Assembly (NCBI GenBank): GCA_965203485.1
Contig: OZ241892.1
Location: forward strand, 1,696,001-1,760,000
Length of the DNA stretch: 64,000 bases
Direction of reading: 5' to 3'
Origin: Longimicrobiales bacterium
GTDB lineage: Bacteria; Gemmatimonadota; Gemmatimonadetes; Longimicrobiales; Gaopeijiaceae
Shown: positions 1-64,000 of the stretch, piece by piece
Position numbering within the stretch: position 1 is the first letter of the stretch
Layout: each line of letters begins with the position of its first letter
Position numbers and translations under genes: made by a program
The notes under the pieces: generated by a model
What the model was told of the DNA's origin: nothing
Databases searched by the model: none
Seen by the model: only the letters and a program-made list of their open reading frames with translations

Positions 1-80
1 TCGAGGAAGTCCGCCACTGCCTTGGCCACGGCGGGCGGGCGCACGGCGCACGTGGCCGCGTAGTCCAGGTAGCGCTTCAC
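1..80 (-). CDS. Class V aminotransferase / cysteine desulfurase-like protein, N-terminus only (runs off the window)
   Basis: GTG at 80 gives MKRYLDYAATCAVRPPAVAKAVADFL; YLDxAAT is the N-terminal motif of NifS/SufS-type enzymes. Confidence 0.7.
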   Translation of the reverse strand, partial: MKRYLDYAATCAVRPPAVAKAVADFL

Positions 81-266
81 GCCGGTAGTAGATCCTCGGA
101 TTGGGTGCGCCGACGCCTGGGGACGCCGCTCTCGCTCGCCCGCCAGAATAAGCCCGCAGGCTGGCGCGTGACAAGACGGCCGGCACCGGCCGCCGCCGGG
201 AAACGCAGGCCGCGCGCGACAGCGACCGACGGGACGGCCGCCGCCGATGCGGTTGGTCGGGTCGGA

Positions 267-1787
267 TCACGAGGAGACCGCCGCGCGCGGCAGACCCGCG
301 CGAAGCTGAAGGGCTTCCGCCACGTGGGAATCGCCGATGCGCTCGGCGGCCGCCAAGTCCGCGATCGTGCGGGCGACGCGAAGCGTCCGGTGGACGGACC
401 GGGCGGAGAGACGCATTCGCTCGACGCCCTGCTCCAGCAACCGGGCGCCGGACGCTGCCAGGCGGCATTGGCGCACCACGTCGCGAGACGGGATGCGCGC
501 GTTGAGCAGCGACGGGCCGCCGAAGCGCGCCGACTGGCGAGCCCGGGCTGCCATCGCCGCCTGCCGGGCGGACGCCGTGTCCGGCCCCCCGCCGGCCGGT
601 TCCCCGACCAGCTCGCGCCACGACGCCGGGGCTACGCGCACCTGCAAGTCCAGTCGGTCCAGCAACGGTCCCGACAAGCGCGCCCGGTAGCGCGCGACGT
701 CCCGGTCGTGGCAAACGCAGTCGTCGCCGCCCAAGCCGCAGGGACACGGATTCATGGCGGCCACGAGTTGAAATCGGGCCGGAAACGCGACCGTGTGCCT
801 GACCCGCGCGATGCGCACCACTCCGGACTCGATGGGTTGGCGCAGCGTCTCGAGCACGCGTCGGCTGAACTCGGGCAGCTCGTCCAGAAACAGGACGCCC
901 AAGTGCGACAGGCTTATCTCGCCGGGCCGCGGAGGGTTGCCGCCACCAATCAAGCCGCCCGCCGAGATCGTGTGATGGGGAGCCCGGAACGGCCGCTCCG
1001 TCTTGACGGGGTCCGACTGGTCGAGCAGGCCCGCCACCGAGTGCACCCGCGTGACCTCCAGCGACTCGGGCTCCGCGAGCGGGGGCAGCAGTCCGGGAAG
1101 ACGCCGGGCCAGCATCGTCTTGCCGGCGCCGGGAGGGCCCGACATGAGCAGGCTGTGGCCGCCGGACGCGGCGACCAGGAGCGCCCGCTTGCCGAGGCCC
1201 TGGCCCCGCACGTCGGCGAGGTCGGGATGCGTCTCCCGCCTGCCGGCGGCCGGAGCGGGCGCCGGCCACTTCGAATCGCCCCGGCGCAACGCCTCGGCCA
1301 GCTCGCCGAGCGCCACGACGCCGGCCACCTCGAGCCCCGGCACGGCTCCCGCCTCGCGCGCGTTTCCCAGCGGCACGAACAGGCGGCGCGTGCCGGCCGC
1401 GCGGCAACTCATGGCGAGCGCAATGGCGCCGCGCACGGGCCGCACCGACCCGTCGAGCCCCAGCTCGCCCACGAACCCCGCGCCCTCGAGCGCACGGGCT
1501 GGAATCCGCTCGTGCGCGACCAGGAGTCCGACGGCGATGGGGAGATCGAAGCCGGACCCGGACTTGGGCAGGTCGGCCGGGGCCAAGTTGACGGTCACGC
1601 GCCGGGGTGCAAGCGACATCCCCGCCTGCGCCAGCGCGGCGAAGACCCGCTCCTTGCCTTCGCGGACGGCGCCTGCCGGAAGGCCGACGACCGTGAACAC
1701 CGGCAGTCCCTTCTGCACCTTCACCTCGACCCTCACGGGCAAGCCCTCTACCCCGTGAACCCAATAGGACTGGACAACGGCCAACAC
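267..1787 (-). CDS. comM: YifB/ComM family Mg-chelatase-like AAA+ ATPase
   Basis: VNLAPADLPKSGSGFDLPIA, Walker A GPPGAGKT, FRAPHHT, LFLDELPEF, AMNPCPCG; GTG 1787 preceded by GGAGG. Confidence 0.92.
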   Translation of the reverse strand: MLAVVQSYWVHGVEGLPVRVEVKVQKGLPVFTVVGLPAGAVREGKERVFAALAQAGMSLAPRRVTVNLAPADLPKSGSGFDLPIAVGLLVAHERIPARALEGAGFVGELGLDGSVRPVRGAIALAMSCRAAGTRRLFVPLGNAREAGAVPGLEVAGVVALGELAEALRRGDSKWPAPAPAAGRRETHPDLADVRGQGLGKRALLVAASGGHSLLMSGPPGAGKTMLARRLPGLLPPLAEPESLEVTRVHSVAGLLDQSDPVKTERPFRAPHHTISAGGLIGGGNPPRPGEISLSHLGVLFLDELPEFSRRVLETLRQPIESGVVRIARVRHTVAFPARFQLVAAMNPCPCGLGGDDCVCHDRDVARYRARLSGPLLDRLDLQVRVAPASWRELVGEPAGGGPDTASARQAAMAARARQSARFGGPSLLNARIPSRDVVRQCRLAASGARLLEQGVERMRLSARSVHRTLRVARTIADLAAAERIGDSHVAEALQLRAGLPRAAVSS

Positions 1788-1970
1788 GTCGCGCGCCTCC
1801 GGTTTGCGGACTGCCGGCATGGATCGTAAGCCGTCGCGCGGGACGCGCGAATGGCTGAATGGGACACGCCCGCCGGCCCGCTCCGGCGTGCCCGGCCCGG
1901 AAGCTGGCGCGCACGGAGGCGCCGGCCCATAATGGGGTCGTTTCCCGAAACGAGGAGGTGGTCGAAGCAA

Positions 1971-3062
1971 ATGAGGATCGCGGTCATGGCCGAGACTCGG
2001 CCGGGCGAGCGGCGGGTCGCGCTCACGCCCGGCGCCGCGCGCCACTACGGAGACCTGCGCTCCGGGCTCCGCATTCAGGCCGGCGCGGGCGAGGCGGCTT
2101 CGTTCGCCGACGCGGACTACGAGGAAGCCGGCGTGGAAGTCCGGCCGGACCGGGCAAGCGTCCTGGAAGGCGCGGACGTCGTGCTCAAGGTGCAGCCGCC
2201 GACGCCCGAGGAGGTGGACTCCCTGCCGCGCGGGGCGTCCCTGGTGAGCCACCTGGGCGCCGACGACGCGGCCGGAACGGCGCGCGCGCTGGAAGCCCGC
2301 GAGGTGACGGCCTTCGCCGTCGAGCGCATTCCCCGCATCACGCGCGCCCAGAAGATGGACGTCCTCTCTTCGCAGGCGACGGTCGCCGGGTACTTGGCCG
2401 CGTTGCTGGGCGCCGGCGCCATGAACCGCTTTCTGCCCATGCTCACGACGGCGGCCGGCACGATCCGCCCGGCTCATGCGCTGGTCCTGGGCGCGGGCGT
2501 GGCCGGCCTGCAGGCGATCGCCACGGCCCGGCGCCTGGGCGCGGTGGTGCACGCGTTCGACGTGCGGCCCGCGGTCAAGGAGCAGGTCGAGAGCCTGGGC
2601 GCGAAGTTCCTCGAGGCGGAACTCGACGAGAGCGCCGAGGACGAGGGCGGCTACGCCACGGCGCTGTCCGAGGAGCAGCACGAGCGAGAGCTCGCCCTCG
2701 TGGCCGAGCGGCTCCCGGACGCCGACTTGGTCGTCACGACCGCCCAGATTCCGGGCAAGCCGGCGCCGCGGCTGATCACGGCCGCCATGGTCGCGTCGAT
2801 GCGGCCCGGCAGCGTCGTCGTGGACTTGGCGTCCGAGACGGGCGGCAACTGCGAGCTCACCCGGCACGGGGAGACCACGACCCATGGCGGCGTCGTGGTC
2901 ATGGGACCCGCCAACCTCCCTTCCCGCTTGGCCTTTCACGCCAGCTCGATGTACGCGCGCAACTTGGCCGAGTTCGTCGGCCACGTCTTCCGCGGCGGCG
3001 CCGCCGACTTCGCCGACGAGATCACTCGCGCCACCTGCGCGACACCCCGCGACCCGGAATAG
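1971..3062 (+). CDS. pntA: NAD(P) transhydrogenase subunit alpha part 1 (domain I)
   Basis: ERRVALTP, PRITRAQKMDVLSSQA, GAGVAGL, TTAQIPG, GGNCE; GAGGAGG upstream of ATG 1971. Confidence 0.93.
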   Translation: MRIAVMAETRPGERRVALTPGAARHYGDLRSGLRIQAGAGEAASFADADYEEAGVEVRPDRASVLEGADVVLKVQPPTPEEVDSLPRGASLVSHLGADDAAGTARALEAREVTAFAVERIPRITRAQKMDVLSSQATVAGYLAALLGAGAMNRFLPMLTTAAGTIRPAHALVLGAGVAGLQAIATARRLGAVVHAFDVRPAVKEQVESLGAKFLEAELDESAEDEGGYATALSEEQHERELALVAERLPDADLVVTTAQIPGKPAPRLITAAMVASMRPGSVVVDLASETGGNCELTRHGETTTHGGVVVMGPANLPSRLAFHASSMYARNLAEFVGHVFRGGAADFADEITRATCATPRDPE

Positions 3063-3067
3063 AGACC

Positions 3068-3346
3068 ATGAGCGAAATGATGATCGGGGCCTACGTCTTC
3101 GTCCTGGCCACGCTGGCCGGCAAGGAGGTCATCTCGAAGGTGCCGCCCACGCTCCACACGCCCCTGATGTCGGGCGCCAACGCCATATCGGGCGTCGCGG
3201 TCATCGGCGCCCTGGTGGTGGCGGGATCGGCGACCACGCCGGTCGTTCGGTGGCTGGGCATCGCGGGGATCGCGATGGCGACGGTCAACGTGGTTGGCGG
3301 CTTCATGGTGACCGACCGAATGTTGCGCATGTTCAAGAAGAACTGA
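3068..3346 (+). CDS. NAD(P) transhydrogenase subunit alpha part 2 (membrane)
   Basis: VPPTLHTPLMSGANAISG and NVVGGFMVTDRML motifs; lies between pntA1 and pntB. Confidence 0.92.
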   Translation: MSEMMIGAYVFVLATLAGKEVISKVPPTLHTPLMSGANAISGVAVIGALVVAGSATTPVVRWLGIAGIAMATVNVVGGFMVTDRMLRMFKKN

Positions 3347-3359
3347 GGCGACGGCAAGA

Positions 3360-4748
3360 ATGGAATGGACAGCGCTCGGCCACTTGGCCCTGTTGGCCTC
3401 CGCCTTCCTCTTCGTGTCCGGCATCAAGCTGCTTTCGTCGCCCGCCACGGCGAGGGCCGGCAACGCGCGGGCTTCGCTCGCGATGCTGCTGGCCGTCGTC
3501 GTCACGTTGCTGGAGCACGCCGTGCTCGACTGGGCTTCGGTCGGGGCCTCGGTGGCCCTCGGAGCGCTGGCGGGGGCTTTTCTCGCGCGGACGATACGGA
3601 TGACGGCGATGCCGCAACTCGTAGCGGTCTTCAACGGCTTCGGAGGCGGCGCGTCGGCGGCCGTGGCGGGCGCCGAGTTCATGAGGCTCGGCGGGGACGG
3701 CGCCGTCTTGGGTCCGGCCGCGGGCGCCACGATCGTCCTCGGCACGATCATCGGCGCCGTCACGCTCTCCGGCAGCCTGCTCGCGTTCGGGAAGCTTCAG
3801 GGCATCGTGACGGGAAGCCCCATCACGTATCCGCTCCAGAGGACGGCCAACGCGATATTCTTCGCCGGCATTCTCGCGGCGGCGGTCGCCGTCGTGGCGG
3901 GCGATCCGAATCCGCAGATGTACTTCGCTCTGGCCGCGGCGGCCGTGCTCCTCGGATTCCTGCTGGTGGCTCCGATCGGCGGAGCCGACATGCCCGTGGT
4001 CGTGTCCTTGCTCAACTCCTATTCGGGGCTCGCCGCGGCCGCGACCGGCTTCGTCCTGGGCAACATGATCCTGATCATCGCCGGCGCTCTCGTCGGCGCC
4101 TCGGGGCTGATCCTGACCCAGCTCATGTGCAAGGCGATGAACCGCTCCCTGGGCAACGTGGCGTTCGGCGCGTTCGGCACGGAGGCGGCATCGGCGGGTC
4201 GCGTCGGCGCCGGGGAGAGAACGGTGCGCGACGTGGACGCCGAGCAGGCGGCGATGGTGCTCGCGTACGCCGGCTCCGTCGTCGTAGTGCCCGGCTACGG
4301 CCTGGCGGTCGCGCAGGCCCAGCACGAACTCAAGAAGGTCTGCGACCTGCTCGAGGAGCGGGGCGTGACGGTCCGCTTCGGGATCCATCCCGTCGCGGGC
4401 CGCATGCCGGGGCACATGAACGTTCTCCTGGCCGAAGCCGACGTGCCCTACGACCAGCTCCTGGACCTGGACGAGGTGAACCCGGAGTTCGACGGAACCG
4501 ACGTGGCGTTGGTCGTCGGGGCGAACGACGTGGTCAACCCCGCCGCCCGCGACCCGGCGTCGGCGATCGCCGGCATGCCCATTCTCGACGTGGACCGGGC
4601 GCGCGCGGTCATCGTCATGAAGCGCTCGCTGAGCGCGGGCTTCGCGGGCCTCGACAACGATCTGTTCCACATGGACAACACCATGATGTTCTTCGGCGAC
4701 GCGAAGAAGGCCATGTCGGACTTGGCGAAGGAAGTCCGGGAGGCCTGA
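3360..4748 (+). CDS. pntB: NAD(P) transhydrogenase subunit beta
   Basis: MTAMPQLVA, GGADMPVVVSLLNSYSG, HPVAGRMPGHMNVLLAEA, GANDVVNP. Confidence 0.95.
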   Translation: MEWTALGHLALLASAFLFVSGIKLLSSPATARAGNARASLAMLLAVVVTLLEHAVLDWASVGASVALGALAGAFLARTIRMTAMPQLVAVFNGFGGGASAAVAGAEFMRLGGDGAVLGPAAGATIVLGTIIGAVTLSGSLLAFGKLQGIVTGSPITYPLQRTANAIFFAGILAAAVAVVAGDPNPQMYFALAAAAVLLGFLLVAPIGGADMPVVVSLLNSYSGLAAAATGFVLGNMILIIAGALVGASGLILTQLMCKAMNRSLGNVAFGAFGTEAASAGRVGAGERTVRDVDAEQAAMVLAYAGSVVVVPGYGLAVAQAQHELKKVCDLLEERGVTVRFGIHPVAGRMPGHMNVLLAEADVPYDQLLDLDEVNPEFDGTDVALVVGANDVVNPAARDPASAIAGMPILDVDRARAVIVMKRSLSAGFAGLDNDLFHMDNTMMFFGDAKKAMSDLAKEVREA

Positions 4749-4811
4749 TCGCATCCGCGCTGAGCGCGCGAAGGGCGGCCGATGCGGGCCGCCGCCCCGC
4801 CGGACCGTCCG

Positions 4812-7800
4812 CTACGTCTCGTCGGGCGCCGCCCGGAGGACGAGGGTGACCCTGGTGCCCCGCTCCGGCTCGCTCGTCATGCGCACGCCGCCGCCCCAGG
4901 AGTCCACCAGCCGCTTCACGATCGCGAGTCCCAGGCCAGTCCCCTCGGAGCGAGTGGAGAACTGCGGTTCGAAGACCCGCGGCAAGAGCTCGGGCGCGAT
5001 GCCGCAGCCCTCGTCCTCCACGATCACGTCCAGCGTGGGCCCGGGCGCGTCGCCGGCGCCGGCACGAACGCGGACGACTCCGCCGCCCGGCATCGCGGCG
5101 CGCGCGTTCTCCAAGAGATTGATCAGGACTTCCTTGAGCTCGTCCGGGCGCGTCCAAGCTCTAGGGAGGTCCGGAGCCAACTCGCCCACGACCCGTATAG
5201 GACCGTCGCCACCCCTGTAGAGGTTCACCGTTTCGCGCACCACGGCGCCTGCGTCGACGGGCGCCAGCGGAGCAGCTTCTTCGGGCGACCCCGGCGTCCC
5301 GAGCCGGGCGAAGCTCCTCGCAACGGCAGCCAGCCGGTCGATCTCCTTGAGCACGGCGCCGGCGTTCTCCTCCAGGATGCGGCCGAAGTCCCGGCGCTTG
5401 TCGCTCCACGCCCGCAACAAGTGCTGCACCGAAAGCTTCATGGGCGTCAGCGGGTTCTTGACCTCGTGGGCCACCTGCTGGGCCATCTCCCCCCAAGCGA
5501 GGATCCGCTCTCCGCGCAACTCGTCGGTCACGTCCTCCAAATTGATCACCACGCCGCCGGGACTGCCCTCGTGCGCGATGCGCCTCGCATGCCCGCGGAT
5601 CCGGCGGTCGCCCCACTTGAAGTCCTTGGACGACTCCGATTCCGCTCCCGCGCGGTAGGCTTCGAGCCACCCCTCCAGCTCGGCGGCGGGCGCCGAGTCC
5701 GCCCGGAGTTCCCGGCCGACCGACAACCTCGCGGACAACAACGCTTCGGCCATCGGGTTGGCGACCGTCACCTGGCCGTCGGCGTCGATGGCGATGACTC
5801 CCGTCGCCGCCGCGTCCACGATGGCTTCGGTGCGCCGGGTCGTGCGCAGAAGTTCGCGCCGCGCCTCGCCCAGGCGCAGGACCATGTGGTTGAACGCGGC
5901 GAAGGCCGAGCCGAACTCGTCCACTCTGTCCTCGGGCAGATGAACGGCCAAGTTGCCCCCGCCGACGCGTTCCGACGCCACCTGCAGGGTTCGCATCGGA
6001 CGCGTCAACGCCCTGCCCACGAAGAGCGCGAGCGCGAGCGACAGGATCGGGCCCAGAACGAAGGCGAACAGCAGCAGATGCACGACGTCGCGCATCCGCA
6101 GGGCGGCCGCGCCCGCCCGCAACGGCAATGGAGCGGCGAGGACCCGGCCGTCGGAGAACCGCTCGTAGGCGACGACGTACCGCCAGCTGCCCAGCTCGGC
6201 GACGCGGGACGCCCGCATCTGCTGCCCCGTCTCGAGCGCTTCGTGGATCGTTGGGTCCACCCATCCCTCGTAGAGGCCCAAGTCGACGAGATCGGAGACG
6301 GATCCGCCGGCCAAGCGTCCATCGCGGTACTCCAGCAGGTCGGCTCCCGCGCGCCAGCCCGGCGAATCGAACGCCACTCCGAGGTCGCGGTGCCGGCGGG
6401 CAGCTTCGCTCACGGCGCGTTCGGCCAGCGCAGTCGCCGTCCGCACCGACGCATCGGCGAGGGTGCGATAGTCCAGCATGCCGAAGATCGCGCTCGACAA
6501 GACGAAAAAGGCGAAGAGCGTCCAAGTCACCCGCGCCCGGAAGGACTTGAAGAGACCGCGCCAGTCGACGGGCATGGAGAAGCGGATCCCCAACAGCCCC
6601 GCAGCCAGGAGCCAGAGCGCCGCCAGGACGACGACGCTCAGTGCCAGCAGCAGGCCTGCGCGCGCGAGCATCACCCACACGTTCGGTATGCTCAGCGTGT
6701 ACGACACCGAGTAGACTCCGTCCGGAAACAGCGCCTGCCCCTCCGCCAGCCACCCCTCGTCGTTGCGGCTCCACGACGGGCGGTTGGCCAGTCCGGATGT
6801 CGCGCTTTCGGGAGCGCGAGCGAGCATCAGGAAGTCCTGGCCGCCGCCGGTCAAGGCCGACGACAGCAACGGGGCGGCTCCAGACGACGGGCGAACGGTT
6901 CGACGGGGCGGAACCGCCGCCGTCGCGAGCCGCCCGCCGGAGAGCGACACGACCGCAAGGCGGTGCACGCCGGGCTGGTTGAAGTTCTGGTACTCGCGCG
7001 TGCCGCCGGCCCTCAACGCCGGCAGCATCCGATCGAGCACGGCGGGCCGCGTGCGGTCGGGGCCGAGCCGGAGGTCGCGCAAGGGGACGCCGGCAGCCGA
7101 CCAGAGCGTCAGAAAGACCGGCGCTCCCGCCGTTGCCGAGCCGCCCGACATCCACGCGCGGTAGAGGAGCTCCATGTCGCCAACGCCCGCCCGGTCGAGT
7201 TCCAGCGCGCGCTCCGCAAACTCTCCCGGCAACATGTCCTCGGCCAACTCGCGCATGATCCCCAGCAACCCGATCTCCTGCTCCGCCACCGCCTTGCGGG
7301 CCGCGGTGCGCTGGTTCCACGCGAAGGGGAGGGCGGCGGTTCCGGCCAGCCACGCCGCGCACAGCCAGCCGACGAACGAGAGGCGGTCGCGGCCCGCCCG
7401 CAAGCCACGGGCCGCCAGCGCGGCGGGCACGGCCCAGAGCGCCGTCGCGGCCCACGGCGTGGCCGCTCCCTCTCTCGCCTCCATCGCGACGGCGAAGGCC
7501 AGAAGCGCCGCCAGCCCGCCGCCGGCCGCGATCATGCCCAACGACAACCCGTCCGCCGGCCGGGAAGCCGCGCGGCCGGAGGCCGCCGCGGATCCTTTCG
7601 AGCGCTCCCGCAACGCGAGGGCTCCGCCCGCGATCAGCGCCAGGGCCAGCGTCAGACAGAGCTGGTACGCGATCCAGGGTCCGCCTGCGCGTCCGAGGAG
7701 TTCGGTCGAAGCGCCCGACGCAAGCCACCACAGCGCGAGGGGGAAGCCCGCCGCCACCGTCGCCACCGAGAGCCACCGCGCCGCCCGCCAGTCCAAGGAC

Positions 7801-9032
7801 GGGCACGCCAGCACGACGAGCGGCGAGGCCGCCACGGCCAGCAGCAGGAGACGGCCGAGCGTGGCCGGAGCCGGGCCCGGAAGCGAATACGACGCCAGAT
7901 CGGCCAGCTCGCGCACCCCCACCAACGTCATGTCCAGCGGCACGAGGGCGGCGCCCGCCACCAGCAGGCCGACCGTGAGCGCCAGCTGCCTGCGCGGGGC
8001 GCCCACCGACTGGAGGAGCCACACCAGGCCGGCCAGGGCGAGCGCGGCCGCCAACGCGGGGCGTCTCGTCTCGGCGCGCCTGGCCGCCGCGTTGGGCTCC
8101 ACCACCGTGGCGCGCAGGCTGCCGCCCGGCCATTCCACGACGAACTCGCCCGGCTCGGGCGGGCCACCACCGTCGATGACGCGGATGTCTTCGCCCGCCC
8201 GCGCCTCCGCTCGCGAGAAGAAGTCTGCGCCGCCGGGCAGAAGGGACGGCGGGAGATGCGAGCGCACGAGCGAAGCCGCCAACGCCGTGCCCCCGCCGGG
8301 CACGCTGCTTGCGAGGTAGAGATAGGAGAAGAGCGGCGATCCGCCGAAGGTCGCCGAAGCCCGCTCGCTCGATCCCACCGAGAGCGCGCCGGCGGCCGCG
8401 GCGGACATGTCGGGATCGGAGGCGGGCAACCGGCCGCGATGGCTTCCCCGCCAAGCGCGCAGACGTCCGTCCTCGCCGAACACGGCTACCGCCGTTGCTC
8501 CGGAAGCCACCCAGACCGCCTCGGCCGAGTCGCGCACTGCCGCCGGGCCGGGCGCGGCGGCGGCCGCGGCGGCAAGCCGCTCGGCCGCGCGCTGGCCGGC
8601 AGCAACGAGGCGCGCGAAGTCGCCTTGCACCATCTCGGCAACGGCCTCTCGCCGCTGCTCCCAATGACTGCTCCAGCCTTCGTCGTAGCGATGGTCGCCA
8701 ACATCGACCGCGACGCCCGCCAGCACGCCGGCGCCCAGCGCCGCAACGGACACCGCGTGGCGGCGGCTCGCCCGCCCCCGGGCCGCCGCTCCCACGACGG
8801 CCGCTGCTCCAGCGAACAGAAGCCACGACGACTCGAAGCGCGCCCAAAGAACCAAGCACAGGCATCCGGCCCACAGCAGGACGCCGGGCCACCGGGCGAT
8901 TTGCCGCAAACGCCTTGAACTGATCCGCGGCCCTGCCGCCGTCCGCCCGTCCCGCCGCGTGCCCGCCGCCGAAGACGCGCCTCTCGCAGGCGGTTCGCCG
9001 CCGGGAGCCGGGGAAGCTCGAGCGCTGTCCAT
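4812..9032 (-). CDS. Very large multi-TM sensor histidine kinase (HAMP-PAS-HisKA-HATPase, NtrY-like C-terminus); start uncertain
   Basis: AWGEMAQQVAHEVKNPLTPMKL H-box, NLLENA, DEGCGI, FEPQFST, GTGLGL; long hydrophobic N-terminal region. Confidence 0.85.
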   Translation of the reverse strand: MDSARASPAPGGEPPARGASSAAGTRRDGRTAAGPRISSRRLRQIARWPGVLLWAGCLCLVLWARFESSWLLFAGAAAVVGAAARGRASRRHAVSVAALGAGVLAGVAVDVGDHRYDEGWSSHWEQRREAVAEMVQGDFARLVAAGQRAAERLAAAAAAAPGPAAVRDSAEAVWVASGATAVAVFGEDGRLRAWRGSHRGRLPASDPDMSAAAAGALSVGSSERASATFGGSPLFSYLYLASSVPGGGTALAASLVRSHLPPSLLPGGADFFSRAEARAGEDIRVIDGGGPPEPGEFVVEWPGGSLRATVVEPNAAARRAETRRPALAAALALAGLVWLLQSVGAPRRQLALTVGLLVAGAALVPLDMTLVGVRELADLASYSLPGPAPATLGRLLLLAVAASPLVVLACPSLDWRAARWLSVATVAAGFPLALWWLASGASTELLGRAGGPWIAYQLCLTLALALIAGGALALRERSKGSAAASGRAASRPADGLSLGMIAAGGGLAALLAFAVAMEAREGAATPWAATALWAVPAALAARGLRAGRDRLSFVGWLCAAWLAGTAALPFAWNQRTAARKAVAEQEIGLLGIMRELAEDMLPGEFAERALELDRAGVGDMELLYRAWMSGGSATAGAPVFLTLWSAAGVPLRDLRLGPDRTRPAVLDRMLPALRAGGTREYQNFNQPGVHRLAVVSLSGGRLATAAVPPRRTVRPSSGAAPLLSSALTGGGQDFLMLARAPESATSGLANRPSWSRNDEGWLAEGQALFPDGVYSVSYTLSIPNVWVMLARAGLLLALSVVVLAALWLLAAGLLGIRFSMPVDWRGLFKSFRARVTWTLFAFFVLSSAIFGMLDYRTLADASVRTATALAERAVSEAARRHRDLGVAFDSPGWRAGADLLEYRDGRLAGGSVSDLVDLGLYEGWVDPTIHEALETGQQMRASRVAELGSWRYVVAYERFSDGRVLAAPLPLRAGAAALRMRDVVHLLLFAFVLGPILSLALALFVGRALTRPMRTLQVASERVGGGNLAVHLPEDRVDEFGSAFAAFNHMVLRLGEARRELLRTTRRTEAIVDAAATGVIAIDADGQVTVANPMAEALLSARLSVGRELRADSAPAAELEGWLEAYRAGAESESSKDFKWGDRRIRGHARRIAHEGSPGGVVINLEDVTDELRGERILAWGEMAQQVAHEVKNPLTPMKLSVQHLLRAWSDKRRDFGRILEENAGAVLKEIDRLAAVARSFARLGTPGSPEEAAPLAPVDAGAVVRETVNLYRGGDGPIRVVGELAPDLPRAWTRPDELKEVLINLLENARAAMPGGGVVRVRAGAGDAPGPTLDVIVEDEGCGIAPELLPRVFEPQFSTRSEGTGLGLAIVKRLVDSWGGGVRMTSEPERGTRVTLVLRAAPDET

Positions 9033-9053
9033 GCTGGTTATGTTACTAGGACG

Positions 9054-9824
9054 ATGAAGAACCGCTTCGCCCACGCGCGCCGGGGGAGCGCGCGTTCGTT
9101 GTTTCCAGGGCCCGGCACGACTCTGCTCGCGGCGGCGCTTTTCGGGGCTCTTCCGCCCGGGCCGCTCCCGGCCGGCGCTCGGGCCCTCGGCGGCGCCATG
9201 CCCGCCCAGGCCGCGCAACTCACCGACCGAGGCACGTTTCGCATCACGGTCGGCGGCGTGCACGCGGGCGACGAGGAATTCCTCATAGAGCGCTCCGGGT
9301 CCGGCGCGAGGGCGAGAGGAACCGTGACGATGCGAGACGGACGCACGGTCACCACGTTCCTCGAGCTGACCGGCCCCGGGCTTCGCCTCGCTGCCTACCA
9401 AGCGTCGGCGACAGGCCCCGACACCGCGTCGGTCTTCTTGGCGGCACGGGCCGACGGGGCTCTCGACGCGCGCATGACGGGCCCGTGGGGCGAGGAGGTG
9501 CGCGAGTACAGAGCGCGTCCGTCCACGGTGGTGCTGGACGACGGCGTGGCTCATCACTACTTCGTGCTGGCGACGGCGCTGGGAGGAGAGAGCGTCGGCG
9601 CGCTGCATGCCGTGGCGCCGCTCGCCCGCGGCGAGGAAGACGACATGGCGATCGAAGTCGGCGCGCAGACGATTCAGGTCGACGGCGAGGACATCGCGGC
9701 GACGCGGGTCCGGGTGGGCGCGGGAAACGCCGCCCGTTCGGCTTGGTTCGACGGCGGCGGCCGCCTGGTGCGGGTGGCCGTGCCCGCCCGCGGCTTTGTG
9801 GCCCAGCGGACGGGCGGCGGATGA
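9054..9824 (+). CDS. Hypothetical exported beta-rich protein (start uncertain)
   Basis: Signal-like segment TTLLAAALFGAL followed by alternating beta-strand-like sequence; normal composition. Confidence 0.6.
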   Translation: MKNRFAHARRGSARSLFPGPGTTLLAAALFGALPPGPLPAGARALGGAMPAQAAQLTDRGTFRITVGGVHAGDEEFLIERSGSGARARGTVTMRDGRTVTTFLELTGPGLRLAAYQASATGPDTASVFLAARADGALDARMTGPWGEEVREYRARPSTVVLDDGVAHHYFVLATALGGESVGALHAVAPLARGEEDDMAIEVGAQTIQVDGEDIAATRVRVGAGNAARSAWFDGGGRLVRVAVPARGFVAQRTGGG

Positions 9825-10042
9825 ATGGCGCGTGGACGGCGAAGGTACCTCGAAACGAAAACACAGCTCGGCGCGTAAGAGACGGGGGCGCTTGGCAGGA
9901 CAAAGTGCGCCGAGGCGGCCCGCGACGCCGGGCGTCCGCCTTCCATGGCGGCGATGTTCGCCGAGATTGCGAGCGGCCTTGGGCCCGCTTCGCCGTTTCG
10001 GACTCGTGCCCAACGCGACTGGAAAAGGAGCAATTCGACTAG

Positions 10043-11593
10043 ATGCCGACCAACCAAACAAGATGTTCGCCTTACGCCCCCCTCCGCAGGCGGACGTTCG
10101 CCGCGGCAACCGCAGTCCTCGCGAGCGCGTCCGTCCCTGCTCCGGTTCCGCTCGGGGCGCAGGAGCGCGTGCCCGAGTCGCTTGCTCTGGACGAAGCCGT
10201 CGAGATCGCCCTTCGCAACAGCCCCGACGTCTTGGCCCGGCGCAACGACGTGCGCGTCGCCGACTGGGACGTGCGCGCGGCCTACGGCGACTGGGTCCCT
10301 TCCGCGTCCGCGAGTTCGTCCTTCTCATGGCGGGGTTCCGGCGAGGAGAGGTTCGGCACGATCACCGCCAACCAGCTGGGCGTCACCGGACAGCCTTCGT
10401 ACCTCACCAGCTCCTACAGCCTGGGACTGAGCTTTTCGGTCAGCGGCAGGAAGCTGTTCGCCACGGGGCAGGCCAAGCGCAATCGAGAAGCCGTGCAGGC
10501 CCGCGTCGCCGCCGCCGAGAACGCGTTGCGGCGCGACGTCGCCAAGGCGTACCTGTCCGTGCTGCGCGAAATTGAAGGACGCGCCGTGTCCGAGCAGGAG
10601 CTGGAGGGCGCCGAACTCAACCTGCGCCTGGCCGAAGGCCGCTTGGAAGTCGGGTCGGGCGACGCCATCGAAGTGGCCCAGGCGGAGGTGAACGTGGGCC
10701 GGGCCAGGATCACGCTGCTCCGCGCGCAGGCTCAGGTGCGCAACACCCGCCTCCGCCTCCTGCAGCTGATGGGCGTGCCGCTGGACGCGGAGCCGGCGCT
10801 CGTCACCGCCTTCACGGTCGAGGAGCCGAGCTGGACGGCGACAGGGCTGATCTCGCTGGCGATGAGCGGCAGTCCCGACGTCAAGGCGGCCAGGGCCAGC
10901 GAGGAATCGGCGCGGTACGACGTACGCAATGCCCGCTCTTCCTACTTCCCGACGCTCTCTATCTCAACGGGCTTTTCCGGGTTCGCCCAGCAGGCGAGCA
11001 GCACCGCATCCCAGGAGGCGCGGGCGATCGCGGCGGGCGAGGCGGCCGTGCGGAACTGCGCCGCGCAGAACGACCTGTTCTCCCGCCTGACGCCCCCGTT
11101 GCCGCCCCGGGACTGCAGCGGGCTGGCGACTCCCGAGTCCGTTCTCCAGGCCATCCGCGCCGGCAACGACGCGTTTCCCTTCGACTTCACCCGCTCGCCG
11201 CCGTCGGTCGGCCTCTCGATCTCGGTGCCGGTGTTCCAGGGTCTGTCGCGGCAACGCGGAGTCGAAGCGGCCAGGGCGGCCTTGAGCGATTCGCGCTACC
11301 AGCTGCGTCAGCAGGAGCTGGCCCTCCAAGCCGACGTCGAAGTGCAGCTGGAGCTCGTTCGCACCTCCTTCGCCACCGCAGTGCTCGAAGAGCGGAACCA
11401 GACGTTGGCCGACGACCAGCTCCGGCGCGCGCGGGAACGTTACCGGCTCGGGCTCTCCGACTTCCTCGAGCTGTCGGAGGCCGTGACGGTCAAGGCCCGC
11501 GCCGACCGAGAGCGCATCTTCTCCGTCTTCGTCTACCATGAAGCCATCGCCGACTTGGAGGCCACGGTCGGCGCTCCCTTGAGGAACCCGTGA
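10043..11593 (+). CDS. TolC family outer membrane efflux protein
   Basis: Signal peptide, LDEAVEIALRNSP, two OEP-like repeats (YFPTLS..., ERYRLGLSDFLEL); heads the efflux operon. Confidence 0.88.
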   Translation: MPTNQTRCSPYAPLRRRTFAAATAVLASASVPAPVPLGAQERVPESLALDEAVEIALRNSPDVLARRNDVRVADWDVRAAYGDWVPSASASSSFSWRGSGEERFGTITANQLGVTGQPSYLTSSYSLGLSFSVSGRKLFATGQAKRNREAVQARVAAAENALRRDVAKAYLSVLREIEGRAVSEQELEGAELNLRLAEGRLEVGSGDAIEVAQAEVNVGRARITLLRAQAQVRNTRLRLLQLMGVPLDAEPALVTAFTVEEPSWTATGLISLAMSGSPDVKAARASEESARYDVRNARSSYFPTLSISTGFSGFAQQASSTASQEARAIAAGEAAVRNCAAQNDLFSRLTPPLPPRDCSGLATPESVLQAIRAGNDAFPFDFTRSPPSVGLSISVPVFQGLSRQRGVEAARAALSDSRYQLRQQELALQADVEVQLELVRTSFATAVLEERNQTLADDQLRRARERYRLGLSDFLELSEAVTVKARADRERIFSVFVYHEAIADLEATVGAPLRNP

Positions 11594-11600
11594 CCCCATC

Positions 11601-12884
11601 ATGAAGACCAGAACCAAAGTCCTCCTAGGAGTCGGCGGCGTCGGCGTGCTCGCGGTGCTGACCGCCCTCAACCTCGCAGGCCGCCAAGCCGGCGGCGTCG
11701 CCGTGCGCGTCGAGGAAGTGGGCGAGCGCGACCTCGTCGAAAAGATCACCGCCAGCGGCAACGTTCGCGCCCGGCGCAAGGTGGACATCAGCTCCGACAT
11801 CTCGGCCCGGGTCACCGAGCTGCTCGTGGAGGAGGGCGACGAGGTGGCGGAAGGCCAGGTACTGCTCCGCCTCGACCAGAGCCGCTTCCAGGCGAGCCTT
11901 GACCGCAACCGCGCGCAACTCAACCAAGCCCGCACGCAGGTCGCCCAGGCAAGGGCGAACTTCGCCAAGGCCGAGCGCGACACCGAACGCTTGGCCTCGC
12001 TGCACGCGCGCGACTCGTTGCTCGTCAGCCGCCAGGCTCTCGACGATGCGCGAACGGACCTAGAGATCAGGCGCGCGAGCCTGCAGTCGGCGGAATTCGG
12101 CGTCGGCCAGGCTCAAGCCGCCGTCGCCGAAACGCAGGAGGACCTCTCCAAGACCGTCATCCGAGCGCCCATGTCCGGCAAGATCACCAGGCTCAACGTC
12201 GAGCAGGGCGAGACCGTGATCGTGGGCACGATGAACAATCCGGGCAGCTTGGTGCTCACCGTGTCCGACCTGTCCGTGATGGAAGTCGTGCTGGAAGTCG
12301 ACGAGACCGACGTGCCGGCGATCGAGCTGGGCGACAGCGCCGCGGTGGAACTCGATGCCTTCTCGGGCCGCGCCTTTCCCGGCATCGTCACGGAGATCGG
12401 CAACAGCGCGATCCGGGCGCCGTCCGCCAGCGCAGGGCAGACGCCGACGATTGACTTCGAGGTCGTCGTCACGCTGGGCGAGACCGACGTGGAGTTGCGC
12501 CCGGACCTCTCGGCCACCGCCGACGTGGTGACGGAAGTCCGGGACGGCCAGCTCAGCATTCCCATCATCGCGCTCACGGTGCGCGAGCCCGACGACGTGG
12601 ACGGGCCGGACGCCGCCGCGCCCCAAGACGCCGAGGAGCCATCTCCCGCGGCCGAGGACGCGGAGCCGATCGAAGGCGTGTTCGTCGTGCAAGACGGCAC
12701 GGTTGCCTTCACTCCCGTGGAGATCGGCATCACCGGCGACGAGTACTTCGAAGTCCTTTCGGGCCTCGTTGCAGGCGACACCGTGGTGAGCGGACCGTAC
12801 CAAGTGGTGCGCACGCTGTCCACCGGCGACCGGGTGCGTACCGAGAACAGATTCGGATCGTCCCGGCAGGACACCGAGAGCTGA
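11601..12884 (+). CDS. MacA/HlyD-type periplasmic adaptor subunit
   Basis: N-terminal TM, lipoyl halves LLVEEGDEV and IRAPMSG, VDETDV, EVLSGL. Confidence 0.9.
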   Translation: MKTRTKVLLGVGGVGVLAVLTALNLAGRQAGGVAVRVEEVGERDLVEKITASGNVRARRKVDISSDISARVTELLVEEGDEVAEGQVLLRLDQSRFQASLDRNRAQLNQARTQVAQARANFAKAERDTERLASLHARDSLLVSRQALDDARTDLEIRRASLQSAEFGVGQAQAAVAETQEDLSKTVIRAPMSGKITRLNVEQGETVIVGTMNNPGSLVLTVSDLSVMEVVLEVDETDVPAIELGDSAAVELDAFSGRAFPGIVTEIGNSAIRAPSASAGQTPTIDFEVVVTLGETDVELRPDLSATADVVTEVRDGQLSIPIIALTVREPDDVDGPDAAAPQDAEEPSPAAEDAEPIEGVFVVQDGTVAFTPVEIGITGDEYFEVLSGLVAGDTVVSGPYQVVRTLSTGDRVRTENRFGSSRQDTES

Positions 12885-12896
12885 CGCGGACTCGCC

Positions 12897-14138
12897 GTGA
12901 AGATCCTCGAAGGCGCGCATCTGGCCGTCGGCCAGATCAGGGCTCAGAAGCTCAAGAGCTTCTTCAGTCTCCTGGGCGTGATCGTCGGGGTGATGTTCCT
13001 GGTCGTCGTGGTCGGGATCGTCGAGGGCGTGGACCGCTACATGCGCGACACGCTCACGGAGCGGATCTTCGGCGTGAACACCGTGACGGTGCGAAGGTGG
13101 CCCCGCAACGTCGTGAACGCGAGCGACGAGCAGTGGAGAGCATGGTTTCGGGCGCCTAGGCTCACGTACGACGACCTGGAGCACCTGCGGGAGCGGGTCA
13201 CCTTGCCGGCCACGATCGGTGCGCTGTCGTCCGCGACGGGAGACGTGGAGTCGCCGCGCGGCCTCACGGTCGAGAACGTGCGCATCATGGGCGCGACGGC
13301 GGAAATGTTCGCGGTCCGCAACTGGCGGCCCAGCGCCGGCAGGGTCTTCAGCCCGCAGGAGGAGCGCCAGGGCGTGCCCGTGGTGGTCCTGGGCGCGGGC
13401 ACGGCGGAGACCCTCTTCGGGGGCCTCGATCCCCTCGGCAAGGTCGTGCGCATTCGAGGCTTTCCGTACCGGGTCGTCGGCGTGCTGGAAGAGCAGGGTT
13501 CGTTGCTGGGCCGGTCGCTGGACAACCTTGCCATCGCCCCGGCGCGCTCGCCCGTCCGCAACTTCACGACCGGACACGGCAAGGTCGAAGAGATCGTGCT
13601 CATGACCGACGCGCCGGAGCAAGTGAACGCGTTGCAGCAGGAGACCGAAGAGATCATGCGGGTGCGACGGCAACTGCGCCCCGACGAACTCAACAACTTC
13701 GGGGCCCAGACCTCGGAGGCGTCGCTGGCGTTCTGGGACAGAGTCAGCAACCTGCTGTTCGTGGCGCTGCCCGGGCTGGTGGCGATTTCGCTCGTCGTGG
13801 GCGGCATCGTGATCATGAACATCATGTTGGTCACGGTGATGGAGCGAACCCGCGAGATCGGCGTTCGCAAGGCGCTGGGGGCCCGTCGCCGCGACATTCT
13901 GGCGCAGGTCCTCGTGGAGACGATTACGCTTTCCGGCATCGGCGCGCTGATCGGCGTGGGCATAGGCGCCGGGCTGACGTTGCTCGTAGCGGCTCTCTCT
14001 CCGCTTCCCGCGGTCGTCGCGGCCAAGTGGATGGTGTTCGGGGTCGCTCTGGGCGTCGCCGTGGGCGTGGCGTCGGGCGTCTACCCGGCGGCCCGGGCCG
14101 CCAAGCTGGACCCGGTGGACGCGCTGAGGTACGAATAG
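12897..14138 (+). CDS. MacB/FtsX-type ABC transporter permease
   Basis: ISLVVGGIVIMNIMLVTVMERTREIGVRKALGA; C-terminal AAKLDPVDALRYE. Confidence 0.92.
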   Translation: MKILEGAHLAVGQIRAQKLKSFFSLLGVIVGVMFLVVVVGIVEGVDRYMRDTLTERIFGVNTVTVRRWPRNVVNASDEQWRAWFRAPRLTYDDLEHLRERVTLPATIGALSSATGDVESPRGLTVENVRIMGATAEMFAVRNWRPSAGRVFSPQEERQGVPVVVLGAGTAETLFGGLDPLGKVVRIRGFPYRVVGVLEEQGSLLGRSLDNLAIAPARSPVRNFTTGHGKVEEIVLMTDAPEQVNALQQETEEIMRVRRQLRPDELNNFGAQTSEASLAFWDRVSNLLFVALPGLVAISLVVGGIVIMNIMLVTVMERTREIGVRKALGARRRDILAQVLVETITLSGIGALIGVGIGAGLTLLVAALSPLPAVVAAKWMVFGVALGVAVGVASGVYPAARAAKLDPVDALRYE

Positions 14139-14170
14139 CCGTGCCAAGACGCATTGTTGCGCGCACTTGG

Positions 14171-15412
14171 GTGCTGAGGGAGAGCCTGCTGGTCGCGTTG
14201 GACGCGCTTCGGGCAAACTGGCTGCGCGCCGCCTTGGCGGCGACGGGGGTGGGTGTCGGCGCCGGCGTGGTGGTGGCGATCGCGGCGCTGATCACCGGGC
14301 TCCGCACCGAGATCTTGTCGCAGCTCGAGGCGATGGGACCCGACAACTTCATGGTGATGCCGTTCGACATGACCCAGGTTCGGGTTCTGTCGGACGACGC
14401 CCCGTGGTTGGACCGGCCGCAGCTCAGCGATCGCGAGATCGGGCGCATCCAAGGCCTGCCGCCGATCTCGGAGGCCGTCGTCGGGTACAACTTCGGCGCA
14501 AGTCTTCGCTACGAGTCCGACTGGATCGACGACGTCTCCTGGCAAGCCACGTCGGTCGGATGGATCAACTACACGACGGGCGACATGGTGGTGGGACGCG
14601 ACTTCACCAACGCGGACATGCAGGAGAGCCGCCGGGTAGTCGTCGTCACAGAGAAGCTCGCCGAGGCGTTGTTCGGTCTATCCGACCCGATCGGCAAACG
14701 CGTGCGGGTGCATGCGGGACGGCGCGCGGCCAACGAGCGCTTCACCGTGATCGGCGTCTTCAGGCCCACGGAGAACGTGTTCGCCGAAGGGCAGCCCAAC
14801 GTCGCGCTGGTGCCCTACACCACGGCCGACCGCCGCCTGAAGGCCCGCGACCGCTGGACCTTCGTCAACCTCCAAGTAGTGCCGAAGCGGGGCGCGTCCG
14901 AGGAAGCGGAGCACCAAATCACTTCCACGCTCCGAACGATGCGCGGACTCGGGCCGGCCGACGACAACAACTTCGCCATCGTGCGCTCCTTTCAGATGGT
15001 CGAGTTCTTCAACGACCTGACCCGAGCGTTCTTTCTAATCATGGTCGCGCTCTCGTCGGTCGGACTGATGGTCGGCGGCATCGGCGTGATCGGAATCATG
15101 CTGATCTCGGTGACCGAGCGGACGCGCGAGATCGGCGTGCGCAAGGCGCTGGGCGCGACGCGGCGCGAGATCATGTGGCAGTTCCTGCTCGAAGCGTCGC
15201 TCTTGACGGCGCTGGGTGGCGCAACCGGACTCCTGCTTGGCTGGAGCCTGTCGGAGGTGGTCGCCGCCATCTCGCCCCTGCCCGCCCGCATTCCGCTCTG
15301 GTCAGTGTTCGCCGCGATCGGAACGTCCGCGCTGACCGGCGTCGTCTTCGGTCTGCTTCCCGCCGTGCGGGCGTCCAAGCTCGACCCCGTGGACGCGCTT
15401 CGGTACGAATGA
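14171..15412 (+). CDS. MacB/FtsX-type ABC transporter permease (second paralog)
   Basis: VGGIGVIGIMLISVTERTREIGVRKALGA; C-terminal ASKLDPVDALRYE; alternative GTG at 14141. Confidence 0.9.
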   Translation: MLRESLLVALDALRANWLRAALAATGVGVGAGVVVAIAALITGLRTEILSQLEAMGPDNFMVMPFDMTQVRVLSDDAPWLDRPQLSDREIGRIQGLPPISEAVVGYNFGASLRYESDWIDDVSWQATSVGWINYTTGDMVVGRDFTNADMQESRRVVVVTEKLAEALFGLSDPIGKRVRVHAGRRAANERFTVIGVFRPTENVFAEGQPNVALVPYTTADRRLKARDRWTFVNLQVVPKRGASEEAEHQITSTLRTMRGLGPADDNNFAIVRSFQMVEFFNDLTRAFFLIMVALSSVGLMVGGIGVIGIMLISVTERTREIGVRKALGATRREIMWQFLLEASLLTALGGATGLLLGWSLSEVVAAISPLPARIPLWSVFAAIGTSALTGVVFGLLPAVRASKLDPVDALRYE

Positions 15413-16134
15413 CCGAACCGCTGGACGTGCTGGCGGTCATGGCGCATCCCGACGACGCCGAGATGCTGTGCGGCGGCGCCCTGGTCAAGTCGGCCGACCG
15501 CGGGGAGCGAACGGGCGTCCTGGACCTCACGGCCGGCGAGAGAGGATCGCGCGGCACGCCCGAGAGCCGGGCCCGCGAGGCGGAAGCCGCCGCAGAGGTC
15601 ATGGGCCTTGCGGTCCGCCGGTGCGCGGGCTTGCCGGACGGCGCGCTCGCCGACGACCTGGAGTCGCGGACCGCGGTCGCCCGGTTGCTTCGCGAGCTGC
15701 GGCCCCGCGTCGTCGTGGCGCACTGGAAGCGCGGCCGTCACCCAGACCATGGCGTGGCGGCTCGTCTCGCGCGCAAAGCGTCTTTTCTGGCGGGCCTGAA
15801 GAACTTCCCCTGCACCGGAGTTCCGCACCGGCCGCACAAGGTGGTGCATGCGCTCGCCTTCCGGGAAGCCGAAGCGAGGCCCACGTTCGTGGTGGACGTC
15901 ACCCGGCAGATGGACCGCAAGCTGGCGGCCCTCGATGCCTACGGCTCGCAGTTCGAGGGCGCAACGGGCATGGGCGAGGCATTGCCGGCCGGCGACCGGC
16001 CCCTGATGGAGCAGGTCCGGTGCGTGCACGCCAAGTACGGGGCGCTGATCCGCCGTCGTTACGGCGAGCCGTACTGGACCGAGGAGACCGTGGCTGTGGC
16101 GACCCTGGGATCCGCGGGCGTCTCCAGCTTCTGA
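15409..16134 (+). CDS. bshB1: PIG-L family deacetylase, bacillithiol biosynthesis BshB1-like
   Basis: AHPDDAE, DLTAGERGSRGT, RHPDH, AYGSQF; ATGA overlap with the permease stop. Confidence 0.8.
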   Translation: MTEPLDVLAVMAHPDDAEMLCGGALVKSADRGERTGVLDLTAGERGSRGTPESRAREAEAAAEVMGLAVRRCAGLPDGALADDLESRTAVARLLRELRPRVVVAHWKRGRHPDHGVAARLARKASFLAGLKNFPCTGVPHRPHKVVHALAFREAEARPTFVVDVTRQMDRKLAALDAYGSQFEGATGMGEALPAGDRPLMEQVRCVHAKYGALIRRRYGEPYWTEETVAVATLGSAGVSSF

Positions 16135-16164
16135 GCGGCAAGCCCTGCGCGGAGCCCGCGCGGG

Positions 16165-17643
16165 TCAGGGGCGGACACCTTGGCCGTGCAACCAGCCCTC
16201 GACGATGCTTCGTATCTCCGCCAAGCCGGCTTCGGTGCGCGCCTCGTAGCGCGCCACGATCACGGGTTGCGTGTTGGAGGCGCGGATCAACGCCCAGCCG
16301 CCGTCGAACAGGATCCGCGCGCCGTCCAAGGCGATCACCTCGTGCGTCCTGGAGAAGCGCTCGCGCGCTCTCGCCACGATCTCGAACTTGTCCTCGTCGG
16401 CGACGGCGATGCGCAACTCCGGCGTGGACGCCAGCGACGGCAGGACGGCGGTCATCTCGGACAAGCGGCGCGCGCTGGACCGCAACATCCGCACGAGTCG
16501 GCATGCCGCGTACAGCGCGTCGTCGAAGCCCAGGTACTCGTCCGCGAAGCAGATGTGCCCGGACAGCTCGCCCGCCAGCAACGCCCCCGTCTCCCACATC
16601 TTTTCCTTGATCAGCGAGTGGCCGGTCTTCCACATCACCGGCACGCCGCCGGCCTTCTCCAGCTCTTCCGGCAACGCCTGGGAGCACTTCACGTCGAACA
16701 AGATTCGGCAACCCGGCCCCCGGCGGCGCAACAAGTCGAGTCCGAACAGCAGCAGGAGGGTGTCGCCCGGCACGATGCCGCCGCGATCGTCCACGACGCC
16801 GATGCGATCCGCGTCTCCGTCGAACCCGATGCCGGCGTCGGCCCGGCGCTCCAGCACGTGCGCCGCCAAGTCGGCGACGTTCTCGGCGACGGTGGGATCG
16901 GGATGGTGATTGGGAAACGTCCCGTCCGATTCGCAGTAAAGCGGAATCACTTCGGCGCCGATCGCTTCGAGCAGCTCGACGGCCGCGACGGACGCCGTCC
17001 CGTTGCCGCAGTCGACGACGATCTTGGGGCCGGCGCTCGCGCCGCCTGCGTTCGCCGGGCGGGCGAACCGAGCCGCAATGTCGGCCACGTAGACCGGAAG
17101 CGGATCGACCTGCTCGATGTCGCCGGCTTCCAGCGCCGGCTCGGTCGCGCGGTCCCGGCCGGCACGGTTTTTCCGGTACTTCGCGAAGTCGTCGTCGCGA
17201 GCGCTCGCGGGCTTGTAGTCGGCCTCGCGAATTCGCCGCAGCAACGCCTGCACCACCGCGCCGTACACCGGTCTGGTCCCCATCGTCATCTTGATGCCGT
17301 TGTACTCCGGGGGATTGTGCGATCCGGTGACCTGAACCGCCCCGTCCGAGCCCAGCTCAATTTCGCTGAAGTAGGCCACGGGCGTGGGCACGGTGCCGAG
17401 GCGCGTCACCGCGCAACCTGCAACGCGCAATCCCTTGACCAGCGCGGCGGCCAGCTCGGGCGACGACGGGCGGTTGTCCTGCCCCACGACGACCCTGGCC
17501 ACCCCTTCGCCGCATCGCCCGCGCAACTCGGCGCCGTAGGCCCGGCCCACGGCCCGGGCAACCGCGGCGTCGAGATCGGCGCCGACGATGCCGCGAATGT
17601 CGTACTGGCGGAAGATGCGCGGGTTGGGCGAGACGGCGTTCAC
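16165..17643 (-). CDS. Phosphomannomutase/phosphoglucomutase
   Basis: IFRQYDIRG, TGSHNPPEYNG, FDGDADR, GELSGH, RASNTQP. Confidence 0.93.
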   Translation of the reverse strand: MNAVSPNPRIFRQYDIRGIVGADLDAAVARAVGRAYGAELRGRCGEGVARVVVGQDNRPSSPELAAALVKGLRVAGCAVTRLGTVPTPVAYFSEIELGSDGAVQVTGSHNPPEYNGIKMTMGTRPVYGAVVQALLRRIREADYKPASARDDDFAKYRKNRAGRDRATEPALEAGDIEQVDPLPVYVADIAARFARPANAGGASAGPKIVVDCGNGTASVAAVELLEAIGAEVIPLYCESDGTFPNHHPDPTVAENVADLAAHVLERRADAGIGFDGDADRIGVVDDRGGIVPGDTLLLLFGLDLLRRRGPGCRILFDVKCSQALPEELEKAGGVPVMWKTGHSLIKEKMWETGALLAGELSGHICFADEYLGFDDALYAACRLVRMLRSSARRLSEMTAVLPSLASTPELRIAVADEDKFEIVARARERFSRTHEVIALDGARILFDGGWALIRASNTQPVIVARYEARTEAGLAEIRSIVEGWLHGQGVRP

Positions 17644-17873
17644 GCGCCAAGCCCTTCGTCGTCGCCGGCCCCCGCGCGCGAGCGCCCGGTCCACCGAGAG
17701 GCGAACCGCAACGCCAGCGCGACGACCAAGACCGCGGTCGCGGCCCAAACCAGCCACGGACGCTCCGTCGCAAACCCCGCGAACGCCATCCCGGCGCCCG
17801 CGGCGAACGCCCGAATCTTCCACCGAAGGAACGGGTCGGGTCCGTCGCGGACGGCGCGGGAAGGACGAAACAC
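17640..17873 (-). CDS. Small two-TM membrane protein
   Basis: Two hydrophobic helices; stop overlaps the PMM start (GTGA). Confidence 0.6.
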   Translation of the reverse strand: MFRPSRAVRDGPDPFLRWKIRAFAAGAGMAFAGFATERPWLVWAATAVLVVALALRFASRWTGRSRAGAGDDEGLGA

Positions 17874-18142
17874 GATGGGTCAGCGCTCCGTTGCGCGCGG
17901 GCGCCCGCAGTCGAGCGCGCGGCGCCCGGCCGCAGACGCCGCCTGCGCGACGACGGCACCCCGGCTGATCGAGCGCGACGCGGTCCGTGCGATGGCCTTG
18001 CGGCGGCGGCCGAACGAGCGCGCGCAACAGGCGCGGCCGGGCCCCGCGGGGCAGGTCGGCGGGCACCGCGCCAAAACGCGCAAGCCGGAAAGTCGGAGCA
18101 CGGAACGCGCGCAAGCAATCCGGCTCGGCGGCCACGACAGCG

Positions 18143-18991
18143 TCACCCGTCGGCCTCGGCTTCGGGCCGCAGGAAGGCGGCCACGCCCTCTCGGCACTCC
18201 TGCGTGAGCCGCGCGAGCGCGTTCACCTCGGCGCCGCGCGCCACGGCGTCTTCCAGGGCCGTGCCGTCCAAGCCGTAGAGAAGCCGCTTGGTGACGCTGG
18301 TCGCCAACGGCGGACGAGCCGCCAGCTCCGCCAAGTAGTCCCCCACGCGCACCTCGAAGCCGTCGGCGGCGAAGACTTCGTTCGCCAAGCCCAAGGCCGC
18401 CGCGCGCGCGGCGCCGACCTGCCTTCCCCTCACGGTCAACTCGAAGGCGGCCGACTCGCCCACCTTGCGCCGCAGCAAGGCCGCCGCGATCGCGGGCACG
18501 AATCCCAGCCGCACTTCCGGGTAGCCGAAGCGCGCGTCGTCGCGGGCCAGCGCCAAGTCGCAGGCCGTGGCCAGCGCGCAACCGCCGGCCAGCGCCCGTC
18601 CCGTGACCACGGCCACGACCGGCTTCGGCAGACGGCGGATGCGCAAGAACAGGTCGCCCAGGCGCTGCGCGTCCGCCAAGCCGGCCTCGGGGCCTTCGGC
18701 CTGGGACGCAGCGAGGGCGCGGAGGTCGGCTCCGGCGCAAAAGTCGGGCTCCACGCCGCGAATCGCGACGACGCGCACGGCGGCGTCGGCCTCGACCGAG
18801 TCGAGGACGCTTCGAAGCGCCGCCACCATCTCCGCGTCCAGCGCGTTGCGCCGTTCGGGGCGGGCGAGTTGGATGGTCAGCACGGCGCCGGCCGCGCCTA
18901 GCCGCAACGGCCCCGAAGCCGCGACGCCGCTCACGCCTGCGGCGTCGGTCTCGGCGCCCGGCAACGGCCTGACGGTCCGATCGCCGCTCAT
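18143..18991 (-). CDS. Enoyl-CoA hydratase (methylglutaconyl-CoA hydratase-like)
   Basis: RPERRNAL, FCAGADL, ALAGG, FGYPEVRLGFVP. Confidence 0.88.
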   Translation of the reverse strand: MSGDRTVRPLPGAETDAAGVSGVAASGPLRLGAAGAVLTIQLARPERRNALDAEMVAALRSVLDSVEADAAVRVVAIRGVEPDFCAGADLRALAASQAEGPEAGLADAQRLGDLFLRIRRLPKPVVAVVTGRALAGGCALATACDLALARDDARFGYPEVRLGFVPAIAAALLRRKVGESAAFELTVRGRQVGAARAAALGLANEVFAADGFEVRVGDYLAELAARPPLATSVTKRLLYGLDGTALEDAVARGAEVNALARLTQECREGVAAFLRPEAEADG

Positions 18992-19380
18992 GGCGCCGGC
19001 GCTCGCGCAGCCGGCCCCGGCGACGGCGGACGCCCGCGTCCCCGAACGCGCCGCGCCACCTCGTCGGGCACTTCGATCTCCATGCGCAGCAACGCCGTGC
19101 TGAAGACCTTCCCCTGGGCGTCCGTCATGAGGGACACCGTTCCGCCCCCGTCCAGCGCGCCGTGCAGGAGGAAGTTGAGCGCGTGGAGGTTGGGGAGCTC
19201 GAAGCGCTCCACGCCACCCTTCGCCAACGATCTAAAGTGATGCTTGACTTTGTCGGTCGTAACATGCTTCTTAATAAGAAGATAGTCTTCTGGTTCGTAC
19301 GCGATCAGACCCACGTTCACGGTATCGCCCTTGTCTCCGGAGCGCGCGTGCGCCAGCTCCAGAAGCCGCACTTTGGCCAT
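18988..19380 (-). CDS. AtuA-related small (ferredoxin-fold) protein
   Basis: AHARSGDKGD, ALNFLLHGALDGGG, DAQGK motifs. Confidence 0.85.
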   Translation of the reverse strand: MAKVRLLELAHARSGDKGDTVNVGLIAYEPEDYLLIKKHVTTDKVKHHFRSLAKGGVERFELPNLHALNFLLHGALDGGGTVSLMTDAQGKVFSTALLRMEIEVPDEVARRVRGRGRPPSPGPAARAPAP

Positions 19381-19386
19381 TCGGGG

Positions 19387-20760
19387 TCACGCCTCGAGGA
19401 AGTCCACGCGGAAGCCCGGCTCCACCGCGGCACGGTCGATCAGCGCCGGCCAATAGGCCATCACCTCCTGCACCGCCGGCCGGCCGGCGGCGAACCCGGT
19501 GACCGACGGGGGGCCCCCCAGCACGAGCGGCGCGATCTCTCGCGAGAAGCGTTCCACCGCGGCACGTTCGCGGCTCCTGACCGCGACGCGCAACTGGACC
19601 TCCGGCAGATCCGGCGGCGGCTCTCCCGCCAGATCTCCGTGCGTGGAGTCCCAGCCCACGAGTTCGACGCGCATCGCGTCGAACAGCAAGTCGGCGCGGT
19701 CCAACCTGCGACGCAGGATCGCGGCGGCGGCCCGCGCCTTGGCCGCCGCGTCGGGCCAGGCGTAGACGAGCGTGCCCGCGGCCTTGAATCCGGCCGAGTA
19801 CGCGATCGAGACCTTGAGGGAGCGGGTGGGCGGGCGGCCCCGGACCCCATGGACGCGCACGCGGTTCGGGCCGTCGGCGGCGAGACCCACGGTGGTGAAG
19901 TCGGCCGTCACGTCGGGCGTCACGTACGTGCGCGGATCGCCCATCTCGTACAGCAACTGCTCCTTGACCGTCCGCGCCGTCACGGCCCCGCCCGAGCCCT
20001 CGTGCTTGCAGACCACGAACTCCCCGCAGGGGCGGGCCTCGATGATCGGGAAGCCGACGCCGGCCAAGTCAGGCACCGTCCACCACTCGGCCAGGCAGTT
20101 GCCGCCGGTCGCCTGCGCGCCGCATTCGTTCACGTGGCCCGCGACCACCCCCGCGGCCAGGAAGTCGTATGCGTTCCAGGCCCACCCGAACTCGTGCACC
20201 ATGGGCGCGTAGGTGAGCGCCGTGTCCGTCGAGCGTCCGGTGACGACTACGTCCGCCCCGCCCCGCAAAGCCTCCACGATCGGGCGGGCGCCCATGTACG
20301 CGTTGGCGCTGCGCACGCTGTCGCGGACCGTCGCCAGAGGCGCTCCCGTGTCCATGTTCTCCAGGGCGTGCCCGGCCTCCAGGAGAGCGTCCAGGCGCTC
20401 CATCACGTCGTCGCCCGTGACGACGCCGACGCGCATCCCCGCCGCGCCCGCCCGTCTCGCGGCGCCGGCCAGGGCTTGCGCGCACTGGGGAGCGTTCACG
20501 CCTCCCGCGTTCGTCACCACCCTGACGCCGCGCTCCAGGCACGTCCGTGCAATCCGCTCCATCAGCGGGACGAAGTCGCGAGCGTACCCTGCCAGCGGGT
20601 CGCGAGACCGCTGCTTCCGCATTATCGACATCGTGACTTCGGCCAAGTAGTCGAGCATCAGGTAGTCGATGGGCCCATCCTCCACTTGGCGCACCGGCGC
20701 TTCGGGGTCGTCGCCCCAGAACCCCTGCCCGCCGGCGATGCGGACGCTGTCTCGCGTCAT
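19387..20760 (-). CDS. Acyclic terpene utilization AtuA family protein (DUF1446)
   Basis: RIAGGQGFWGD, DYLAEVTM, TNAGGVN, ECGAQATGGN, EQLLYE. Confidence 0.9.
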   Translation of the reverse strand: MTRDSVRIAGGQGFWGDDPEAPVRQVEDGPIDYLMLDYLAEVTMSIMRKQRSRDPLAGYARDFVPLMERIARTCLERGVRVVTNAGGVNAPQCAQALAGAARRAGAAGMRVGVVTGDDVMERLDALLEAGHALENMDTGAPLATVRDSVRSANAYMGARPIVEALRGGADVVVTGRSTDTALTYAPMVHEFGWAWNAYDFLAAGVVAGHVNECGAQATGGNCLAEWWTVPDLAGVGFPIIEARPCGEFVVCKHEGSGGAVTARTVKEQLLYEMGDPRTYVTPDVTADFTTVGLAADGPNRVRVHGVRGRPPTRSLKVSIAYSAGFKAAGTLVYAWPDAAAKARAAAAILRRRLDRADLLFDAMRVELVGWDSTHGDLAGEPPPDLPEVQLRVAVRSRERAAVERFSREIAPLVLGGPPSVTGFAAGRPAVQEVMAYWPALIDRAAVEPGFRVDFLEA

Positions 20761-22520
20761 CCGGCCCTGCCCGCCTGCCCGCCGTCCGCCCAGGCGTCCG
20801 CTGGGGCGGGGCGAACGTCCGCCGGAGGCGCCGACTCGGCTCCGCCCGCAGGTGCGCCCTCGGCGCCGCCGATGCTCCAGCTGGCCGCATGCGAGCGTTC
20901 CGGGAGCACGAACGGCCCCAAGTGCGGGCCGGGATTGCGCGCCGACGCCCGGAGGAGCAGGGCCAGCACGTCCCTCAGTTCCTCCGGCAACACTACCGCG
21001 TCCACGAAGCCCCGCGCCGCGGCGAAGGTCGCGTCGAGCTGGCTGTCGTAGTCCGCCCGCACCCCGGCGATGCGCGCGGCGAGTTCGGCGCTCGGCTCGC
21101 GGCCCTCCCCTTCGAGGCGCTCCAGCTCGGCGCCGAAGAGCGCCGTCACTGCGCTCTCGCCCTCCATGACGCCCATGCGGCCCGTAGGCAACGTGACGAT
21201 GAAGTCGGGATCGAACCCCTGCCCCGCCATGGCGTAGTAGCCCGCCCCCGATGCGTGGTTCAGCGTCACGACCAGCTTGGGCACGGTGGCCGTGGCCATC
21301 GCTTCCACGAAGCGGGCGCCCGCTCGGATGATGCCGCTGTGCTCGGCGTCGGGTCCGACCATGAAGCCGGAGACGTCCTGCACGAAGACGATCGGCGTGC
21401 CGCGGCGGTTCATGGCGTCCACGAAATAGGCGCCCTTTTCCGCCGATTCCGCATAGACGATTCCGCCGAGGCGCGGCGGCCCGTCGCCCGCACCCTTGAC
21501 GACGCCGCGCCGGTTGGCCACGACGGCCACGGCGGTCCCGCCGATCGCCCCGGTGCCGCAGAGCAACTCGCCGGCGTGGTCCGGCTGGAACTCCGTGAGC
21601 CCGCGTCCGTCCAGCATCACGTCCAGGACCGCGCGTACGTCGTAGGACTCGCGGTGGTCGTCGGGAAGCAGGTCGTAGAGGTCTTCGGGCCGTCGCGACG
21701 GCGGTTCGGCGGGCGCGGCGGGCGCGGCGGGCGCGGGCGGCAGTTCGGCGAGCAAGTCCCTGATCCGGCCCAGGCACTCGGCGTCGTCCTTGGCCTTGTA
21801 GTGGGCGACACCGCTCTTTCGCGTGTGAACGTCCGCGCCGCCCAGCGCTTCGCTGTCCACGGTCTGTCCGGTCGCGCCCTTCACCAGATTCGGTCCGCCC
21901 AGCCCCATGAAGCTCGTGCCCTCGACCATCAAGATGACGTCCGAAAGGGCAGGCAGGTACGCGCCGCCCGCTATGCACGGCCCCATGACGGCGGCGATCT
22001 GCGGAATCCGCAGGCAACGGCGCATCACCGAATTGTAGAAGAAGATGCGCGCCGCCCCGTACTGCCCCGGGAACACCCCGCTCTGGTAGGGCAGGTTGAC
22101 GCCCGCCGAGTCCACCAAGTAGACGATGGGGATCCGGCAACGCATCGCGATCTCCTGCGCGCGCAGGATCTTCGTGATCGTCTCGGGCCACCACGAACCC
22201 GCCTTCACGGTCGCGTCGTTCGCCACGACCACCGTCTCCCGCCCGTGCACGGCGCCGACTCCGGTGACCACGCCCGCGCCCGGCGCCAGGCCGTCGTACG
22301 CGTCGTGGGCCACCAGCATCCCCACCTCGAACCACGGCGCGTCCCGGTCGAAGAGCAGACGCACCCGGTCGCGGGCCAGCAGCTTGCCCCGTTCGCGCTG
22401 GCGCCGAATCTGGTGCGCGCCCCCGCCCTTGCCGATCCGCCGGCGCAGGTCCAGGAGTTCCCGGCTGAGGGCCGCGAGACGCCCGCGCCGCTCCGCCGTC
22501 TTCCCGCCGGTCGAACCCAC
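20757..22520 (-). CDS. Acyl-CoA carboxylase carboxyltransferase (beta) subunit, MCC-like
   Basis: ANDATVKAGSW, VDSAGVNL, CIAGGAYLP, QDVSGFMVG, GAGYYAMAG. Confidence 0.9.
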   Translation of the reverse strand: MGSTGGKTAERRGRLAALSRELLDLRRRIGKGGGAHQIRRQRERGKLLARDRVRLLFDRDAPWFEVGMLVAHDAYDGLAPGAGVVTGVGAVHGRETVVVANDATVKAGSWWPETITKILRAQEIAMRCRIPIVYLVDSAGVNLPYQSGVFPGQYGAARIFFYNSVMRRCLRIPQIAAVMGPCIAGGAYLPALSDVILMVEGTSFMGLGGPNLVKGATGQTVDSEALGGADVHTRKSGVAHYKAKDDAECLGRIRDLLAELPPAPAAPAAPAEPPSRRPEDLYDLLPDDHRESYDVRAVLDVMLDGRGLTEFQPDHAGELLCGTGAIGGTAVAVVANRRGVVKGAGDGPPRLGGIVYAESAEKGAYFVDAMNRRGTPIVFVQDVSGFMVGPDAEHSGIIRAGARFVEAMATATVPKLVVTLNHASGAGYYAMAGQGFDPDFIVTLPTGRMGVMEGESAVTALFGAELERLEGEGREPSAELAARIAGVRADYDSQLDATFAAARGFVDAVVLPEELRDVLALLLRASARNPGPHLGPFVLPERSHAASWSIGGAEGAPAGGAESAPPADVRPAPADAWADGGQAGRAG

Positions 22521-22940
22521 CTAGTAGGGGTCCTCCCGCCCGGCGAACCAAGTTCTCACGTAGTCGATGGCCTCCGCGGTCGTGCTGCCGGGCCCGAACA
22601 GCCGCCCCACGCCCTCCGCCGCGAGCGCCTCGGCGTCGTCCCGGGGGATGATGCCGCCGCCGGTGAGCAGGACGTGTTCCAGTCCCTCGTCCACCAGAAG
22701 TTCGCGGACGCGGCGAAACAACGTCATGTGCGCACCCGAAAGGACCGACAGCGCCACCACGTCCACGTCCTCCTGAACCGCCGCGGCCACGATCATCTCG
22801 GGCGTTTGGTGCAGACCGGTGTAGACGACCTCGAAGCCGGCGTCCCGGAAGGCGGCGGCCACCACCTTCGCGCCGCGGTCGTGGCCGTCGAGCCCCGGCT
22901 TCGCCACGAGCACCCTTGTCCTCCGGTCGGTTCCGGGCAT
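22521..22940 (-). CDS. Cobalamin-binding small subunit of an acyl-CoA (methylmalonyl-CoA-type) mutase
   Basis: [15 protein letters not shown] (DxHxxG), SVLSGAH, GGIIP, FGPG. Confidence 0.92.
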
Positions 22941-23429
22941 CCGTCGATCCTCGGCGGAGACGTGAGAACCTCGCCCGGCGCAATCGAGCGCCGCGCCAAG
23001 TCAACCGTGTAAGCTACAACGACGACCGGCCGGCTTGCCCAACGGCGCCGCGCCGCGCGCCGGCCGCCAAGGCCCCGGCGGAACCTGCGCACCCTGCCTC
23101 CCCACCCCGCAACCCTCGCACAGGCCCCGCCGGAGCGCCGGAGCGCTCCATCCATCTACGGCGAAGGCGCAGCGAAGGTTGCGGGAGGGCCGACAACCTC
23201 CCAGCATCTGTCCGGCCCCGGGACGCTTGCCGGTCCGGGCGCCGTCGCCGGGGGGCGGCCGGCGCCCCGTCCCCCTGTACGACGCGACGCGACGGCTCCA
23301 TCTTCGTGGAGGCTTGCGACGCGGCTCCCGCCGGTTCGGACGACGCGCCGGCAGGCGCCGGGAACCCGGGCGCGGAAAGAGCGCGCCCCGAGCCCGGAGA
23401 AGACGACGACCACGACGAGGAGGTACGGA

Positions 23430-23861
23430 ATGAAGCGCATCGGGCTGTGCGCGCTGCGCGTGACCACGGGATGGCTCCTGGTCATGTGGGGCGTGGACAA
23501 GATCGTCGACGTCGAGCACGGGCTCGCCGTCACGGAGGCGTTCTACGGCGGCTTGCTGGGCGGCAACGCCCAGGTCCACCACGTGCTGGGCGGCTTGCAG
23601 GCGCTGCTGGGCTTGCTCGTGATCCTCGGGTTGTGGCGGCGGCTAACCTATCCGGTCATGTTTCTGGCGCTGGCGGGGACGACGCTGGGCGTCTGGAGGT
23701 CCATCGTGGACCCGTGGGGATGGTTCCTGGAAGGAGCGAACGTGCTCTTCTACCCGTCCGTCGTCATCTTGGCGGGGGCGGCGACGCTCTGGGGCACGAT
23801 CGACGAGGACCAGTTGGCGCTCGACCGGCCTTCGTCGCGAGCGAAGGCGCCGCCGGCCTGA
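23430..23861 (+). CDS. DoxX family membrane protein
   Basis: LRVTTGWLLVMWGVDK, four TM segments, GAGGAGG RBS. Confidence 0.75.
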   Translation: MKRIGLCALRVTTGWLLVMWGVDKIVDVEHGLAVTEAFYGGLLGGNAQVHHVLGGLQALLGLLVILGLWRRLTYPVMFLALAGTTLGVWRSIVDPWGWFLEGANVLFYPSVVILAGAATLWGTIDEDQLALDRPSSRAKAPPA

Positions 23862-23900
23862 GCTGGAGGAGGTGCGCGCGTCCGCGCCCGAGAACTCGCC

Positions 23901-24833
23901 TTGGACCTAGACGGCTACGTTCGGCGGACGGGCCTCGAGCACGCGCGGAGGGACGTCGCGCTGGCGCCCTTGACCACCTTCAAGATCGGCGGCCCAGCCG
24001 ATTTGCTGGTCGAAGCGCGCACGAGCGACGAGTTCTGCCGCGCCGTTCTGGGAGCGCGCGAGATGGGCATCCCGGTGTTCGTCCTGGGACGGGGCGCCAA
24101 CATCCTGGTGGGCGACCGAGGGTTCCGGGGCGTCGTGGTTCGCAGCGCGATGAAGGAGCTCGACTTCCTGCCCGGCGGGCGCGTGCGGGCGGGGGCGGGC
24201 CTGGACACCTTCCCGGACCTCATCCTGGCCACGGTCGCGCGGGGGCTGGGCGGCATTCACCACTTCGTGGGCATCCCCAGCACCGTCGGCGGCGCGGTCT
24301 GGCAGAATCTGCACTTCCTGGCGCCGGCGCCGGGGCGCGAGCGCACGGTCTTCTGGGAAGAGGTCATGCTGGGCGCCACGATCCTCGATCCGGCGGGACG
24401 AACGCGGGAAGTGGACACCGGCTACTTTCGCTTCGGGTACGACTACAGCATCGTCCACGACTCCGGCGACTTGGTGCTGGACGTGTCGCTCCAGCTTGCG
24501 CCGGCGCCCATGCCGGAGCTGCGCCGCGTCATGCGCGAGAACCTGGCGTGGCGAGACGAAAGGCATCCCGATCTCTGGCTCTATCCGTGCGCAGGGTCCA
24601 TCTTCAAGAAGATCGAGGGAGTCGGCGCCGGGCGCCTCGTGGACGAATGCGGACTGAAGGGGCGAGTTCACGGCGGCGCCCAGATCTTCCACAAGCACGC
24701 CAACATCGTCGTCAATCTGGGTGGCGCGACGGCCGCCGACGTGCGCGCGCTGATCGACTTGGCGCAATCCACCGTCGAGCGGGAGACGGGCCGCCGACTG
24801 GAGCCCGAGATCGTCTTCATAGGGGAGTTCTGA
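23901..24833 (+). CDS. murB: UDP-N-acetylenolpyruvoylglucosamine reductase
   Basis: TTFKIGGPAD, LGRGANIL, GIPSTVGGA, CAGSIFK, KHANIVVN, LEPE. Confidence 0.88.
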   Translation: MDLDGYVRRTGLEHARRDVALAPLTTFKIGGPADLLVEARTSDEFCRAVLGAREMGIPVFVLGRGANILVGDRGFRGVVVRSAMKELDFLPGGRVRAGAGLDTFPDLILATVARGLGGIHHFVGIPSTVGGAVWQNLHFLAPAPGRERTVFWEEVMLGATILDPAGRTREVDTGYFRFGYDYSIVHDSGDLVLDVSLQLAPAPMPELRRVMRENLAWRDERHPDLWLYPCAGSIFKKIEGVGAGRLVDECGLKGRVHGGAQIFHKHANIVVNLGGATAADVRALIDLAQSTVERETGRRLEPEIVFIGEF

Positions 24834-24911
24834 GCCCAGCGGCGCCTGGCCGCCCGAGCAACGGGAGAAGCCCGGGACGCAGTTCGACGTCGGGCCGAGA
24901 GTTCGACCGGG

Positions 24912-25652
24912 TCACCCGGCTCGGCCGGGAGCAAAGCGGCGAGCCAAGTCGCGCACCACGCTCGCGTCCACCTCGTGGACTCCCGAAAACGTCCGCCACG
25001 CCTGCGCCACGCCCGCGGAGGCGAGCCGCGCCTCCTGGTCGCGCCGCAAGGGGGCGTCGAACACCGGGTCGCGGTCCCCGAACACCGTCGTGACCCGCAC
25101 GCCCGCCAAGCGCGCCGCGATTTCCGGGTCCGGCGGCAGGTAGGATCCCCAAAGCACCAGTTCGTCCACCGCGGCCGAGCCCAGCGCCGCCCAGCGCGCC
25201 GCCGCGTGACCGCCCTGCGAGAAGCCCAGCGCCACCAAGCGAGGGCGCGACCCCGCCGCCGTCGAGGCGTCTCGCTCGTATTCCAGCGTTCGGCGGGCGA
25301 GCGCGTCCAGGTAGCGGACGTAGTCGCGTATCTCCGCCTCGCGGTCCACCCGCGTCATCCAGCTCGCGCCGACGCGGGAGGCGGGGCCGTGCGCCCCTGG
25401 GGCCGGATCGACGTAGAAGCGGCTGAGCGCCTCCGGGGCCACCACCACCGCACCCTCGTCCCGGGCCGCCTCGAAGCGCCGCGCGAACCGCCCCGCCGAC
25501 TGCCGGTATCCGTGGCAAACCATCCAGACCTGCCCAACGCCGGCGCCCGGCCGACCAAGCTGGAAGAATCTGGCCGTGCGGGCGACTTCGATGCGTCCCA
25601 TGGACGGCGGAGGCCCGCCGCGCGGGGGCGCCGGCGCGTCGGAGCCGTTCAC
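24912..25652 (-). CDS. Alpha/beta hydrolase (phospholipase/carboxylesterase)
   Basis: HGY, GFSQG nucleophile elbow, GDRD, FSGVH; GTGA overlap with the MATE stop. Confidence 0.82.
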   Translation of the reverse strand: MNGSDAPAPPRGGPPPSMGRIEVARTARFFQLGRPGAGVGQVWMVCHGYRQSAGRFARRFEAARDEGAVVVAPEALSRFYVDPAPGAHGPASRVGASWMTRVDREAEIRDYVRYLDALARRTLEYERDASTAAGSRPRLVALGFSQGGHAAARWAALGSAAVDELVLWGSYLPPDPEIAARLAGVRVTTVFGDRDPVFDAPLRRDQEARLASAGVAQAWRTFSGVHEVDASVVRDLARRFAPGRAG

Positions 25653-27115
25653 GCTCCCGGGCGAGACAACGAGAAGCGCCGCATCGGACGGCGGAACCGC
25701 TTCCACATCCTGACCAGCAGGAGGACGGCCGCGGCCCCTAGGCCCACGGCCAAGCCCCACCACAGTCCCACCGGCCCCATCCCAGCCCGAAACCCGCACC
25801 ACAGGCTCACGGGCAAGCCGAGCAGCCAGAACCCGAAGAAGTTGTAAAGGAGGGGCCGCATCGTGTCCGCCACGCCCCGCAGGAGCCCCGCGCACACCAC
25901 CTGCAACCCGTCGAACATCTGGAAGCACGCCGCCACCGGCAACAGGCTCGCGGCCACGGCCACGGCGCCCGCGTCGTCGCTGAACAGAGCCGCGATTGGA
26001 CCGGGCAGACCCGCGAACGCGGCCGCGGTCGCGGTCATCGCGGCGCAGCACGCCAGCAACGCCGCGCCCGCGAAGCGGCGGGCCCGGGGCGGCGCACCCT
26101 CGCCCACCGACTTGCCCACCAAGGCCGTGCCCGCCTGCGCGATCCCAACCGGCACCATGAAGGCGAAGGCGGCCAAGTTGACCGCGACCTGATGGCCCGC
26201 CAGCGCCTCCGCGCCCAGCCACCCCATCGCGATGCCGATCGCGCCGAAGGCCCCGAACTCAAGCGTCATGTGGCCGCCGATCGGCGCTCCCAGCCGCACC
26301 ATTCCGGCCAGGGGACGCCACGCCAGCGCATCGCGCCGGAACCGTCGCGCGTAGGGCGCCAGCACGCGCCATCCCACCGCCGCCACGCTCAGGCACATGA
26401 ACCACCGCGACGCGCTGGTCGCCCAGCCGGAGCCCACCGCGCCCATCGCCGGCGCGCCCAAGTTGCCGAAGACCAGCGCCCAGTTGGCCAGGGCGTTCAG
26501 TCCGTTGGCCAGGACCACCGTCCACACGATCGGCGCCACGCGGCCCAGCGCCTGCATGCTCTGCCGGAACACCAGGAAGCCGTAGAACGGCAGCATCCCG
26601 GCCATCAGCGACCCGGCGTAGGCCGCAGCGACCGGCACGACTTCCGCCGGTTGCCCCAGCAACGCCAACGCGGGCTCCGCGAGCGCCAGCAATGCCGACG
26701 TCGCCGCAGCGAGCCCCGCGCTCAGCACGAGCCCCCGCTGCACCGCCAGCTCGATGCCGTCGTCGTCCCCCGCCCCGAAGGCCTGCGACACCAGCGGATC
26801 GAGCGCGAGCAGCAACCCCATCCCGAAGACCGAGACGCCGAAGAAATACAGGTTCCCCAACGCCACGGCCGCCAGCTCGCCCGCCGACACGCGTCCCACC
26901 ATGGCCGTGTCGACCAGGCCCTGCGACACGATCCCCAGCTGGACCACCACCACCGGCGCCGCCAAGCCCAGCAATCGCGACACCTCGGCGCGCCGAGGAA
27001 CAAACGCGGCCAAGCCCTCCGGCGACTCGCTCCCCCCTCCCGTTGCGACGGGCCCGCCACGGTCAGGCGAAACAGCGGTCTCGCTCCGCGACGAAAGGCG
27101 CTCCGACCTCCTCAA
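25649..27115 (-). CDS. MATE family efflux transporter (start uncertain)
   Basis: GLVDTAMVGR, LGAPIG, FQMFDGLQV..GLLRG, about 12 TM segments. Confidence 0.9.
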   Translation of the reverse strand: MRRSERLSSRSETAVSPDRGGPVATGGGSESPEGLAAFVPRRAEVSRLLGLAAPVVVVQLGIVSQGLVDTAMVGRVSAGELAAVALGNLYFFGVSVFGMGLLLALDPLVSQAFGAGDDDGIELAVQRGLVLSAGLAAATSALLALAEPALALLGQPAEVVPVAAAYAGSLMAGMLPFYGFLVFRQSMQALGRVAPIVWTVVLANGLNALANWALVFGNLGAPAMGAVGSGWATSASRWFMCLSVAAVGWRVLAPYARRFRRDALAWRPLAGMVRLGAPIGGHMTLEFGAFGAIGIAMGWLGAEALAGHQVAVNLAAFAFMVPVGIAQAGTALVGKSVGEGAPPRARRFAGAALLACCAAMTATAAAFAGLPGPIAALFSDDAGAVAVAASLLPVAACFQMFDGLQVVCAGLLRGVADTMRPLLYNFFGFWLLGLPVSLWCGFRAGMGPVGLWWGLAVGLGAAAVLLLVRMWKRFRRPMRRFSLSRPGA

Positions 27116-27181
27116 GAAACGGCCGGCGCCGCCACCCAGCGCGAGGGGCGCGCCCCAGGCGAGGCCGCGCGGCGCGCCCGG

Positions 27182-29485
27182 CTAATCGTCGCGCCCCTCC
27201 ACCTGCCCCGCCTCCATGCCGCGCCTCGGCAACGTGATCAGGAACTCCGTGAACTCGTCCTCTTCCGTCTCGACGCGCAGCTCTCCGCCGTGCTCCTTGA
27301 CGATCTCGTGCGAAATCGAGAGGCCCAGGCCCGTCCCCTCGGTGCCCGTCTTGGTCGTGAAGAACGGATCGAAGATCTTCTCCACCAAGCTGTCGGGGAT
27401 GCCCGTGCCGTTGTCGCGGACCGAGATCAGCACGGAGTCGCCCAAGTCCTGCGTCTTGAGCCGCACCGCCGGCGAGTAGCCGGCCTCGTCCTTCTCCTTG
27501 CGCCGTGTGTCGGTGGCCTGGCAGCCGTTGGTGATGATGTTGAGGAACACGCGGCTCAGGTCCCGCGCGATCGCCACGACTTCGCCCGCCTCCTCGTCGA
27601 AGTCCTTCTCGATGGTCAGGTTGAACGTGGAGTCCGCCGCGCGCAGCCCGTGGTACGCCAGCTTGCCATACTCGTCGAGCATCAGGTTCACGTCCACGCT
27701 CTCGGCGACCCCCGCCTCGTCGCGCGAGTGCGCCAGCATTCCCTCGACGATCCGGTTGGCGCGCACGCCGTGCTCGCGCACCTTCTGCACGTTGGTCGAG
27801 AGGTCGCCCAAGATCTCGTCCAGGTACTCCTTGTCCAATCCGCCGTCCGAGGCGCCGTTTCCGCCGGATGGTCCGCCGGCTTCGCCCGGACCGGCTCCGT
27901 TGCCGTTTCCGCGCGCGGCATCGCCCTCCGCGCCGTCCCCGGCCTCGATTCCTAGTTCCTCGCGGAGCTCGTCGATCAGCTCCACGGACAGCGCCGCGAA
28001 GTTGTTGACGAAGTTCAGCGGATTCCTGATCTCGTGCGCTATTCCGGCGGTGAGCGTCCCCAGCGACGCCAGCTTCTCCTGGCTGATCACCTGCTGCTGG
28101 GTGCGCTTGAGGTCGTCCAGGGTCGTCTCGAGCTCGGCGTTCTTGGCCTGCACCTCGGCGTGGAGCTTCTCGACCAGGTTGAGGCGCTGCACTTCCACGG
28201 CGTGAGTGCGAAAGACCTCCAGCGCGCCCGCCATGTCCGTCACTTCGTCGTTGCCGGCGATCTTGACTTCCACCTCCAGGTCGCCCTGCGACATCTCGCG
28301 CATCGCGTCGGAGAGGTGGCGGACGCGCGCCAGAAGTCGTTCGCCGAAGAACTTCCAGCCGATCGCGAACGCCGCCAGCAACGCCAGTACGCTGACCCCC
28401 AGGACCAGCCACGTCCCCAGCGCGGTCAGCGCGCTGGAGTCGTCCGCCGCCGTCCGCGCCTGCACTGAGGCGTCGTCGACCAGCTGGCCCACCAGCGTGC
28501 CGAGATCGGCGGTCGTCTCCCGGTTTCGCGCCACGTACTGCTCGGAGCGCTCCAGCTCGTCCAGTTCGCGCGTCTTCGTGTCCTGCACGTCGCCGTACAG
28601 CTGGCGCAGGCGGTCGACCGACGGGCGGAGGCTGTCCGCGACAGCCGGGCGCATCGCGCCCAGAGTCTGCTCGATCCTGGTGAACTCGGTGTTGACGCGT
28701 TCCCGGTTGGACGCCAGCAGATCCCGGTCGTCTTCGGCCATCGCCTGGAACGTGAGCGTCCGGACCACGCTTTGAGCCGCGCGGAAGCCCAGCAAGCCGC
28801 GGTGGTGGTCCAGCTCCGCTTGCGCAGTGCGCTGAAACGCCGGGGCCGGACGCGTGTCGGAGCGCCGCCGCAAGCCGGTGTCGATGAAGAATTCCTGGTC
28901 GTCCAGCTCCTCTTCCAGAAAGCGCTCCGCGTTCGGGCCCACCCGGGCCAGATCGGCCTCGAGCTCGTTGAGCCGGCTGCGGTACTCGATCCGGTTCTGC
29001 ACGAGCGCCAGGATCTGGTTGATGTTCTCGACCAGGCTGCCCGACAGCGGAACGAGGGCCAAGCCGGCTTGGCCGCGGGCCTCGGCGCGAGCGATCTCGG
29101 CGATCGCGTTCTGCAGGAGTTCCTCTTCGTGCTCGACGTCCGCCTGCACGGCGTCGAGCTGCTCTTGGGTGACGGCGGCCAGCAACCTGGGCGACGCGCC
29201 CACGAGCTGGGCGCTCGAGCGCTCGACCTCGAACGCGGCGACGAGAGCCGGGATGTGCCGTTCCGTGATCTCGCCCTGACGCGCGTTGAGGTAGGCCATG
29301 ATCGCGAGCGCCAGCAGGCAACCGCCCAGCGTGAGGAACACGCCCCCGCCAAGGCCCACCACGATCTGGCTGCCGAGCCCGAAGCGTCCGCCCGTGGCCT
29401 TCTCGACCCGCGCCCCGAGCCGCGCGGGCAACCTCGCCATGATCCACTCGAACGCGGAGTGGACGCGGGTCTCCAGCGTCCTCAC
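27182..29485 (-). CDS. Membrane sensor histidine kinase (helical periplasmic domain, HAMP, HisKA, HATPase)
   Basis: Two TMs flanking a helical domain, GNDEVTDMA HAMP, QEKLASLGTLTAGIAHEIRNPLNF, DNGTGI, FFTTK, GTGLGL; GTGA overlap with the PBP stop. Confidence 0.9.
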   Translation of the reverse strand: MRTLETRVHSAFEWIMARLPARLGARVEKATGGRFGLGSQIVVGLGGGVFLTLGGCLLALAIMAYLNARQGEITERHIPALVAAFEVERSSAQLVGASPRLLAAVTQEQLDAVQADVEHEEELLQNAIAEIARAEARGQAGLALVPLSGSLVENINQILALVQNRIEYRSRLNELEADLARVGPNAERFLEEELDDQEFFIDTGLRRRSDTRPAPAFQRTAQAELDHHRGLLGFRAAQSVVRTLTFQAMAEDDRDLLASNRERVNTEFTRIEQTLGAMRPAVADSLRPSVDRLRQLYGDVQDTKTRELDELERSEQYVARNRETTADLGTLVGQLVDDASVQARTAADDSSALTALGTWLVLGVSVLALLAAFAIGWKFFGERLLARVRHLSDAMREMSQGDLEVEVKIAGNDEVTDMAGALEVFRTHAVEVQRLNLVEKLHAEVQAKNAELETTLDDLKRTQQQVISQEKLASLGTLTAGIAHEIRNPLNFVNNFAALSVELIDELREELGIEAGDGAEGDAARGNGNGAGPGEAGGPSGGNGASDGGLDKEYLDEILGDLSTNVQKVREHGVRANRIVEGMLAHSRDEAGVAESVDVNLMLDEYGKLAYHGLRAADSTFNLTIEKDFDEEAGEVVAIARDLSRVFLNIITNGCQATDTRRKEKDEAGYSPAVRLKTQDLGDSVLISVRDNGTGIPDSLVEKIFDPFFTTKTGTEGTGLGLSISHEIVKEHGGELRVETEEDEFTEFLITLPRRGMEAGQVEGRDD

Positions 29486-30675
29486 CGCGCCAATCGCCCC
29501 ACCGGCACGAAGCGCTCGTTGCGTATCTCGGTAAGGAACACCCTGTCCGAGCCCTGGTTGTCCCCTTCCGCGTACTCCACGACGAAGCCGCCCAAGTCGA
29601 TCGGCCCGGCCGTGTTCAGCGCCTCCAGGAATCCTTCCCGGGTCGGATTCGCCCCGGCTCGTTCGAGGCCCTCGACCGCGAGCCGGCCGGCCAAGTAGCC
29701 CTCCAGCGAGACGAAGCCCGGCGACGCGGCCCGGTCGACTGCGCGCAGGGCGGCGTGATACCGCCGAACCACGGGCACGCTCGCGTCGCGCGGGAACGGC
29801 ACCACCTGCGTCACGATCACGCCGTTTCCCTCGCCGCCGAGCGCGTTCAGCAACGCGTTGCTCCCCACGAACGAGATGTTCACGAAGACCGGCACGAAGC
29901 CGATGCGGCGCGACCACTTCACGAACTCGGCCACGGGCTGGTACGCGCCGATGATGATCACCGCATCCGGATCTCCGTCGCGCAGGCCCAGCAACGCGCG
30001 CTTCACGGCCCGCGTGTTGCGCATGTAGGACTCCTTGCCGACCAGCTCCATTCCGCGCGCGGCCAGCGCCAGCTCCACCCCGGTCAGGCCTGCGGCGCCG
30101 TAGCTGTCGGCCTGGTAGAGGACCGCGATGTCGCGAAAGCCCAAGTCGCGGGTCAGCCGCTCCACCATCTCGGCGGTTTCCTGGTAGTACGACGCCCGCA
30201 GATTGACCACATAGGGGCGTTCTTCCGACCGCAGGAACTCGGCGCCCGTGAAGGGGCCGATGTACGGCACCGACTCGGAGCTGGCGACCGGTTCGGCGGA
30301 AGAGGACGTCGGCGTGCCCACGGCGCCGATCAGCGCGAACACCCCCATTTCTATCAGCGCGCGCGTGTTCGTCGCGGCGGCCTCGGGCTCGTACCCGTCG
30401 TCGCGCGCGACCAGGCGAAGCTGCCGGCCGTGCACGCCCCCGGAGCGGTTCGCCTCTTCGAAGGCGGCGCGGATGCCCAACCGCATGTTCAGGCCCAGTT
30501 GCGCGGCGAGGCCCGTGAAGGCCGCCGACTGGCCGAACACGATCGAGTCCGGGTAGACGCCGGCGCTCTCGGGTTGGGCGCGGGCGGGCGCCGCGGCCAC
30601 CAGACAACCCAGCACTGCCAGTCCGCACCGGAACGCACCGGCCGCAGGCCGGCGTCCCCTCGCCGCGCTCCGCAC
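29482..30675 (-). CDS. Periplasmic binding protein, LivJ/branched-chain amino acid type
   Basis: Signal peptide ending APARA, GQSAAFTG, NRSGGVHGRQL, DDGYEP, GAVGTPT, NLRASY. Confidence 0.88.
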   Translation of the reverse strand: MRSAARGRRPAAGAFRCGLAVLGCLVAAAPARAQPESAGVYPDSIVFGQSAAFTGLAAQLGLNMRLGIRAAFEEANRSGGVHGRQLRLVARDDGYEPEAAATNTRALIEMGVFALIGAVGTPTSSSAEPVASSESVPYIGPFTGAEFLRSEERPYVVNLRASYYQETAEMVERLTRDLGFRDIAVLYQADSYGAAGLTGVELALAARGMELVGKESYMRNTRAVKRALLGLRDGDPDAVIIIGAYQPVAEFVKWSRRIGFVPVFVNISFVGSNALLNALGGEGNGVIVTQVVPFPRDASVPVVRRYHAALRAVDRAASPGFVSLEGYLAGRLAVEGLERAGANPTREGFLEALNTAGPIDLGGFVVEYAEGDNQGSDRVFLTEIRNERFVPVGRLAR

Positions 30676-30677
30676 CT

Positions 30678-31832
30678 CTATGTCTTCCCCAGGTAGCGCA
30701 ACGCCATGCAGGTGATGTCGTCCGACTGGGGCGCGTCCCCAGCGTGCTCCTGCACGGCCTGCACCACGTGGCGGCTCACGTCGGCGGCCTTCGACCCCGA
30801 GCACTCCGCAAGCACCTCGGCCAGCTCCCCCTCGCCGAATTCATCGCCGCCCGCGTTCATCGCTTCGGTGACCCCGTCGGTGTACAAGAAGAAGACGTCG
30901 CCCGGCTCCAGCTGCACGCTGCCGCCCGGAAACTCGAACTCGGGCATGACGCCCAGCACCAGGCCCGCATCGCTGCTGATCTGCTCGACCTCGCCCGACG
31001 CCTTGACAACGAACGGCAGGTTGTGGCCTCCGTTCGCGAAGTCCAGGCGTCCGCTCTCGGGGTCCAGGCTGGCGTAGAACAACGTGACGAACATCGACTC
31101 CTCGTTCGACTCCGACAGCAGGTCGTTGACCTCGGCCAAGCACCTCGCGGGATCGCTCTGGCCTATCGCGGTCCCCTTCATCAGCGTGCGGCTGACCATC
31201 ATGAAGAGCGCGGCGGGGACGCCCTTGCCCGACACGTCGGCCACGACCATGCCCAGGCGTTCGTTCTCCAGCTTGAAGAAGTCGTAGAAGTCGCCGCCGA
31301 CCTCGCGGGCGGGCGTCATCCACGCGTGGAGCTCGTAGCGCGGATCCGAGGGGAAGTCGGTGGGCAGGATCGACTCCTGCATCTTGGCCGCCACCCCCAG
31401 CTCCTGGCGCAGGGCAACCAGCTCGTCGCGCGACTCAAGCGCTTCGCGCATCACTTTGAGGTGCGCCAGCGTCTTGGTGATCGTCGTCTCGAGGTCCTCG
31501 AAGTCGATCGGCTTGGTGACGAAGTCGAACGCGCCGCGGTTCATCGCCGTGCGGATGTTCTTCATGTCGCCGTACGCGGTCACGATGACGGCGCGCAGGT
31601 CGACGCGCAGCTGGTTCAGCTGCTGCAACAGCGTGAGGCCGTCCATCTCGGGCATGTTGATGTCCGAGAGGACCATGTCGATGTTCTTGTGGGCCTCCAG
31701 CTGCTTGAGCGCCTCGACGCCGTTCTGCGCGAAGACGAGCTCGATGGCGCCGGAGCGGATTCGACGCCTGAACTTCTGCCGAAGAAGGAGCTCGAGATCG
31801 GGCTCGTCGTCGACGACAAGGATCTTCGGCAT
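30678..31832 (-). CDS. Response regulator fused to a SpoIIE/PP2C phosphatase (RsbU-like)
   Basis: REC: VVDDE, SDINMP, TAYG, KP; PP2C: EVGGDFYDF, VADVSGKG, YTDGVTEA, DDIT. Confidence 0.92.
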   Translation of the reverse strand: MPKILVVDDEPDLELLLRQKFRRRIRSGAIELVFAQNGVEALKQLEAHKNIDMVLSDINMPEMDGLTLLQQLNQLRVDLRAVIVTAYGDMKNIRTAMNRGAFDFVTKPIDFEDLETTITKTLAHLKVMREALESRDELVALRQELGVAAKMQESILPTDFPSDPRYELHAWMTPAREVGGDFYDFFKLENERLGMVVADVSGKGVPAALFMMVSRTLMKGTAIGQSDPARCLAEVNDLLSESNEESMFVTLFYASLDPESGRLDFANGGHNLPFVVKASGEVEQISSDAGLVLGVMPEFEFPGGSVQLEPGDVFFLYTDGVTEAMNAGGDEFGEGELAEVLAECSGSKAADVSRHVVQAVQEHAGDAPQSDDITCMALRYLGKT

Positions 31833-31968
31833 GTGCGGCCTGTGCTCCCCGTGCGTAGCCGACCCGAACATCTGCCAAGCGGGCCGGAGTTGGCGGGGCG
31901 GCCGCGTCGCGGGCGGACTCGGGAACCGCAACGACGGCGCCCCGGTGGTCGGATGGCGAACGCGGGCA

Positions 31969-31977
31969 AATCTAACA
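31969..31977 (-). promoter_or_regulatory. Putative extended -10 element for the REC-PP2C/PBP/HK operon
   Basis: Minus strand reads TG-T-TAGATT in an otherwise GC-rich spacer. Confidence 0.3.
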
Positions 31978-32039
31978 CGCCTGCTGCCCGGCCGCCGCGG
32001 CCGGGGCGGAGGGTCGCCGGAAACGCGCCGGCGCCACGC

Positions 32040-32068
32040 TGGACAGGCGCCCGGCGAGCACTTATGAT
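32040..32068 (+). promoter_or_regulatory. Putative sigma70-type promoter of glnA
   Basis: TGGACA (32040-45), 17 bp spacer, TATGAT (32063-68); each hexamer matches consensus 5/6. Confidence 0.55.
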
Positions 32069-32160
32069 TCGCGCGCTCGGCCGGCGTGCCGAGTCCCGAT
32101 CGTGCCGCCCCTGCCTGGGTTCGGCGCACCACCGTTCCCCCCGACCCGAAAGACCACCCG

Positions 32161-33570
32161 ATGGCAGATCGAGAAGCCGTTTTCAAGGCCGTCCGCGACG
32201 AGAAGGTCGAGTTCGTCGACCTTCGCTTCACCGACCCGCGCGGGCGGTGGCACCACGTGACCCTGACACCCGAGGTCTTCGACGAAGACGCGTTCGACGA
32301 CGGCGTGATGTTCGACGGTTCGTCCATCAACGGATGGAAGAGCATCGACCAGTCCGACATGGCCCTGTTCCCCGATCCCGCCACGTACGGCATCGATCCG
32401 TTCATGGGCGCGCGCACGCTGTACATCGTCTGCGACGTGCACGAGCCGACCACCGGCGAACGCTATTCCCGTTGCCCGCGCTGCACGGCGAAGGACGCGG
32501 AGGCGTACCTCAAGTACTCGGGCATCGGCGACACGGCCTACTTCGGCCCCGAGCCCGAGTTCTTCCTGTTCGACGACGTCCGCTTCGGCGTGCACGCGAA
32601 CAACACGTTCTTCCACCTCGACGACGGCGAAGGGCCCTACAACACGGGCGCGGCGCTCGCCGAAGGCAACAAGGGGCACCGCCCCCGCACCAAGGGCGGC
32701 TACTTTCCGTTGCCTCCCGTCGACTCGGCGCAGGACGTGCGGGGCGACATGCTGACCGCGTTGCGCGCCGCCGGCGTCGGCGTCGAGAAGCATCATCACG
32801 AAGTGGCGGCCAGCCAGCACGAACTCGGCATTCGCTTCGAGCCGCTCACCGTGATGGGCGACAAGTTGCAGGTCTACCGGTACGTCGTCCTGAACGTGGC
32901 CGCCCGCCACGGCAAGACCGCGACGTTCATGCCGAAGCCCGTCGTGGGAGACAACGGCTCGGGCATGCACACCAACCAGTCCCTCTGGAAGGACGGCGAG
33001 GGCATCTTCTCGGGGGCGGGGTACGCCGACCTCTCGGAAACCGCGCTCCACTACATCGGCGGCATCATGAAGCACGCCCGCGCGATCAACGCCTTCGCCA
33101 ACCCGAGCACCAACAGCTACAAGCGGCTGGTGCCCGGCTTCGAGGCGCCGGTCCTGCTGGCCTACTCCGCGCGCAACCGGTCCGCGTCCTGCCGCATCCC
33201 CCACGTCTCGTCGCCCAAGGCGCGCCGGGTGGAAGTGCGCTTCCCCGACGCCACCGCCAACCCCTACTTGGCGTTCTCGGCCATGCTGATGGCCGGACTG
33301 GACGGCATCGAGAACCGAATCGACCCCGGCCCGCCGATGGACAAGGACCTCTACGCGTTGCCGCCCGAGGAACTCAAGGACATTCCCACCGTCGCGACGT
33401 CGTTGCGCGAGGCGCTGGACGCGCTCGGCGCCGACTCCGAGTTCCTCACCCGGGGCGACGTGTTCACCAAGGACCAGATCGACGCGTACGTCGAACTCAA
33501 GATGGAGGACGTGGTCCGCTTCGAGCAGGCGCCGCACCCGGTGGAGTTCGACATGTACTTCTCTCCTTGA
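32161..33570 (+). CDS. glnA: Glutamine synthetase type I (GSI-beta, adenylylatable)
   Basis: [71 protein letters not shown] (adenylylation Tyr). Confidence 0.96.
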
Positions 33571-33670
33571 CGGGGACACGACGCTGACCCGGAGCGTTCT
33601 CGCCGCGGCCGCCGGCGCGCCGGGGTTCGGCGACCTGAGGGGGCACCGAGCGGACAACGCCGCAGCGGGC

Positions 33671-36598
33671 ATGGAGCGTCTGCGGAGCGCGGCCGCGCGC
33701 GTGAAGCGCGTCGCGCTCGCAGACGCGCTGGAGTCGGCGGAGGGCCGGGTCTTCTTCTCGTTTCTCTGCGGCAACAGCCCGTATCTGAGCCGCCTGCTGC
33801 TGCGCGATCTCGAATTCACCGAGACGCTGGTCCTCGAGGCGCCGGACGCCGTCGTTGCCGGCATCAAGCAAGAGCTGGAGGCCGCGGATCCAGCAATGCC
33901 GCGCGACGCGCTGATGACGTTCTTGCGCCGGCAGCGGAGCCGGGTCGCCGTGGTCGCGGCCGCCTACGACTGCTTCGGGGTCGCCGACGTGATGGCGTGC
34001 GCCAAGCTGCTCTCCGAGATGGCCGACCACGCGGTGCGCTTGGCGACGACTCACCTGCTGCGCGACCGCGTGGCCCGGGGCGAGCTGGCGTGCAACGCAG
34101 CGGAGGGCGAGACCGAGCCGGGGGACGCGGGCCGGCTCGGCTACTTCGTGCTGGCGATGGGCAAGCACGGCTCGGGCGAACTCAACTACTCCTCGGACAT
34201 CGACCTCATCGTCCTCTACGACCCCGAAGCGGTGCGCTACACGGGCCCCAAGTCGCTCAAGGACTGCTTCGTGCGGGTGACCCGCGATCTGGCCCGCATC
34301 CTCCAGGCGCGGACGGGCGACGGCTACGTGTTCCGCACCGACCTGCGCCTGCGCCCCGACGCGTCCTCGACGCCGCCCGCCATCACGGTGGACTTCGCGG
34401 CCGACTACTACGAGCGGCTCGGGCGCACGTGGGAGCGGGCCGCGATGATCAAGGCGCGGCCCGTGGCGGGCGACCTCGCCGCGGGCGCCGCGTTCCTGAA
34501 GCGGCTGTCTCCGTTCGTGTGGGAGGAGGGTCTCGACTTCACGTCCGTGGAGGAGATCCGCTCGATGAGCCAGCAGATCCACGACTTCCACGGGCACGGC
34601 GCCGTGCGGGCTGCGGGCCACGACGTCAAGCTGGGCCGCGGCGGCATCCGCGAGATCGAGTTCTTCGTTCACATGCACCAGCTCGCCTACGGCGGACGCA
34701 ACCGGCGGCTGCGGGACCCCGGCATCCTCTCGATGCTACAAGTCCTGGAGGACGAGAACCACGTCCTGCCGCGCGAAGCCGCGGACCTGGGCGAGGCGTA
34801 CGTCCTGCTCCGCCGCGTCGAGCACCGGTTGCAGATGGTCAACGACGACCAGACCCAAAAGCTGCCCGAAAGCAACGACGGCATGGAGCACGTCGCCGCC
34901 TTCATGGGCTTGGACTCGGCGGAAGCGCTTGCGAATCTCGTCGAGAGCTCCGCCACCGGCGCGCACGCCATCTACCGCACTCGCTTCAACGTGCCGGAGA
35001 CCGAGCAGGACATCACGGCGGCCGTGCTGGAGGGACCCGAAGGCAGCGAAGAGGCCGTGGCCAGGCTTCAGGCGGCGGGCTTCGAGCGCGCGCTCACGGC
35101 GAGCGAGACGTTCCGCGGATGGGCGGCCGGCGTGCACGCCTCCACGCGCTCCGAGCGGGCGCGCGCCATCGTGCGCGAGATCCTGCACGAGATCATCGCG
35201 GCGCTGGGCAGGACCCCGGATCCGGATCGCGCGCTGACCCGAATGAACCGGTTCCTGCAGGCGTTGCCCGAGGACGTCTCCTTCTTCTCGATGCTGCGCG
35301 CCAACACGTGGCTGCTGAACTTGATCGCGGTCGTGATGGGCGGCGCACCGCGCATCGCCGACGCCCTGGGCGCCAACCCGAGGCTGCTCCAGGCCGTGCT
35401 CGACCCCGCCTTCTTCCTGACGATGCCCGACAAGGCCGCGCTGGCCGAGGAACTGGCCGAGCGCCTGGAGGGCGTGGACGACCCGGAGGACCGGCTCGCG
35501 CGCACCTCGAGCTGGGCGAGCGACCGCCGCTTCCAAGCCGGCGTGCAGACCCTCCAGAACTTGGTCACCGTGGACGAGGCGTCCGAAGCCCTGACCGACA
35601 TCGCCGACGTGGCCACGTCCACCATCTTCGCCGACGTGCTCTCGGCGCTGGAGCGCGAGCACGGCACGGTGCCCGGCAAGGGGTGCGCCGTGCTGGGCCT
35701 GGGCAAGCTGGGCGCCCGCGAGATGACCTTCGAGTCCGACCTGGACCTGATCTTCTTCGCCGACGTCCCGGACGAGAGTCTGATGTCGTCCGGCCCGCGC
35801 CCCATCGAAGCCAAACGCTACTACGCGCGCGCCGCCCAGCAGGTAATTGCCGCCCTGCAGAGCCGCTCCGCCGCTTCTGGCAAGCTCTACGAGGTCGACA
35901 TGCGGCTTCGTCCGTCCGGCAAGAGCGGACCGCTGGTGACGACGCTGGACGCGTTTCGGATCTACCACGAGGGCCTCGCCGACACGTGGGAGGAGATGTC
36001 GCTGACGCGCTCGAGGATCGTTTGCGGCACGCCGGGCGCCCGCGACGCCGTGGCCGAGCAGATCGAAGCCGTCTTGACGCGCCCACGGGACGCCGCCGAA
36101 CTCCGCCGGGACGTCGCCCGAATGCGCGAGCGCGTGGCCGCGGAGTACCCCTCGGACGATCCGTTCGAGGTGAAGTACGTGCGCGGCGGCTTGGTGGACT
36201 TGGAGTTCGTCGCGCAGTATCTTCAGCTGTTGCACGCCCACGCGCGTCCCGCGGTCCTCGTCGCCGGAACGGCCAAGTGCTTCGAAGCGCTGGAGGAGGC
36301 GGGCGTGTTGCCGCGGCGCGAAGCGGACGTTGCGGGATCGGACGCCACGCAGAACAACGCCGGGGCCGAGGCCGGATTGCTCGCCGAGGCAGTCCGCTTC
36401 CAGCGCGCGGTCCAGGCGCTGTTGCGACTGGCGTGGAGCGAAAGCGCCCCGGTCGGCGCCGCGCCGGAGACGTTGCAGAGGAAGCTGGCCAATGCGCTCG
36501 AACACGATACCTTCGAAGAGCTGGACGCGCGGTTGCGCGACGTGCAGGCGAAGGCGTTCGACAGGTTTCGCGCCCATCTCGGCGCCGGCGCGGCCTAG
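33671..36598 (+). CDS. glnE: Bifunctional glutamine synthetase adenylyltransferase/deadenylylase
   Basis: Two nucleotidyltransferase motifs, MGKHGSGELNYSSDIDL and LGKLGAREMTFESDLDL; DLRLRP, WERAA, KLGRGGIREIEF, RGGLVDLEF. Confidence 0.94.
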   Translation: MERLRSAAARVKRVALADALESAEGRVFFSFLCGNSPYLSRLLLRDLEFTETLVLEAPDAVVAGIKQELEAADPAMPRDALMTFLRRQRSRVAVVAAAYDCFGVADVMACAKLLSEMADHAVRLATTHLLRDRVARGELACNAAEGETEPGDAGRLGYFVLAMGKHGSGELNYSSDIDLIVLYDPEAVRYTGPKSLKDCFVRVTRDLARILQARTGDGYVFRTDLRLRPDASSTPPAITVDFAADYYERLGRTWERAAMIKARPVAGDLAAGAAFLKRLSPFVWEEGLDFTSVEEIRSMSQQIHDFHGHGAVRAAGHDVKLGRGGIREIEFFVHMHQLAYGGRNRRLRDPGILSMLQVLEDENHVLPREAADLGEAYVLLRRVEHRLQMVNDDQTQKLPESNDGMEHVAAFMGLDSAEALANLVESSATGAHAIYRTRFNVPETEQDITAAVLEGPEGSEEAVARLQAAGFERALTASETFRGWAAGVHASTRSERARAIVREILHEIIAALGRTPDPDRALTRMNRFLQALPEDVSFFSMLRANTWLLNLIAVVMGGAPRIADALGANPRLLQAVLDPAFFLTMPDKAALAEELAERLEGVDDPEDRLARTSSWASDRRFQAGVQTLQNLVTVDEASEALTDIADVATSTIFADVLSALEREHGTVPGKGCAVLGLGKLGAREMTFESDLDLIFFADVPDESLMSSGPRPIEAKRYYARAAQQVIAALQSRSAASGKLYEVDMRLRPSGKSGPLVTTLDAFRIYHEGLADTWEEMSLTRSRIVCGTPGARDAVAEQIEAVLTRPRDAAELRRDVARMRERVAAEYPSDDPFEVKYVRGGLVDLEFVAQYLQLLHAHARPAVLVAGTAKCFEALEEAGVLPRREADVAGSDATQNNAGAEAGLLAEAVRFQRAVQALLRLAWSESAPVGAAPETLQRKLANALEHDTFEELDARLRDVQAKAFDRFRAHLGAGAA

Positions 36599-36636
36599 CT
36601 CCGCCCGCAGCGCGCGTCGAGCGGCCCCGGCCTAGG

Positions 36637-37083
36637 ATGGACGCTTCGCTCGAGGTAAGCGTAAAGGCCAGCTCCTCGGAGCCACGGCGGGTGGCGGAGC
36701 TGTTCGAGCGCTTCGGCGAAGAGCACGATGTTCCTCCGCCGGTCCTGATGCGCATGGAACTCGCGCTCGACGAAGTGCTGACCAACGTCGTCAGCTACGC
36801 GTTCCCCGGGGACGCCGGAGACGCCGCCATCACGGTGGCCATGCAGATCCGCGAGGGTCGCGTTACAATATGCGTCGAAGACAACGGACCGCCCTTCGAC
36901 CCGCTCACGGAGGCGCCCGAGCCGGACGTGGACCTGCCGGCCGAGGAACGCGAGATCGGCGGACTCGGCGTGCACCTTGCCAAGACGTTCGTCCAGACAT
37001 TGCGCTACGAGCGCGTGGACGGGCGCAATCGCCTCACCCTAGAACAGCCCCTGGACGGCCAACCGGAGAACCCTACCTCATGA
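36637..37083 (+). CDS. RsbW/SpoIIAB-like anti-sigma factor Ser kinase (HATPase_c_2)
   Basis: LALDEVLTNVVSYA, EDNGPPFDP, REIGGLGVHL. Confidence 0.88.
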   Translation: MDASLEVSVKASSSEPRRVAELFERFGEEHDVPPPVLMRMELALDEVLTNVVSYAFPGDAGDAAITVAMQIREGRVTICVEDNGPPFDPLTEAPEPDVDLPAEEREIGGLGVHLAKTFVQTLRYERVDGRNRLTLEQPLDGQPENPTS

Positions 37084-37415
37084 AAGTCACGACGAGCACC
37101 AGTGGAACCGCGACCGTCGCCGCAGTAGAGGGCCGCGTCGATTCCGCCAACGCCAAGGACCTGGACCAGGAACTCGGCGCCATCATCGATTCGGGCGAAA
37201 GCCGCCTGGTCGTGGACTGCAGCGACCTCAGGTACATCAGCAGCGCCGGGCTCCGCGCGCTCCTCGTGGCAATCAAGCGGACCAACAAGGAAGGCGGCGG
37301 CGTCGCCATGTGCCAAGTGCCCGACCACATCCGCGAGGTCCTCGAGGTGAGCGGCTTCACCCGTCTCACGAAGGTCTTCGGCACGATAGAGGAAGCCGCC
37401 GCCAGCTTCGACTGA
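37080..37415 (+). CDS. RsbV/SpoIIAA-like STAS anti-anti-sigma factor
   Basis: GRVDSANA, DCSDLRYISSAGLRAL (phospho-Ser motif), EVLEVSGF; ATGA overlap. Confidence 0.9.
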   Translation: MKVTTSTSGTATVAAVEGRVDSANAKDLDQELGAIIDSGESRLVVDCSDLRYISSAGLRALLVAIKRTNKEGGGVAMCQVPDHIREVLEVSGFTRLTKVFGTIEEAAASFD

Positions 37416-37425
37416 CCCGGGACCC

Positions 37426-37464
37426 GGGGGCGAGGCGGAATCCCGGAGATCCCCCGTCGCCCCC
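37426..37464. terminator. GC-rich hairpin between the convergent STAS and porin genes
   Basis: GGGGGCGA...TCGCCCCC inverted repeat; no U-tract. Confidence 0.25.
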
Positions 37465-37633
37465 TCGCCGGTGCAATCCCGGCTTTGACGGCGGGGTCCG
37501 CCACCTGCCCGCGCGTGCCTCCCGGTGCGCAAGCAATGCGACAGCCGACGCTCGCCGCGTGGTCTCGGCCGCCTGCGGTGGTCCGGCCGCCTGCAAGAGT
37601 CGGCCGGCCGCAACGCGCCGGGACGGACTAGAA

Positions 37634-38707
37634 CTAGAAGAACATGAACGCCTGGACCTTGAAGGACCACTCCGTCGTGTCTTCGATGGTGCGGTAAAGG
37701 TCCATGTTGGCCGCAATTCCGTTCCATCCGGCCAAGTAGACCATGAAACCGGGAGTGAAGACCATGCCGCTGGCGTCTTCGCCGTCCCCGTCCTCGGTGC
37801 TGGCCCAGCTCACGCGCAACAGGGGCTCGACCGCGTCCACGCGGCTGCCGGCGAGCGGAAGATGCCAAGCGCCCATGGCCTGGAACGCCGTGAAGGCCGC
37901 GTCCTCGGCGACCCTCCAGTTGCGGCCGCGCAACAGGTTCACGAGCAGATGGGGCCCGGCCTGCCGCCATCCGCCGGACTCGAACTCCAGCCCGGTCGCC
38001 GGCAGCCAGCAGGTCTCCCCGTCCTCGCAGTGGGTCTCGTCCATGGCGGCGTACGCGGAGAACCGGCTTTTTTCGCCCAGGAACACGGAGACGCGGCCCG
38101 ACGCCGACTTCTCGTTGTTGACGTCCTTCTTGCCGATGCCCTCTCCGTTGGTCAGCGTCATCCGGTAGCCCAAGCGTCCGCCGTCGGCGCCGCCGAACCG
38201 GCCGGTGGCCAGCAGGCCGGGCTCGTAGGCGTCGAGGCCCAGCGAGCCGGTCATCTGCCCGAACGAGCACACTCCTCCGACGCCCGGGCACTCGTTCACG
38301 CCGGTGACCCGCCCGTCCCGCTCGATCACGGGCAACTGCGAGTTGGCGGCCAGCCAGAAGTACGACATCGCGCGCTTGAACTGGCCGATCTGCACCTGGA
38401 ACGCGCGCGAAGGCGAGAGCTGCAGCCACGCTTCCAACACGTTGGAGCCCTGCGCGTCGAACTGCACGCGGCCGGACACCAAGTCGTTGAGCCGCCCGTC
38501 CATCGTCACCCAGGCCCGCCGGATGAAGAACGACGACGCCACGTCGTCGCGGCCGGTTTGCTCGTACTGCACCTGGACCCTGCCGCCGAGCGTGACGGTG
38601 GAGCCGTTGCGCGCGGAGATGTCCTGCGCCTCCAGCGAACCGGCGAACCCGGCGGCAACCGCCGCTCCCAGTCCAAAGGCGAGCCTGCCAAGCCGGCTCG
38701 ATGTCAT
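37634..38707 (-). CDS. Outer membrane porin (OprO/OprP-like)
   Basis: Signal peptide, LGGRVQVQY, FFIRRA, GQFK, amphipathic strands, C-terminal Phe (VQAFMFF). Confidence 0.72.
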   Translation of the reverse strand: MTSSRLGRLAFGLGAAVAAGFAGSLEAQDISARNGSTVTLGGRVQVQYEQTGRDDVASSFFIRRAWVTMDGRLNDLVSGRVQFDAQGSNVLEAWLQLSPSRAFQVQIGQFKRAMSYFWLAANSQLPVIERDGRVTGVNECPGVGGVCSFGQMTGSLGLDAYEPGLLATGRFGGADGGRLGYRMTLTNGEGIGKKDVNNEKSASGRVSVFLGEKSRFSAYAAMDETHCEDGETCWLPATGLEFESGGWRQAGPHLLVNLLRGRNWRVAEDAAFTAFQAMGAWHLPLAGSRVDAVEPLLRVSWASTEDGDGEDASGMVFTPGFMVYLAGWNGIAANMDLYRTIEDTTEWSFKVQAFMFF

Positions 38708-38791
38708 GTGAGTGCTCCGTTGTTGCGAGAAGCGGTGTCGGCGCGACCCCGCCGGTTCCGGCGCGCTGCGGGGCGCGACGAGACGCCCGTC

Positions 38792-38819
38792 TTGCGACGG
38801 CCCGAGAGATCACTACCTT
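38792..38819 (+). promoter_or_regulatory. Possible sigma70-type promoter of amtB
   Basis: TTGCGA, 16 bp spacer, TACCTT. Confidence 0.25.
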
Positions 38820-38886
38820 GTCTCCCGGCATCCGTCACGTGGCGGCAAGGCTCACCTTCACAGCGGGACGCGGGGAGACCATCGGA

Positions 38887-40287
38887 ATGACAGGCAACCT
38901 AGCGAGCAAGGCGGCGTTCGGCAACGCCGTCCGCGGACGAACCATCCTAGCCCTTCTCTTCGGCGGGGCGGCGCTGCTCTTCCCGGCCGCCCTCGGGGCC
39001 CAGGACGAGACCAGTTTCGTGCTCAACACGTTCTCGTTCCTGGTGTGGGGCGCGCTCGTGATGTGGATGTGCGCCGGCTTCACGATGCTGGAGTCCGGAT
39101 CGGTGCGTTCCAAGAACGCCTCGATGATCTGCATGAAGAACATCGGGCTCTACTCGATCGCGGGCATCGCCTACTACGTGATCGGATACAACCTGATGTA
39201 CGTGGACGTGTCGGGCTTCATCGGCTCGTTCAGCATCTTCTACGGCCCCTCGCCGGCCGAGACGGCCCTGGTGGCCGGCGACGCGGCCGCCACTGCCGAC
39301 GTGACCGGCAACGGCTACGCCGTCATGTCCGATTGGTTCTTCCAGATGGTGTTCGTGGCGACGACCGCGTCGATCGTGTCCGGCGCGTTGGCGGAGCGCG
39401 TGCGCCTTTGGTCGTTCTTCGCCTTCACCGCCCTGCTCACCGCGGCCATCTATCCCGTCGTGGGGGCGTGGACGTGGGGCGGAGGCTGGCTCGCCGAGCG
39501 GGGCTTCAGCGACTTCGCCGGCTCGACGATCGTCCATTCCACGGGCGGATGGGCGGCCCTGGCGGGCATCCTGGTCGTCGGACCGCGCTGGGGGAAGTTT
39601 CGCAAGGACGGGAGCGTCCAGCCCACGCCGCCCTCCAACATTCCGGCGGTCACGCTGGGCGTCTTCATCCTGTGGCTGGGCTGGTTCGCGTTCAACGGCG
39701 GATCGGTCCTCGCGCTGGGCGACGCCGCCTCCGCCGTCAACATGAGCAACGTGATCGTGAACACGAACTTGGCGGCGGCCGCAGGCGTGCTCGCCGCGTT
39801 GCTCGTGTCGCGGCCGATTCTCGGCCGGCTCGATCTGTTCGCCGGCTTGAACGGCGCCATTGCCGGCTTGGTGTCGATCACGGCCGGCCCCGACATCGGC
39901 TCGGGCTGGCGCGCGATGCTGATCGGCGCGGCGGGCGCGATCATCTGCACGTTCGGCCTCAAGTTCCTGGAGAGCAGGAAGCTGGACGACGTGGTCGGGG
40001 CCGTGCCCGCGCACCTCTTCGCGGGCGTTTGGGGCACCATCGCGGTCTGCTTCGGCGGCGACGCCGACTTCGTGGAGCAACTGATCGGCGTCGCGGCCGT
40101 GGGCGCGTTCGTGTTCTTCGTGTCGTGGCTCGTGTGGATTGGACTGGACCGGGTGATCGGCGTGCGCGTCGGCCGCAAGATCGAGGAGATCGGGCAGGAC
40201 GCGGCCGAGCTGGGGATCGACGCGTATCCGGAGTTCGTCCTCATGGTCGACCCGGACGAGGGGAGCGACTACCGCGACGCGGACTGA
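38887..40287 (+). CDS. amtB: Ammonium transporter
   Basis: GFTMLESG, WFFQMVF, DFAGSTIVH, GWFAFNGGS, LDDVVGAVPAH (twin His retained). Confidence 0.95.
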   Translation: MTGNLASKAAFGNAVRGRTILALLFGGAALLFPAALGAQDETSFVLNTFSFLVWGALVMWMCAGFTMLESGSVRSKNASMICMKNIGLYSIAGIAYYVIGYNLMYVDVSGFIGSFSIFYGPSPAETALVAGDAAATADVTGNGYAVMSDWFFQMVFVATTASIVSGALAERVRLWSFFAFTALLTAAIYPVVGAWTWGGGWLAERGFSDFAGSTIVHSTGGWAALAGILVVGPRWGKFRKDGSVQPTPPSNIPAVTLGVFILWLGWFAFNGGSVLALGDAASAVNMSNVIVNTNLAAAAGVLAALLVSRPILGRLDLFAGLNGAIAGLVSITAGPDIGSGWRAMLIGAAGAIICTFGLKFLESRKLDDVVGAVPAHLFAGVWGTIAVCFGGDADFVEQLIGVAAVGAFVFFVSWLVWIGLDRVIGVRVGRKIEEIGQDAAELGIDAYPEFVLMVDPDEGSDYRDAD

Positions 40288-40324
40288 GGCACCCGGCGTT
40301 CCCCTCGCCGGAGCCCGGCCGGGC

Positions 40325-41833
40325 ATGGCCGCGCCGACGCCTCCCGTCGCAGGATCGGGGTCGTTCGCGGGCTACGAGCTGGACGCGGCCTTCCACGACG
40401 AGCTCTTCGAGCCCGGCGGGGAGGCGCGTCCGGCCGCGCGTCTGCTCGCCGAGGCCCTGGCGAAGGCGGAGCCGTCCGAACTCCGCATGGTGCAGGACCT
40501 GGTCAACCGGCGCTTCCTGCACGAAGGTATCACCTTCACCGTGCTGGGCGCGGACGAAGTCAGCGAGCAGATCATCCCGATCGACTGCGTGCCGCGCGTG
40601 CTCGCCGCCGACGAATGGGCGTTGGTCGAACGCGGCCTCAAGCAGCGCCTGCGGGCGCTCAACCTGTTCCTGGAGGACATCTACCACCGGGGCCAGTCGA
40701 TTCGCGACAAGGTGGTGCCCGCCGACTTGGCGCTGGGCTGCCCGCAGTACCGGACGGAGATGCGGGGGCTCAAGGTGCCTCACGGCGTGTACGTCGCGGT
40801 GTGCGGGACCGACGTCGTGCGGACGCCGGACGGATTCGCGGTTCTGGAGGACAATCTGCGGGTGCCGTCGGGCGTGTCCTACATGTTGGCTTGCCGCACG
40901 GCCATGAAGGGGGCGTTCCCCGGGCTCTACAGGGAGCACGGGGTGCGCGAGGTGGCCGAGTACCCGGAGCGGCTGCACGCGACGCTGTCGTCGCTGGGGA
41001 TGTCGGGCGAAGAACCGCGGATCGCGCTACTCACGCCCGGGCGCTACAACTCCGCCTACTACGAGCACGCGTTCCTGGCCGGCGAGACCGGAATCGACCT
41101 CGTCGAGGGACGCGACCTGGTGGTGCGCGACGGCGTCCTGTACGCGCGCGCCGTCTCGGGACTGCAGCGGATCGACATCCTCTACCGCCGAATCGACGAC
41201 GACTTCCTGGACCCCGTCGTCTTCCGCCCCGATTCGCTGCTGGGCGTCCCCGGCCTGTTCCACGCCTACCGGGCGGGCAACTTGACGCTGGCCAACGCGC
41301 CCGGCACGGGGGTGGCGGACGACAAGAGCATCTACGCCTGCGTGCCCAGCATCATCCGCTACTTCCTGGACGAGGAGCCCATCCTCCACAACGTGGAGAC
41401 GCACCTGTGCCGCGAGCCCGGCGCGTTGTCCTATGCGCTGAACAACATGGACGAGCTGGTCTTCAAGGAGGTGGGCGGCTCGGGCGGCTACGGGATGCTG
41501 ATCGGGCCGCACGCGTCCAAGCAGGAGAGGTCCGACTACGCCGACCGCGTGCGGGCCGACCCGGCGAACTTCATAGCGCAACCCGTGCTTGCGCTGTCGC
41601 GCGCCGGCTGCTTCGTGGACGGACGCATCGAGCCCAGGCACGTGGATCTTCGGCCGTTCGTGTTGCAGGGACGCCGCGACCTGCACGTCGTGCCCGGCGG
41701 GCTTTGCCGGGTCGCGCTGCGGCGCGGCAGCCTCGTGGTGAACTCCAGCCAGGGCGGCGGATGCAAGGACCTGTGGGTGCTGGCCGGGCGGGATCCAGGC
41801 GGCGCGGCGGCCGAGCGATGCTCGCGACCGTAG
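40325..41833 (+). CDS. Circularly permuted type 2 ATP-grasp protein
   Basis: VLEDNLRVPSGVSY, YRRIDDDFLDP, NAPGTGVADDK, SGGYGM, HVDLRPF, VNSSQGGGCKD. Confidence 0.93.
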   Translation: MAAPTPPVAGSGSFAGYELDAAFHDELFEPGGEARPAARLLAEALAKAEPSELRMVQDLVNRRFLHEGITFTVLGADEVSEQIIPIDCVPRVLAADEWALVERGLKQRLRALNLFLEDIYHRGQSIRDKVVPADLALGCPQYRTEMRGLKVPHGVYVAVCGTDVVRTPDGFAVLEDNLRVPSGVSYMLACRTAMKGAFPGLYREHGVREVAEYPERLHATLSSLGMSGEEPRIALLTPGRYNSAYYEHAFLAGETGIDLVEGRDLVVRDGVLYARAVSGLQRIDILYRRIDDDFLDPVVFRPDSLLGVPGLFHAYRAGNLTLANAPGTGVADDKSIYACVPSIIRYFLDEEPILHNVETHLCREPGALSYALNNMDELVFKEVGGSGGYGMLIGPHASKQERSDYADRVRADPANFIAQPVLALSRAGCFVDGRIEPRHVDLRPFVLQGRRDLHVVPGGLCRVALRRGSLVVNSSQGGGCKDLWVLAGRDPGGAAAERCSRP

Positions 41834-42792
41834 CCGCCGACTTCTACTGGCTCGGCCGTTACGCCGAACGCGCCGAGCAGACGGCCCGGTTGCTGCGCCA
41901 CCAGCTCACGCGGCTTCCCGACACGCCGGCCGTCGAGCTGGCGGAGGGCTGGCGGGCCGTCTACCGAAGCCTCGGCCAGGCCGCGCCCGACGCGCCCAGA
42001 GGCGCCGACGAGGCCGAGGCGTTCCTGCAGGCCGACGCCTACACGCTGGCCGGCGGCCTGATGGAGGAGGCGGCCAATCCGGGATCGGTGCTGGCGTGCT
42101 GGGGCGCGGCACGCGAGAACGGCCGACGCGTGCGCCCGCACCTGCCGCTTCGGATGTGGACGAGCCTCAACCAAGGGTTCTTGTGGTTGCAGGACAGCGA
42201 CTTCGCCAAGGCTTGGGCGGGGGCGCCGGCCGCATTGGCCAGCGAGGCGATCGACCGCTTGCGGTTCTTCGCGGGCGTGGTCGAGGCGATGATGCCCCGC
42301 GACCACGCGTGGCGCTTCCTGGAGCTCGGTCGCTTCGTCGAGCGGCTGCAGCGGCAAGTGGCGTTGCTGGACACGTGGAGGGGAGGCGGAGAGCCGCAGG
42401 GCGCGGCTCGGCTGGCGTGGACGGACCTGTTGCGCGTGTGCGGCGCCTACGAATTCTTCTGCCGCACGCACTCGATGACCGCCGACCGGGACGCCGCCCT
42501 CGCCTTTCTCGTGCGCAACCCCGCGCTTCCGCGATCGCTGCGCTTCGCTGTTCAGCGCATCGGAGCCCTGCTGGACGGCATCGATCCCGGCGGCGGGCAG
42601 TACCCGCTGGCCGCGCCGCACCGCGCGACGCTGCGCATCGGAGCCGCATTGGAGGTCGCAACGGGCGGCGGCGACGGACAACCCGAGTGGGAGTCGGTCC
42701 TTCGGTCGCTGGCCGGCCAGAGCCAAGCGCTTCACGACCTCGTGATCGCAACGTACGTGGACTACTCGGCCGCCGGGGGGGCTCCGTCGTGA
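41818..42792 (+). CDS. Alpha-E domain protein (DUF403)
   Basis: Two ER motifs, WLGRYAERAE and LGRFVER; ARENGRRVR; PRS. Confidence 0.9.
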   Translation: MLATVAADFYWLGRYAERAEQTARLLRHQLTRLPDTPAVELAEGWRAVYRSLGQAAPDAPRGADEAEAFLQADAYTLAGGLMEEAANPGSVLACWGAARENGRRVRPHLPLRMWTSLNQGFLWLQDSDFAKAWAGAPAALASEAIDRLRFFAGVVEAMMPRDHAWRFLELGRFVERLQRQVALLDTWRGGGEPQGAARLAWTDLLRVCGAYEFFCRTHSMTADRDAALAFLVRNPALPRSLRFAVQRIGALLDGIDPGGGQYPLAAPHRATLRIGAALEVATGGGDGQPEWESVLRSLAGQSQALHDLVIATYVDYSAAGGAPS

Positions 42793-43688
42793 CCGTCCGC
42801 TACTCGATCGAGCACGTGATGGAGTTCCGTTACAGCGCACCCGTTCATCTCTCCGTGATGACGCTCCACCTGCGCCCGGCGCAGAACCGGCGCCAAGTCC
42901 TGCGCGACTTCTCGATCGACACCGACCCCACCGGGCCGCTGTTCGCGTTCGTGGACCCGTTCGGCAACGCCGGCCACTTCTTCGACCGGCCCGCCGAGCA
43001 CGACGCCCTGCTGGTCAAGGCGCGCTCCCGGGTGGACGCGGTCGCCGCCGAGCCGGTGCCGTCCCGGCTGGGGACCGGCTCCTGGCCGGCGCTGAGGCAC
43101 GCCGCTCGCGACCCGGACCTTTGGCCCATGCTCAGTGCGAGCCGCTTCGCGCGGCCGTCGCCGACGCTTCACGGCTTCCTGGAGGCCCGGAAGCTCGCGC
43201 CCGCGGACGATCCGCTGGCGACGGCTCACGAACTCTGCTCCAAGCTGCACTCGGCGTTCGAGTACGCCCCCGGCGCCACCGACGCGCACTCTCCCATCGA
43301 GCGGATCCTGGAGAGCGGCCGGGGCGTGTGCCAGGACTACGCGCACGTCATGGCCGCGGTCGCGCGGCTGTGGGGGATTCCTTGCCGCTACGTGTCCGGC
43401 TACCTGGGTCCGCCTGCGGGAGACGCATGCCGAAGGGAGGGCGTCGCCAGCGGCGAGAGCCACGCCTGGGTGGAATGCTGGTTCCCGGAGCTGGGATGGA
43501 CGGCCTTCGATCCCACCAACGACGCCGTGGGCGACGAGCGGCACCTTCGCGTGGCGGTGGGCCGGGACTACGCCGACGTGCCTCCGGCAAGGGGCACCTA
43601 CCGGGGTACGGCCGAGTCGGCGCTGAAGACGGACGTCTCCGTGTCGCGGCACCTCTGGGACCCGGCCCGAGATCACGGCGCCGACTGA
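42789..43688 (+). CDS. Transglutaminase-like protein
   Basis: GVCQDYAH, RYVSGY, SHAWVE, FDPTN, AVGRDYADVPP; GTGA overlap. Confidence 0.92.
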   Translation: MTVRYSIEHVMEFRYSAPVHLSVMTLHLRPAQNRRQVLRDFSIDTDPTGPLFAFVDPFGNAGHFFDRPAEHDALLVKARSRVDAVAAEPVPSRLGTGSWPALRHAARDPDLWPMLSASRFARPSPTLHGFLEARKLAPADDPLATAHELCSKLHSAFEYAPGATDAHSPIERILESGRGVCQDYAHVMAAVARLWGIPCRYVSGYLGPPAGDACRREGVASGESHAWVECWFPELGWTAFDPTNDAVGDERHLRVAVGRDYADVPPARGTYRGTAESALKTDVSVSRHLWDPARDHGAD

Positions 43689-43809
43689 ACGGAACAACGC
43701 CGCCGGCCTGGCGAGGCTCTTCGCGCCGGCCTGTTGATTCGGCGCCTGCGACGGCACCATATTTGGATGTTCGCGCCAACGCAACCCGACACCTCCCAAG
43801 GAAGCACCA

Positions 43810-44526
43810 GTGACCAGACTCGCCATGCGCACCGTCTTGTTCTCGTCCGTCGCCGCCTCGACGGTCTTCGCCGCCTCGCCTGCCCAAGCCCAGGTCTCGA
43901 TGGGCGCCGACATCGTCAGCCGTTACGTCTGGCGTGGGCTCGACTTCGGCGACTCCTGGTCGATTCAGCCGTCGGTCGCCTTCGCGGGCGGCGGCTTCGA
44001 GGTGGGAGCATGGGCGTCCTACGGCGTGCAGGGCATGAACGAGAACGACCTCTATCTCACCTACACCGCTCAAACGGAGTCGGGGGCCGCCTTCACGCTC
44101 GGACTGAACGACTACTACTTCCCCACGGCCATCGACAGTCCCAAGTTCTTCGACGGCGACTCGCACGCGATCGAGCCCTTCGCGTCGTTCAGCGGGCCCG
44201 AGGGCTTTCCGGTCGAACTGCTCGTGGCGGTGGCGTACAACCCGCCCCCGGCCTCGGACACTCTGGGCAGCCGCGAGAACGTCGGCTACATCGAGTTCGC
44301 AGTTCCGTTTTCGAGGGGAGGCGCGGATCTGTCCGTGCACGTCGGCGGCGTCACGAACGGAAGCCGCTTGTACTCGACAAGCGGCGCCGGAATCACCAAC
44401 CTCGGCTTGTCGGCGACCAAGGCGATCGGAACGGGCGACTGGACTGTTCCGACGACCTTGAGCTACGTCCTCAATCCGGACTCGGAACAGTCGTTTCTCG
44501 TCTTCGGCGTCAGTCTGTCGCCATAG
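43810..44526 (+). CDS. Putative outer membrane beta-barrel (TorF/Gcw_chp-like)
   Basis: Signal peptide ending AQA; ADIVSRYVWRG, SIQPS, GAWAS, ENDLY; alternating strands. Confidence 0.7.
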   Translation: MTRLAMRTVLFSSVAASTVFAASPAQAQVSMGADIVSRYVWRGLDFGDSWSIQPSVAFAGGGFEVGAWASYGVQGMNENDLYLTYTAQTESGAAFTLGLNDYYFPTAIDSPKFFDGDSHAIEPFASFSGPEGFPVELLVAVAYNPPPASDTLGSRENVGYIEFAVPFSRGGADLSVHVGGVTNGSRLYSTSGAGITNLGLSATKAIGTGDWTVPTTLSYVLNPDSEQSFLVFGVSLSP

Positions 44527-44555
44527 GCGGGCCGACGGACCAAGACGAGCGGCTA

Positions 44556-44629
44556 TCGGGGCGCCCGGATTCGAACCGGGGACCTCCTGCTCCCAAAGCA
44601 GGCGCGCTGCCGGACTGCGCCACGCCCCG
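44556..44629 (-). tRNA. tRNA-Pro (UGG), CCA not encoded
   Basis: CGGGGCGTGGCGCAGTCCGGCAGCGCGCCTGCTTTGGGAGCAGGAGGTCCCCGGTTCGAATCCGGGCGCCCCGA folds as a cloverleaf. Confidence 0.95.
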
Positions 44630-45182
44630 CCCGCAACCGTCGCCGTCTAGTGTCGCGGATCGGACTCCGGCGCGGTAGGCCTCTCGCTCAAGACCGTCCC
44701 GGCGAGGGCGGCCGGACGCGGTGGACGCCGCCGCATGCTCGGCGCCTCCTCGGCGAGGCTGGACGCGGTTCCCCGGCACGAACGGCCCCGGCGCGGCCCG
44801 GCGCGCGCGCTTCCGGGCGACTTGGCGCGGCCTGCCGGGCCGGCGCGACTCCCGGCGGGCTGGGCGCGGCGGGTTGCCCGGCCGGCCAGGACGACGCGCG
44901 AACCGGCGCGGGAGCAACCCGCGACGCCGGACGGCGCACGGCAGGTTGTTCGATCCGTTTGGGCGGCGCCGGGCGGCGCATGGCGGACTGCCTGCTCTTG
45001 GCCGGGGTGGCGATGGTGGGCCTCGGCGGTTGGGCAGGCGACGGGCGCGCGCGCGCTTTCCCGGCCGGCGAGGCGGAGCCGCCGACGCACATGCCCGAGC
45101 GGCTCGACGGCAGGGGGGGGCGGCGAAGGAGGAAGGCCGGGGCCGACAGGCGCCACGTCCGGACGAGCGGGCCGGGGCCCCC

Positions 45183-47003
45183 ATGCAGGCGACCTCGGCG
45201 GCCGAGGACACGTTGGCCGCGCGGCTGGCGCCGGTCTCCTTTCGCCTGCTGACCGCCGAGCCCGGCGACGCGCTGTGGGAACTCTTCGGCCACAACGCGC
45301 TGCTCGTGCGGGATTCGCTCTCGGGGCGGGAAACCGCGTTCAACTTCGGCATCTTCGACTTCTCCGCCCCGGGGTTCGCCGCCCGCTTCGCGCGCGGGCA
45401 GATGACGTACTGGGCTGACACCGTCCCGCTGGCGGCAATGCTGGAGCGCTATCGCGGGCAGAACCGGCGCGTATGGGCGCAGGAGCTCGAGCTGGAACCA
45501 CGGCAGAAGGCCAGGCTCTTGTCGTTGCTCGCCGCGGCCGTCCAGCCGGACAGCCGCTACTATCGCTACGACTACTTCCGCCAGAACTGCTCGACCAAGC
45601 TGAGGGACGCGCTCGACGCGGCCCTCGGCGGACAGATTAGGGAGACCACCGACTCCGCGCCCGGAGGCGGCACGTGGAGAACCCACACCCGCCGGCTCAC
45701 TGCCCGCAACGTGGTCGGCTACCTGGGCATTCAACTGATGGCCGGGCCGCGCAGCGACGAAGCCACGACGGCGTGGCAGGACATGTGGGTTCCGATGAAG
45801 CTGCGCGACACGCTGGCCGGGTTGCGCGTGGCCGGGAGCGACGGGGTCCTGGCGCCGCTGGTGCGGGCCGAGGAACTCTTGGCTGGATCCGACCGGACGC
45901 CCGAGCCCGCGGCGGCCCCGCCGCTGACGACGGTCTTCTTCCTGAGCGGCACGGCCGGCGGACTGCTTCTCGTCGTCTTGGCGCACTGGGCCGCGGGCCG
46001 CAGCCGGCTGGGGGTCGCGGCGTTCGGGGGCGCCGGAGCCCTCTGGGGGCTGTCTTGCGGAGTGGTTTCCCTGACTCTGGCAGCGATGCACTGGACCGAT
46101 CACGAGTTCCTGTACATGAACCGCAACATCCTCGTCTTCAGCCCGGTCGGCTTGGCACTGGCCGTTCTGTTCCCCGTGGTTGCGGTCCGGACGTCCGCCG
46201 GGCCGAAGGCGGCGGTGGTGGCCGCGGTCGCGGCGGCGCCTGCGCTGGCGGCGCTGGTCTTGTGGGCCGCTCCGGGGGTGGGGCAGGACAACTTGGAGTG
46301 GATCGCGTTCGCCGTACCCGTCCACGTCGGCGCGTGGTGGTCGCTGGCCCGCGTTCCCAGAGTCCACGGACTACCGGTTGGCCACCACGCGGGCGTCTCG
46401 CGACGCGACCAGTTGGGGCGAGGCGGCGAAGCCGCGAAAGACCTCCGGCGACCCGGACTGAAGGCGCCTCGCCGTCGCCGGTCGCAAGGGGGCGCGGCCG
46501 ATCCCGCCGCGCGGCGCTGCGCCGATCGGCGGCCGGTTCGACGAGGCGGCAACCGGCGCGCGACGCCCTACGCCGCCGGCCGTTCCGGGCGGGGCCGGTC
46601 GCCGAAGCGCCTCGCCCCCGCCAAGTTCGAAGGGCGGCGCTGTTTCCGGAGGACGCCACAGCCCTGGCGCGCCGACCCGGCGGCGGAGGGTCGACAGGTG
46701 GTTTGCGCGACGGGCGCTACGCGGGGGCGGCGCGGCGGAGGCGCTCCGCCAGGGCGCGAAATGCCTTGCCTCGGTGGCTGCGCTCGTTCTTTGCCGCCGG
46801 CGCGAGTTCTGCGAACGAGAGAGCCGAGCCGACGCCGGCAAATACGGGATCGTAGCCGAATCCGCCGACGCCTCGCGGCGAAGGCAGGATGCGGCCCGGG
46901 GCCTCGCCGCGAAAGCGCCGGAGGACGTCCGTCTCGGGATCGTAGAAAGTTGCCACGCACACGTACCGGGCGCCGCGCCGCGAAAGGGGCACATCCGCCA
47001 TGA
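45183..47003 (+). CDS. DUF4105 (Lnb-like) domain membrane protein; both ends look anomalous
   Basis: PGDALWELFGHNAL, FNFGIFDF, YRYDYFRQNCSTK, then about 5 TMs to ~46350; Arg/Gly-rich tail afterwards. Confidence 0.72.
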   Translation: MQATSAAEDTLAARLAPVSFRLLTAEPGDALWELFGHNALLVRDSLSGRETAFNFGIFDFSAPGFAARFARGQMTYWADTVPLAAMLERYRGQNRRVWAQELELEPRQKARLLSLLAAAVQPDSRYYRYDYFRQNCSTKLRDALDAALGGQIRETTDSAPGGGTWRTHTRRLTARNVVGYLGIQLMAGPRSDEATTAWQDMWVPMKLRDTLAGLRVAGSDGVLAPLVRAEELLAGSDRTPEPAAAPPLTTVFFLSGTAGGLLLVVLAHWAAGRSRLGVAAFGGAGALWGLSCGVVSLTLAAMHWTDHEFLYMNRNILVFSPVGLALAVLFPVVAVRTSAGPKAAVVAAVAAAPALAALVLWAAPGVGQDNLEWIAFAVPVHVGAWWSLARVPRVHGLPVGHHAGVSRRDQLGRGGEAAKDLRRPGLKAPRRRRSQGGAADPAARRCADRRPVRRGGNRRATPYAAGRSGRGRSPKRLAPAKFEGRRCFRRTPQPWRADPAAEGRQVVCATGATRGRRGGGAPPGREMPCLGGCARSLPPARVLRTREPSRRRQIRDRSRIRRRLAAKAGCGPGPRRESAGGRPSRDRRKLPRTRTGRRAAKGAHPP

Positions 47004-47601
47004 TCTCGAGCAAGTGGGCGATGTTCGCGTCGTCTTGCGCCATCCCGGGGTACGCGTCGAGGGGAGCGAAGCGTTTGCTGCGGACCCCGGGGCGTCCGTC
47101 CAGGGAGTCCACCTCCAGCCCGGAGTCGTCGGCTATCGTGGGCAGGCCCGATCGGTGCGCGAAGTACCGGGCCTTGGCGGCCGCGTTCTCCTCGAAGGTG
47201 GCCCAACGCTCGATGGCGTCTTCCTCTTCCGACCACGCCAAGCCGATCCCGTCCAGCGGCGTCGGTTGCGCAGCGCTCGCGGCCGCCGCGAGTATCGCCG
47301 CCACTTCGCTCGCCTTGTGGGCGCTTCTCGTGCCGAGCAGGAGCGTCGCCGCCGGAGCGCTCCGCCCGCCCGCATCGAACTCTGCCTCGCGGGACCGGAT
47401 CGTCGGCGCTGGAGACCCGGACTCGCGCGGGGCCTCTTGGCCCGCTGCGCCGGGACCGTCAGCGAGCACGGCGGCCGGCAAGGCCGCGCCGACCATCGAG
47501 CAGGCTCTCGGCGCGTGCATGTCGGGGCTCGCGCGGAGCCGCCTGGGCGCCGAGGCCAGGGTCGTCAATGGCAGGGTGGCCGGCGGACGCGGCGCCAGCA
47601 C
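46717..47601 (-). CDS. rdgB: Non-canonical purine NTP pyrophosphatase (RdgB/HAM1); start uncertain, conserved core begins ~47350
   Basis: TFEENAAAKA, ADDSGLEVDSL, PGVRSKRF, GFGYDPVF, KNERSHRG. Confidence 0.88.
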   Translation of the reverse strand: MLAPRPPATLPLTTLASAPRRLRASPDMHAPRACSMVGAALPAAVLADGPGAAGQEAPRESGSPAPTIRSREAEFDAGGRSAPAATLLLGTRSAHKASEVAAILAAAASAAQPTPLDGIGLAWSEEEDAIERWATFEENAAAKARYFAHRSGLPTIADDSGLEVDSLDGRPGVRSKRFAPLDAYPGMAQDDANIAHLLEIMADVPLSRRGARYVCVATFYDPETDVLRRFRGEAPGRILPSPRGVGGFGYDPVFAGVGSALSFAELAPAAKNERSHRGKAFRALAERLRRAAPA

Positions 47602-47631
47602 GTGAACTCGCTCGGCCGGAACGGGAGGCCG

Positions 47632-48144
<513 letters not shown>

Positions 48145-48154
48145 CGCCAGTCCG

Positions 48155-49858
48155 TCAGAACAGCTGGAAGAGAAGGAACGCGGCGAGCATGATCGCGACC
48201 CAGAGCACCATGCTGCCTGCCGGCCAGCTGCGCGCGAGCGGGCCGTGCGGCGCGTGCGCGCGAAACGCCGCCCGATACAACGGCGTCGTCACGGCGGCCG
48301 CGGTGTCGCGCAACGCCAGGCCGGCCCGCGCCGCAACGTCGCCGGCACGACGCGCGGCGCGGGCGCCGGCCCGCCGGTACAGCCAGTCCGCGTCCAGGTT
48401 GGTCGCCGGGATTTCGGCGGGATAGATCTTCCAGATCTGGAAGACGGCCACTGCGCATATGGCGAACGCGAGCAGTTGCAGCTGCGTCAGGACATGGCTC
48501 GCGTCGTAGGGGCTGTAGTCCACGTCGTGGGGCAGCAAGCCGTACAGGAGTTCGGGCCAGACTCCAATCGTCACGCAACCGGCGGCGCCGATCGACATCG
48601 CAGCGATCATGTTCCACGGCGGCTCGCGGGTGCGGATTCCCGAGTCGTGCGCGAAGAAGGCGAAGAAAGGAATCTTGATGCCCGCGTGCTCCACGACCCC
48701 GGCGGAGGCGAAGAGCATTACCGGCCAGATCCACGCGTGGCCCTCGTAGACGAGCGCCGACATGATCATCGACTTCGAGACGAAGCCGTTGAAGAGCGGC
48801 ACCGCCGAGATCGACAGAGCCCCGACGATGCAGAGCGCGGCAGTCACGGGCATGGTCTTGTAGAGCCCGCCGAGTTCGGACGCCTTGGTCTTGCCGGTCA
48901 TGTGCATGACCGCGCCCATCGCCATGAACAGCAGTCCCTTGAAGAGGACGTCGTTGAAGGCGTGCGCGACGGCGCCGTTGACGGCAAGAGCGGTGCCGAC
49001 GCCGATGCCGCACACCATGAATCCGATCTGGTTGATCATCGAATACGCAAGCGTTCGCCGCAGATCGTTCTCGATGACCGCGTAGAAGATCGGAAAGCAC
49101 GCCATCGCGGCCCCCACGTAGACCAGCGGCTCCGTGCCGGCAAACCCGCGTGCGAGCGCGTACACCGCGACCTTGGTCGTGAAAGCGCTCAGGAAGACCG
49201 TGCCCGTCGGCGTGCCTTCGGGGTAGGCGTCGATCAGCCAGCCGTGCAGAAGAGGAAACGCGGCCTTGACGCCGATCGCAAGGAAGATCAGCCAGCCCGC
49301 CAGGCCATCCAGTCCGATGCGTCCGAACGACAGGTCGCCCGTCTCGGCGACGCGCGCGAGCGCCCCGGCCAGCAGGGCCACGCCCGACACGACCTGCACG
49401 ATCAAGTAGCGCATCCCCGCCCGCGCCGGGCGGGCCCCCGGTCTGGACCACACGAGAAAGACCGAGCTGACCGCCAGCAGCTCCCAGAACACGAAGAGCG
49501 AAATGAAGTCGCCCGCGAAGACGGCGCCGAGCGCGCTCCCTGCGTACACGAGCGCGGACACGTGCTGCAACGTGGCGTTGTCGCCCTTGCCGAGGTGCAG
49601 CGAGTAGACGACCGCGATGAAGGCGGCCAAGTGAAAGAGATAGCCGAACAGCAGGCTCAGTTCGTCGGCGCGAACCGGCTGAAGGACATAGCCCATCAAC
49701 TCCAGTTGCCACTGGTAGCCCGTCTCCAGGCCCGCGACGTTGACCGCGCCGGCCACCGGCACCAAGACGAGCAGAACCTTGCGCGCCGCCCCGCGCGTCG
49801 CCGCCGCCAGCGCCGCCCCGACGAAGAAGATCAGGAAGGGAGGCACGCTACTCGTCAT
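48155..49858 (-). CDS. Mrp/Mnh antiporter subunit D-like proton-conducting membrane protein
   Basis: FVFWELL, PLLHGWLIDAYP, FTTK, LAYSMINQIG, FKGLLF, GFVSK. Confidence 0.85.
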   Translation of the reverse strand: MTSSVPPFLIFFVGAALAAATRGAARKVLLVLVPVAGAVNVAGLETGYQWQLELMGYVLQPVRADELSLLFGYLFHLAAFIAVVYSLHLGKGDNATLQHVSALVYAGSALGAVFAGDFISLFVFWELLAVSSVFLVWSRPGARPARAGMRYLIVQVVSGVALLAGALARVAETGDLSFGRIGLDGLAGWLIFLAIGVKAAFPLLHGWLIDAYPEGTPTGTVFLSAFTTKVAVYALARGFAGTEPLVYVGAAMACFPIFYAVIENDLRRTLAYSMINQIGFMVCGIGVGTALAVNGAVAHAFNDVLFKGLLFMAMGAVMHMTGKTKASELGGLYKTMPVTAALCIVGALSISAVPLFNGFVSKSMIMSALVYEGHAWIWPVMLFASAGVVEHAGIKIPFFAFFAHDSGIRTREPPWNMIAAMSIGAAGCVTIGVWPELLYGLLPHDVDYSPYDASHVLTQLQLLAFAICAVAVFQIWKIYPAEIPATNLDADWLYRRAGARAARRAGDVAARAGLALRDTAAAVTTPLYRAAFRAHAPHGPLARSWPAGSMVLWVAIMLAAFLLFQLF

Positions 49859-50102
49859 CGTAGTAGTCCTCGCGCCGCATCACCAAGCGCCGCAGACCCT
49901 TGGACGCCATGATCAGGCCGACGATGCCCACGAAGCCGTAGAGAGGATGGAAGAGCCAGTACTCTTCCAGCGGATGGTGCTTTCCGTGGGGGCTCACGAA
50001 GTAGCCGCCCACGGCCAAGGCCGCGCACAGCCCGAAGAACACGCGCAGGATCGCCTTGGCCCATCGCGGAGGGACGCTGTTCGGGCGGTGGCCGTCGTTC
50101 AC
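49848..50102 (-). CDS. Small membrane protein within the Mrp operon
   Basis: Two TMs, LYGFVG, C-terminal MRREDYY; overlaps the next start. Confidence 0.75.
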   Translation of the reverse strand: MNDGHRPNSVPPRWAKAILRVFFGLCAALAVGGYFVSPHGKHHPLEEYWLFHPLYGFVGIVGLIMASKGLRRLVMRREDYYDDE

Positions 50103-50109
50103 GCGTCCC

Positions 50110-51573
50110 TCACCTTGCCACGACCGCCGTCATGAGCCGGTACACGGGTTCCGGATAGGCGAAGAGCGCCACGCACGCCGCGGCCGTCACTCCGATCGCC
50201 ACCAGGGACATGATCGGGGCTTCGCGAATCCCGGCGGCGTCGCCCGTTGCGTTCTTGCCGCCGAAGAACGCCTTCACCGGCACCTCCAGCAGGTAGGCGA
50301 GCGACATCAGCGAACTCAGCATGAGCACGGCCAACAGGCCCGTCTGCCCCGCTTCCAGCGTCCCAAGGCCCAGGAACCACTTGCTCCACGATCCGCCGGT
50401 CGGAGGCAGTCCGGCGATGCACAAGGCGCCCACGAAGAACGCGCAGAAGGTGACGGGCATGACGCGCCCCAGTCCGCCGAGCTGGCTGACTCGGGTCTTG
50501 TGCGCGGCAACCATGATCGCCCCGGCGCAGAAGAACAAGGTGATCTTGCCGAATGCGTGCATCACGATGTGCATCCCGCCGCCCACGATCCCCCAGGTGT
50601 TGGCGAGCATGGCGCCCAAGACGATGTAGGCTAGCTGTCCTACCGTCGAGTACGCGAGCCGCGCCTTGAGATTGTCCTTGCGGAAGGCCACTAGCGAACC
50701 CAGCAGGATCGTGCCCGCGGCAACCCACATCAGCCACGCCGACGCGCCGGTCGCGGACACGAAGTCGATGCCGAACACGTACACGGTGACCTTGAGGATC
50801 GCAAACACGCCCGCCTTTACGACCGCCACCGCGTGCAACAGCGCGCTCACCGGGGTCGGCGCCACCATGGCGGCCGGAAGCCAGCGGTGAAACGGCATGA
50901 CCGCCGCCTTGCCGATGCCGAAGACGAAGAGCGCCAGAAGGACCGGGACGGTCGCCGCGTCGGCCCAGCGGCCTTCGAGAATCCCGCCGGGCTGGAAGTC
51001 GAGCGTGCCGGCGACGGAGTAGGTCCAGACGATGCCGAGGAGCTGGAAGACGATCGACGTCGAGAAGAGCACGCCCAGATAGACGCGTCCGGCCTTCTTC
51101 GCCGCTTCCGTCCCCGCGTGCGTGACAAGCGGGAAGGTGGTCAGCGACAGCACCTCGTAGAAGGCGAAGAGCGTGAAGAGGTTGCCGGCGAAGGCGACCC
51201 CCATGGCCGATGCGATGGCGTAGGCGAAGAAGACGTAGAAGCGGGTCTGGTTCTTCTCGCCGTGGCCCCGCATGTAGCCGATGGCGTAGAGCGTGGTGAC
51301 GATCCAGAGAAACGAGGCCACGAGCGCGAACACGATGCCCATGGGCTCCGCCGCCAGCGACAGGGAGATTCCCGGCAACGGCTCGACAAGCAGCAGCTCG
51401 GGGGCCTCTCCGGCGGAGACGGCGCCGTACACGCGCCACACCACCAAGAACAGCGCCACGGCGGACGTCAGGCTTGCCGCCTCGCGCGCGTTGGGCCGCG
51501 ACCGCAGGGCCAGGATGAAGGCGGTGCCCGCGACCGGAACCAGCACGGCGACGAGCAACAGCGCGGCGTTCAC
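50110..51573 (-). CDS. Mrp/Mnh antiporter subunit D-like protein
   Basis: FYEVL, PFHRWLPAAMVAPTPVSALLHAVAVVKAG, LAYST, HAFGK. Confidence 0.88.
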   Translation of the reverse strand: MNAALLLVAVLVPVAGTAFILALRSRPNAREAASLTSAVALFLVVWRVYGAVSAGEAPELLLVEPLPGISLSLAAEPMGIVFALVASFLWIVTTLYAIGYMRGHGEKNQTRFYVFFAYAIASAMGVAFAGNLFTLFAFYEVLSLTTFPLVTHAGTEAAKKAGRVYLGVLFSTSIVFQLLGIVWTYSVAGTLDFQPGGILEGRWADAATVPVLLALFVFGIGKAAVMPFHRWLPAAMVAPTPVSALLHAVAVVKAGVFAILKVTVYVFGIDFVSATGASAWLMWVAAGTILLGSLVAFRKDNLKARLAYSTVGQLAYIVLGAMLANTWGIVGGGMHIVMHAFGKITLFFCAGAIMVAAHKTRVSQLGGLGRVMPVTFCAFFVGALCIAGLPPTGGSWSKWFLGLGTLEAGQTGLLAVLMLSSLMSLAYLLEVPVKAFFGGKNATGDAAGIREAPIMSLVAIGVTAAACVALFAYPEPVYRLMTAVVAR

Positions 51574-53045
51574 GGGACGGCTCCCATGAGGATCCCGGCC
51601 GCCTTCTCCGCCGCCGCCACGGTCGCCTCGGCGTCCACGCCGAAGTAGATGTTCAGCGCGACCAGCGCCCAGGTGGGCGCCAGCAGCGCCACGGGCGCCT
51701 CGCCGATCTCGCGGTCGCCGCGGAACTCGCGGAAGTAGGCGGCTTCGACCACGCGCCACACGTAGGCGAGCGCCACGGCCGACGTGACGAGCACCACCAC
51801 TGCAAGCGGCCACCACCCCCGCTCCAGAGCGGCCAGGATCAGGTACCACTTGCTGACGAAGCCGACGGTGAGGGGCACGCCCACCAGGCTGAGTCCGCCC
51901 ACCACGAACGCCGCCATCGTGGCCGGCATGCGCCTGCCCAGTCCAGCGAGCGCGTCGATGTGCACCGAGCCGACGCGATACGCCACGCAACCCAGCGCCA
52001 TGAACAAGGCGCCCTTCATCAGGGCGTGGTTGAACAGGTGGAGAACCGTCGCGGTGAGCCCCGTGACCGACGCCAGCGAAATGCCCAGCGCCATGTAGCC
52101 GATCTGCGCCACCGACGAGTACGCGAGCAGGCGCTTCACGTCGGTCTGCAGAACGGCGACGAGCGACATGCTGAATATCGCCACCACGGCCAGCGGCATG
52201 AGCGCCAAGTCGAGCTGCATCACGTCGAATGAGAACGCTGGGCCGAATACCGCCAGCAGGAACCGCAGCAACATGTAGACGGCCACCTTGGTGGCTGTCG
52301 CGGCCAAGAACGCGGTGACGGCCGACGGCGCGTAGGCGTAGGCGTTCGGAAGCCAGAGATGCAACGGAAAGAGAGCCAGCTTCAGAAAGCAACCGACGGC
52401 CAAGAAACCGTACGCCACCCTTATCGCGCGGGTGTCCCACACACCGGGAAGACGGTCGGCGAGGTCCGCCATGTTGAGCGTGCCCGTCATGGCGTACAGC
52501 AACCCGATGCCGATGACGATGAACGTCGCGCCGATCGAACCCATCACGAGATAGCGGAAGGCGGCCGTCAGCGCGCGGCGGTCCCGGCCCAGGGCGATCA
52601 GCGCGTACGCCGAGAGCGACGAAATCTCCAGGAAGACGAAGACGTTGAAGACGTCCGCCGTCGCGACTATGCCGAGGAGGCCGGAGAGACACAGCAGGTA
52701 CGCCGCGTAGAACAGCGCGATCCGCCCCTCCTCGACTTCTCTTCGCACGCTCGAGCGCGCGAAGAGGACGACCGCGCAGCCCACGAGCGACACGAGAACG
52801 AGCATCCAGGCGCCGAGCGCGTCGATCCTGTACTCGATGCCCAACGGCGGCGCCCAGTCGCCCAGCTCGTAAGAGACGGGCTCGCCGCCGTGGACGCTGA
52901 TCGAGAGTAGAAGAGCAACGACCAGCGCGCACAGGCTGCCGAGCGCCGCCGCCGCCCAGGCCGCGCGGGGGCTGCGGACCAGCACGCACACCGGCGCCAG
53001 GACCAGGGGGACGACGACCTGCAGGATGGGCAGGTGCCGGGTCAC
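51570..53045 (-). CDS. mrpD: Mrp/Mnh antiporter subunit D
   Basis: DVFNVFVFLEI, FPLHLWLPNAY, KRLLAYSS, NHALMK, GFVSKW. Confidence 0.88.
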   Translation of the reverse strand: MTRHLPILQVVVPLVLAPVCVLVRSPRAAWAAAALGSLCALVVALLLSISVHGGEPVSYELGDWAPPLGIEYRIDALGAWMLVLVSLVGCAVVLFARSSVRREVEEGRIALFYAAYLLCLSGLLGIVATADVFNVFVFLEISSLSAYALIALGRDRRALTAAFRYLVMGSIGATFIVIGIGLLYAMTGTLNMADLADRLPGVWDTRAIRVAYGFLAVGCFLKLALFPLHLWLPNAYAYAPSAVTAFLAATATKVAVYMLLRFLLAVFGPAFSFDVMQLDLALMPLAVVAIFSMSLVAVLQTDVKRLLAYSSVAQIGYMALGISLASVTGLTATVLHLFNHALMKGALFMALGCVAYRVGSVHIDALAGLGRRMPATMAAFVVGGLSLVGVPLTVGFVSKWYLILAALERGWWPLAVVVLVTSAVALAYVWRVVEAAYFREFRGDREIGEAPVALLAPTWALVALNIYFGVDAEATVAAAEKAAGILMGAVP

Positions 53046-53449
53046 GGCGCGGCCTCCGCGTCCAGCGCGTTGATTTCGTCCTCTTCGACAGTGCCGTACG
53101 CTTCCTTGATCCGCACCGCCAGCGCCAAGCCCACCGACGTGGTGGCGATGCCCACTACGATGGCAGTGAGGATGAGCACGTGCGGAAGCGGATTGGAATA
53201 GACGGCCCCTTGAACCGGTTCGCCGTGCTCTCCGAGGATCGGCGCGGTGCCTCCGGCGATCTTCCCCATCGTGATGTACATCAGGAAGACCGACGTCTGG
53301 AACACGTTCAGCCCGACCAGCTTCTTGATCAGGTTGCCCCGCGAAATGAGGATGTAGAAGCCCGTCATCATAAGAACGATGACGATCCAGTAGTTGTAGT
53401 TCGCCACGACGTGGGCGGCGAAGCCGGAGAGCGGCTGGGGCGCGCTCAC
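53042..53449 (-). CDS. mrpC: Mrp/Mnh antiporter subunit C
   Basis: NLIKKLVGL, NPLPHVLILTAIVVG. Confidence 0.9.
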   Translation of the reverse strand: MSAPQPLSGFAAHVVANYNYWIVIVLMMTGFYILISRGNLIKKLVGLNVFQTSVFLMYITMGKIAGGTAPILGEHGEPVQGAVYSNPLPHVLILTAIVVGIATTSVGLALAVRIKEAYGTVEEDEINALDAEAAP

Positions 53450-53510
53450 GACGCCCGGCTTCCTCCGCCGGAGCCAGCCGAGCTGCGAGACTCGCGGGGC
53501 CGCCGCTTGC

Positions 53511-53936
53511 TCACGGCTCGCCGTCCCGTCTGCCGACGAAGGCGTAGAAGGCGCTCGTCATCACTCCGAACACCGTGATCACCACGCCGGCCTCCACCAG
53601 GATGATTCCGAGGTGCTGGCCCTTCTCGGGATCTGCGGCCAACGCCCCGTACCCCAGAAAGCTGCCGCCGAGCATCATGGTCGCGAAGCCCACGCCTGCG
53701 TAGATCACCACGCCCAACGCGGCGCACGACCGGGCGAACCCGGGCGGCAACGCGCGTTGCACGGCGTCCGTCCCGAAGACGAGGCACAGGAGCACGAAGG
53801 CCGCCGTCAGAATCACGCCGGCCTGGAATCCGCCGCCGGGGCCGTAGTCGCCGTGGAAGTGGACGTACAGGCCGAAGACGAGGATGAACGGCGCCATCAT
53901 CTTGGCCGCGACGCGCAGAACGATCTCCTCCCTCAC
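53511..53936 (-). CDS. mrpB: Mrp/Mnh antiporter subunit B
   Basis: HGDYGPGGGFQAG, EAGV; GTGA overlap. Confidence 0.88.
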   Translation of the reverse strand: MREEIVLRVAAKMMAPFILVFGLYVHFHGDYGPGGGFQAGVILTAAFVLLCLVFGTDAVQRALPPGFARSCAALGVVIYAGVGFATMMLGGSFLGYGALAADPEKGQHLGIILVEAGVVITVFGVMTSAFYAFVGRRDGEP

Positions 53937-54559
53937 TCGGGGCTCTCCGGCTCTGGCTCGCGGCGTCCCGCCCGTCCCCGCTGGGCGGCCGGACCGGCCC
54001 GGCGACCCTCGGCCGCCGAGTCCGAGCCGCCGCCGCGCGTCCTGCGCCGCCCCAGCAATGCCAGCACGCCCACGGCGGCGGTGAAGACCACCGTCGCCTC
54101 GCCCATCGTGTCGTAGCCCCGGTACGACGCCAGCACGGCCGTCACGACGTTCGGGATGCCTATCTCGTGGCCGCTCTCCTTCAAGTAGCGGTCGGCCACG
54201 TGATGGTGCACCGGATTGGAGGAGTCGCCGTAAGGAGGCAGGTCGATCGTCCCCCACGCCAGCGTAAGGCCCGTGACGGTCACGACGGCGAGAGGCAGGA
54301 ACGTTGGGCGGGCAGGCTTCCTCTCGCGGTGGCCGACGAGGGCGAGCGCGGCGAGGAAGAGCACCGTGGAGATGCCGGCGCCCACCGCGGCCTCCGTGAA
54401 CGCCACGTCGACGGCGTCCATCACCGTGAACAGACCGGCCGAGAGCAGCGAGTAGATGCCCGCCAGCATCACGACGGTGAACAGGTTGCGGAGCTTAGCC
54501 AGGGCAACGCCGGCGGCGGCGAGCAAGGCGAGGAGGACGATGTCGGCTACGGTCTCGAT
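53933..54559 (-). CDS. DUF4040/MnhB-like Mrp subunit (apparent ATC start)
   Basis: AVDVAFTEAAVGAG, PNVVTAVLASYRGYDTMGE; SD GGAGGT 5 nt before ATC. Confidence 0.82.
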   Translation of the reverse strand: METVADIVLLALLAAAGVALAKLRNLFTVVMLAGIYSLLSAGLFTVMDAVDVAFTEAAVGAGISTVLFLAALALVGHRERKPARPTFLPLAVVTVTGLTLAWGTIDLPPYGDSSNPVHHHVADRYLKESGHEIGIPNVVTAVLASYRGYDTMGEATVVFTAAVGVLALLGRRRTRGGGSDSAAEGRRAGPAAQRGRAGRREPEPESPE

Positions 54560-54987
54560 GGCGCACCTCCCCCGTCGGCGTCCAGCGCGGGCGCAGGCGC
54601 CGCGCCGCCGCGCCTGCCGACGCCGCCGTCCGGGCGGCGTCCCTCCAAGCGGCCGCCCTCCGCCGCCGGGGTTGCGCCGTCGCCCGCCGGGCTCTCGCGG
54701 ACCCGGTCGTGCAGGATCGCGCGAGCCAGCGCATGCGTCGCCACGGGGCTCGTGAACCAGAGAAACAGGATCACCAGGAGAAGCCGCAGGGTCGCCGGGC
54801 CGACCTCGACCTGGAAGCACAGGCCGGCCAGCACGAGGCCCGCGCCCATCGTGTCGGTCATGCCCGCGGCGTGCATCCGAGCAAAGACGTCCGGCAACCG
54901 CAGGATGCCGACGGCTCCCGTTACCAGGAAGAACGTGCCGGCCAGGATCAGCGTCCAGCTGGCGGCCGCGGCGCCCACGTCCATCAT
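54547..54987 (-). CDS. mrpG: Mrp/Mnh antiporter subunit G
   Basis: GILRLPDVFARMHA, TSPVATHALARA. Confidence 0.9.
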   Translation of the reverse strand: MMDVGAAAASWTLILAGTFFLVTGAVGILRLPDVFARMHAAGMTDTMGAGLVLAGLCFQVEVGPATLRLLLVILFLWFTSPVATHALARAILHDRVRESPAGDGATPAAEGGRLEGRRPDGGVGRRGGAAPAPALDADGGGAPSRP

Positions 54988-55358
54988 GCGCCGGTCTCCG
55001 CGCCGGAGGATCGGGCGTCCGGCCGACCGCCTTCGCCGACCCCGGGGTTGGAAGGATCGGAAGCCGGGCCCGTCTCGCGTGCGTCGGCGGGCGCTCGCGG
55101 ACCCGCGCCCAGGCGTCCGTGCTCGAAGTACTTCAGCACCGCGATCGTGCCAATGAAGTTGATGAGCGCGTAGACCAGCGAGAGGTCCAGGAATTCGGGG
55201 CGGCCCGCCAAGAAGCCGAGCAACGCGATAAGCAGAACCGTCTTCGTGCCGAAGTTGTTCAGCGCCAGCACGCGGTCGTACGCCGTCGGGCCCATCAGCG
55301 CGCGGCACATCACGAGGGCCATGGCGACCAGCAAGGCGGCGGTGGCGAAGACGAACAC
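54984..55358 (-). CDS. mrpF: Mrp/Mnh antiporter subunit F
   Basis: GPTAYDRVLA, DLSLVYALINFIGT. Confidence 0.9.
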   Translation of the reverse strand: MFVFATAALLVAMALVMCRALMGPTAYDRVLALNNFGTKTVLLIALLGFLAGRPEFLDLSLVYALINFIGTIAVLKYFEHGRLGAGPRAPADARETGPASDPSNPGVGEGGRPDARSSGAETGA

Positions 55359-55359
55359 G

Positions 55360-55839
55360 CTACTTCGCCGGCCCTTCGAGCGCGGCGACGCGCCGGTTCA
55401 TCTCGTTCTCCTCCGAGCTGTCCACGCGCGCGTGGTCGAGCGCGTGCACCTCGAAGTCGTCGCCCACGATGCCGGTCGTGATCGTTCCCGGCGTGAGCGT
55501 GATCGAGTTGGCGTAGACGAAGCGCCCCAGATCGGACCGCTGCGACGCGCGGAAGTGCACGATCTCGGGGGCAATCTTCAGGCGCCGCCCCAGAATGATG
55601 CACGCCACGCGCCAGTTGGACTTGAGGATCTCCCAAGCCAACCACGGCAAGTACGCCGCGAGGCGGCCGGCCAGATGCAGCGGAAGGGACTCGGCGTCCA
55701 AGATGCGCATGCGAACCGCCACGTAGACGGCGGCGGAGCAGGCGCCGGCCCCGAACGAAAGGAAGAGGGGAGTCGGATGCCCCGAGAGAAGCAGCCACAA
55801 GCCGTACAAGACGATCCAGAGCCCGGCAATTCGGATCAA
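55360..55839 (-). CDS. mrpE: Mrp/Mnh antiporter subunit E
   Basis: EILKSNWRVA, ANSITLTPGT, VHAL. Confidence 0.9.
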   Translation of the reverse strand: MIRIAGLWIVLYGLWLLLSGHPTPLFLSFGAGACSAAVYVAVRMRILDAESLPLHLAGRLAAYLPWLAWEILKSNWRVACIILGRRLKIAPEIVHFRASQRSDLGRFVYANSITLTPGTITTGIVGDDFEVHALDHARVDSSEENEMNRRVAALEGPAK

Positions 55840-55947
55840 GAGCTGCGACCTCCGCGCTTCGATTTCGCTCGTCCCGCGCCGCCGCGAAGGCCCGGGGAAC
55901 GCGCCGCGCGGGCGACGCCGAGCAGGCGGCTCGCGGCGACGGTCAAT

Positions 55948-56469
55948 CTACCAGTTGGACTGCGCGCCGTCCACGATCTCCTGCACCAGCAGCTCGATCG
56001 CCTCGGTGCGCCCCGTCTCTTCGGTTTCGCTGGCCTCCAGGAACTGGCCTCGCACGCGCAACTGTCCCGCCTCCCACAGGATGGCGTACTCCTGGCGGTC
56101 CAGCACCTCGACTTCGACGACCAGCACGACCTCGCGCTGCAACACCTGGACCCCCCCCTGCCCCCCTCCTTCCGCTCCGGGCGTCTGCCGGTACAAGGGC
56201 GCGGTGAGTTCGTAGCGGAGTATGCGGCCCGAGAGCACGGCGTCGGCCTCGTTCTCGCCGGCCGGGTTGAGGCCCAGAGCGCGGGGCACTTGGCGCAGAA
56301 GGGCCTCGTGCACCTCCTGCGTCAGCTCGAACCGGTTGGTCTCGTTCTCGAAGGGCAGCACGGCAATCGTGCGGACGTGCTCGGGGAAGCCGGCCCCCGA
56401 CCTGAACGAGTAGTTGCAGGCGGCCGCCGCCGCGACGAGAGCCAGCGCCGAGAGCGTGCTACGGATCAT
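55948..56469 (-). CDS. lptE: LPS assembly lipoprotein LptE-like
   Basis: Lipobox AAAC-NYSF, TIAVLPFENET, C-terminal DGAQSNW. Confidence 0.72.
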   Translation of the reverse strand: MIRSTLSALALVAAAAACNYSFRSGAGFPEHVRTIAVLPFENETNRFELTQEVHEALLRQVPRALGLNPAGENEADAVLSGRILRYELTAPLYRQTPGAEGGGQGGVQVLQREVVLVVEVEVLDRQEYAILWEAGQLRVRGQFLEASETEETGRTEAIELLVQEIVDGAQSNW

Positions 56470-57127
56470 GGAAGTCCCAGATGTCCGGGGGAAACGGGTC
56501 CACCCACTCCAGCGACTCCAGCTCGAGCCGCAATTCGCGAAAGCCGGGAAAGTGGCGATAGACCGCCCGGGCCGGAAAAAAGGACGACGCTTCGAAGTCG
56601 TCGGCGGGCACGACTTCGACTTGTTCGACGGTCCGTCCGCCGTCCAGCCGGGCGACCGCCGCGATCAGACCGTCGCGGAGCCGGTAGCGGACCTGCCCGC
56701 CGGGCGGGAGCCGGTATTCGAGCGTGACGGCGCCCTGGGAACGGGCGCCGCGGAGGTAGGAAGCGCCGACGCCGGGGCGAAACACGCCTAGGGCGGCCCA
56801 GAACAGCGCGGGGGGCGGCACGAGCTCGGCGGGAAGGTCGGCCGGTGCGCGGAGCTCGTCGCCGACCACCGCCGCGACCAAGGCGGCCTCGCCGTTGTCG
56901 AGGAAGAGGTCCAGGCGCGCGCGGTAGGGCGGTTCGACGCGGGCCACGCCGCTTCCCCTGCCCCTGAAGTCTGGCTCGCGCGCCGACCAGCGGAAGAGCA
57001 ACCGGGCCGGGCGTCCGGGCCGGCTGCTGTGCTCGGCGACCAGCGCGTCCCGCCGCGTCACCGGCCCCGGCCCGCCCTCGCCGGAGCGGCCTGCGCACGC
57101 CGCCGCCGCGCACGCCGCCGCTCCCAT
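56459..57127 (-). CDS. Hypothetical lipoprotein (start uncertain, up to 57238)
   Basis: AAAC lipobox-like segment, beta-rich body (ARVEPPYRARLDLF), overlaps the lptE start. Confidence 0.6.
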   Translation of the reverse strand: MGAAACAAAACAGRSGEGGPGPVTRRDALVAEHSSRPGRPARLLFRWSAREPDFRGRGSGVARVEPPYRARLDLFLDNGEAALVAAVVGDELRAPADLPAELVPPPALFWAALGVFRPGVGASYLRGARSQGAVTLEYRLPPGGQVRYRLRDGLIAAVARLDGGRTVEQVEVVPADDFEASSFFPARAVYRHFPGFRELRLELESLEWVDPFPPDIWDFHDP

Positions 57128-57230
57128 GGCGAGCCGCAACGCGCGACCGGGCGCAGAGGCGGACCGCGCGCGACCGGACGGGGCCGCGCGCCCTGCCCCG
57201 CCCGTCCTCCCGGGCCTAGATTGGGCGGCC

Positions 57231-57962
57231 ATGTCCAAGCCTCTGTTCCTCGTGTCCGATGTCCATTTGGGGGCGGTGCCGCCGGAGACCGAAGCCGCCT
57301 TTCGCCGCTGGCTGCGCTACGCCAAGGAGCGCGCGAGCCGGCTCGTGATCAACGGCGATCTCTTCGACTTCTGGTTCGAGTACCGGCGGGTGGTGCCCGG
57401 CGAGCACGTTCGCGTGCTCGCCCTCTTGGCGGAGATAGCCGAGACGGGCGTGCCCGTCGTGCTGATGGGCGGCAACCACGACTGGTGGGGCGGCGACTTC
57501 ATGCAACGCCTCGGCGTCGACTTTCGCCGCCAGGGTGCGCGATTGTCCCACGGCGGAAAGTCGATCCTGGTGGCGCACGGCGACGGCTTGGGACGGGGCG
57601 ATCTGGGATACCGAATGCTCAAGCTCGTGCTGCGGGGCCGCGCAAGCCAGTGGGCGTTTCGCTGGCTGCACCCCGATGTCGGCGCTTGGCTGGCCGACCG
57701 GGTTTCCAGCACGGAGACCGACACGGAGCCTCCGTCCGAGCAAAGCCGGCGAAGGGCGGCGCACCTGACGCGGTGGGCGCGCGAGCGGTTGGCCGTGGAC
57801 TCCACCTTGGACATCGTTGCGCTCGGCCATGTTCACCAGCCTTCCGTCCTGGAGGTCGAGCCGGGCCGCTACTACGTCAACTCGGGCGACTGGGTCCGCC
57901 ACCGTTCCTACGTCACCGTCGGCGAGTCCGGGACGCCCGCGCTGCACGAGTGGCACGGCTGA
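57231..57962 (+). CDS. lpxH: UDP-2,3-diacylglucosamine diphosphatase-like metallophosphoesterase
   Basis: SDVHLG, GDLFDFW, GNHD, HGDG, GHVH, NSGDW. Confidence 0.82.
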   Translation: MSKPLFLVSDVHLGAVPPETEAAFRRWLRYAKERASRLVINGDLFDFWFEYRRVVPGEHVRVLALLAEIAETGVPVVLMGGNHDWWGGDFMQRLGVDFRRQGARLSHGGKSILVAHGDGLGRGDLGYRMLKLVLRGRASQWAFRWLHPDVGAWLADRVSSTETDTEPPSEQSRRRAAHLTRWARERLAVDSTLDIVALGHVHQPSVLEVEPGRYYVNSGDWVRHRSYVTVGESGTPALHEWHG

Positions 57963-57965
57963 TCG

Positions 57966-58625
57966 TCATCCGAAGGGAACGCGCAGGCCCACGGCGAGCC
58001 CGCCGCCGGGCGCCGGTTCCACGAGCGGTTCGGGATAGTCCCGAAGGTGGGCCGAAACGAACGCGTCCACTCCGGAGACGAGCAATGTGAAGACGGCCAC
58101 GGCCAGCCAGTCCTCGCGCTGCTCCTCTCTCGCCGCGACGAGGCCGCGCGTGCGCGCGATGTCCTCGTTGGCCTCCAGGGCGGCCGCGACTTCGCCGGGA
58201 TCGGAGACCCCCGACGCTTCGAGGCGCGCCGTCGCCGCGCGCTCGGACACCGCCAAGGCGCGCCGCGCCGACCCCAGTCGGCGGATCGTTTTGAAGAGCA
58301 TCCACCCGGACAACGACTCGACGGCGAAATAGAAGGCGCCGCGCGCGTGCGCACCCGATACCGTGTGCCCCCAGCCGGGGACGAGCGTCCCGCGCAGGAA
58401 GGCCCCGGCCGGGCTCGGGCGTCCCGCCGTCGAATCGGGCGCCGTTTCCCCGGGGAGGGGCGGTTCCGTCGCGTCCTGGGCCCCGGCCGGGCTCGCAAGT
58501 CCGGCCGCCGCAAGCGCCGCCACGAGCACGTACAGCCCGCCACGGCCGCAAGCCGCGGCGGAGGCGCCCACCGCCACGGCAGACCAGTCGAGCCAGCGCC
58601 ACCGCCCTTCGCGCGACGGGGTCAA
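57966..58625 (-). CDS. Hypothetical membrane protein (DUF5683-like)
   Basis: LVPGWGH, REDW, DAFVSAHL. Confidence 0.65.
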   Translation of the reverse strand: MTPSREGRWRWLDWSAVAVGASAAACGRGGLYVLVAALAAAGLASPAGAQDATEPPLPGETAPDSTAGRPSPAGAFLRGTLVPGWGHTVSGAHARGAFYFAVESLSGWMLFKTIRRLGSARRALAVSERAATARLEASGVSDPGEVAAALEANEDIARTRGLVAAREEQREDWLAVAVFTLLVSGVDAFVSAHLRDYPEPLVEPAPGGGLAVGLRVPFG

Positions 58626-59554
58626 GCTCCTTCCCTTCCGGGCATCAGCACGCCGAGTGCCCTCGGAACGACTTCAACGCGAAGCTCCGGCAAGGGCTCG
58701 GGCAAGAGTTCTCCGTCAACTTCGAACCAGATCGCCTCCTCGCCGGCGGCCTTGACCGTGGCCCGCTCCAAGCGGCGCATCGTCACGTGCTTGGACCGGC
58801 CATGCGTCCCCCTCACCGCCTTCAGGGCCAGCGGCGCCACCTGGAGGAGCCCGAGGGCCGGAACGTGACAGAGATCGAGCCGTCCGTCCGCCGGCTCCGC
58901 CGCTGGACTAATCATAAAACCGCCGCCGATCGTCCGGCCGCACGTGAACGCCGCGATGGTGACGGCTCCCGAGATCGCCTCGCCGCCCAACTCGATCTTC
59001 GCGCTCGGCGGACGGTAGCGGACTACCGCGGTCGCGAACGCGGCCATGTACTGCGCCAAGCCGCTGATGCGCGAGAACCGGGCCCGGCGCCGCAGCACCT
59101 CCACGTCCACGCCGAACCCCAGCAGATTGACGAAGAAGCGCTGGCCGCCCGCCCACGTCGCCCGGCCCGCGTCCAGCCGAACGACCGCCCCGCGCGCCGC
59201 CCGCCGGGCCGACTCCGCGGCGTCGCGAGACGACCGGGCGGTGCGCGCGAAGTCGTTGCCGGTTCCGACGGGATGAACCGCGAGCGCGGGCGTCCCCGCG
59301 CCCACAGCCTGCCGCAGAAGGCCGTTCGCGACCTCGTGCACGGTGCCGTCGCCGCCCACGACGAGGATCCGGGCCGCGCCCTGGCGCGCCAGCCGGGCCG
59401 CGATGGCCGACGCGTCGCCCGGACCTTGCGTCCGAAACACTTCCCGCTGCGCGCCGATCTCGCCGAGGGCCCGCGAGACCTCGTCCGCCGCCCGCCCGCC
59501 CCGCCCGCGGCCCGCAACCGGGTTGACGACTACGTGGACCGTGGGACGGCTCAC
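58622..59554 (-). CDS. Diacylglycerol/lipid kinase family protein (YegS/DgkB-like)
   Basis: VVNPVAGRG, GGDGTVHEVANG, PVGTGNDFAR, DGRLD, VDGE. Confidence 0.9.
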   Translation of the reverse strand: MSRPTVHVVVNPVAGRGRGGRAADEVSRALGEIGAQREVFRTQGPGDASAIAARLARQGAARILVVGGDGTVHEVANGLLRQAVGAGTPALAVHPVGTGNDFARTARSSRDAAESARRAARGAVVRLDAGRATWAGGQRFFVNLLGFGVDVEVLRRRARFSRISGLAQYMAAFATAVVRYRPPSAKIELGGEAISGAVTIAAFTCGRTIGGGFMISPAAEPADGRLDLCHVPALGLLQVAPLALKAVRGTHGRSKHVTMRRLERATVKAAGEEAIWFEVDGELLPEPLPELRVEVVPRALGVLMPGREGA

Positions 59555-59560
59555 GTCGGC

Positions 59561-59657
59561 TGGCGGGGGCGTGTGGGAATCGAACCCACCCACCCGGGTC
59601 TTAGCCAGGCGCACTGGTTTTGAAGACCAGACGGAACACCAGTCCCGATCCGCCCCC
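59561..59657 (-). tRNA. selC: tRNA-Sec (UCA)
   Basis: 97 nt; 6-bp D stem CGGGAC/GTTCCG, anticodon arm CTGGT-CTTCAAA-ACCAG, long variable arm, GTGGG-TTCGATT-CCCAC, discriminator G plus CCA. Confidence 0.93.
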
Positions 59658-59732
59658 GCATCGCCGACATGCCGCTTCGGCGCACAAGAGAACCCGGCCG
59701 GCCGCCGGTCCGCCACCCGGCCGCGGCGCCGC

Positions 59733-61181
59733 TCATTCGCCGGCCGCCTCGCCCGATCCGGCACCGGCCGCTTCCGACGACTGGCGCCGCCGCCACCGTT
59801 CCTCCATCCGCCTGAAGGCGACCGCGAGTTCGGACCGCAAGCGCGCGAAGCGACGCCGCACCTCGGGCCGTCCCTGAAGACGGAGGAACAGCGCGACGTC
59901 CTCCCGCACCTCTTCGGCCAGCTCGATCCACCGCAACGCGGCGTAGCCGCAGGCGGGCGCCAGCGCCGCCATCGCGGCAGCCGCCCACCAGCCGGACCAC
60001 GCGTACGCGCCGACCGTCCACGCCACCCAAGCGAAGATCGCACCAAGGAAAAGGGTGATCAGCTTGATCGTGGCCCGCACCTCGAATTCCGGCCCGAGGA
60101 GCCTCAGTGCCAGCGGCGGCAAACCCGCCACCGCCCCCCACAGCGCCGTTCCGGCCAGCGCCGCCGGCAACCCCGCCAGCAACAGCGAACCGCGCACGAG
60201 AATGTAGCGGGCGACCGGCTTCACGCCGTACTTCGCAGGCACGTCGCCCGCGCCCGCCCTCACGAAAGAATGGAGCGCGGCGTAACCCTCGACCTTCGCG
60301 ACGAGCGCCTGATGCTCCTCCGGAGCGTGGCGCCTTGTCCACTCCAACCCCGCCGCAAACCGCTGCAGACGGGGAAAGCGCGCGCCCAGCCGCTCCCGGG
60401 TGCGCCAGGGCACCCACCGCGACTCGCGCACAAACATTTGTTCCGCCATCTCGACCAAGGCCCGGTCGCCGGGATGCACGAAGTTCAGCGTCTGCTCGCG
60501 AATGCCGGCCTCGATCCTCCGCGTCAGCATTCGCACCGCCATCACCGGGTCGTGCTCGTGCGCCTGCCGGAGGTCCGCGCAAGAGAACGGCGCACCGAAC
60601 CGCACCGCGACGCTCGTGCGCGCCCTCTCCTTCTTGGAGTACGTGATGCCGACCGGCACGATCGACAGCCCAAGCCGCCACCCCGCCGCCGCCTCGGCCT
60701 GAAACGCAATGCGGGCGGCGCCGGTGCGCAGTTCGGCGACCTGCGACTCGGAGTGGCTGCGCCCCTCGGGATAGATCTGGATCGCCCCGCCGGCGACGAG
60801 CACGCGGACGGCCTCGCGAAACGTTTCCTCGTTGCGGTGCATGGCGTCGGGGTCGTCTTGGCGCCGGTGCACGGGAATCCCGCCCAGGGCTCTGAGCAGG
60901 GGACCAAGCAGAAGCTGGTCGAAGAGGGGGGCGCGGCCCAGCGGCCGGGTCATGCGCTCGCTGCAGCGGAACACCAGCAGCGGGTCGAGCAAGCTGTTGG
61001 GGTGATTGACGGCGAGCATGACGGGACCGGCCGGCACCGGGGGACCGTGGCGGTCCACCCTGTAGTAGACGGCCGCCGCACCGCCGACGACGCGGCTCAG
61101 CAGGCGCGGGATACGGTTGCGGGTTCCAGGCAGTTCGCGGGCATCCTGTAAAGTGAGGGGCGACGGGTTATCTTCGCCCAC
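59733..61181 (-). CDS. PlsC-family acyltransferase with C-terminal TM region (start uncertain)
   Basis: NHPNSLLD (HX4D), YPEGRS, RTGAAR, IVPVG. Confidence 0.85.
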   Translation of the reverse strand: MGEDNPSPLTLQDARELPGTRNRIPRLLSRVVGGAAAVYYRVDRHGPPVPAGPVMLAVNHPNSLLDPLLVFRCSERMTRPLGRAPLFDQLLLGPLLRALGGIPVHRRQDDPDAMHRNEETFREAVRVLVAGGAIQIYPEGRSHSESQVAELRTGAARIAFQAEAAAGWRLGLSIVPVGITYSKKERARTSVAVRFGAPFSCADLRQAHEHDPVMAVRMLTRRIEAGIREQTLNFVHPGDRALVEMAEQMFVRESRWVPWRTRERLGARFPRLQRFAAGLEWTRRHAPEEHQALVAKVEGYAALHSFVRAGAGDVPAKYGVKPVARYILVRGSLLLAGLPAALAGTALWGAVAGLPPLALRLLGPEFEVRATIKLITLFLGAIFAWVAWTVGAYAWSGWWAAAAMAALAPACGYAALRWIELAEEVREDVALFLRLQGRPEVRRRFARLRSELAVAFRRMEERWRRRQSSEAAGAGSGEAAGE

Positions 61182-61217
61182 GAGCGAGCAACTCCGCCAC
61201 CTGAAGGGACGGCCAAC

Positions 61218-62267
61218 TTGCGCGCCACCCGCCCATCACCGACAGCCGGCGCCGCACCGGAGGTCGTCGCAACGGCAGGACTGCCCGCCGACGGCCGCGA
61301 CCGCAGTGCGGCCGCCCCCGAAGCGCGCAACCCCGGCATCCCGCTGGATTGCGACTGGGTGCGCCGGGTCCGCGTCAACCGCAGCGCCGCCGAACGCCGC
61401 GCCGCTTCGCTCGTGCGCCGCCGGTCGGTCAAGGCCGAGCAGCAAGCGGGGTGGCTGCTCCGGGCGGTCACCATGATCGACCTCACTACGCTGGCCGGCG
61501 ACGACACCCCGGGACGCGTGCGCCGACTGTGCGGCAAGGCCCGCCGCCCGGTGCGCGCCGACGTGCTGGAGGCGCTCGGCGTTCCGCCCGACGAGGTGGC
61601 CGCCGCGGCCGCGTGCGTCCATCCGACGATGACGCCCACGGCCCGCGAAGCTCTCGGCGGCAGTCCCGTTCGCGTCGCCGCCGTCGCCGCCGGCTTCCCT
61701 TCCGGCCTGTCGCCGTTCGGCGTACGCGTCGAGGAGGTGCGGGCCGTGGTGGACGCCGGCGCGCAGGAAGTGGACATCGTGATTGCGCGCGGCGCGGCCC
61801 TGGCGGGCGACTGGGACCGGCTGTGGCGCGAGATCGCGGCGTTTCGCGACGCCTGCGGGCCGGCGCACTTGAAGGTGATCCTGGCCACCGGCGAACTCGG
61901 CACCCTGGCCAAGGCCGGGCAGGCCGCCCTCGTGGCGATGATGGCCGGCGCCGACTTCGTGAAGACGTCCACCGGGAAGGAGGCCGTCAACGCCACGTTG
62001 CCCGTGGGGCTGGTGATGGCGCGGGCCGTGCGCGAGTACTTCCGCGCCACGGGCCACCGCGTGGGCCTCAAGGCGGCGGGCGGCCTGCGCGCGGCTCGCG
62101 ACGCGCTCGCTTGGCTGGTTCTGGTCAAGGAGGAGCTCGGAGACGCCTGGATGGTCCCCCGCCTCTTCCGGCTCGGCGCCAGCACGCTCCTGGCCGACGT
62201 CGAGCGCCAGCTCGAGCATCACGCGACCGGACGCTACTCCGCCTTCCACAGGCACGCCGTCGGATAG
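61218..62267 (+). CDS. deoC: Deoxyribose-phosphate aldolase (long DERA type); start uncertain
   Basis: IDLTTLAGDDT, GFPSG, EVDIVI, LKVILATGEL, GADFVKTSTGK, KAAGG, RLGAS. Confidence 0.92.
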   Translation: MRATRPSPTAGAAPEVVATAGLPADGRDRSAAAPEARNPGIPLDCDWVRRVRVNRSAAERRAASLVRRRSVKAEQQAGWLLRAVTMIDLTTLAGDDTPGRVRRLCGKARRPVRADVLEALGVPPDEVAAAAACVHPTMTPTAREALGGSPVRVAAVAAGFPSGLSPFGVRVEEVRAVVDAGAQEVDIVIARGAALAGDWDRLWREIAAFRDACGPAHLKVILATGELGTLAKAGQAALVAMMAGADFVKTSTGKEAVNATLPVGLVMARAVREYFRATGHRVGLKAAGGLRAARDALAWLVLVKEELGDAWMVPRLFRLGASTLLADVERQLEHHATGRYSAFHRHAVG

Positions 62268-62278
62268 GGGACGACTCG

Positions 62279-64000
62279 ATGCCTGCTCCCAAGGCGCCGA
62301 CAACGCCGGTGCGCCGCGCCTTCGACGAAGCCGCCTACGGCCCCGCGCCCGAGAACAGCGACTTCGCCCTCGGGTGGCTGGACAAGCACGGGCGCGTCTT
62401 CGCCCACTTCGTGGGTGGCGAATGGTCGCCGGGCGACGGCCCGCTCCTGGAGACCCGCTGCCCGGCGGACGGGGCTTCGCTCGCCCAGTTCCGCAACGGC
62501 ACGCCCCAGGACGTGGACGCCGCGGTGGCCGCAGCCTCCCAAGCGCTCCCGGCCTGGCGCGGCGCGGGCCCTTCCGCGCGCGCCCGCCACTTGTACCGGC
62601 TGGCCCGCCAGTTGCAGAAGCGGCAACGCCATTTCGCGGTGCTCGAGGCGCTCGACAACGGGAAGCCGATCCGCGAGTCGCGCGACATCGACGTGCCGCT
62701 GGCCGCCCGGCACTTCTACCATCACGCGGGCTGGGCACAGCTGCTCGAAGACGAATTCCCCGGCTACCGGGGCGTGGGCGTGGCCGGCCAGATCATCCCG
62801 TGGAACTTTCCGCTCCTCATGCTGGCCTGGAAGGTGGCGCCCGCGCTGGCCGCCGGTTGCACGGTGGTACTCAAGCCGGCCGAGCACACGCCGCTGACGG
62901 CGCTGCTCTTCGCCGAGCTCGCGGCCGACTCGGGGTTGCCGCCCGGGGTCTTCAACGTCGTCACGGGAGACGGAGCCACGGGCGCCTCGCTGGTGCGGCA
63001 TTCCGGCGTGGACAAGATCGCGTTCACCGGCTCGACCGAGGTGGGGCGCGAGATCCGCGTGGCCACCGCCGGCACCGGCAAGAAGCTCTCGCTGGAGCTG
63101 GGCGGCAAGTCGCCGTTCGTCGTCTTCGAGAACGCCGACCTGGACGCGGCCGCCGAAGGCGTCGTGGACTCCGTCTGGTTCAACCAAGGCGAAGTCTGCT
63201 GCGCGGGCACGCGGTTGCTCGTGCAGGAGAGCGTCGAGGAGGAACTGGTGGAGCGCCTCGTCGCCAGGATGGAGACGATTCGGGTCGGACATCCGCTGGA
63301 CAAGTCCGTAGACATGGGCGCCATCGTGGACGGCTCGCAGGTCGAGCGCATCGAGCGCTACCTGGAGATCGGCCGCCGCGACGGTGCGAAGATACGGCAA
63401 CCTTCGACTCCGCTGCCCGACGGCGGATTCTTCGTGCCTCCGACGCTGTGCACCGGTGCGCCGCCGTCGAGCCCCATCGTCACGGACGAGATCTTCGGCC
63501 CCGTGGTGACTAGTCTGTCCTTCCGCACCCCCGCCGAGGCCGTGGAGCTGGCGAACGACACCCGCTACGGCTTGGCAGCCAGCGTATGGACGGAGGACGT
63601 GAACGTGGCGCTCGACGTCGCGCCGGCGATCAAGGCCGGCACCGTTTGGATCAACTGCACCAACGTGTTCGACGCGGCGTCGGGGTTCGGCGGCTACCGC
63701 GAGTCCGGCTTCGGACGCGAGGGCGGGCGAGAGGGGATGTGGGAGTACTTGGCGCGGGTCGCGGACTTGGATTCGGCGGAGCGCGCGCGGTCCGGCGGCG
63801 GCGGCGAGGGGGGCGACGCGGAAGCGGACGGCGGCCCCGGAGCCGGCGTGGACTCCAGGGGCCCAGGGCCGAGCGTGCCGGCGCTGCACGAGGCCACCGC
63901 GAACGGGGCGGCCTCGGCGGCGGCGGGGCGCGAAGAGATCGACCGCACAAGGAAGCTCTACGTCGGCGGCAAGCAGGCGCGTCCGGACGGCGGATACTCG
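62279..64000 (+). CDS. Aldehyde dehydrogenase, long ALDH16-type (partial, runs off the window; missing from the ORF track)
   Basis: ATG 62279; DNGKP, IIPWNFP, LKPAE, FTGST, LELGGKSP, NQGEVCCAG, EIFGPV, FGGYRESGFGREGG, then a second module KLYVGGKQARPDGGYS. Confidence 0.92.
   Translation, partial: MPAPKAPTTPVRRAFDEAAYGPAPENSDFALGWLDKHGRVFAHFVGGEWSPGDGPLLETRCPADGASLAQFRNGTPQDVDAAVAAASQALPAWRGAGPSARARHLYRLARQLQKRQRHFAVLEALDNGKPIRESRDIDVPLAARHFYHHAGWAQLLEDEFPGYRGVGVAGQIIPWNFPLLMLAWKVAPALAAGCTVVLKPAEHTPLTALLFAELAADSGLPPGVFNVVTGDGATGASLVRHSGVDKIAFTGSTEVGREIRVATAGTGKKLSLELGGKSPFVVFENADLDAAAEGVVDSVWFNQGEVCCAGTRLLVQESVEEELVERLVARMETIRVGHPLDKSVDMGAIVDGSQVERIERYLEIGRRDGAKIRQPSTPLPDGGFFVPPTLCTGAPPSSPIVTDEIFGPVVTSLSFRTPAEAVELANDTRYGLAASVWTEDVNVALDVAPAIKAGTVWINCTNVFDAASGFGGYRESGFGREGGREGMWEYLARVADLDSAERARSGGGGEGGDAEADGGPGAGVDSRGPGPSVPALHEATANGAASAAAGREEIDRTRKLYVGGKQARPDGGYS

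Follow-up and report, generated by a model that had tools for sequence, protein, structure and literature searches.

To our knowledge, PII proteins are a near-universal hub of nitrogen control. Among Rsb partner switches, the Bacillus cereus variant RsbK-RsbY-RsbV-RsbW, in which a histidine kinase feeds a REC-PP2C phosphatase, is especially close to the signaling cassette described here. In Anabaena PCC 7120, heterocyst and nitrogen-fixation genes are reported to be under the NfsS/NfsR switch, which binds the sigma factors SigC and SigE (PMC13712970). The sigma-independent STAS systems SypE/SypA, BtrU/V/W, and RbaV have biofilm, secretion, and motility as outputs (PMC8256260, PMC12826045), and the words "nitrogen," "ammonium," and "glutamine" occur 0 times in a review of such systems.

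GlnE of Rhodospirillum needs PII for adenylylation (bioRxiv 10.64898/2026.09.02.748916), while the GlnE enzymes of Streptomyces, mycobacteria, and Herbaspirillum are PII independent (PMC3612183; bioRxiv 10.64898/2026.09.02.748916). The premise of an earlier note on this DNA, that GlnE is normally under PII, is weakened by the latter cases. A triad of genes encoding a circularly permuted (CP) ATP-grasp ligase, an alpha-E protein, and a transglutaminase is, together with amtB, NtrC dependent in Burkholderia and Pseudomonas (PMC5491218, PMC7214821) and, in metagenomes from the sea, shows a correlation with urea genes, its peptide-ligase activity being a prediction (PMC3597751). The open literature searched contained no description of a partner switch connected with Amt, glutamine synthetase (GS), or GlnE, in line with the earlier note, which knew of no described system with such wiring.

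Gene content and borders of the block

The block occupies positions 27182 to 44526 of a 64,000-nucleotide stretch of DNA (the window, to which all coordinates refer), in a genome consisting of a single contig and 95% complete (G000). The 13 open reading frames have the order, orientation, and domains (Pfam, NCBIfam) previously ascribed to them, with 0 internal stops, and the block ends, again as claimed, 29 bp from a tRNA-Pro(TGG) gene (44556..44629, minus strand). Synteny is kept in both same-genus genomes (G001, G002) and in G122 and G167, with the tRNA at the same place, so the arrangement is not due to chance. A clean insertion at the tRNA gene is not supported: GC (0.68-0.71 in the block vs 0.72) and GC3 are ordinary, and cassette-free relatives show no empty site, because in the four that have both neighbors of the block the distance between them is ~0.85-0.97 Mb or they fall on separate contigs.

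The leftmost gene (27182..29485, minus strand; Pfam, TIGR02956, structure model) encodes a membrane histidine kinase with a TorS-like periplasmic sensor, HAMP, HisKA, and HATPase domains and no receiver domain; this call replaces a 1148-aa frame of the initial open reading frame list. The kinase has 767 aa when read from a GTG that overlaps the stop of the binding-protein gene and 752 aa from the next ATG at 29440, the version used in our analyses. TIGR02956 aligns with residues 40-457 (132 bits, cut-off 676.5), the model has a pLDDT of 92.8, TorS sensor domains make up its top six Foldseek matches (target-based TM 0.84), and His469 is kept in 66/67 homologues. Overlapping it by 4 nt is the gene for a LivJ-type (Peripla_BP_6) periplasmic binding protein (29482..30675, minus strand; Pfam, structure comparison); the two are coupled in 67-70 of 80 related loci, and no ABC transporter genes lie beside the binding protein. 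This gene coupling is what speaks for a putative docking of the binding protein on the sensor domain of the kinase. The nearest solved structure is 4kv7 (38% identity). The nearest entries point to no single ligand. Binders of leucine, aromatic acids, and fatty acids are among them, so a nitrogen-free ligand is conceivable, which counts against a nitrogen signal; an amino acid, an amide, or another small nitrogen compound is weakly indicated.

The remaining signaling proteins have intact conserved residues. In the REC-PP2C phosphatase (384 aa; 30678..31832, minus strand; Pfam), Asp57, Lys107, Asp199, and Asp371-Asp372 are present in 80/80 homologues and Asp319 in 79/80, the metal-binding aspartates thus being kept. 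The RsbW-like Ser kinase (HATPase_c_2, 148 aa; 36637..37083, plus strand; Pfam) scores below the NCBIfam equivalog cut-off for RsbW proper and carries Glu46, Asn50, Asp82, and the GGxG box (N, G1, and G2 boxes) in 66/66 sequences. Its stop overlaps the start of the gene for a 111-aa STAS protein of the anti-anti-sigma type (37080..37415, plus strand; Pfam, TIGR00377 above cut-off), whose conserved phospho-serine, Ser54, is found in 67/67.

Upstream of rsbW on the plus strand lie glnA (32161..33570; TIGR00653 above cut-off), encoding a type I GS with the adenylylation-site Tyr398 (motif check), and glnE (33671..36598), encoding a bifunctional GS adenylyltransferase (PRK14108, 889 bits vs cut-off 724) with both nucleotidyltransferase motifs intact (164-178 and 678-692). 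Type I GS, adenylylation Tyr, and two-domain GlnE are the features of the PII/GlnD/GlnE/GS cascade. A Porin O/P-like outer-membrane protein gene (37634..38707, minus strand; Pfam, E 7e-6), which adjoins the cassette in 3/80 loci, all from close relatives, precedes the ammonium transporter gene amt (38887..40287, plus strand; Pfam). The transporter is of the marine subtype (TIGR03644, 519.6 bits vs cut-off 514) and reaches 113 bits against the AmtB equivalog (cut-off 657); the premise that amtB usually sits beside glnK therefore loses force, as this is not the glnK-paired AmtB. Its twin His (217, 376) is invariant in 25 alignment rows, and it has a conserved YPEFVLM and an acidic tail. The triad follows in one operon and in the usual order (CP-ATP-grasp, 40325..41833; alpha-E, 41818..42792; transglutaminase, 42789..43688; all plus strand; Pfam). 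The last gene (43810..44526, plus strand) encodes an outer-membrane beta-barrel with a weak TorF-family match (TIGR02001, E 1.8e-9, 37.5 bits, below the 47.15 cut-off).

As stated in the earlier note, no glnB/glnK, glnD, ntrC, or sigma gene lies in the block. The profile search that it proposed for PII, GlnD, and NtrC extends their absence to the whole genome: PII had 0 profile matches, the same search being positive in 13/14 control genomes, and tblastn with 11 PII queries returned a single E=0.002 scrap. Furthermore, glnD was found in 0/5 genomes, and NtrC had no match above cut-off in 5/5, three sigma-54 activators of G000 falling below it.

Linkage of the cassette to nitrogen genes

The cassette, consisting of the LivJ-type binding protein, TorS-like kinase, REC-PP2C, RsbW, and STAS genes, is complete in 58/80 related loci, and uncultured bacteria from at least seven phyla carry it. 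Nitrogen genes adjoin it in 34/80 loci from seven phyla; the neighborhood is thus not unique to this genome, and signaling and nitrogen genes are linked in relatives. The amt gene is found beside the cassette in 28-29/80 loci, against ~1.1/80 expected by chance from copy numbers. Recurrence in more than 8 loci is limited to amt (28), alpha-E (15), CP-ATP-grasp (15), and transglutaminase (9). In 8/10 loci measured, amt is directly followed by STAS, 45-201 bp away, and in G088 it lies between RsbW and two STAS genes. Within the family, a ~500-bit marine amt occurs in 12/13 cassette genomes vs 3/108 others. Marine amt genes with the same tail in G123, G171, and G174, which lack the cassette kinase, count against a STAS-Amt reading. 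No more than 6 loci came from a metagenome scan, and 3 of them partly match the arrangement of the block.

Taken together, the cassette probably serves nitrogen control. The tie between signaling cascade and nitrogen assimilation proposed in the earlier note is upheld by comparative genomics; for control of GS and GlnE, the evidence is gene order.

Candidate output and rival readings

The reading that we favor, with a probability of about 0.4, is a nitrogen-linked partner switch acting after translation, with the ammonium channel as the most likely candidate output. From family knowledge, we infer a phosphorelay feeding a STAS/RsbW/PP2C cycle: a periplasmic ligand would likely bind the LivJ-type protein, which would signal via the TorS-like kinase to the REC-PP2C phosphatase, and the latter would set STAS Ser54 phosphorylation against RsbW. 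STAS is predicted to act post-translationally and would, most probably, bind the ammonium channel much as GlnK does in other bacteria. Unphosphorylated STAS may close the channel when organic nitrogen is present, although this sign is a guess. For GlnE, direct sensing of glutamine is the most likely mode, to which the switch might add a further input.

A putative binding of STAS to Amt is weakly suggested by a predicted complex of two Amt copies and STAS, which scored 0.43 (best control, 0.01), a range reached by 18/157 solved complexes but also by both of the 2/215 mismatches that passed and, by the tool's own account, one in which most predictions are wrong. At least 92% of contacts are shared between runs, with a partner pLDDT of at least 82. 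A weak search showed neither Amt-STAS nor GlnE-STAS fusions among the 120 long STAS homologues listed, and the lack of Amt-STAS fusions counts against such a binding. Two apparent fusions, PII-STAS (P0123) and transglutaminase-STAS (P0122), look like read-through of neighboring genes, because their linker is not conserved and is followed by an ordinary STAS start; they were left out of account.

Control could also be transcriptional, which we regard as possible but less probable: RsbW would hold a sigma factor encoded elsewhere (RpoD-like or ECF), and STAS would free it, which is the classical mode of such switches. The sequences of RsbW and STAS are canonical, the Anabaena switch binds sigma factors, and any of the 17 sigma-70-family matches in G000, four of them RpoD-like, could be the RsbW target, which counts against a post-translational output. 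However, no sigma or other regulator gene recurs beside the cassette in the 80 loci, and the cassette crosses at least seven phyla without one; SigB/F/G factors exceeded the TIGR02980 cut-off in 0/5 genomes; and upstream regions show sigma-70-type hexamers with no shared alternative motif. The promoter-like site upstream of glnA (TGGACA-17-TATGAT; 32040..32068, plus strand; motif scan) is not significant alone (1 found vs 0.7 expected), and the same hexamer pair and spacing were seen by eye in 4/8 relatives. The upstream regions of glnA, amt, porin, barrel, and REC-PP2C were also inspected for sigma-54 promoters and for an operator common to them, and none is conserved. We counted the lack of a cassette-borne regulator or sigma gene, the absence of SigB/F/G in 5/5 genomes, and the sigma-70-type glnA site in favor of a post-translational output.

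It is more doubtful that the cassette and the nitrogen genes are joint cargo within one habitat, or that the cassette borrows a nitrogen-responsive promoter and controls something else. The 46/80 loci with no nitrogen neighbor within ~10 kb (some contigs being short) count against a nitrogen switch. The cassette tree (FastTree, 66 rows; 15/80 loci without a long kinase left out) mixes phyla, indicating much transfer, the same parts are split over three places in G042, and the cassette has further repeated neighbors in 5-6 loci, namely, an NCS2 permease, GPP34 proteins, and DUF502. On the other hand, unrelated nitrogen genes joined the cassette separately, namely, three Amt types (marine amt in 19 loci, other types in 11), two GlnE clades, and the triad, and the link outlasts many rearrangements.

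The nitrogen-linked switch has to be set against the distribution of PII. In the family, glnA-glnE lies inside the cassette in 7/121 genomes, with PII in 0/7; these seven are close kin and probably reflect one event. This embedding of glnA-glnE in the cassette of a PII-less lineage is new. Relatives with an ordinary glnA keep PII in 20/22 cases, ten of them as amt-PII-glnA, and PII is lacking in 11/13 cassette genomes of the family vs 59/108 others. Among all cassette genomes, PII matches occur in 36/50 (in 32 of them at E<=1e-12), so loss of PII is no precondition for carrying the cassette. The earlier note had spoken of "replacing or overlaying PII"; replacing fits the block lineage but not the cassette generally, for which overlaying is the general case. 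Three PII copies located between amt and STAS (L048, L066, and L083) have all lost the conserved TG..GDGKIF region. We find it unlikely that a mobile phospho-serine switch took over PII's jobs altogether, with STAS as new direct Amt gate and GlnE effector in the block lineage, uptake and GS activity following an outside periplasmic ligand and not internal 2-oxoglutarate/glutamine, and PII decaying or being lost where the switch arrives.

Least probable is the strongest version in the earlier note, in which GlnE is the direct target of STAS or RsbW and the switch stands in for PII in setting GS adenylylation: glnE, rsbW, and STAS are consecutive in the block of this PII-less lineage, glnE adjoins the cassette in three Alphaproteobacteria, whose GlnE group apart from other alphaproteobacterial GlnE (99 SH-aLRT in a quick tree with 3 short rows dropped and five genes entered twice), and lies inside it in L087, and Rhodospirillum GlnE needs PII, the block GlnE being of the PRK14108 type, but glnE adjoins the cassette in only 5/80 loci, GlnE matches are missing from 27/50 cassette genomes, PII is retained in the three alphaproteobacterial genomes, and PII-independent GlnE exists in the bacteria named above.

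The block is a small, testable candidate for running Amt and GS/GlnE without PII, since its five proteins are soluble or easy to truncate and its possible targets number three. If true, the favored reading would provide sigma-less partner switches, as a class, with an output and would place the triad genes in a regulatory context.

Comparison with known systems

On the input side, the block shares with TorT-TorS (PDB 3O1H, 3O1I, 3O1J, 3I9Y, 3I9W) the TorS sensor fold and an orphan periplasmic binding protein encoded alongside. However, TorS is a hybrid kinase with receiver and HPt, whereas here a simple kinase without either is paired with a LivJ-type binding protein, and the response regulator is a phosphatase instead of TorR. 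Receiver or HPt domains, a TorR regulator, and TMAO reductase genes were found neither at the block nor recurrently in the 80 loci. Similarly, the CP-ATP-grasp/alpha-E/transglutaminase system (DUF404/407, DUF403) is present with the same three families in the usual order, but here it lies downstream of amt, and NtrC was not found.

With RsbU/RsbV/RsbW, and above all with the Bacillus cereus variant, the block shares a histidine kinase that would feed a REC-PP2C, a STAS with phospho-Ser, and an RsbW-like kinase, all with intact residues. It differs in that its genome has no SigB/F/G and its cassette no sigma gene, the input is a binding protein with a TorS-like sensor, and the neighbors are nitrogen genes. 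NfsS/NfsR likewise connects a partner switch of a Gram-negative organism with nitrogen physiology, but it acts via SigC/SigE, and its abstract states no Amt/GS/GlnE link and no binding-protein/kinase input (PMC13712970). SypE/SypA, BtrU/V/W, and RbaV have in common with the block the STAS phospho-state as output without a dedicated sigma factor.

Finally, the block has the type I GS with adenylylation Tyr, the complete GlnE, and the Amt channel of the PII-GlnD-GlnE-GS and GlnK-AmtB systems, but its genome has no detected PII, GlnD, or glnK, and its Amt is of the marine subtype. Compared with the amt-PII-glnA locus of relatives, the block lineage has this locus replaced by the cassette-linked set.

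Organization and distribution of the block

All 13 genes described in the earlier note were found at window 27182..44526, without interruption and in the order it gave, with domains matching those it named. The REC-PP2C, LivJ-type binding protein and kinase genes form a tightly coupled left operon (2-bp gap, then 4-nt overlap), while glnA, glnE, rsbW and the STAS gene lie in the opposite orientation, with gaps of 100 bp and 38 bp followed by a 4-nt overlap. After STAS come amt, the triad (CP-ATP-grasp, alpha-E and transglutaminase genes) and a barrel gene, whose product we take to resemble NlmA of the nlmA-glnK-amtB operon; tRNA-Pro follows 29 bp on. The catalytic residues of the switch are all invariant or nearly so in alignments of 66 to 80 homologues, Tyr398 of GS and both GlnE nucleotidyltransferase motifs are kept (motif check), and Amt retains both pore histidines. 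The closest named relatives are Longimicrobiales, in the phylum Gemmatimonadota. In genome G122 the block falls into two parts, porin and amt being about 11 kb apart (L141-L142), in G166 it is rearranged and has lost glnA-glnE (L139-L140), and in G120 the five signalling genes alone are retained at the same site.

A scan with REC-PP2C gave at least 585 loci, the best 80 of which were retained and underlie all neighbour counts. The five signalling genes (the cassette) were complete in 58 of these 80, most commonly in the order STAS, REC-PP2C, RsbW, binding protein, kinase. By gene calling and clustering, the families present in more than 8 of the best 80 loci were, besides the five cassette genes, amt (in 28 loci), alpha-E and CP-ATP-grasp (15 each) and transglutaminase (9); NCS2 permease, DUF502, glnE and GPP34 recurred in 5 to 6, and no sigma factor or DNA-binding regulator recurred among these loci. 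Given one to five amt copies per genome, chance would place amt in only about 1.1 of the 80, which are kin and not independent. The linkage of switch and nitrogen genes proposed earlier is conserved in synteny: a nitrogen gene lies beside the cassette in 34 of 80 loci, scattered over the tree and over seven phyla (Gemmatimonadota, Latescibacterota, Chloroflexota, Pseudomonadota, Actinomycetota, Acidobacteriota and Binatota), and the remaining 46 have no nitrogen neighbour. The recruited genes differ: 19 loci have marine-type amt and 11 have other Amt types, and the GlnE proteins fall into two clades. We put the probability that the block is real, conserved and nitrogen-linked at about three in four.

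Several genes elsewhere in the genome belong to the same families. The NCS2 permease, which adjoins the cassette in 6 of the 80 loci, has a homologue with a C-terminal extra domain (C1:2276193-2277908, 53% identity). Another STAS gene, from the clade of the cassette STAS, precedes a GPP34 (Golgi phosphoprotein 3 family) gene (C1:3311392-3312581); STAS-GPP34 fusions occur among the proteins listed (P0138, P0145, P0146), and two GPP34-cytochrome P450 fusions of about 660 aa lie at C1:2128419-2130401 and 1943171-1945171. An unrelated PP2C/RsbW/STAS trio (C1:2320973-2322881), with no nitrogen genes seen adjoining, could possibly cross-talk with the block switch. The window also holds tRNA-SeC (59561-59657, ARAGORN) and a run of membrane-protein genes (48155-55839) that, judged from the translations, resembles an Mrp/Mnh cation-proton antiporter cluster.

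Nitrogen regulators and the place of PII

The reported lack of PII, GlnD and NtrC holds genome-wide by profile search of this single contig, which is 95% complete. PII gave zero matches (13 of 14 control genomes were positive), GlnD was found in none of five genomes searched, and neither NtrC nor SigB/F/G exceeded the cut-off in any of five; the genome does encode three sigma-54 activators and gives 17 matches to the sigma-70 family. Glutamate synthase was found in none of the three same-genus genomes (14 of 14 controls positive), and a type III GS is encoded at 230570-232756, away from the type I glnA of the block. The block therefore supplies a further GS, one subject to regulation, to a cell in which no GS-GOGAT cycle was detected.

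The suggestion that the switch replaces PII fails for the cassette generally, since PII is present in 36 of 50 cassette genomes across phyla, picked from the 80 loci in favour of long contigs and nitrogen-linked loci. For this lineage only, replacement is plausible. Among 121 family genomes, 13 carry the cassette kinase; a closely related marine amt (TIGR03644) occurs in 12 of these 13 versus 3 of the 108 others, CP-ATP-grasp in 9 versus 5, and PII in 2 versus 49. Seven genomes of four genera, all single contigs and 95 to 98% complete, have block-type glnA (at least 78% identity) and glnE inside or beside the cassette, probably through one acquisition, and none has PII. The family's ordinary full-length glnA (45 to 54% identity) is found in 22 relatives, 20 of them with PII and ten of those 20 in the order amt-PII-glnA by coordinates. 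Outside the genus, no glnE was found among the first 41 relatives searched. In a Latescibacterota genome (G042), which keeps PII, this glnA-glnE pair (83% and 69% identity) occurs along with the other parts, spread over three places.

Three PII genes have a classical amt on one side and STAS on the other (L048:15312-15668, L066:9006-9323, L083:9247-9507), and all three have lost the conserved C-terminal stretch, presumably nucleotide-binding. In two genomes (G074 and G085), the amt beside PII carries an internal stop.

Input and candidate targets of the switch

The sensor part of the kinase has a predicted TorS-like fold, and the kinase is coupled to the LivJ-type binding protein without a transporter; by analogy with TorT-TorS, this protein is likely the receptor. 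Its Thr86, Thr108 and Tyr210, which may correspond to amino-acid-binding positions of LivJ, are invariant in the mature alignment, and the ligands of its neighbours with solved structures are leucine, aromatic acids or fatty acids. A paralogue (38% identity) is encoded colinearly with a 260-aa sCache protein and with an MFS transporter (C1:1518947-1522219); L037, L040 and L048 have comparable genes close to the cassette.

Possible targets are Amt, GlnE and a sigma factor. The most frequent cassette neighbour is amt, often immediately before STAS. When two Amt copies were modelled in complex with STAS, the score was 0.43, compared with 0.01 for the best control (contact agreement at least 92%, partner pLDDT at least 82). 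This lies in a range rated weak: 18 of 157 solved complexes fall within it, as do both of the mismatches that passed out of 215. The Amt clade has a conserved acidic tail, which cassette-free genomes share. We tentatively favour, as the most likely output, one that would act post-translationally on the ammonium channel.

GlnE is also a possible target: 5 of the 80 loci have glnE next to the cassette, the GlnE proteins falling into two clades. However, the premise that PII governs GlnE is weakened: according to the available portions of two sources, GlnE works without PII in Streptomyces, mycobacteria and Herbaspirillum (bioRxiv 10.64898/2026.09.02.748916; PMC3612183), so that PII loss there calls for no substitute. 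A sigma factor is possible too, as NfsS of Anabaena binds SigC and SigE according to part of one paper (PMC13712970), but no sigma gene travels with the cassette and a sigma-70-type promoter-like site lies upstream of glnA.

Comparison with known systems

Each part is known, and the wiring is what appears new as far as the literature searched goes. Like the earlier note, which knew of no such system, we found no partner switch wired to Amt, GS or GlnE in the main text of the open papers searched. The terms nitrogen, ammonium and glutamine were absent from the searched part of a review of STAS-only proteins. As far as the excerpts available indicate, the triad is NtrC-dependent in Burkholderia (PMC5491218) and correlates with urea genes across marine metagenomes (PMC3597751). 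Although it is not a Tor system, the block resembles TorT-TorS at its input, and although the lack of SigB/F/G matches above the cut-off sets it apart from the RsbK/RsbY/RsbV/RsbW pathway, it would work in a similar manner.
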